From a virus (lineage: Duplodnaviria > Caudoviricetes), in IMG/VR virus record IMGVR_UViG_3300048576_000466, positions 1 to 27,263 of that record: a stretch of DNA of 27,263 nucleotides. One strand, given 5' to 3'. Below the pieces are notes generated by a model. The model saw only the letters and a program-made list of their open reading frames with translations, was not told where the DNA came from and did not search any database. Of this stretch, positions 1 through 27,263 are shown piece after piece; the stretch's first letter is position 1; each line of letters opens with the position of its first letter. The position numbers and the translations under genes were made by a program.

Positions 1-153
1 ATGAAAATCCTACTCATTTATGAGTCTCAAGCCGCATTTCGCTGGCTCCGAGACAGTCACAGTATCTGTCAGATGGTCCGCCGCCAGGCTGGACTCGCGA
101 AGCTCCGAATCTGGTGCAACGCCAACAAACCCAAAGACCTATCCCACAACTAA
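1..153 (+). CDS. Small hypothetical protein (50 aa, MKILLIYESQAAFRWLRDSH...)
   Basis: Translated by hand: ATG at 1, TAA at 151-153, and the next gene's ATG at 155. It is below the ORF-track size cutoff. Confidence 0.5.
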   Translation: MKILLIYESQAAFRWLRDSHSICQMVRRQAGLAKLRIWCNANKPKDLSHN

Positions 154-154
154 T

Positions 155-973
155 ATGCCCGCCAAAACCCCAATAATACCACGTCCCACACTGTCAACAG
201 GCGACGACGCAACCGCCGCAAAGGAACTCCTTAAGCGCTACAACGACGCACAAGACGGTATGCGTCGCATCGTTGCCCTGGGCTTGATGGCCTGGGAGAT
301 TAAGGAGACCCGACTCAAGCATGGTGAGTTCGGCTATTGGCTCCAGGCAAATGCACCACAATTGTGTTGCCAGGACGCGGCAACCAAAACCCCAAAGGCT
401 AGCTCCTCATTGGCGAGCTATATGCAACTCACCAAGGGAGTTTTGGAGTCCACGGGATTAACGGTTGGGAAATACCTCGAAAAAGTCTGTAAACAAAATT
501 CCCAATCGTTGGGAATTTCGTTGACACTTGGCGGCCTGATTTTGGCATCCGATGCTCAGGTCCCAGAGCAACTCCGCAAGCTCCGTGACAAGATTTTTGA
601 GGTCGTCGATGGCAAGACGCCAAAGCAGTTAATGCTTGAGTTCAAGCAAGTTGAGGAGGATGGCCAGGGCGGATTGAAGGTCAAGCGCGGCCGCATGAAA
701 GGCCAGGGCGGCGCCAGCAAAGAGCAATGCGCCAATGCCAAGGCAACCGAAGCAATTGCCGAGGCCGCCGCCATCAATGCCAAGGCAACCGAAGCCCGCA
801 ACACCCTCCTGGACGTTGCCGACGACAAAACATGGGCAAGTCTCGATCCCAACGTCGCCAGCGAGCTCCTGGACGCCGCGCAAAGCCTGGTGGAGTTCCA
901 CCGCAACCGCCAAAGTCACATTGTTTCCGGACGCAATGCTGCCGCTGAAATCCTCAACCCCGTCGAAGAATGA
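155..973 (+). CDS. DUF3102-like phage protein
   Basis: The pattern 'LGLMAWEIKETRLKHGEFGYWL...YMQL' resembles DUF3102. The start at 155 is preferred over 20 because it directly follows the upstream stop. ATGA overlap with the next gene. Confidence 0.6.
   Translation: MPAKTPIIPRPTLSTGDDATAAKELLKRYNDAQDGMRRIVALGLMAWEIKETRLKHGEFGYWLQANAPQLCCQDAATKTPKASSSLASYMQLTKGVLESTGLTVGKYLEKVCKQNSQSLGISLTLGGLILASDAQVPEQLRKLRDKIFEVVDGKTPKQLMLEFKQVEEDGQGGLKVKRGRMKGQGGASKEQCANAKATEAIAEAAAINAKATEARNTLLDVADDKTWASLDPNVASELLDAAQSLVEFHRNRQSHIVSGRNAAAEILNPVEE
488..526. repeat. 39-bp imperfect palindrome, copy 1 of a dispersed 38-bp repeat
   Basis: TGTAAACAAAATTCCCAA-TCG-TTGGGAATTTCGTTGACA. Positions 489-526 match 20246-20283 at 35/38. 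Confidence 0.9.
733..795 (+). repeat. 21-bp intragenic direct repeat (NAKATEA twice)
   Basis: CAATGCCAAGGCAACCGAAGC at 733-753 and 775-795. Confidence 0.85.
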
Positions 974-1248
974 GCGAGCCAATCCATATTGACCTTGACA
1001 GAGAGTTGAAAGCGGTGGACCCGATTCTCCATTCGGCGATTAGACAGCTTGTCAATAAGTACCAGTCGAAACCCACTGAAATGATCATTGGTCTTTACGC
1101 TGCAAATGCGCAAAAGGAATTACCGCGCTTTGACAAGTCGCCGATTCCTCACGTGTGTGAGGAACTCCTGCAAATAGCTTTGTCAATCATCATGACAGCG
1201 CGCAACGTTGAAATCAAAAGCGCGACATTTATCCAGAGGGACCAATGA
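970..1248 (+). CDS. Hypothetical protein
   Basis: 92-aa ORF with ATGA overlaps at both ends. Confidence 0.75.
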   Translation: MSEPIHIDLDRELKAVDPILHSAIRQLVNKYQSKPTEMIIGLYAANAQKELPRFDKSPIPHVCEELLQIALSIIMTARNVEIKSATFIQRDQ

Positions 1249-3608
1249 ACTTCTCGCCCACCGGAGACAGCGTGCCGAACGCTGGAAACGCCATCAGTAG
1301 AATACAGGCCGGAGCCGGAGAGCCCCCAGCGCCGCGCGAATGCGGCTTGATTCCTGGAAGCGCCACCGCGATTAACGCGCCCCTGTCGCAAAGTCTGCTG
1401 CGCTCCGGTGTGCGAGCCTATTTGGAGACCCGCCGCCCCGATCCCAACCCCGAGAACGAACCCCAGTTATTTGACACGCTCCCCAAGCGCGTCAAAGCGG
1501 AAATCCGGGCGTTGCTCATGGCCTTCGCGTCCATCGATTGCATGACCGATCGCCGCCGGACCGGCCGCATCTCCGTGGACGCGGCCTGTAAAGTGGTGTC
1601 GAAGAAATTCCGCCCCGATTGGAACTGGTCCCCCAAGCGTTTAAACGCCCGTTACAGCGCGTTTGTCCGCGCCAGGGACTGGACAGTTCTGGTCAATTGC
1701 TCCAAGGCCGGGGCGGCCTGGCAGGACTCACGCCGGGGCCTTCCCATGGAGTTTCTGCAATATTGTTGCGACGTGATTTTCGCGTACAAGCGCGATGATG
1801 CCCGGAAGGAAGCATTGCACTCAATCAAGCGCAACTGGATGACCGGCCGCAACGCCGCCGGGGAACCCAATGAAATCCCGGGGTTCGGCTTCCGGCGCGA
1901 TTGGATCCGCCGCAATGATCCTTCTATCGACTTCCCAACCGGATGGACCTACAGCAACATTTTACGGCAGATCAAAAAGCACAATATCCTGCCTCGCGCC
2001 GTCCATCTCTTGACACTTCAGGGAACCAATGCCGCCCGCAAAGTCCTGCCTCAGGTCAATGCCACCCGCAGCGACCTCCGGTTCATGGAATGGGTCGAGT
2101 TTGACGACGTGAAAGTGGACTGGCGCGTTATTGACACGGTGACCGGAAGTGTGGTGGACCTCTGGATTCTCATTGCCCGGGACCGCGCAACGAGTGTGTT
2201 ACTCGGGTTCGTCATGCGTCCCGCTCTGGTACGCGAGGATGGCTCCCAGACGCATTTACGGTTGGAGGACATGAAGCAATTGTGCGGCTGGGTCTTGGAG
2301 CACTACGGTTTGCCGCCCTACCTCATGACCTGGCTCCTGGAGAACGGGACCGCAACGCTGGGTCAGGGTGTCCGCGCCGCGCTCAAGGAGCTCTTGCAAG
2401 GGCGACTGGAGATTCGCTATTCGTCCATGGTCGGCGGCGTGTCCCCGTCCGGATTCCGCGAGAAAAAAATCGGCAACTCCATGGGCAAAGCCTCACTGGA
2501 AAGTCACAATCGCCCAATCCACATTATCAGCAGCAACATCCCCGGTCAGACCGGACCACTTTACAACGTCCGCCCGGCCGATCTTCAGGCCCGCGAAGCC
2601 GAGGCCATCCGCACGTGGAAGCTCGGCCAGGAGATTCTCCCGCCGCATCTGCGCAACGATTTGGGCTATGCATTATTGACAGTCGATCAAGCCCGCGCAG
2701 CGCTCATGCAGGTTTTCGCGATACAGAACAACAATACGGATCACCGCAAGGAGGGATTCGAGAAAATCGGCGAATGGTTCGATCCCGCCCGCGGCTTGTG
2801 GCTTCCGGCGCGCACGGCTCCGGCCGTCATGCCCGCGGGCTCCTCAGTCCGAGCCCGAATGCAGACCCCGCTGGAACGCGCCGCGCAGCTCGTGACGGGA
2901 CTCTCCTGGACTCCCGTTTCCCCGGAGATTATCGCCGCGTTCTATGAGCACACGCAGCGCGTGGTTCACGTCGAGGAGAATGGCGAAATTGTATTCCGTC
3001 ACAACGGCAAGGACTTGATTTTCACGTCGCAATGCAACCCCGGTCAGAAGCTTGTGGCGTATCTGCATTCGGACGATCCGCAATTCCTGCACTTGACAGA
3101 TGGGGCCGGTCGATTCTTCCCGTCGGCCGTGCTGAAGTCGCGCATCAAAGTGGGCGACCAGGACGCCCTGGCCAAGGCCATCGAGTTCAGTCAATCCGCG
3201 CTCAAAGCCGCACGTCAACGCGCCGAGGAACTGGCCGCTCCAGAGCGCAAGGCGCTGGAGGCTATGCGCGCCCACAATGCCGCGCTTTTGGGCGAGTTCA
3301 TGCCCACAGTCGCCGCTCCGGAGGCCAGCCGCCCAATGGCTCAATCCGGTGTTGCAGCCGGTCTGAAGGCCATCCAGGAGCAACGCAAGGCCGAATCCCG
3401 CGCCACTGCCGCGCAAGCGGCTGAGGATCGCGCCGCCATCGCCCGCTCCGGCCGCGCCGCATCGCGGGACATCCTGGCATCGGCCGCGCCGGTCGATCCC
3501 CGTCCCGCACCCTCAGCCATCGCCGAAATGTTCGGCGCACCCGAACCTGAAGCGGAGTCAAAACCCGCATCCAATTTCCTGTCAACAATCTCCAATCACG
3601 GAGACTGA
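1245..3608 (+). CDS. Mu-like DDE transposase (MuA-type)
   Basis: 787 aa, with candidate catalytic segments WVEFDD, WLLENGT and GKASLESHN. It lies directly upstream of an AAA ATPase. Confidence 0.88.
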   Translation: MNFSPTGDSVPNAGNAISRIQAGAGEPPAPRECGLIPGSATAINAPLSQSLLRSGVRAYLETRRPDPNPENEPQLFDTLPKRVKAEIRALLMAFASIDCMTDRRRTGRISVDAACKVVSKKFRPDWNWSPKRLNARYSAFVRARDWTVLVNCSKAGAAWQDSRRGLPMEFLQYCCDVIFAYKRDDARKEALHSIKRNWMTGRNAAGEPNEIPGFGFRRDWIRRNDPSIDFPTGWTYSNILRQIKKHNILPRAVHLLTLQGTNAARKVLPQVNATRSDLRFMEWVEFDDVKVDWRVIDTVTGSVVDLWILIARDRATSVLLGFVMRPALVREDGSQTHLRLEDMKQLCGWVLEHYGLPPYLMTWLLENGTATLGQGVRAALKELLQGRLEIRYSSMVGGVSPSGFREKKIGNSMGKASLESHNRPIHIISSNIPGQTGPLYNVRPADLQAREAEAIRTWKLGQEILPPHLRNDLGYALLTVDQARAALMQVFAIQNNNTDHRKEGFEKIGEWFDPARGLWLPARTAPAVMPAGSSVRARMQTPLERAAQLVTGLSWTPVSPEIIAAFYEHTQRVVHVEENGEIVFRHNGKDLIFTSQCNPGQKLVAYLHSDDPQFLHLTDGAGRFFPSAVLKSRIKVGDQDALAKAIEFSQSALKAARQRAEELAAPERKALEAMRAHNAALLGEFMPTVAAPEASRPMAQSGVAAGLKAIQEQRKAESRATAAQAAEDRAAIARSGRAASRDILASAAPVDPRPAPSAIAEMFGAPEPEAESKPASNFLSTISNHGD

Positions 3609-3635
3609 CAGGCTCAAAACAACGAAAGGCAACAA

Positions 3636-4745
3636 ATGGATACCATCATTGATCCCACAATCCCCCCCGCCGTGCATGAGCACGCGGATCCCAATCACGC
3701 GAATGCCCAGGCGGCCATGACCGCTGCGGCCTCGCGAATCCCCGGCGACACAGTCAATAAAGCGACCGCCGACTTGCCGGACAACCAGCGCAGCGCCATC
3801 CGCCGCCTGCACGCGCTCTATACCGAGGAAAATCTCTCCCTGGACGAGCTCGCGAAGATGGTCCGGCTTTCCACCGCAACCATCAGCCTCGTGTTTCGGG
3901 GGAAATACAACGCGAAACTGGATGACATCTGTCAAGTGATTGATGAATTTTTCATCCTGAAGGAACGCCGCGCCGGAAGCAAAAAGCTCCCGTTCATCGC
4001 CACGTCCCTATCGGAAAAAATCGGCAATGTATGCGCGGCCGCAAACGAATTTCAGAAGATCGCCTTCATTTTTGGTGACTACCAAATCGGCAAGTCCGAG
4101 GCGCTCCTGGAATACCAACGCACGCACAATCACGGCAACACGATCTATGTGTCCATGCCGACTGGCGGGGCGCTCTGCAATCTCATTGTGGAGATGGGCG
4201 AGGCGCTTCGAATCTCCGCAACGATTTGCGAAAAAGTCTTGCGTCGCCGAATCATGTCCGCGATTGACGATCGGATGTTGCTGATTATTGACGAAGCGCA
4301 TCGCGCCATTCCCGACAGCAGCAACGCCCGCGGCACCAGCAAAATCCAGAGCATCGAATTCATTCGCGAGATTTATGACAAATGCCGTTGTGGCGTCGTC
4401 ATTTGCGCCACAAACGTTTTTCGGGACGAAATGGACCACGGAGCCATGAGCAAGCTTCTGGGGCAATCCAAGCGCCGCCGCTTGTGCGCCTTGCAGTTGC
4501 CGAATCGCGTCCCCCGTGAGGATTTGGATCGCTTCGCCGCGGCCTACGGGCTCCCGCCATCCGCCGGCAAGTATCGGGACCTGGAGAAGCGGATCATTGA
4601 GGACGAAGCCCTGGGCTTCTGGCTGACACTCTTGCGCATGGCCGGGAAGATAGCAGGCCAACGCAAACAAAAGCTCACCTGGGACCACGTCAGCGAAGCG
4701 CACGCGGGTTTGTTGGACCTCGAGACAATGGGGGACAAACGATGA
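3636..4745 (+). CDS. MuB-like transposition AAA+ ATPase with N-terminal HTH
   Basis: HTH-like 'LSLDELAKMVRLSTATISLVFRGKY', Walker A GDYQIGKS and Walker B LLIIDEAH. Confidence 0.92.
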   Translation: MDTIIDPTIPPAVHEHADPNHANAQAAMTAAASRIPGDTVNKATADLPDNQRSAIRRLHALYTEENLSLDELAKMVRLSTATISLVFRGKYNAKLDDICQVIDEFFILKERRAGSKKLPFIATSLSEKIGNVCAAANEFQKIAFIFGDYQIGKSEALLEYQRTHNHGNTIYVSMPTGGALCNLIVEMGEALRISATICEKVLRRRIMSAIDDRMLLIIDEAHRAIPDSSNARGTSKIQSIEFIREIYDKCRCGVVICATNVFRDEMDHGAMSKLLGQSKRRRLCALQLPNRVPREDLDRFAAAYGLPPSAGKYRDLEKRIIEDEALGFWLTLLRMAGKIAGQRKQKLTWDHVSEAHAGLLDLETMGDKR

Positions 4746-4975
4746 AATTCAAAATCCCAACAGCCTATCGGATCCGCCTGGGAACGACGCAATTTTGCCT
4801 CAAGGTCAATTGGGGCCGAGGCCGCGCTTACGCCGTGGCCTGCTGGCCGGATGATGCCACTGAATTTGACGATCCCGTCGGTGCCAATCAGGCGCTGGAT
4901 GAATGTGTCAATAAATTGACTTATGCAAATGCCGTCATTGAGCCCGTCGAAGGGAGCGGAATTATCATCAAATGA
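4742..4975 (+). CDS. Hypothetical protein
   Basis: 77 aa, ATGA-coupled on both sides. Confidence 0.7.
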   Translation: MKFKIPTAYRIRLGTTQFCLKVNWGRGRAYAVACWPDDATEFDDPVGANQALDECVNKLTYANAVIEPVEGSGIIIK

Positions 4976-5154
4976 ACACAGACCCGCAATTCATCGACGG
5001 ACTTCAGACCGGAGTCGTAATCACCGTTGGCATCGTCTGTGCCGGAGTTGCATTGACGCTCACCTGGATTGCTCTGACGCGCTTCCTGGCAATGGGCGAA
5101 TCTGACGATGACCCGCCACAAGAGAATCGATGCAACAACAGTCAAGAGAAGTAG
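4972..5154 (+). CDS. Small single-pass membrane protein
   Basis: Hydrophobic stretch GVVITVGIVCAGVALTLTWIAL. The start is coupled to the upstream stop. Confidence 0.65.
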   Translation: MNTDPQFIDGLQTGVVITVGIVCAGVALTLTWIALTRFLAMGESDDDPPQENRCNNSQEK

Positions 5155-5168
5155 TACGAAATTATTTT

Positions 5169-5684
5169 ATGTCCACACTCAACGAAATCCAACAAGCAAC
5201 CAAACTCTATTCCGATGCCCGCGCCAAATTATCCGGCCTGGTCACGGAATTAACCCGCGAAATCGAAGCGCTCAAGCGTGCCAGACTTGCGGAAATCAAA
5301 GCGGCCGTAGCCCATGCCAGGGAGCGCGAATCCGCGCTGAATGCCATGGTCCAGCAAAGCCCGAGTCTTTTCATTCGACCGCGCACCGTGGTATTCCACG
5401 GCGTCAAGATTGGCTTTGCCAAGGGTATCGGAGTCCTGGAATGGGACAATCCCGATAACGTCATCAAGCTGATCCGCAAGAAGCTCCCGGAGCTTGCGGA
5501 CACCTTGATCAACATCAGGGAAACCCCGGTGAAGAAAGCCATCGAATGCCTGACAGCCGATCAGATCAAGAGCATCGGTTGTCGCATTACAAATTCTGGC
5601 GACCGCGTCATCATCAAGTCCACTGATAGCGATGTTGACAAACTGGTCACCGCGCTCCTAGAAGAAAAGGAGGTGGAGGAATGA
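5169..5684 (+). CDS. gam: Gam-like host-nuclease inhibitor (DNA end protection)
   Basis: Coiled-coil N-terminus followed by 'PRTVVFHGVKIGFAKG...LINIRETPVKKAI'. Size and position after MuB fit Mu Gam. Confidence 0.7.
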   Translation: MSTLNEIQQATKLYSDARAKLSGLVTELTREIEALKRARLAEIKAAVAHARERESALNAMVQQSPSLFIRPRTVVFHGVKIGFAKGIGVLEWDNPDNVIKLIRKKLPELADTLINIRETPVKKAIECLTADQIKSIGCRITNSGDRVIIKSTDSDVDKLVTALLEEKEVEE

Positions 5685-5971
5685 CAACACTCAAGAGCCC
5701 ATTCCCGCCGATTGTCTGCCCGTGCTGCAAGGTTCGTCCGGCATCAGAGCCACGATTCCCAGGTTCGAATTTCTGGGACTACTATTGCGTGACTTGCGGC
5801 GATGCCAGTCGATTGATTCACACGTCCGTCGATGATGCCCGCCAGTCAATCCGCAAAGCCTCACAAGCCGTTGCAGTCCGGGCATTGGAATTGTGCCCGA
5901 AGAATCATCTCACCCGCCGCAAATTAATTAAGGCGCGGCTTAATAAACTGGCAAAAGAGGTGCATCAATGA
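5681..5971 (+). CDS. Zinc-ribbon protein (Lar-like Cys spacing)
   Basis: CPCC...CVTC Cys pairs. Coupled start and stop. Confidence 0.6.
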   Translation: MTTLKSPFPPIVCPCCKVRPASEPRFPGSNFWDYYCVTCGDASRLIHTSVDDARQSIRKASQAVAVRALELCPKNHLTRRKLIKARLNKLAKEVHQ

Positions 5972-6792
5972 TCACAATCCCCGAAGCCAAGCAACGCTTG
6001 GAAGTCTCATTCAATGAGGACTTGCAAATCCTGATCCGCGCCGAACAAATTTGTTTGCGCATTGAGAATCACATTACCGTGCCTGACAAAGATTTCAGGC
6101 CGGTATTTCATTCTGGTCCCCAAATTACTCCCGCGCCGGCGGCTCCCGCTGCGCCTACGGTTCCAACGGCAATGGAAGTCCCAAAGCCTGATACGCGCAA
6201 TTGTCGTGAGCCAAAGCCTGGTGCATTACGGGAGCGCATTCTGGAGCTCCTGCATCAGCGTTCCCCTCAGTCAATGAATGAGCTTTGCGCGACTCTGAAT
6301 ATTGCCACGCCGCAAGACCGGAAGAAACTGAATGACACCCTTGGCAACCTGTCACGCACAAGTGACAGCAAGTGCGTGAGATTGGGAGGCGCATGGAAAA
6401 AAAATCCGCAATTCGCGCTTCGCACGGAATCGACCACGCCGACGGAATCTGCCAAACCGGCTCCAGTTTTCATTCCCCAGGAGCGCGTCGGCAAGTTTGC
6501 CGAGTTGGTTCTGGCCGCAATTCCGGAGGGCTCATTCACCATCCCCGAAATGGAGAAGCACGGATTGGCCATGTTCGGCAACAAATGGAAGCGCTTCTCC
6601 GGCGAAGGCAAGCTTGCGGCGATATTGTTGACAATGTCAGAGAAGGGAGTCCTGACCCGGAGCCGGAACGAAAATGGCGTCGTCTATTGCCGGGGCGTCT
6701 ATTACAAGGCGCCGATCCCCGCCGAGTCGGCCATCCCGCAAACCGTATCCGTACCGCGGGATCCCGATGCTGGCCAGCAATCGGAGGATTGA
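5968..6792 (+). CDS. Hypothetical protein, probable winged-helix domains
   Basis: 'LRERILELLHQRSPQSMNELCATL' is wHTH-like, with Pro/Ala linkers. GAGG Shine-Dalgarno and ATGA overlap. Confidence 0.65.
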   Translation: MITIPEAKQRLEVSFNEDLQILIRAEQICLRIENHITVPDKDFRPVFHSGPQITPAPAAPAAPTVPTAMEVPKPDTRNCREPKPGALRERILELLHQRSPQSMNELCATLNIATPQDRKKLNDTLGNLSRTSDSKCVRLGGAWKKNPQFALRTESTTPTESAKPAPVFIPQERVGKFAELVLAAIPEGSFTIPEMEKHGLAMFGNKWKRFSGEGKLAAILLTMSEKGVLTRSRNENGVVYCRGVYYKAPIPAESAIPQTVSVPRDPDAGQQSED

Positions 6793-6795
6793 TCC

Positions 6796-7215
6796 ATGGC
6801 GGAACAATTGACAGACCAGCACCTGATGCCGATGGGCAATCATCGCGGCCGTCCGCTCGGAACCGTCCCCATGTCCTACTGGCATTGGTTCCTGGCTCAG
6901 GACTGGTCTGCCAAATTCCCCGCGCTCCAGGATTACGCCCGCAATCGCGTCACGCCGTTCGGCGTTCAGACGCCCCGCGTTGCTCCCACAGTGCCCGCTG
7001 TTGCGCCGAAACCCGTACCGGCTCCTGATCCTACAGCCAGCGGGATCGGCGCGCCCAAGGGCAAATTAACCGTGGCTGACTGGATTGGCGAGATGCGGCG
7101 GGTTGTCGAAGAAGCAAAGCCCTGGAAGCCGGACGCAGCCGGTTTCCGCCGGGCGCGGGAACGGGGGCTGCAAAAATTCAACGAAAATCATCAATTTGAC
7201 AAGAACCGATTATGA
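6796..7215 (+). CDS. DUF3820-like (MPFGKxxG motif) protein
   Basis: 'MPMGNHRGRPLGTVPMSYWHWF' matches the MPFGK(Y/H)KG...P..YL.W pattern. GGAGG lies upstream. Confidence 0.65.
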   Translation: MAEQLTDQHLMPMGNHRGRPLGTVPMSYWHWFLAQDWSAKFPALQDYARNRVTPFGVQTPRVAPTVPAVAPKPVPAPDPTASGIGAPKGKLTVADWIGEMRRVVEEAKPWKPDAAGFRRARERGLQKFNENHQFDKNRL

Positions 7216-7811
7216 CTGACAATCAACGTACTTACCTCATGTCCACTGCCTGGCCCCAGGCTTGCGAGGCTCAGGGCTGGGACCGGAATAACCGCGCCTT
7301 GCGACTCAGGGTGCTTTCGATCGCCCTGGGACGCGATATTGAGTCCGCCTCGGAGATGATGCCCGTGCCGATTTTGACCGCGTTAAGGCCTATTTGGGCT
7401 TCGCAGCGGACGATCTGGCGCAAACCATCGAGAGTGACCACCCGGAAATGGGTTCCGCCCGGCGGAAGCGTCAATGCATCCTGGACCTTGTCAAGGTGTC
7501 TCAAGTTGTATCACCCGAATCCGCACGGCTATTTGCAGACGATCATTTTCGCGAAATTCGGCAACAAGGCCCAGGTGGTGGAATTGGATTGCCTGACGGA
7601 TGATCCGATCATTGACAGCACCGGCAAGGTGCATCCGTCCGAGTTGGATCAGGTCCTCTGGGCCATGTCCCGCGGCGTCCACAACAAGCGCAAGGCCGCG
7701 CATCATAGCTTGCATGAAATGTACACGGCAGCGCAATTACCATGCGCCTGTGCCTTTTGCCGCAAGCAACAATCCGCCGTCGTTCAGGAATCCGCCGTCA
7801 ACCCATTTTGA
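7212..7811 (+). CDS. Hypothetical protein (possible Mu gp16/GemA-like), apparently with two compensating frameshifts
   Basis: Position in the early operon. Between about 7358 and 7495 an alternative frame reads more protein-like than the main frame. Confidence 0.5.
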   Translation: MTDNQRTYLMSTAWPQACEAQGWDRNNRALRLRVLSIALGRDIESASEMMPVPILTALRPIWASQRTIWRKPSRVTTRKWVPPGGSVNASWTLSRCLKLYHPNPHGYLQTIIFAKFGNKAQVVELDCLTDDPIIDSTGKVHPSELDQVLWAMSRGVHNKRKAAHHSLHEMYTAAQLPCACAFCRKQQSAVVQESAVNPF

Positions 7812-7813
7812 TT

Positions 7814-8098
7814 ATGCCGTATTTGCTTGAGCTTGATTCGGGGAGTTACATTTTGCCGGAAGATGAAAATATTAACTCCCTGCTGAAGACCCTGAAAAAA
7901 GCAAAGCGGGTCCGCTGGGATTACGGCGTGCGGGAGGTGAGAGGCAAGCGATTCTACCGCATCGATGACGATATTCCTCACACTATTCAAGTCTCTATTA
8001 TTGACAAGAGTCAGATTTTGGAACCCAAAAAACCGAAGCAAATCGCGCAAAAAGTCAGCCCGGATTGCAACGGCGAAATGTTCCCTGAAGGAGATTGA
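7814..8098 (+). CDS. Hypothetical protein
   Basis: ATG 2 nt after the upstream stop (MPYLLELDSG...). Confidence 0.7.
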   Translation: MPYLLELDSGSYILPEDENINSLLKTLKKAKRVRWDYGVREVRGKRFYRIDDDIPHTIQVSIIDKSQILEPKKPKQIAQKVSPDCNGEMFPEGD

Positions 8099-8100
8099 TC

Positions 8101-8496
8101 ATGGAATGGCTCTACAAACGCTCAGGATCACGATTTACGCCGCTGGAAGTCATCCAGCGCTATACGGTCATTGATGCCGTGAAGGTTCGATTTTACGGCG
8201 TTCCCACCATCATGAGCACCAATGAATTATTGACAGAGGAGCAAGTAAATCCATTGTTTGCGGAGCTCAAACGGAAGCGGACCGAGCGCCGCAAGGAATG
8301 GCTTCGCTTGCGCGTCTGGCGTCGCCAATCCGCAATCCGTCTGGCACTCAAGGCGGGCATCACCACGTCCCAGGCGCTGGCCCGGGAACTCGGCATCACA
8401 CGTCGGAGCGCGGCTCAGAGACTCCGATGGACGCGGGAAAACATGCGAGTCATGGAATCCCAGTCACCCCCGCAATCGTCTACAATCGACGTATAG
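8101..8496 (+). CDS. Hypothetical protein with C-terminal HTH
   Basis: GGAG Shine-Dalgarno before ATG 8101. HTH-like 'TSQALARELGITRRSAAQRL'. Confidence 0.65.
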   Translation: MEWLYKRSGSRFTPLEVIQRYTVIDAVKVRFYGVPTIMSTNELLTEEQVNPLFAELKRKRTERRKEWLRLRVWRRQSAIRLALKAGITTSQALARELGITRRSAAQRLRWTRENMRVMESQSPPQSSTIDV

Positions 8497-8502
8497 ACAC
8501 AC

Positions 8503-8787
8503 ATGAGGCCATCCCCTGGTAACCAGCTAGCTTTCGTTTTCGGCGCGCCCACGATCGTGCCACAAGGGGATGGCTCAGTCCTGGTGAGACCGGGGAAGCC
8601 GCTGACCTGGCTGACTCCGAATCAATTGGCTGCTCAATTCCGGGTCCACCGGCAAAGCATCTACCGGTGGAGAGATGAAGGCTTGATCCCGGAGCATCTC
8701 ATGCGCTTTGCCGGCAAGCGCAAACTCCAGATCAGCGCTGAGGTTGTCCCACTTCTGGAGGCCCATTTCCGCCGCATCCGGGAATGA
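8503..8787 (+). CDS. MerR/Xis-like (HTH_17) DNA-binding protein, candidate late regulator
   Basis: 'WLTPNQLAAQFRVHRQSIYRWRDEGLIP'. It is the last gene before the terminator. Confidence 0.8.
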   Translation: MRPSPGNQLAFVFGAPTIVPQGDGSVLVRPGKPLTWLTPNQLAAQFRVHRQSIYRWRDEGLIPEHLMRFAGKRKLQISAEVVPLLEAHFRRIRE

Positions 8788-8788
8788 G

Positions 8789-8812
8789 AAAGCCCCGCCG
8801 AAGCGGGGCTTT
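8789..8812. terminator. Intrinsic terminator, probably bidirectional
   Basis: AAAGCCCCGC-CGAA-GCGGGGCTTT between convergent operons. Confidence 0.8.
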
Positions 8813-8893
8813 GTGTTGCGCGGAAATTTTTTACCAACGATTTTTTAAAGTTTCAACGGGGCCGCGCAACACCCATAGACTACCTCTATCGTC

Positions 8894-9244
8894 TCACGAG
8901 TCAACACCCGAGGCATGTTTTTTTGCGCGCATCCAACTCGCGATGGCGCGCAATGTAATTGTGCTGGGCCAGTTTTTCCCGTCCAGCCAGCGCCGTACGG
9001 ATCGATCCGAGACTCTGATGTCGCGTGCCAGGCGCCGGATGCTGATCGATCCGGCGCGGTAGGATTGGGTCACCAGAGTGTGGAGCTCTGCCAGGGTGTT
9101 CTCGCGCAGTCTCCCGGCTGATATGTTGACACGCACTCCCTTGCGCCGGGAGTGAGTCAGCGCCAGAGCATCCGTCTTGGCGCTGGTTTTGGCGCGTCCA
9201 CCGGCGCGCGAGGCGTCTCGACTCGGCGCATGATGGGCGCTCAT
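8894..9244 (-). CDS. HTH protein (C-terminal XRE-like HTH)
   Basis: 'SIRRLARDIRVSDRSVRRWLDGKNWP'. ATGA-coupled to the 9241-9417 gene. The true start may be further downstream. Confidence 0.7.
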   Translation of the reverse strand: MSAHHAPSRDASRAGGRAKTSAKTDALALTHSRRKGVRVNISAGRLRENTLAELHTLVTQSYRAGSISIRRLARDIRVSDRSVRRWLDGKNWPSTITLRAIASWMRAKKHASGVDS

Positions 9245-9417
9245 GCTGGCTCCTCCATGAGCTCCAGGAGCCGGAGCAAGACGTCCGCCGATGGAACATT
9301 GCGTCCCTGCTCCCAGTTCTGGAGCGTCCTCACAGAGACGCCCAGCACCCTTGCAGCTTGGCTCTGGGAGAGACCCTTGCGGTTACGCCATGACTTGAGT
9401 TTTTTGCGCGTTTTCAT
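9241..9417 (-). CDS. Small XRE-family HTH protein (58 aa), Aca-like position
   Basis: Translated by hand and absent from the ORF track: MKTRKKLKSWRNRKGLSQSQAARVLGVSVRTLQNWEQGRNVPSADVLLRLLELMEEPA. Confidence 0.88.
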   Translation of the reverse strand: MKTRKKLKSWRNRKGLSQSQAARVLGVSVRTLQNWEQGRNVPSADVLLRLLELMEEPA

Positions 9418-9486
9418 CGTTATGCGTAACGAAATGCTGAATTTTTACTGATTTCATCATCGACTTCAATTTCCATATTTTTCCTT

Positions 9487-9759
9487 TCATTGCTCCCCTC
9501 TTGCGAGGGGAGCGGTTTCGTCTTGAATTTCTGCGTCGGCCCAAGTCGGCTCAATTCCGTCTTGGTCCGGACCGAGATATGTACCGTCTGACCGAAAATA
9601 ATCGCTCACATTGTAGCCTGGTATTTCGTTCTTCCCATTACTCCACCCTGACGGCTCAACGAGGATTGAGCTTCCGTGATGAAGTGTCACTCCATCACGC
9701 TCAGCAATGCGGAGTGCGTGCGGACCAGTAATGCGGTAGTACATTTTTTTTTCTTTCAT
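9487..9759 (-). CDS. Small acidic hypothetical protein (candidate anti-defence)
   Basis: 90 aa. Follows a hairpin containing GGGGAG. A second in-frame ATG follows an A-run. Confidence 0.7.
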   Translation of the reverse strand: MKEKKMYYRITGPHALRIAERDGVTLHHGSSILVEPSGWSNGKNEIPGYNVSDYFRSDGTYLGPDQDGIEPTWADAEIQDETAPLARGEQ

Positions 9760-9794
9760 TTGCTCCCCTCGCGAGAGGGGGAGATGGGTAAAAT

Positions 9795-10238
9795 CTAGTC
9801 CCAGTCAATCATGGTGTTTGGGGAAACGCCGATTTTTTTGCAATCGCCCGAAGATAAAATGTCTCCGGCCAAAAAACTGTCGTATTGCTTTCTCCCCTTT
9901 AGTTTTCTTTTGTCCACTTGGACCGGTCCAAGTGGACAACTGGTGGCATGGTCCTGGATGCGGATGCTCACTTTGTTATCCGACTCCCAGAGGCGATTGT
10001 GGGCGTCAACCTCCTCTTGCGTACGGTACACCAGAGGGAAACCTACCGTGCTGTCCGAGCAGTGCCGGCATCCCAGCCAGAGGGCTTTTTGCTCCCCCGC
10101 CGATCCGGGAATCGCCCGTGATCGCAACCCGTCCCCTCCGCAGTCACAACGCGACTGCTGGGTTTCCCACGCGTCGATTGCGGCATCTCCGGTGAGCATT
10201 TCTCCATCCGGCGAAATAAATGTTGTGATTTTTTTCAT
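9795..10238 (-). CDS. Hypothetical protein with Cys pairs (candidate anti-defence)
   Basis: 147 aa, CDC and CRHC motifs, flanked by the hairpin repeats, with an A-rich leader. Confidence 0.7.
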   Translation of the reverse strand: MKKITTFISPDGEMLTGDAAIDAWETQQSRCDCGGDGLRSRAIPGSAGEQKALWLGCRHCSDSTVGFPLVYRTQEEVDAHNRLWESDNKVSIRIQDHATSCPLGPVQVDKRKLKGRKQYDSFLAGDILSSGDCKKIGVSPNTMIDWD

Positions 10239-10286
10239 AGTGTTTTTTTATTTGCTCCCCTCTTGCGAGGGGAGCGGGTGAAAAAG

Positions 10287-10508
10287 CTAGTCTACAACGA
10301 GTGTCCATGAATCAGACAGCGTCGAGGTGTAGATGCGCGCGTCTGAGTAGTGTCCTTGCCCTTGCGCCTTGCATCCCCGCTGGTCGGCGGCCAGACTACG
10401 CTGGGCCGCGGACAATGTCCGATGCTCGCTGACTAGTCCTCGGACATTGCCGAAGACGATATATTTTGCGTTGCTTGTCACTTGGAGATTTTCAATCATG
10501 GCTTTCAT
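10287..10508 (-). CDS. Small hypothetical protein, first gene of the divergent operon
   Basis: 73 aa, just downstream of the predicted promoter, with an A-rich leader. Confidence 0.72.
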   Translation of the reverse strand: MKAMIENLQVTSNAKYIVFGNVRGLVSEHRTLSAAQRSLAADQRGCKAQGQGHYSDARIYTSTLSDSWTLVVD

Positions 10509-10553
10509 TTTTTTCTTTATTTCAGGGGGGCGTCATTGCTCCCTCGTTATGAA

Positions 10554-10584
10554 TGCACTATACGCACAATCGCGTATAGTGCAA
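10554..10584 (-). promoter_or_regulatory. Sigma70-like promoter overlapped by a perfect 12-bp inverted-repeat operator
   Basis: Minus-strand TTGCAC (10584-10579), N16, TATAGT (10562-10557). Inverted repeat TGCACTATACGC-N6-GCGTATAGTGCA (10554-10583). An A/T-rich tract lies upstream. Confidence 0.8.
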
Positions 10585-10758
10585 GCGAAAAATGAAAAAA
10601 AGTGAAAATATTTTTTGGGGCTTTGAAAATCAACGGGTTGCACACTCCGTCAGCATCATATTCTAGGGGCGCAACAATAGCATACTTGAGCATCACCTTG
10701 CTTTTCCATGCGATTCTCCTTCTGCTGCATTGCCGGTATATACTTTGAACAGGTATTT

Positions 10759-10799
10759 GCAACGTAAGCAACATTGTCAACGTAAACGCTGTTACGTTG
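10759..10799 (+). promoter_or_regulatory. Phased 9-bp direct repeats upstream of the late operon
   Basis: GCAACGTAA GCAACATTG TCAACGTAA (10759-10785) plus inverted TTACGTTG (10792-10799). Confidence 0.6.
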
Positions 10800-10828
10800 T
10801 GGTGCAATGGGTGCAGAATGCACCCGCA

Positions 10829-11131
10829 ATGAACGAAGGCAACGATGCAAAGCAAACGCTTCCCGCTTCAGCGGGAAATGAACAGTCAAATACTTTGGAG
10901 CCCGGCGGCTCAACTCCCGCGTTGAACGTTGCCTCGTTGTCGCGGGAAGGCTCCGGGCTTCTCTCCGTTCTTGACGGACGCAAGACGTACAGCCTGGCTG
11001 TTGTGGCTGGGGTGTTGCTCTTCGGGTCGTGGCAACATTGGTGGGTGATCCCGGCCGATGTCTACCGCGCTCTGGAGTTGCTCATGCTTGTGTGCATCCG
11101 GCACGGTGTCAACAGAATCAAAACCCCATGA
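10829..11131 (+). CDS. Holin-like membrane protein
   Basis: 'LDGRKTYSLAVVAGVLLFG...LELLMLVCIRHGV' has two hydrophobic segments and a basic C-terminus. First gene of the late operon. The start is uncertain. Confidence 0.55.
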   Translation: MNEGNDAKQTLPASAGNEQSNTLEPGGSTPALNVASLSREGSGLLSVLDGRKTYSLAVVAGVLLFGSWQHWWVIPADVYRALELLMLVCIRHGVNRIKTP

Positions 11132-11436
11132 AAAAACTCATTAAACAGAAATTCATCCTCGCACTGGCCGCGGCGGCCCTGATTTCAACCGCCTGCAATA
11201 CCACGCAATTTTCGAAGCGCGAAACATCTGACAACAAGACCAATGTCGTGAGCATCGTCAATTCCCGCTGGTTCTGGAATAACGAAGGCTACACGGTCCA
11301 GTTGTCAAATGATACAGCCAGTATCACGGCGGCAAAATCCGGCACGGATAACGCCACCATCCAGGCAATCGTTGCGGGCGCGGTTCAAGGCGCGGTTCAA
11401 GGCGCGGTTCCGGGCGCGGCATCCGTCGCAAAATGA
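11128..11436 (+). CDS. Lipoprotein (possible spanin or lysis accessory)
   Basis: MKKLIKQKFILALAAAALISTA-C has a lipobox-like signal. ATGA coupling. Confidence 0.7.
   Translation: MKKLIKQKFILALAAAALISTACNTTQFSKRETSDNKTNVVSIVNSRWFWNNEGYTVQLSNDTASITAAKSGTDNATIQAIVAGAVQGAVQGAVPGAASVAK
11377..11419 (+). repeat. 12-bp in-frame tandem repeat (GAVQ)
   Basis: GGCGCGGTTCAA twice, then GGCGCGGTTCCG and GGCGCGG. Confidence 0.85.
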
Positions 11437-12194
11437 TTATTGACACTATGTTTCCGCAAATCGTTAGAATCGGCAATCCCACTTTTCCGACACGCCCGGG
11501 GCCGGGTTGGATTGGATTCACGCGGATGCCTGGTATAGTCTCGAATGCCATCGCCTACGGCGAGCGGCGCGTCCAGGAACATCCTTACCACGATTTGCCG
11601 ATCGTTACACATGTCCTCGTGGTGGAGTCGAAAACCACGTGCATTGAGGCTTTGGGTGAGTCCGGTGTGACTCGATCGGACTTGTCAAAGTATACAGCCA
11701 ATTCCCGGGCGCGCATTTTCTTTCGCCGTCCGAAATGGCTCAATGACAATTATGCCGCGGCAATTGTTCAGGCCGCGCAATCCAAGTTGGGATGTCCCTA
11801 CGATCGCGGCTTGATCGTCTCAGAGTTGATGGCGGATACGTTCCTTGGCCGATGGGCTAACAAGGTCTTCCACCAGTGGCCGCATCAAATCATTGCCAAG
11901 CTCCTAGGCGAGCGAAGCGAATTCATTTGCTCCGAACTCGCAGCTTACGCTCTGGTTGTCGGCTCTGTTACAGGATTGCCGGAAAGCATCCTGGATCAAC
12001 CGTTGGACACCATTGATCCTCAGGACTTGTTCTCGGATGAGACTATTTTTGATCCTTTTATTATCGACGCTTCGTATACCCAAAACGCACCCGGCGGCGC
12101 TGCACCTGGTTGTGCAACCACAGCGACCGCGACACCGGATCCCGCGCAGGCCCCGGTGAGTGGTAGTGACAGCGCAACAGGGAGCCGTGAATGA
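11433..12194 (+). CDS. Permuted papain-like NlpC/P60 (YiiX/YebB-like) amidase, candidate endolysin
   Basis: His (VTHVLVV) precedes 'LGCPYD' and the catalytic-type 'FICSELAAYA'. Located in the lysis cassette. Confidence 0.75.
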   Translation: MIIDTMFPQIVRIGNPTFPTRPGPGWIGFTRMPGIVSNAIAYGERRVQEHPYHDLPIVTHVLVVESKTTCIEALGESGVTRSDLSKYTANSRARIFFRRPKWLNDNYAAAIVQAAQSKLGCPYDRGLIVSELMADTFLGRWANKVFHQWPHQIIAKLLGERSEFICSELAAYALVVGSVTGLPESILDQPLDTIDPQDLFSDETIFDPFIIDASYTQNAPGGAAPGCATTATATPDPAQAPVSGSDSATGSRE

Positions 12195-12201
12195 AGCCTG
12201 C

Positions 12202-12234
12202 CGGGCGCGGGGTTCTTGGGGTTCCCCGCGCCCG
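12202..12234. terminator. GC-rich stem-loop after the lysis cassette
   Basis: CGGGCGCGGGG...CCCCGCGCCCG forms an 11-bp stem, with only a weak U-tract. Confidence 0.5.
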
Positions 12235-12252
12235 TAATATTTGACACATATT

Positions 12253-12612
12253 ATGGAAGCATCAAACATCACAGCAACACAATTGGGCATTTTTATGGGA
12301 TGCCTGGCCGCGCTCTTCATCATCGCAAATCAGGGGTGGGAACTCATCGGGCGATTCCGCCAGAAACCGGATGCGCGGGACGTGCAGCAAGAGGCGATGA
12401 AATCTTTTGCGACCAAGGAGGAATTGGATCGCATCGAGGGGATGTTCGAGAAAAAATTTGACGATGCCAACGGCGTCCGTCGCCGGATGCATGAACAGAT
12501 TGACGATCTGTCAAAGCAAATGTCCGGGATGCAATCGTCCATGATTTCCCTGGCAAAGCAGATTGAGGTCCTGGACGCAAAGCTGACAAGTTTACTTTTG
12601 AAGCAAAAATGA
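12253..12612 (+). CDS. Membrane-anchored coiled-coil protein (Mu gp25/DUF2730-like position)
   Basis: N-terminal TM (LGIFMGCLAALFIIA) followed by a coiled coil. Precedes the gp26/27-like genes. Confidence 0.65.
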   Translation: MEASNITATQLGIFMGCLAALFIIANQGWELIGRFRQKPDARDVQQEAMKSFATKEELDRIEGMFEKKFDDANGVRRRMHEQIDDLSKQMSGMQSSMISLAKQIEVLDAKLTSLLLKQK

Positions 12613-12854
12613 ATCCGACAAAACTCTTTATTTTGCGCGCCCTCAAGGCCGCCAATGGCACGCCGATTCCCGAGTCTGTTCTCACGCGGGCCGCACGCGA
12701 TGCCGTCTTCCCTCAGCCTCTCAAGAGCCAGGTGGACGATGCCCGCGAGGAATTGTCCAATGACAATTACATCCTCGGGATCAAGGACGATGTCGCCGGT
12801 GAAACGGTCTGGTCATTGACAGGCAAGGGACGCAATCGCGCCCAGGAACTCTGA
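12609..12854 (+). CDS. Mu gp26-like small winged-helix protein
   Basis: 'FILRALKAANG...WSLTGKGR' and synteny before the terminase genes. Confidence 0.6.
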   Translation: MNPTKLFILRALKAANGTPIPESVLTRAARDAVFPQPLKSQVDDAREELSNDNYILGIKDDVAGETVWSLTGKGRNRAQEL

Positions 12855-12855
12855 C

Positions 12856-13401
12856 ATGAAGGACCGCCCATCAAAGCTGGATGCATTCGCCGAGCAACTT
12901 GAACAATGGTTCGAGCTGGAGCACATGACGCTTGCGGAAGCGGGGGCGCGGCTTCATGACGCGGGTTGCGATGTCTCGCTTTCGCGTCTGTCAAAGTGGT
13001 GGATGCGTCGCCAGGGCGAATTAATCCAGGATCGAATCCTGGAGCGGATTGCCACCGGCGCTCAGCAATGCCAGGAGGTAGAGAAGCAACTGGCTGAGAC
13101 TCCGGCCCCGGAGTTGGACACGCTGATCAAGTTGCATCGCGTGTTGATCTTTCGTCTCTCGACGGAAGCGAATGCCAATCCTGAGCTCCTGGAGCTCGTA
13201 GATCGGCTTATGAAGCCCGTCCTGGGATATTACAAGCTTGAGGACAAACGACGCGAAACCAGCCTTGCAGAGCGCAAATATCGCGATGCTGTGGCGGAGA
13301 AGAAGGCAGTCATTGAGCGTGAATTGGAGCGTGCGAAGACAACCGGCGGTATCAGTGCGGAAACCTTAACCAAGATCGAGGCGGAACTGAAATTGTTGTG
13401 A
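12856..13401 (+). CDS. Mu gp27/DUF3486-like protein (putative terminase small subunit)
   Basis: 'RPSKLDAF...VSLSRLSKW' N-terminus and 'GISAETLTKIEAEL' C-terminus. Overlaps the terL start. Confidence 0.75.
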   Translation: MKDRPSKLDAFAEQLEQWFELEHMTLAEAGARLHDAGCDVSLSRLSKWWMRRQGELIQDRILERIATGAQQCQEVEKQLAETPAPELDTLIKLHRVLIFRLSTEANANPELLELVDRLMKPVLGYYKLEDKRRETSLAERKYRDAVAEKKAVIERELERAKTTGGISAETLTKIEAELKLL

Positions 13402-14720
13402 AGCTCGGCGACGAAACATATTTTCTCCCCTATCAGCGGGAATGGATTCTTGACACGTCCAAAATGAGGATCGTCGAGAAGTCCCGCCAGATTGGGTTGA
13501 GTTACGCCGATTCTTACGACTCTGTGCGCAAGGCTGCAATCACCGGCGGCAAGGATGTCTGGGTCATGTCCCGCGATGAGGTTCAGGCAAAGCAGTATAT
13601 ACTATACTGCAAGCGCTGGGCCATGATTATGAAGTATGCGGCCGAGGATTTGGGCGAGCAGGTCCTGAGCATCGATGGCGGCAAGTCCATCTCAGTGCAA
13701 GTGCTCAAGTTCGCGTCCGGCGCCTGTATTTATGCCCTGACCTCGAACCCGGACGCAATCGTCGGCAAGACGGGTCATGTCAAGCTGGATGAGTTCGCCA
13801 TCCACAAGGATCAGCGGGATCTGTATAAGTATGCGAAACCGGTCATTCAGTGGGGTGGCACTCTGTCAATCATTTCGACGCATCGCGGGATTGGGACGGT
13901 CTTCAACCAGATCATCCAGGACATCAAGCATCGTGGCAATCCGATGGGCTGGTCATTGCATACCATCCCCGTCCAAAAAGCCGTTGAGGACGGCATTGTG
14001 GAGCGAATCAATGCCGTTACCGGAGGACACGAGTCCCGTGAAGCCTGGTTGGCGCGTCAACGCGCCGAATGTTTGGACGAGGAGCAATGGCTCCAGGAGT
14101 ATTGCTGCCAGCCCGCCGACGAGGCCAGCGCATTCATCACTTATGACCTGCTTCAGGCGTGCGCGGCGGATGCGCCGCTTTTGACTCTGGATGACCTTGC
14201 GAAGTGTGAGGGGTCTTTGTATGCGGGCGTGGATATTGGACGCCGTACAGACCTGTTTGTGCTCGATGTCGGCGAACTCCTGGGGGATGTCATGCATGAC
14301 CGGTATCGGTTGGAACTCAAGGGAAAGACTTTTGCCGAAATGAATTTCGAGCTCGAAAGAGTGTTGCGTCTGCCCCGCTTGCGCCGGATGTGCATGGATG
14401 CAACCGGACTGGGGATGCAACTGGCCGAGGAGGCGCGCACGAAGTTTGGCGCAAAAGTTGAACCGGTCACCTTCACCGCGTCTGTCAAGGAGAGCCTGGC
14501 TTATCCGCTCAAGCAGGCATTCGAGGATCGCAAGTTGCGCATCACTCGGGATGACAAGCTTTGGGCGGACATTCACGGCATCCGCAAGGAGACAACCAGT
14601 GCTGGCAATATTCGTTTTGCCGGGGACGCTGAGGATAGTCACTGCGACCGGTTCTGGTCCCTGGCATTGCGACAACATGCCGCCACCCGCAAATCTCAAT
14701 TTGGTTCGTACCTTATTTGA
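13398..14720 (+). CDS. terL: Terminase large subunit (Mu gp28-like)
   Basis: FLPYQREW, EKSRQIGLS, LDEFA, IISTH, AGVDIGR, MDATGLG and HCDRFWSLAL motifs. Confidence 0.95.
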   Translation: MKLGDETYFLPYQREWILDTSKMRIVEKSRQIGLSYADSYDSVRKAAITGGKDVWVMSRDEVQAKQYILYCKRWAMIMKYAAEDLGEQVLSIDGGKSISVQVLKFASGACIYALTSNPDAIVGKTGHVKLDEFAIHKDQRDLYKYAKPVIQWGGTLSIISTHRGIGTVFNQIIQDIKHRGNPMGWSLHTIPVQKAVEDGIVERINAVTGGHESREAWLARQRAECLDEEQWLQEYCCQPADEASAFITYDLLQACAADAPLLTLDDLAKCEGSLYAGVDIGRRTDLFVLDVGELLGDVMHDRYRLELKGKTFAEMNFELERVLRLPRLRRMCMDATGLGMQLAEEARTKFGAKVEPVTFTASVKESLAYPLKQAFEDRKLRITRDDKLWADIHGIRKETTSAGNIRFAGDAEDSHCDRFWSLALRQHAATRKSQFGSYLI

Positions 14721-14726
14721 CAGATA

Positions 14727-15593
14727 TTGTTGACAGTGAAAACAAATGCGAAAAAAACACTTGGTTCCTTGTTCGCCGGCATCGGCGGGTTCGATCTTGG
14801 GTTCGAGCGCGCCGGATGGGAAACAAAATGGCAGGTCGAACTCAACCCCGTCAATCGGGCTGTCCTTGCCGATCGATTTCCGACCTCGAAACGGTTCGAG
14901 GACGTCCGCCAATGCGGCGCGAAAAATCTCGAACACGTCGATTGCATCACCGCCGGATTCCCGTGCCAGGACATCAGCACCGCCGGGCGCTGCAAACTTG
15001 ACAAGGATTCCCACGGCCTTAACGGAGCGCGGTCCGGTCTCTTTTTCGAGGCCCTGCGCATCGCCCGGGAAGTACAACCCACTTGGCTGGTGCTTGAGAA
15101 TGTCGCGGCCCTGCTCGCTAGCAATGATTGCGAGGACATTGAGCGAGTCGTCACTGGCCTTGCCGAGTGCGGGTATCTGGGATTCTTCCGGGTGCTTAAT
15201 GCTCAACATTTCGGAGTCCCCCAGGCACGCCGTCGAATTTTCCTGGTTGCGGGTCTTGGACGTTACCCCGCATTTGACTACCTGGCTGATGCTGCGGCAA
15301 TGGAGTCAATACCTTGCTCGCTTGAGCCGTTCGAAGTCGCACGCGACCCGAATTCCTTCGTTGACCATACTCTATGTGCGACAAATGCCGCGTGTCAAAT
15401 TGGTCTGGGGCACGAAGTTCTCGTCGCTCACGCGGACGGATGGAGTCAGATGGTTGAGCGGGAACGAGAGATTAGCCTACATGGGATTCCCTCGGGACTG
15501 GATGAGCTCAACCTTGCGGAGGCTTACGCGGCAGGGAATGCCGTTGTCCCGGCGGTAGCCCAGTGGATCGCCGAAAAACTCGCGAAATCATGA
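14727..15593 (+). CDS. DNA (cytosine-5) methyltransferase
   Basis: Motifs I FAGIGG, IV GFPCQD, VI ENV, VIII QARRRIF and X GNAV. The start codon is uncertain. Confidence 0.93.
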   Translation: MLTVKTNAKKTLGSLFAGIGGFDLGFERAGWETKWQVELNPVNRAVLADRFPTSKRFEDVRQCGAKNLEHVDCITAGFPCQDISTAGRCKLDKDSHGLNGARSGLFFEALRIAREVQPTWLVLENVAALLASNDCEDIERVVTGLAECGYLGFFRVLNAQHFGVPQARRRIFLVAGLGRYPAFDYLADAAAMESIPCSLEPFEVARDPNSFVDHTLCATNAACQIGLGHEVLVAHADGWSQMVEREREISLHGIPSGLDELNLAEAYAAGNAVVPAVAQWIAEKLAKS

Positions 15594-15688
15594 CAAAACA
15601 TTTCAAAATTCAAATTTCGTTTCTGGCGCGCCAACGTGGCTTTTGGGGTGATCATAGGGTTTCGCAATCAAAATTCGTCCCGCGCGAG

Positions 15689-15710
15689 TTTAAACGGGTT
15701 TTAAACGGGT
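15689..15710 (+). repeat. Tandem 11-bp repeat upstream of the head genes
   Basis: TTTAAACGGGT twice in an AT-rich intergenic stretch. Confidence 0.75.
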
Positions 15711-15761
15711 TTGTGTGTTTTGTCTGGAACGGCTCTAAAACAAAAATTGGAGGGATCGCAA

Positions 15762-17984
15762 ATGTCTAAATCCTTTCCAGGTGCCTCATTGGCTAGTCAG
15801 GGGCTTTCACTTCCCCCGATTCGCGCCCCATTTAGTAATATGGTGCAGAAGGACGGGGAGACCACGAATGGAGTCCCCGCATTCTGGTTTGCCCGCGCCA
15901 TTGAGACGGGCTCCCAGGAGGCTTTATACGAGCCGTATAAGGATTCTCCATGGGTTCAGCGGGCAATCAAGAAAATTTCCGGCCCGATCAGCGCCGTCGA
16001 GGTTGAGTTCCTCTCCTCAGCCACTTCTCCCGTTCGGCGCGGTCGAGGCCGTTCACTTTACACGGTTCGCGGACTTCGCGCCGACGCTCAAGAGGTGGAC
16101 TTGCCGCAAGTGCGTGCCTGGCTTCGTGAGCCGATGCGCGGCATGACCTGGTCCGATTTCGTCGAGGCGTCGATCGGCTGGCTCAAGCTCCAGGAGTGCT
16201 TCTGGATTTTGAGCGACGAAATGCTGGTCCCGTTCCCGGAGGCCAGCAAGCGGCCGTTGCCGCCCATTATCATTGCGCGGCCGGATCGGATGCGTCATGT
16301 AGTGGAGAATGGAGAGTTGACCGGTTGGAGCTATACAGACGCTTCGGGCAAGTCCTGGGCGCTGTTACCGGACCAGGTGATTCAGTTGCGGTTCTGGAAT
16401 CCCTATGATCCATTCCGCGGCCTGGGAGAGTATTACAGCGCTCGAATCGCGGCCGAGTCGGACTGGCTCGCGGGCAAGTTCACCCGCAACCTGATGAGCA
16501 ACAATGGGGACACGGGACCGTACATCGTCGCGAAGAATGGCATCCCGACCGATGGCCAGCGCGAGCAGATATTGACAGACTTGCGCGCCAAGCGCGCCGC
16601 ACAGTTGCGCGGGAATTTCCAGCCAATATTTTTGACTGGCGATGTCTCGATTGAGGATCCCCAGATTCGTTCGGTCGATGCCGCATTCCTGGGGAACCGG
16701 TTGGAGAATCGTCATGAGATTGCCATGGCATTTGGTGTCCCCCCGTCGATGTTCGATGTCAAGGCGGCCTATTCCATCGGCTCGGCATCAGATTATTTCC
16801 AGCTCATTATGGACACGTGCATTCCGGCCGGCAACAAGCTTTGTTCCGCGCTGGAGGTGTTGATCCAGCGGGCAACGGGCAAGATGGTTAAGGTGGCCTT
16901 GAATTGGGATGAACACCCGGTCATGCAAGAAGTGCGCAAGGAACGGCTCGCTTCTGTTGACACGTTGGCGAATCGGGGAATGCCGATCCATGACATCAGT
17001 GATTACCTGGGGTTGGGCTTGCCGCGATTTGATGGCGATGACATTGGCTACTTGCCGATGGGTGTGGCTCCGGTGTCCGATATGACCGAACCCGCGCCGG
17101 AGCCGACCACGTCCCTGGATTACTCTGAGACGGTACCGGACGGTGATGAAGCGGATCCAGCGGAAGACATCAAGAAAGCTTTCCAATTGCGCGCCACTCG
17201 CTCGCCAAACGCGAAGTTGTGGGAATCCCACATGCGACGCCGGGCACCATTCGTGAGACTCTACGAGCGAAAATTCAGCAAGGCTTTGATGGCGCTGCGT
17301 GTGGAAGTCCTTCGCAAGCTGGCAAAGCTGGGTGAGAGTCTGGGACGCAGCGTGCAATGCCGCGCTCCCATTACTGACATATTATTTGACAAGCTTTCGT
17401 TCGGTGAAGTCCTGCAAGCGGCTTTCAAACCCGTCGCAGAAGCGGCGATGGCAAACGGGGCATCGCAACTCCTGGAGGAAATCGGCGCGGATAATCCCTG
17501 GACGATGCCGCAAGCCGAGGTGCTTCAGTTTGTCAAGTCGCGTGAGAACCGAATCTCCGGCATCTCGGATTCGGTCTGGGACAAGCTCAAGGGCTCCCTA
17601 GAATCGGGGTTTGAAGCGGGCAAGAACACGAACGAGATTGCGGATGATTTGCGCGCCGAATTCAACGCGTTGTCAAAGTATGAAGCCCGGCGCATCGCAA
17701 TGACGGAAACCGGAGCCGCATTCAATTTCTCCCGTGACGCCGCAATGCGCGGCGCGGGCGTCCAGTACAAAAAATGGCTCAGTAGTCACGGACCCAATGT
17801 CCGACCTGCCCATGAGGCCGCTGAGGCCGCTTACGCGGCAAATCCCATCCCCATTACCGAGCCGTTCATTGTCGGCGGGGAAGAACTCATGTTCCCCGGC
17901 GATGAAAATGGATCCGCCGGGAATGTCATCAACTGCGAGTGCATCAGCCTGGCTGTTGCCCCACCGAAAAAACCAAAGGAATAA
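15762..17984 (+). CDS. HK97-type portal protein fused to a Mu gpF/SPP1 gp7-like minor head domain
   Basis: Portal-like 'RPDRM...DQVIQLRFWNPYDPFRGLG...EIAMAFGVPPSM'. C-terminal 'ARRIAMTET...KKWL...VRPAH...FPGD...NVINCEC'. GGAGG precedes ATG 15762. Confidence 0.85.
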   Translation: MSKSFPGASLASQGLSLPPIRAPFSNMVQKDGETTNGVPAFWFARAIETGSQEALYEPYKDSPWVQRAIKKISGPISAVEVEFLSSATSPVRRGRGRSLYTVRGLRADAQEVDLPQVRAWLREPMRGMTWSDFVEASIGWLKLQECFWILSDEMLVPFPEASKRPLPPIIIARPDRMRHVVENGELTGWSYTDASGKSWALLPDQVIQLRFWNPYDPFRGLGEYYSARIAAESDWLAGKFTRNLMSNNGDTGPYIVAKNGIPTDGQREQILTDLRAKRAAQLRGNFQPIFLTGDVSIEDPQIRSVDAAFLGNRLENRHEIAMAFGVPPSMFDVKAAYSIGSASDYFQLIMDTCIPAGNKLCSALEVLIQRATGKMVKVALNWDEHPVMQEVRKERLASVDTLANRGMPIHDISDYLGLGLPRFDGDDIGYLPMGVAPVSDMTEPAPEPTTSLDYSETVPDGDEADPAEDIKKAFQLRATRSPNAKLWESHMRRRAPFVRLYERKFSKALMALRVEVLRKLAKLGESLGRSVQCRAPITDILFDKLSFGEVLQAAFKPVAEAAMANGASQLLEEIGADNPWTMPQAEVLQFVKSRENRISGISDSVWDKLKGSLESGFEAGKNTNEIADDLRAEFNALSKYEARRIAMTETGAAFNFSRDAAMRGAGVQYKKWLSSHGPNVRPAHEAAEAAYAANPIPITEPFIVGGEELMFPGDENGSAGNVINCECISLAVAPPKKPKE

Positions 17985-17985
17985 C

Positions 17986-18198
17986 ATGAATATCCGCTCA
18001 CTGCGAAAGAATCTCCCCTCAGGGTCCACGGCCGCAAATGAAGGCCGCTCCCGCATGATCAGTGTCACGATCCCTGAGAAGGGACTCGATGGCAAGGTCC
18101 GTGATCGTCAATTCCGCGTGGACCGGGATTCGGGATGGACCGGAAAGAATATGGCCGCGTATTTGCAGTCCAAAGTGGCTGCCATCACGATTCGATAA
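17986..18198 (+). CDS. Small hypothetical protein (70 aa)
   Basis: ATG 1 nt after the portal stop with AAGGA upstream. It fills the gap before the protease. Confidence 0.6.
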   Translation: MNIRSLRKNLPSGSTAANEGRSRMISVTIPEKGLDGKVRDRQFRVDRDSGWTGKNMAAYLQSKVAAITIR

Positions 18199-18206
18199 CA
18201 AACCCT

Positions 18207-18896
18207 ATGACTACCCTCCGACGAACAATTTACCCCGAGATTCGCGTCCTGGACGCAAAGGCGGGCATCGTGGAATACGTCGCCTCCGATCAGACTCTTG
18301 ACAGTTACAACGAGGTGATTATGGCCAATGGCTGGCGATTTGATCAGTTCAGCAAAAACGCTCCGTTTGTTGACAGTCACAATTACGATTCCATTTCGTG
18401 CTGCCTGGGCAAGGTGCTCGATTACAAAGTGGAAGGCGACAAGCTGGTTGAGACTGTCTCCTGGGCAATCAACGTCATGCCGGATCCCACGCTCGCGGAT
18501 TGGGGTTTCCGCATGACTCAGGCCGGATTTCTCAAGGCTGTCTCTGTCGGCTTCATGCCGACGCGCATGGTCAGCAAGTGGGACAATGATCCCACCGGCT
18601 GGCAAGAGGCGCTCAAGAAGTTGAACATGCACGAAGAGGATGGCGTGCGTTGCGTATATATTGAGCAACAACAAAAAGAACTTTCCGCGTGTGTCATTGG
18701 GGCGAACCCCAATGCGCTCGCCAAGGCTTTCAAGGCCGGTGTCCTGTCGGATACCGACCTCGAAAAAATGTCCCTGGAATTCGCCAGGCGCGAAACCGCC
18801 CAATCGGCTGTGAATCCCGTCGATGCCGAGCGGGCCCAACGACGGGCGCGAACGGCGTTTCTGATTGGACTCAAAACGATAGTCAGTCACTTATAA
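18207..18896 (+). CDS. HK97-family prohead protease
   Basis: LDSYNEVI, DSHNY, LKAVSVGF and ELSACVIGANPNA motifs. Confidence 0.9.
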   Translation: MTTLRRTIYPEIRVLDAKAGIVEYVASDQTLDSYNEVIMANGWRFDQFSKNAPFVDSHNYDSISCCLGKVLDYKVEGDKLVETVSWAINVMPDPTLADWGFRMTQAGFLKAVSVGFMPTRMVSKWDNDPTGWQEALKKLNMHEEDGVRCVYIEQQQKELSACVIGANPNALAKAFKAGVLSDTDLEKMSLEFARRETAQSAVNPVDAERAQRRARTAFLIGLKTIVSHL

Positions 18897-18899
18897 CTT

Positions 18900-20249
18900 A
18901 TGGCTTCTCAAATGCTCATGACAGATGAAGAATTCCAACAACGCGTCATCAGCGATGTTGGCTCCATCTCCAACGAAATGAAGACTTTCAAGTCTTCCCA
19001 ACAACAAATTCTCGATGATCTGGACCGCTCTGACAAGGAGGTGAAACGGGCAATGGAGGAATTGACCCTTGTCAAGAACCACTTCAACGAGCAGTCGATC
19101 CTGCTGCAGAAGATGCAGAAGGTGCAGCAGGCTGTGGCATTGAATGCCAGGAGCTCGTTCCGTAACCCCATTGAACGGGCTTTGCAGGACGATGAGACCC
19201 GCGCATTCCTCAATGCGGCCGCACGCGCTGCCGCGTTTCCCCAGGAGGTCCACCGGCTGCCCGCCGAATGGCGCAAGCTCCTGGAGGAAGCCACGGCGCA
19301 TCACAAGTCGATGACCGGCGTGGATTCTTCGCTCGGCCAGGCGACGGTTCCGCAGTCCACCTTCAACCAGATTTACGACACGCTCCTGGAATATGGGGAC
19401 TGGTCGAGTCTGGGCGTGCAACGGGTGGGAATGCGAACCACGGTTCTCCCTGTTGCGACAAGCCGTCCGAACTTCTATTGGATCGGCAGCGGCACCGGCG
19501 GAGCGGGTGAAACCGCGGCAATCACCGCAAGCGACCTGGGCGGCAGTTCAGTCACCTTGATCATCCAGACGATCGCGGCTTACTTGACAGTTGCCCGCGA
19601 GTTGCTCGCGGATTCCACGGTCGACCTGGCTCCGTACATCCTCCAGCAGATGGTGCAGTCGGTGGCCTTTGGCATGGATACGGCCGCGTTCACCTCAACC
19701 GGTGCGGCGGATCAAACCAATGCGGGATACGTCGGCATTTTCAATGCCGCAACGGCAAACACGAACCTCGCGGCCATCGCGTCGGCTGGCAATACGACAG
19801 TTGACAAGCTCCAGTTGGAGGATTTCATCAACGTCCTTCTCACGGTCAATCCGATCGTCCTGAAGCGCCAGGCCTGCTGGTGGATTCATCAGCAGATCGT
19901 TGCGCTGATGGCTTTGATCCGCGACAAGAACGGCCGTCCGATCTTCCAAACCTGGCAGGAGGTGCCCACGCCTGGAGCCATCGGTTCGATCCTCGGTTAC
20001 CCCGTCCATCTGACGGCCGTGGCTCCGTCCACGAACTCCGCGGGTTATCCCGTCGCGGCTTTTGGTGATCCCGATGGCATGGCCATCGGCATCCGATCCG
20101 ACCTGGAACTGGCCACAAGCGACGACATCAAATTCGCCGAAAACATGCGCGCATTCCGCGCAATGATGCGTGCGGGTGTGAAGATCAAGACGCTCGCAAA
20201 CTCGACAACCCTGAAGCCGCTGGCGGTCCTGACAACCGCGGCACAGTAA
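18900..20249 (+). CDS. Major capsid protein, HK97 family
   Basis: N-terminal coiled coil (delta domain), VARELLADS, IRDKNGRPIF, ILGYPV and AFGD. Confidence 0.93.
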   Translation: MASQMLMTDEEFQQRVISDVGSISNEMKTFKSSQQQILDDLDRSDKEVKRAMEELTLVKNHFNEQSILLQKMQKVQQAVALNARSSFRNPIERALQDDETRAFLNAAARAAAFPQEVHRLPAEWRKLLEEATAHHKSMTGVDSSLGQATVPQSTFNQIYDTLLEYGDWSSLGVQRVGMRTTVLPVATSRPNFYWIGSGTGGAGETAAITASDLGGSSVTLIIQTIAAYLTVARELLADSTVDLAPYILQQMVQSVAFGMDTAAFTSTGAADQTNAGYVGIFNAATANTNLAAIASAGNTTVDKLQLEDFINVLLTVNPIVLKRQACWWIHQQIVALMALIRDKNGRPIFQTWQEVPTPGAIGSILGYPVHLTAVAPSTNSAGYPVAAFGDPDGMAIGIRSDLELATSDDIKFAENMRAFRAMMRAGVKIKTLANSTTLKPLAVLTTAAQ

Positions 20250-20283
20250 ACAAAATTCCCAATCGTTGGAAATTTTATTGACA
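20246..20283. repeat. Copy 2 of the 38-bp palindromic element
   Basis: GTAAACAAAATTCCCAATCGTTGGAAATTTTATTGACA, overlapping the capsid TAA. Confidence 0.9.
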
Positions 20284-20303
20284 TAAAATCAACTCAAAAT
20301 CGT

Positions 20304-20978
20304 ATGGCAAAAGATAAAGAAAAGGAACAAACGGACACGACACCGGTGATCGGTGATCGCGTCACTCCGAAGACTCCGGGCAAGGTGCGCGTGCGCGCTC
20401 TCGAAACCGTGACGGTCAACGGCAAAAAATTCGAGAAGGATCAGGAAGGTGATGTCACACCCCACGAACACGCCGCGCTGGCGCGGTATTTCGTCAAGGT
20501 GGTCACCTGCCTGCTCCTTCTGCTCGGCCTGGCATTTGGTGTCCAGGCGCAAACCTACTCGCCGTATTTCGTGAATAACGCACTGACCGGGACCAATCTG
20601 GCCAGCCTCAACGGAGTGTCCTCCACAAACACGTATTGCGCGCCGACCACGACGAACAGTTACTTGTGGAAGATCAACTTGACACGCTATGACCGCGCCT
20701 GGTTCCAGTTCGGTTTCACGCCGACTGGCGCGGGTGTAACAAACGTTGTGCTCAATTTCGACGCCTCGGGTAATGGCACGAATTGGGTGACCAATTACTG
20801 GTCCTGGACGGTCAGCGGCGCGGGTTACACCACGAGTCAACAGGCTGGTTTTGGTACTAACCTGACGGTGGATTCCATCGGCTGGTTGCGGCTCAATACC
20901 ATCGCCAATACCAACTCTGGCGGGATTACCAACTATTACCTGCTGGCTGCTCCAAAGCCGATCCGAAGCGGCTCTTAA
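20304..20978 (+). CDS. Post-capsid protein: small charged domain, internal signal/TM segment, Thr/Asn-rich domain
   Basis: 'VVTCLLLLLGLAFGVQA-QTY' at about residues 65-85 separates a charged N-terminal domain from a T/N/G-rich domain. Confidence 0.75.
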   Translation: MAKDKEKEQTDTTPVIGDRVTPKTPGKVRVRALETVTVNGKKFEKDQEGDVTPHEHAALARYFVKVVTCLLLLLGLAFGVQAQTYSPYFVNNALTGTNLASLNGVSSTNTYCAPTTTNSYLWKINLTRYDRAWFQFGFTPTGAGVTNVVLNFDASGNGTNWVTNYWSWTVSGAGYTTSQQAGFGTNLTVDSIGWLRLNTIANTNSGGITNYYLLAAPKPIRSGS

Positions 20979-21032
20979 ACCCATAAATTACCGGCCATTC
21001 CGGGAGGTGACTAACCGGGATGGTCTCAAAAA

Positions 21033-21689
21033 ATGAACGCCGGATTCTCCAATCTCGCAACGCTTCGCCAGACGCTCCTCCCGCGCACGATGAGCGGTGA
21101 CATGTCCTTTGATCCGCACATTCTGTCAATCGGACTCGGGATGGCTGGATTATTTGACAGTATTTGCAATCGCCGGTTTGCGTACGCGGAGAACACGCAG
21201 CATGTGTTCACCGGGGATCGACCCCATTATTACCTCCGTAATTTTCCGGTTGTCAGCGTCGCCAGAGTGGAGATGCGCTATTTTCTCGCGGATGCCTGGG
21301 CTGACATTACCGGCCAGCCAATCTCCTGGAACCCGGAGACGGGTCTCTTGCATTTTGGCTACACACTGGGCCGCAATCCGCTTCAGGTGCGTGTGACCTG
21401 GACGGGTGGGTATTGGTGGCCCACGCTGGAACCGAGTGATCCTGGAGCCCCTGGGACGCTGCCAGCGGCCGTTCAAAATTCCGGTGCCCTCGGAATGTCG
21501 GAATATTTGCTCCCGGATGTCATCAAGCAAGCCTGGCTTCTCCAGTGTCAATATGTCTGGGCAAACCGCGACAAGCTTGGATACGGGCTTGTGGATGAGG
21601 CTGGAAAAGCTGAAAAACTCAGCACGTTGGAAGTCGTTCCATTGGTCAGGACAATGATCGAGCCCTACCGGAGGTATCAGTTGACATGA
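21033..21689 (+). CDS. Head-tail connector/adaptor-like protein
   Basis: 'FDSICNRRF...FPVVSV...VRVTWTGGY...LPDVIKQAWL...MIEPYRR' pattern and position after the capsid. Confidence 0.75.
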   Translation: MNAGFSNLATLRQTLLPRTMSGDMSFDPHILSIGLGMAGLFDSICNRRFAYAENTQHVFTGDRPHYYLRNFPVVSVARVEMRYFLADAWADITGQPISWNPETGLLHFGYTLGRNPLQVRVTWTGGYWWPTLEPSDPGAPGTLPAAVQNSGALGMSEYLLPDVIKQAWLLQCQYVWANRDKLGYGLVDEAGKAEKLSTLEVVPLVRTMIEPYRRYQLT

Positions 21690-22213
21690 AGAAAACAATC
21701 ACATTCACATTGACGCCAGAAGCTCAAAATCTCCTGAGCCAGACAAAGACGGTCGAGGCTCGCGTCCTGCAGGCCATTGGCAAGGCCATGGATTACGAGA
21801 ATGCGTTGACAGTGTCGCATATCCAGGAGGCTTACCTGAGCTTCCCACGTGGCGGCCAGGCATCACCGATCGGCTTGCGGGTGCAAACAAACTCACTGAG
21901 ACGGAGTTTACGATGGGCCCCGGCGGTGGTTGTTGGTCAGCGCGTGCGCAGTTCGATCGGTAACAATGTTACCAGCAAGGGTGTCAATTATGCTGCGGTC
22001 CACGAGTTCGGAGCCCATATTCCGGCGCATACGGTAAGAGCTGATAATGCCCGGGCGCTTCATTTTTTTGTCGGCGGCAATGAAGTCTTTGCCAAGTCCG
22101 CGAAGATTCCCGCCATCACGCTTCCCGCCCGCTCTCCGATCCGGCGCGGCATCAATGATCGGATCAGCGATTATTCGGCCAGCATCAGCGCGGCCATTGT
22201 AGAGGTGTTATGA
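21686..22213 (+). CDS. Virion morphogenesis/tail completion protein (Mu gpG or HK97 gp10-like)
   Basis: 'TNSLRRSL', 'VNYAAVHEFG' and 'LPARSPI' motifs. Confidence 0.8.
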   Translation: MKKTITFTLTPEAQNLLSQTKTVEARVLQAIGKAMDYENALTVSHIQEAYLSFPRGGQASPIGLRVQTNSLRRSLRWAPAVVVGQRVRSSIGNNVTSKGVNYAAVHEFGAHIPAHTVRADNARALHFFVGGNEVFAKSAKIPAITLPARSPIRRGINDRISDYSASISAAIVEVL

Positions 22214-22965
22214 CCAGCAATGATATTATTGACAAGTTGCCCGGCGAATTGAAAGCCATCCTGGAATCGGATGCCTACTTCATTGACATTCCAGTTATTG
22301 TCTATGAGGACCAAAATCTCGGATCGGCCGTAGAGCGGCTTGATGCGGTGATGACCACGAAGAACGGCAAGCGCGGGATCGCCGTCCTGGTGCTGCAAAT
22401 GGAAGCGGATGACGATTACCCGGAGGTTGTGTTTGGCCCGATGACGATGCGTCCGGCAATCCAGGTGCTGGAGAATTTGCAACTCAATCGCGGCGCCGGT
22501 GGCACGATGAAAACGGCACGCAGTGTGGCGCGTCGGATTCGGGACCTGGTGAAGTCCTGCTCGCTGGTTGGCCTTGCAAGCGACTTTTCCCCGGACACCC
22601 CATGCATACAGCCCGTGGCACTTGACAAGTCTCTGGCCTACGTCCGGGCGCTCCAGGTGGGCTTTGTGTGCGAGGAGGCGGACTTCGCGGGACCGAACCA
22701 GGTGGACACGCCGGAGTTTGCCGATGCGGGTGAGGTAACCCCGAAAATCGCCATCACTTGTGGCACTGCGGGTGCCACGATTTACTACACCACCGACGAC
22801 TCTTTTCCTGAGCCGCCGGCGGTCAACCCAAAAACAACCTCCCGTATTTTTACGGGGTCTATTGTCATTCCCCAGGCGGGAATGACCTTGCGAGCGCGCG
22901 CCTACGCTCCGGGCCAGATCGCAAGTCGAGTTAATCGGGGCAAAATCTCCTACACAACCAACTAA
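22210..22965 (+). CDS. Tail terminator-like protein with C-terminal Fn3-associated (CHB_HEX_C-like) domain
   Basis: Position before the major tail gene. C-terminal 'TPEF...ITCGTAGATIYYTTDDSFP...TLRARAY'. Confidence 0.65.
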   Translation: MTSNDIIDKLPGELKAILESDAYFIDIPVIVYEDQNLGSAVERLDAVMTTKNGKRGIAVLVLQMEADDDYPEVVFGPMTMRPAIQVLENLQLNRGAGGTMKTARSVARRIRDLVKSCSLVGLASDFSPDTPCIQPVALDKSLAYVRALQVGFVCEEADFAGPNQVDTPEFADAGEVTPKIAITCGTAGATIYYTTDDSFPEPPAVNPKTTSRIFTGSIVIPQAGMTLRARAYAPGQIASRVNRGKISYTTN

Positions 22966-22968
22966 TTT

Positions 22969-23925
22969 ATGGCCGGTACAGCTCCTTTTACACTTTCCAA
23001 CCCCACACGCGGTGGCGCGATTTGCACCATCAACGGAACCACTCTTTGGCTCCGCGATGTCTTCAACGTCAACAACTCTCCGGTGTGGCAACCGGAGGGA
23101 ACCGAAGTTGACGGCTCTATTGACAAGGCTAAGCATGACCTGGTGATCAAGAATGTTGCTATTTGCTATGGCCGGTTCTCGGATATTGCGGCCTTATTCC
23201 CGGCTTACGCGCTCAATCCGGTCGTTGGGACCAACATCTTTGCCACTGACAATCCGTTTGTGGTCCGCGCTCTCAACGGGGATCGCATCACGTTCGGCAA
23301 CTCCCAAATCACTAAACTGTTTGACTTGTTTTTGGGGGTCGATGAGGAATTTTTCGCGTCTGCGATTGAAATCACCTCGATTATTCGCGGCGGTTATCTC
23401 CCCACGGATGCGGGCGCCTATTTTGTCCGTGACACAACCGCTGCGAGCGGGTCTGCCTTTGTCTCTACAGGTCGTTTGAAGGCGCGCTGGCAGGCATCCT
23501 GGAGCGGAAAAACAGGGTTCTCAACATTCATTGGCAAGAAGGGATTCCATCTCGGCTGGATGCTTGACGTGAAGCCGGACACAACCGACGGCTACGGAAC
23601 CACGGGAATGTACATCGGCAAGGAGGGAATGATTGCCGCGCTGAAATGCATCCCCATTGGTCCCACGTTGCCCCAGGTGGACACGGCGCAGGCCATTGCG
23701 GCTGATCTGGGGGCCCTGCTGAGTGCATCGGCAGCGGACATCACGTTGACAAGCGGATCTAACAGCATCGGCCTGAAGCAGGCGGGAATCGTCTCCGCCA
23801 GCACGGCTTTCGGGATCGTGCCGCTTCGCCAGGGAGAGGTCACTTGGGAGACGACGCGTGGATTCAGCGCCGGCGCGCCGGTTGCTGTCGCCACAATGTC
23901 GGCAGCGGCGGATGTTCAACCTTGA
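22969..23925 (+). CDS. Probable major tail (tube) protein
   Basis: 318 aa, G/T/A-rich with beta-strand character. Called mainly on synteny. Confidence 0.55.
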   Translation: MAGTAPFTLSNPTRGGAICTINGTTLWLRDVFNVNNSPVWQPEGTEVDGSIDKAKHDLVIKNVAICYGRFSDIAALFPAYALNPVVGTNIFATDNPFVVRALNGDRITFGNSQITKLFDLFLGVDEEFFASAIEITSIIRGGYLPTDAGAYFVRDTTAASGSAFVSTGRLKARWQASWSGKTGFSTFIGKKGFHLGWMLDVKPDTTDGYGTTGMYIGKEGMIAALKCIPIGPTLPQVDTAQAIAADLGALLSASAADITLTSGSNSIGLKQAGIVSASTAFGIVPLRQGEVTWETTRGFSAGAPVAVATMSAAADVQP

Positions 23926-23942
23926 TATATATTGGCATTTTT

Positions 23943-24131
23943 ATGCAAAACGAAATCAAACAAATCGATGCGTTGATTGAGTCCTTGACAACCACTGTTG
24001 ACGACTCCAACGGAACACGGCCGCACTTGAGAAGCGCCCTGGGCGCGCTCACGCTGGCCAGGGAACAACTGGAAGCGGACGCCGCGTATGAAGCGGCGGC
24101 CGCAAAACAAACGACCTCACAAGCCAAGTGA
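23943..24131 (+). CDS. Small helical hypothetical protein
   Basis: MQNEIKQIDALIESL..., with a GTGA overlap to the next gene. Confidence 0.6.
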   Translation: MQNEIKQIDALIESLTTTVDDSNGTRPHLRSALGALTLAREQLEADAAYEAAAAKQTTSQAK

Positions 24132-24517
24132 AGATCGTCCTCGGAGCAACTACTCTGGCCGACATTACCGCGACGCCGCGTTCATTCGCGACGTTCGCGG
24201 CAATGGGGCTGGAAGGCGACATCCAGGAGGAGAAGCTGTACGAGGCCGCTGCCGAATGGATCAAGCCTCGTGGCAATGTCAATGGATTGGTGACTTTCTC
24301 GGTTGCCTGCTCTTATGCCACCGTGGACGCGGCCATTGACGCGCTCAAGGCGCATTTGGCTCTAGTGAATACGCAAGCAAGCCTCGTGATCACCCCACGC
24401 CCTGGCGGCCATTCTCTGACGTTTGCGGGGGCAATTGTCAAGAGTGTGGAACGCGAGGAATGGGGTGGAGTCCGCATTAAAGTCCGCTTTAACGTCCGTG
24501 TAACCACTCTCGCATGA
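24128..24517 (+). CDS. Hypothetical tail-region protein
   Basis: 129 aa, coupled at both ends. Confidence 0.7.
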   Translation: MKIVLGATTLADITATPRSFATFAAMGLEGDIQEEKLYEAAAEWIKPRGNVNGLVTFSVACSYATVDAAIDALKAHLALVNTQASLVITPRPGGHSLTFAGAIVKSVEREEWGGVRIKVRFNVRVTTLA

Positions 24518-25377
24518 AGATATTTTCCGCTCTGATTCTCGCCTTGGTTCTTTTGATTCCCGGGGCTAATGCCACAACCTCAGTCCGTTTCGGGCTCCGA
24601 TACTTTACAGGTTCGAGCCTGTCCAGGACAATCAACCTGGTCCCAAATAACCCTGTCATCACGGATGCTACGAATTTCTGGACCGGTGGAAGCATCTCGA
24701 TCCCGACGACGAATGGCGAGGCCATGGCAACCCTGGAGGCCAATGACTATACCATGTCACTAGAGGGATTGTCTGATAGCTGGTTGCTCCAAGTCTATGA
24801 GACGAATGGGACCGTGAATGCGGCCGCGCTTTGTCCCAGCATTCCGATGACTACCTATAGTGGATTGGATTTGACGGCGTTGATTGCCACGTTCAATTCA
24901 TTTGCAGCGCAAACGAACGTGGACGCCTCTCTGGCCGCGCTTTCGAACGCGGTGATTGCGGTCATAGCGACCGCAAGTAATAATGCCGTGGCAACGGCCG
25001 TAAGCACAAGCACGGTCAACCTGAATCAAGCCCTGACATCGTATGCAACGGTGACCTCTCTGCTTAGCGCTTACGGAGCCTCTGTCAATTACGCGAACAC
25101 AAACGTGACGATGGCGACAGTCCTGGGATGGGCATTGGGACCAACCTTGGAAATGTCCACTTCGCCCTACACCAATGGCACGGTTCAGGCCGTCTCTGTA
25201 ACCTGGCCGGATGGTGTCAGCGGGGTGTTTACGCCGACCCTGGATACCACATGGGGAGCCATCAATGGCTACAGCATCACCCGAGGTCGTTACACGTTCA
25301 CGCAACCAATTTTCGCCCGGGACGAAAATGGAAACCCAATCAACATTCCCGCAATGACCATCACAACCAACAATTGA
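24514..25377 (+). CDS. Signal-peptide-bearing Thr/Asn-rich protein
   Basis: MKIFSALILALVLLIPGANA-TT has a typical Sec signal with an AxA site. ATGA-coupled. Confidence 0.8.
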   Translation: MKIFSALILALVLLIPGANATTSVRFGLRYFTGSSLSRTINLVPNNPVITDATNFWTGGSISIPTTNGEAMATLEANDYTMSLEGLSDSWLLQVYETNGTVNAAALCPSIPMTTYSGLDLTALIATFNSFAAQTNVDASLAALSNAVIAVIATASNNAVATAVSTSTVNLNQALTSYATVTSLLSAYGASVNYANTNVTMATVLGWALGPTLEMSTSPYTNGTVQAVSVTWPDGVSGVFTPTLDTTWGAINGYSITRGRYTFTQPIFARDENGNPINIPAMTITTNN

Positions 25378-25382
25378 CTCTT

Positions 25383-27074
25383 ATGCGTCTCACCCTGATT
25401 CTTGCCCTGATTGCCGCAACAAATGTTCACGCCGGCATTCTCGATGTCCCGCCCGTGCCACGCGGGACGATTACAAACATTGCTGTGTCAATTTCGACCA
25501 ATTATTATGCACTTGCGACAAACGCTGCTGCAATCACAGCAAGCAACATCGCAGCAAAAAGTGTTACGTCATCATTGGTGTCAAGCAATACATACCAGAC
25601 CACTACGAATTTGACCGCATTCAACATGAATTCGTGGATTGTGAATTCAAATGGGGTGTGGTCGATGTGCATTTCCAATGTAGATGCTTCTCACACTTTT
25701 GGGCTTTATTGGGACTCAAGTTACGCTTACTCGGCCTACTTTGACTTTTGGATGAGGAGTGATTTTACGAATAGCCAATTCCGAATATTTGACAATTCGG
25801 CAGTAAGATACTCGTCGTATTATTCACTTCAAACAAATTGGACGCACTACACGATTATTTTGCCTTCTATCTCTGCCGGGAGAATGTGGTTCTTTTATCA
25901 AACTAACTATGCCCAATCAACCTACGAAACAAATTTCACCCTTGGGCAGGTGTTGTTGCAATACAGCAATTTTAACGTTCTGGTTTATGAGTCACACTCC
26001 ACGATAGCAATTTCAAATGCTGTCTACTTGTCGAATATTTTCCCACGCGTCGTAATGCCTACTAATATATACTGCGCGGTTGGAGACACAAATCAGATAT
26101 TTGTAAGGGGGGTGATTGAAGATCAAAATCCGTATCGGATGCCGTATGGTTTTGTTTCTTCGGTCGGAAACTCCTATCCTCGTTACTGGGAGTATATACC
26201 GACAAACTCAGAAACGAACACACTGACAATGTGGGTTTATGACATGGCCACGAATGTCGTCGCATCCAACACATGCAACGTAATTGCGTTAACAACGAAC
26301 TCTATTCCCAGCACCAACATTTATGTTGCCTGTATCGGAGACTCTCTAACTTTTGTCGGTGTTTGGCCGCAAGAACTCTATCGGCGATTGTCCCAGACTG
26401 GGGGTTCTCCAGCCGGGTGTGGTCGGACAAATTTTGTGTTTGTGGGGGAGACGAACATGGTTGACTATCCGACGCAGAAATTTACGGGAAAAAGCGGATG
26501 GCGAATCAGCGACTTTTACACGCTGACGAATTCGCCATTTCGAACCAACGGGAGTTTTTCGTTTGCGGCTTGGGCCTCGTCGAATAGTGTTCCCAGAATT
26601 GACATTGCGCTGGTTCTTCTGGGATGGAATGGAATCGAAGACGGCGCCAGTGGCACAAATCACACGATTTGGACAAATCAAATGGGCATTTTATTGACTC
26701 AACTGCATACTGATTTTCCGAGTTGTCGCGTGATTTTACTCGGGGTTGAAACACCGTCCACTTGTGGTGGATTGGGCCATGACTACGCATCGAGTGGGTT
26801 TTGGACTTATTATCCACTCCTGAGAAAAGTAAATGGGCTTAGATTAGCTGAACAGACTTTTGCTTTGACAGCGCCATTTTCAACGTACTGCATTTATGCA
26901 GATGTTGCGGCTCAATTTGATGCTGAAAATAACATGATGATGACCGCAACTCCGGTGAATATTCGTTCATCGACAACTGAGCTGCGAGGATTCAACGGTA
27001 TTCATCCTACCTCTGTCGGATATTTGCAAATTGCCGATACAGCATTCAGGGCGATGTTGCGTTTGTGGCAGTAA
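25383..27074 (+). CDS. Signal-peptide-bearing SGNH/GDSL hydrolase (esterase) protein
   Basis: MRLTLILALIAATNVHA-G signal. SGNH blocks IGDSLT, GKSGW, LGWN and NGIHP. ATG 25383 follows the upstream stop by 5 nt. Confidence 0.82.
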   Translation: MRLTLILALIAATNVHAGILDVPPVPRGTITNIAVSISTNYYALATNAAAITASNIAAKSVTSSLVSSNTYQTTTNLTAFNMNSWIVNSNGVWSMCISNVDASHTFGLYWDSSYAYSAYFDFWMRSDFTNSQFRIFDNSAVRYSSYYSLQTNWTHYTIILPSISAGRMWFFYQTNYAQSTYETNFTLGQVLLQYSNFNVLVYESHSTIAISNAVYLSNIFPRVVMPTNIYCAVGDTNQIFVRGVIEDQNPYRMPYGFVSSVGNSYPRYWEYIPTNSETNTLTMWVYDMATNVVASNTCNVIALTTNSIPSTNIYVACIGDSLTFVGVWPQELYRRLSQTGGSPAGCGRTNFVFVGETNMVDYPTQKFTGKSGWRISDFYTLTNSPFRTNGSFSFAAWASSNSVPRIDIALVLLGWNGIEDGASGTNHTIWTNQMGILLTQLHTDFPSCRVILLGVETPSTCGGLGHDYASSGFWTYYPLLRKVNGLRLAEQTFALTAPFSTYCIYADVAAQFDAENNMMMTATPVNIRSSTTELRGFNGIHPTSVGYLQIADTAFRAMLRLWQ

Positions 27075-27095
27075 ACAATTGACAGAGTAATCGAT

Positions 27096-27263
27096 ATGCC
27101 AGAACGCGACTTCAAAATTACGATTGATGGGGATGCCAGCGGGCTTGTCGATGCATCCAAAGCCGGTGGTGATGCCATGCATGACATGGCGAATGCTGCC
27201 AATGATGCGGGAAGAAAATCCGGTGAAGCGGCGGAGTCGCACGAAAAGCACGGCAAGAGCTTT
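27096..27263 (+). CDS. Probable tape measure protein, N-terminus (truncated by the window edge)
   Basis: Translated by hand: MPERDFKITIDGDASGLVDASKAGGDAMHDMANAA..., open to the window end. Confidence 0.6.
   Translation, partial: MPERDFKITIDGDASGLVDASKAGGDAMHDMANAANDAGRKSGEAAESHEKHGKSF

Follow-up and report, generated by a model that had tools for sequence, protein, structure and literature searches.

The window, by which we mean the entire 27,263-nucleotide stretch of tailed-phage DNA that was analyzed, carries the following genes, together with a short word dispersed over its whole length:

1245..3608, + strand: Mu-like transposase (phrog_310, E 4e-14)
3636..4745, + strand: MuB-like transposition ATPase (phrog_296, PF13401)
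5130..5684, + strand: Mu Gam-like end-protection protein (phrog_491, E 6e-15)
13398..14720, + strand: terminase large subunit (phrog_2, PF17289)
14727..15593, + strand: C5 cytosine DNA methyltransferase (PF00145, E 5e-47; M.HhaI match)
15711..17984, + strand: portal with head-morphogenesis domain (phrog_2662, PF04860)
18900..20249, + strand: major capsid protein (phrog_10, PF05065)
192..27084, both strands (45 +, 29 -): 74 dispersed TTGACA/TGTCAA sites, the core of a graded site

The terminase served as the query for finding related phages and the portal as the basis of the phage tree; searching viral contigs with the transposase or the head protease yielded no relatives.

TTGACA is the sigma70 -35 consensus hexamer. 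It occurs 45 times on the + strand and, as TGTCAA, 29 times on the - strand, for a total of 74 sites or one per 368 bp. The preliminary description had counted 45 and 28 (73 in all), so that its figure for TTGACA stands while that for TGTCAA was one short; all 39 of its example coordinates were recovered in our site lists. TTGACA is the top hexamer of the window under Markov models of order 0, 1 and 2 (74 versus 10.3, 14.8 and 21.3 expected), and an order-4 model, which itself includes the 5-mers of TTGACA, predicts 54.7. The coding test used 37 hand-picked ORFs that hold 71 of the 74 sites (41 sense, 30 antisense). Across 300 synonymous-codon shuffles these ORFs contained 16.4±3.6 sites (maximum 26; z of about 15), again making TTGACA the top hexamer, and the enrichment therefore persists under the codon-preserving shuffling that had been named earlier as the way to make it disappear. 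The claim that several codon frames and both orientations take part holds for all five possible frames and both strands, with observed/expected values of 17/3.8 and 24/4.2 in sense frames 0 and 1, and 4/1.2, 13/3.0 and 13/4.2 in antisense frames 0, 1 and 2. TTGACA is also commoner than its 18 one-mismatch neighbours, the other point on which the enrichment had been staked. Only TTGTCA is clearly raised (41/13.6 in coding sequence), and of the 42 copies in the window 24 overlap TTGACA; TTGACT is raised mildly (19/10.5), while TTGATA (1 versus 9.7-10.1) and TCGACA (5/19.5) are depleted. To illustrate, the codons of [FILV]-D-[KNT] tripeptides spell TTGACA in 17 of 23 cases, with 3.0 expected. TTGACA is thus about fourfold above chance all through the window.

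The enriched unit is longer than the hexamer, extending over about 11-12 bases: five A/T-rich bases, TTGACA, then G or A. When window sites are sorted by the number of flank features matched, from none to five, the observed/expected values are 2/1.3, 7/4.1, 20/4.9, 27/3.6, 8/1.4 and 3/0.1. In host coding sequence the ratio is 6.1 with a good 5' flank, 2.6 with a middling one and 1.05 with a poor one, and the corresponding values for pooled phages are 10.3, 3.9 and 1.9; host TTGACA lacking the A/T-rich 5' flank shows no enrichment (222/211.6). Within good flanks, the variants GTGACA, ATGACA, TTTACA, TTGACT and TTGACG are raised 1.7-3.2-fold, and changes at T2, A4 and C5 bring little or no rise over the poor-flank level. 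The flank lies on one side only, and the preference follows the DNA word in both orientations, although the T at -5 favored by the host is missing from the window sites. The full-match extended sites are as follows:

6623..6634, + strand: TATTGTTGACAA, within ORF 5968-6792
7996..8007, + strand: TATTATTGACAA, within an early-region ORF
14725..14736, + strand: TATTGTTGACAG, at the terminase/methyltransferase junction
22224..22235, + strand: TATTATTGACAA, within a late gene

The TATTATTGACAA 12-mer is also among the strong sites of the host genome G339, and a second TTGACA lies at 14717, 13 bp from that of the TATTGTTGACAG site.

The sites are unpaired, blind to gene function and turning over between orthologues, and they show no detected polarity. 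In G339, strand counts over 40 blocks show no overdispersion (chi2 39.7, 40 df), and strand shows no correlation with GC skew (rho -0.06), the skew being itself weak in this genome. Strong sites on C2 of G339 fall into 19 orientation runs versus about 27 expected, as hand-counted after the fact, and on C2 of G374 the orientation switches from 3+/9- to 8+/3- at a breakpoint likewise picked after the fact. The 1205 sites in 1.43 Mb form neither inverted pairs, for spacings of up to 120 bp, nor 11-bp tandem repeats (0 pairs); dimeric operators and terminator pairs were rejected on the lack of any preferred spacing. KOPS have a strong strand skew toward the terminus, which is absent from both the 40 G339 blocks and the 1205 sites. 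Spacing is more even than random in the window (CV 0.78, p=0.014), but not significantly so in the other five phage stretches pooled (p=0.29) or in host blocks (p=0.20). In 30 dnaA genes, 17 sites occupy eight positions, each common to at most three genes. Sites are uniformly distributed along genes, and the number per gene follows a Poisson distribution (0.94, 773 genes), which implies no preference for any functional gene class.

In bacteria TTGACA is usually avoided, as stated in PMC1939733, citing Hahn et al. Its enrichment is a trait of one Verrucomicrobiota family and is not phage-specific. The TTGACA/ACAGTT ratio alone proved unreliable, with ten high-ratio genomes outside the family lacking clear coding enrichment (samples of 11-40 kb), and the extended word was therefore used for the genome survey. 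WTWNTTGACAG exceeds its reversed control 3.8-21-fold in 25 of the 31 family genomes, six falling below the 3.8 cut, and none of 389 other genomes of the order passes the same cut. Read by eye, 401 genomes of the order include 11 with at least 60 matches and a ratio of at least 3.8, all of them family members; in a phylum sample of 301 genomes only G121 is prominent (120 versus 5). Host enrichment of the hexamer is 1.3-2.7-fold, reaching about threefold in the family, in coding samples of 65-650 kb defined by a simple gene caller made for this analysis. Coding-sample enrichment is weak in G408 (54/42) and G374 (29/21.9), and in G339 it runs from 1.3-fold in low-GC3 genes to 2.5-fold in typical ones. 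Genomes G412 to G414 form a single nested clade (support 100/100), and the contrast that they present is one phylogenetic event; G414 avoids TTGACA (47 versus 95.8, 0.49-fold).

Mu-like phages linked to the family exceed their hosts, with a pooled enrichment of 3.5-fold versus the hosts' 1.3-2.7-fold. The G339 prophage, for instance, has 43 sites in 34.5 kb versus a genome density of 0.75/kb (P=0.0013), and its coding sequence has 39 versus 13.3 expected. Four prophage spans together hold 55 versus 12.6, and the prophage region of the non-enriched G414 holds 4 versus 11.8. Equal enrichment in the host had been proposed as the sign of a host trait as opposed to a phage system; the likely hosts are indeed enriched, but less so than the phages. 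The family restriction, together with enrichment in both host and phage, supports the suggestion of a selected, dispersed DNA mark, a host-lineage trait that the phage has taken up. On the portal tree, 10 of 52 rows are enriched and 42 are not, and the enriched branches force at least three changes. Since enriched phages fall into separate branches, they probably took up the trait on more than one occasion. The relatives closest to the window by terminase and capsid (60-70% identity) show no enrichment. Prophages in family genomes match window DNA at 64-69%, with no CRISPR-spacer-like match identified among these matches. After removal of motif words, the 5-mer signature of the window gives correlations of 0.51-0.61 for five enriched genomes and of 0.36-0.47 for seven others. 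Judging from these sequence comparisons, the window phage likely infects this family.

The idea of a phage-encoded reader or modification finds no support, since at E<=1e-5 the matches between the window and the enriched G339 prophage are limited to the transposase and to head, packaging and tail proteins, with no small regulator in common. The C5 methyltransferase beside the portal is absent at that position in the G339 prophage and is thus not needed for enrichment. On the host side, none of the protein families compared yielded a reader candidate that tracks enriched versus non-enriched genomes. A DnaA-box variant was rejected, the DnaA domain IV signature motif being identical in 30 of 30 proteins, as was an extra RpoD paralogue, which has equal copy number in G412 to G414. 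Most genomes of either group have two HU/IHF matches, and ParB occurs as one conserved copy in both groups, with patchy second matches. Phosphorothioate genes are represented by two or three strong PAPS-reductase matches in each of four enriched genomes, G414 having one extra weak match.

The reading toward which we lean, while holding it to be somewhat less than probable, is that a putative host DNA-binding protein recognizes the graded site in double-stranded DNA as a self mark that confers protection, and that phages mimic this mark. On this view one reading domain, probably of the helix-turn-helix or winged-helix type, would bind TGAC through the major groove and the A/T flank through the minor groove. 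Site density, not position, would count, with the bound protein licensing the DNA around it, for instance as a block to a translocating nuclease or a silencer. Phage DNA that enters or transposes would have to pass this check in each cycle, which would account for the stronger selection in phages, and newly acquired DNA would be without the mark until ameliorated. A bolder version, possible but on the whole doubtful, is that the -35 word acts as a genome-wide passport in an undescribed self/non-self system, in which motif presence, not methylation, licenses DNA and phages repeatedly forge the passport at a density above the host's. We found no published description of such a TTGACA mark in the literature. 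To our knowledge dispersed chromosome marks are few (Chi, KOPS, uptake sequences, HIP1), and each has pointed to a machine. The TTGACA mark fits none of these cleanly, and its copying by phages beyond the host level suggests phage-host conflict. The 25 strongly marked genomes, with their graded strength and nested avoiding clade, form a natural experiment by which the reader can be sought through gene presence/absence and pull-down. For uncultured phages of the family, the word also offers a marker of the host.

An unusual Chi, in which AddAB would read a single-stranded site (such as CTGTCAA followed on its 3' side by A-rich sequence) and stop degrading, leaving marked DNA protected and repaired, is an unlikely alternative. 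AddA- and AddB-like genes are present, and the after-the-fact orientation runs on C2 of G339 and switch on C2 of G374 would suit it. The G339 blocks, with neither strand overdispersion nor a relation to the admittedly weak skew, do not. The N-terminal AddB loops that align with the B. subtilis Chi-reading region are the same in G339, G408, G419 and the non-enriched G414, and the phage has a Gam-like end-protection gene of its own. Precedents do exist for an excess in phages, since the over-representation of Chi in some temperate phages is greater than that in the host core genome (PMC3784561), and for a 3' flank that is graded and rich in A/G (PMC5041463).

Accumulation of the site through biased DNA uptake or transfer plus recombination, like the USS of H. 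influenzae or as proposed for HIP1, seems to us improbable as well. The apparent lack of polarity and the lower enrichment in atypical genes fit it. ComEC is present in five of five genomes, the non-enriched G414 included, but among five genomes a ComEA-like double-HhH protein is found in the non-enriched G413 and G414 only, not being seen in the enriched G339, G408 and G419. Inverted pairs forming terminators are a feature of USS/DUS and are absent here up to 120 bp, and an uptake drive would not predict that prophages exceed hosts. The short critical core with weaker T-rich flanks recalls the USS described in PMC3458573, and HIP1 has been tied to transfer genes (PMC13756078).

We consider decidedly unlikely a methyltransferase with biased repair, whether Vsr-like or a HIP1-type ratchet of the kind modeled in PMC4390886, that makes the word and works faster in phages through their additional replication cycles. 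Both C-to-T neighbours fall short of expectation in the window (TTGATA, as above; TTAACA 1/5.6), TTAACA is at 0/14.5 in G049, which has two C5 methyltransferase-Vsr pairs, and the window bears a Dcm/Vsr-type signature (CCAGG 140/68.6, CTTGG 41/78.6). However, C5 methyltransferase plus Vsr is patchily distributed, and the genome in which the extended word is strongest, G339, has two N6/N4 methyltransferase matches but none to PF00145. N6/N4 enzymes are themselves patchy (1-17 per genome, in a search that covered the C5 and N6/N4 families). The C-to-T neighbours in G339 and G121 are no lower than the GATA/TTAA background, and good flanks hold an excess, not a deficit, of near-miss variants.

The window sites are not promoters, and the decoy role proposed in the preliminary description, with half-promoters binding sigma70 region 4 as RNA-polymerase sinks, is very unlikely despite the exact -35 consensus. 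A -10-like box lies 16-18 bp downstream of 1 of the 74 window sites (1.15 expected), and gaps to start codons (4, 10, 20, 34, 40) show no peak at 13-16 in the window, the host sample or the G339 prophage. Only 6 host coding sites have TANNNT at 16-18 bp, versus about 18 if they shared in the overall enrichment, which suggests that sigma probably does see them and speaks in favor of a decoy. The RpoD region-4.2 helix is identical in enriched and non-enriched genomes, and nine promoter-like intergenic sites lack the host flank (T at -5 in two, T at -3 in one). Substitution tolerance is the reverse of -35 conservation, T1 here tolerating change and A4 and C5 hardly any.

A system of the phage itself, either transposase binding for genome immunity or its own methyltransferase, is extremely unlikely: density is highest in phages and the window spacing is more even than random, but host chromosomes carry the site throughout, the window and G339 transposases are only 26% identical with no shared small regulator, the G339 prophage lacks the C5 gene at that position, and closer phage relatives are unenriched. 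Scarcely any credence is due to a by-product of codon-pair or amino-acid composition, since, although codon shuffles do not preserve codon-pair bias and other A/T-rich hexamers reach about 1.9-fold in hosts, all five frames and both strands are raised, the flank preference goes with the DNA word whichever its orientation, and 42 of 52 related phage rows are unenriched.

Our preferred reading, a self mark read by a host protein, has partial counterparts among known systems. The half-site of OmpR/PhoB-type winged-helix proteins, CTGTCA plus an A/T tract, resembles the complement of the mark, CTGTCAA followed by an A/T tract, in its core-plus-minor-groove layout; the mark differs in its lack of 11-bp tandem repeats and its thousands of intragenic copies, and no regulator was identified. 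The sigma70 -35 element is identical in its hexamer, but the mark is intragenic, on both strands, without a -10 partner and with another flank and substitution tolerance. Like the USS as described in PMC3458573, the mark is lineage-specific and apparently unpolarized, has a critical core with a weaker T-rich flank and is lower in atypical genes; unlike it, the mark is far more weakly enriched, forms no inverted pairs, is denser in prophages than in the host and occurs without a ComEA-like match in the three enriched genomes examined. HIP1 and the alternative HIPs, as presented in PMC4390886 and PMC13756078, are also lineage-wide, coding, on both strands and lost in a sub-clade. The mark, by contrast, is graded instead of all-or-none, is no palindrome (TTGACA 74 versus TTGTCA 42), has a hexamer enrichment of 2-4-fold versus 15-300-fold (PMC5861425) and has no tracking methyltransferase that we could find among the C5 and N6/N4 families. 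Chi (E. coli GCTGGTGG), in the accounts of PMC3784561 and PMC5041463, is likewise dispersed, non-palindromic, about 2-3-fold enriched, flank-graded and higher in phage than host, and its genome-wide over-representation, temperate phages included, is reproduced by TTGACA. The mark departs from Chi in showing no detected polarity, in being A/T-rich instead of G-rich, in AddB loops unchanged between the groups and in a phage with a Gam-like protein. Lastly, the -35 word is, according to PMC1939733, usually avoided in genes, whereas in the mark-bearing genomes that is where it is enriched.

The window carries the following Mu-like phage genes.

Transposase, MuB-like ATPase, Gam-like protein, terminase, C5 methyltransferase, portal, protease and capsid
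14727-15593: the C5 methyltransferase, inserted between terminase and portal

Within these 27,263 bases, the preliminary count of 45 TTGACA is borne out, while that of TGTCAA rises from 28 to 29. These sites exceed what codon usage predicts; 37 ORFs picked by hand contain 71 sites against 16.4±3.6 after synonymous-codon shuffling (300 shuffles), the highest z of any hexamer. Sites had been said to fall in several frames and both orientations, and all five possible frames are indeed raised on both strands. Codon choice is under strong pressure, since the DNA of 17 among 23 [FILV]-D-[KNT] tripeptides contains TTGACA, with 3.0 expected. The window sites are spaced somewhat more regularly than by chance (CV 0.78, p=0.014), a single result that did not recur when the other phage stretches were pooled (p=0.29). 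A promoter role for the window sites is ruled out by the absence of a -10 partner (TANNNT lies 16-18 bases downstream of 1 of 74 sites, 1.15 expected) and of any fixed distance to start codons.

Other words also deviate in the window. Its coding DNA has an excess of CCWGG (CCAGG, 140 vs 68.6) and a deficit of CTTGG (41 vs 78.6); this signature is of the Dcm/Vsr type and does not appear in the enriched genomes G339 and G121. GAGATC (0/15, observed/expected), GCATGC (0/8.4), GATATC (0/7.1), CCTGCG (3/18.7) and CGCGCG (4/23.1) are avoided, likely reflecting restriction avoidance, with a non-palindromic site among them. The palindrome-like GTATATA(C) occurs four times on the + strand (10736, 13595, 18654 and 26192) and eight times on both strands, against 0.4 expected at order 2, with most copies intragenic.

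Among the bacterial genomes searched, the enrichment marks one family of Verrucomicrobiota, singled out from a survey of 401 genomes of its order. TTGACA is 1.5-4.8 times its reversed control in 28 of the 31 family genomes and 0.74-0.81 of it in G412, G413 and G414, which form one clade in the DnaA tree (100/100); this control is noisy, with ten high-ratio genomes outside the family lacking clear coding enrichment (small samples). Codon shuffles on fetched genome samples give coding enrichments of 2.0x in G339 (493/249, 647 kb coding), 2.7x in G121 (178/66), 2.1x in G049 (66/31) and merely 1.3x in both G408 (54/42) and G374 (29/21.9), as opposed to 0.49x in G414 (47/95.8). TTGACA is the most differential hexamer between G414 and three enriched genomes. 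Genomes with the titles Verrucomicrobiota, Pedosphaera sp. and Verrucomicrobia subdivision 3 contain terminase relatives; neither these nor most viral relatives are enriched.

The true unit of enrichment extends beyond the hexamer. Around TTGACA in the coding DNA of hosts, T is over-represented at -5 and -3, A/T at -4 and -2, and G at +6 (z up to 11), and TTATTGACA is the highest 9-mer in the host samples (47 vs 7.4) bar a GC-rich repeat family. Observed/expected falls with the quality of the 5' flank, from 6.1 (good) through 2.6 (middling) to 1.05 (poor) in three hosts (947 kb); for seven phage stretches taken together, the corresponding values are 10.3, 3.9 and 1.9 (132 kb; 172 sites in total vs 49). 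The window obeys this gradient, yet without T at -5, and no such gradient is seen in G414. With good flanks, substitutions to G or A at position 1, to T at position 3 and to T or G at position 6 are still enriched; those at positions 2, 4 and 5 show little or no rise over the poor-flank level. In 25 of the 31 family genomes, the extended word WTWNTTGACAG reaches 3.8 times its reversed control or more, with ratios of 2.6, 2.0, 1.8, 1.4, 1.06 and 1.06 in the others. In the 401-genome order table, read by eye and with the unpublished G313 entering only the denominator, all 11 genomes with at least 60 matches and a ratio of 3.8x or more belong to the family, and the top score outside it is 37 vs 12. 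In a phylum sample of 301 genomes, G121 alone stood out.

Several further word biases and repeats were observed in bacterial genomes. In the G414 sample (L218-L231), CTTGAC is strongly avoided along with TTGACA (33 vs 114), and GTGCAC, GTCGAC and CAGCTG, six-base palindromes avoided by enriched genomes, are much more weakly avoided. TTTACA, which may be a second word, is about 2x whatever the flank in G339, G121, G049 and G408 samples and 1.0x in G414. The GC-rich family heading the 9-mer list (GGACGCCTC, GGTAGGGAC; host samples L044-L083 and L138-L157) probably represents REP-like elements, and 218 copies of one repeat unit in 20 kb of G335 (L105, C1:1-20000) probably form a very long CRISPR array.

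The window phage likely infects a member of the enriched family, given the 64-69% match of its DNA to family prophages, its 5-mer signature (r 0.51-0.61 with five enriched genomes, 0.36-0.47 with seven others) and the clustering of its portal with that of the G339 prophage (support 86, unstarred). Prophages surpass their hosts in TTGACA density. The 34.5-kb G339 prophage contains 43 sites, against a genome average of 0.75/kb (P=0.0013), 39 of them vs 13.3 expected in coding DNA, and prophage spans in G419, G271 and G298 give 6/1.6, 9/1.7 and 10/2.0; the G414 prophage region gives 4/11.8. Of the 52 rows in the portal tree, 10 are enriched, and three of these have one identical portal sequence. 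The enriched rows comprise two groups linked to hosts of the family and, in addition, L009, a mildly enriched phage on a distant branch (12 vs about 6). Starred branches require at least three trait changes, and the closest terminase and capsid relatives of the window (60-70%) are not enriched. The trait therefore tracks host rather than phage descent, which, together with the enrichment of family hosts, upholds the early suggestion of a host-wide trait adopted by the phage. Modification by the phage's own methyltransferase is not supported, as the enriched G339 prophage lacks a C5 methyltransferase at that position; its early region carries a Dam-like gene instead, judged by sequence look only. 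No small regulator is common to the two phages at E<=1e-5.

What is kept is the density of sites, not their position. In 30 dnaA genes, 17 sites occupy eight positions, each common to at most three genomes even where 29 encode the same peptide. Sites are uniform along gene length, with Poisson per-gene counts, and enrichment in G339 grows with GC3, from 1.3x in the lowest genes to 2.5x in the highest; the slope in G121 is gentler (2.25 to 2.84). Among 1205 sites, neither direct nor inverted pairs favor any spacing, and there is no strand overdispersion over 40 blocks of the 3.6-Mb G339 contig (chi2 39.7 on 40). Orientation is not linked to GC skew, but skew is weak in G339 and clear in G414 (almost nil along 3.6 Mb of G339 C2, clear in G414 C1). 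Same-orientation runs of strong sites in G339 and G374 were spotted after the fact, so some polarity may exist.

The site is asymmetric, unpaired and apparently unpolarised, its flank positions contribute additively and near-misses are tolerated, which resembles the footprint of one protein head on double-stranded DNA. On the opposite strand, the site resembles a winged-helix half-site. Local density would then benefit DNA bearing sites, above all DNA whose fate depends on entering the cell and multiplying there, a view that fits the free turnover of sites, their blindness to gene function, their scarcity in atypical genes and their excess in phages. We tentatively favor the view that a putative host protein recognizes the site as a protective self mark, somewhat short of an even chance, with the steps from binding to protection conjectural.

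None of the protein groups tested as reader, all named here, separates enriched from non-enriched genomes. DnaA, RpoD number and helix, HU/IHF, ParB and N6/N4 methyltransferases do not track enrichment, nor, in 5 of 31 genomes, do C5 methyltransferases, Vsr, ComEC and PAPS-reductase relatives. G170 stands out with ten HU/IHF-family matches, where most family genomes have two. Two non-enriched genomes, G413 (L254) and G414 (L255), encode a protein with ComEA-like HhH domains that was not observed in G339, G408 or G419. The addA- and addB-like genes lie at a distance from one another in G339 (L238/L248) and G408 (L239/L247), but side by side in G414 (L241/L246).

A Chi-like role is unlikely, although it has the best precedents: Chi is more over-represented in recombinase-less phages than in host core (PMC3784561, in part) and depends on its 3' flank (a section of PMC5041463). 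No clear polarity was detected here, and AddB loops, in genes sought in 5 of 31 genomes, are the same in enriched and non-enriched genomes. Equally improbable is uptake drive, whose sites have a common architecture with ours (portions of PMC3458573 and PMC13756078) and which does not predict phages exceeding hosts. Slightly less probable still, a methylation ratchet (outlined in part of PMC4390886) accords with depleted C-to-T neighbors in the window and G049 and does not fit G339 or G121. A sigma decoy is very improbable; one point speaks for it, namely that a -10 partner accompanies fewer sites in the hosts than expected (6 vs about 18).

The enrichment is real, lineage-wide and directly testable. 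It is also unexpected; TTGACA avoidance is the normal bacterial state, according to a passage in PMC1939733 citing Hahn et al. No description of TTGACA as a dispersed mark was found among the papers listed in literature searches, although a published table of over-represented words may contain it. The known dispersed marks work in a similar way, yet the extended site fails a defining test of each.
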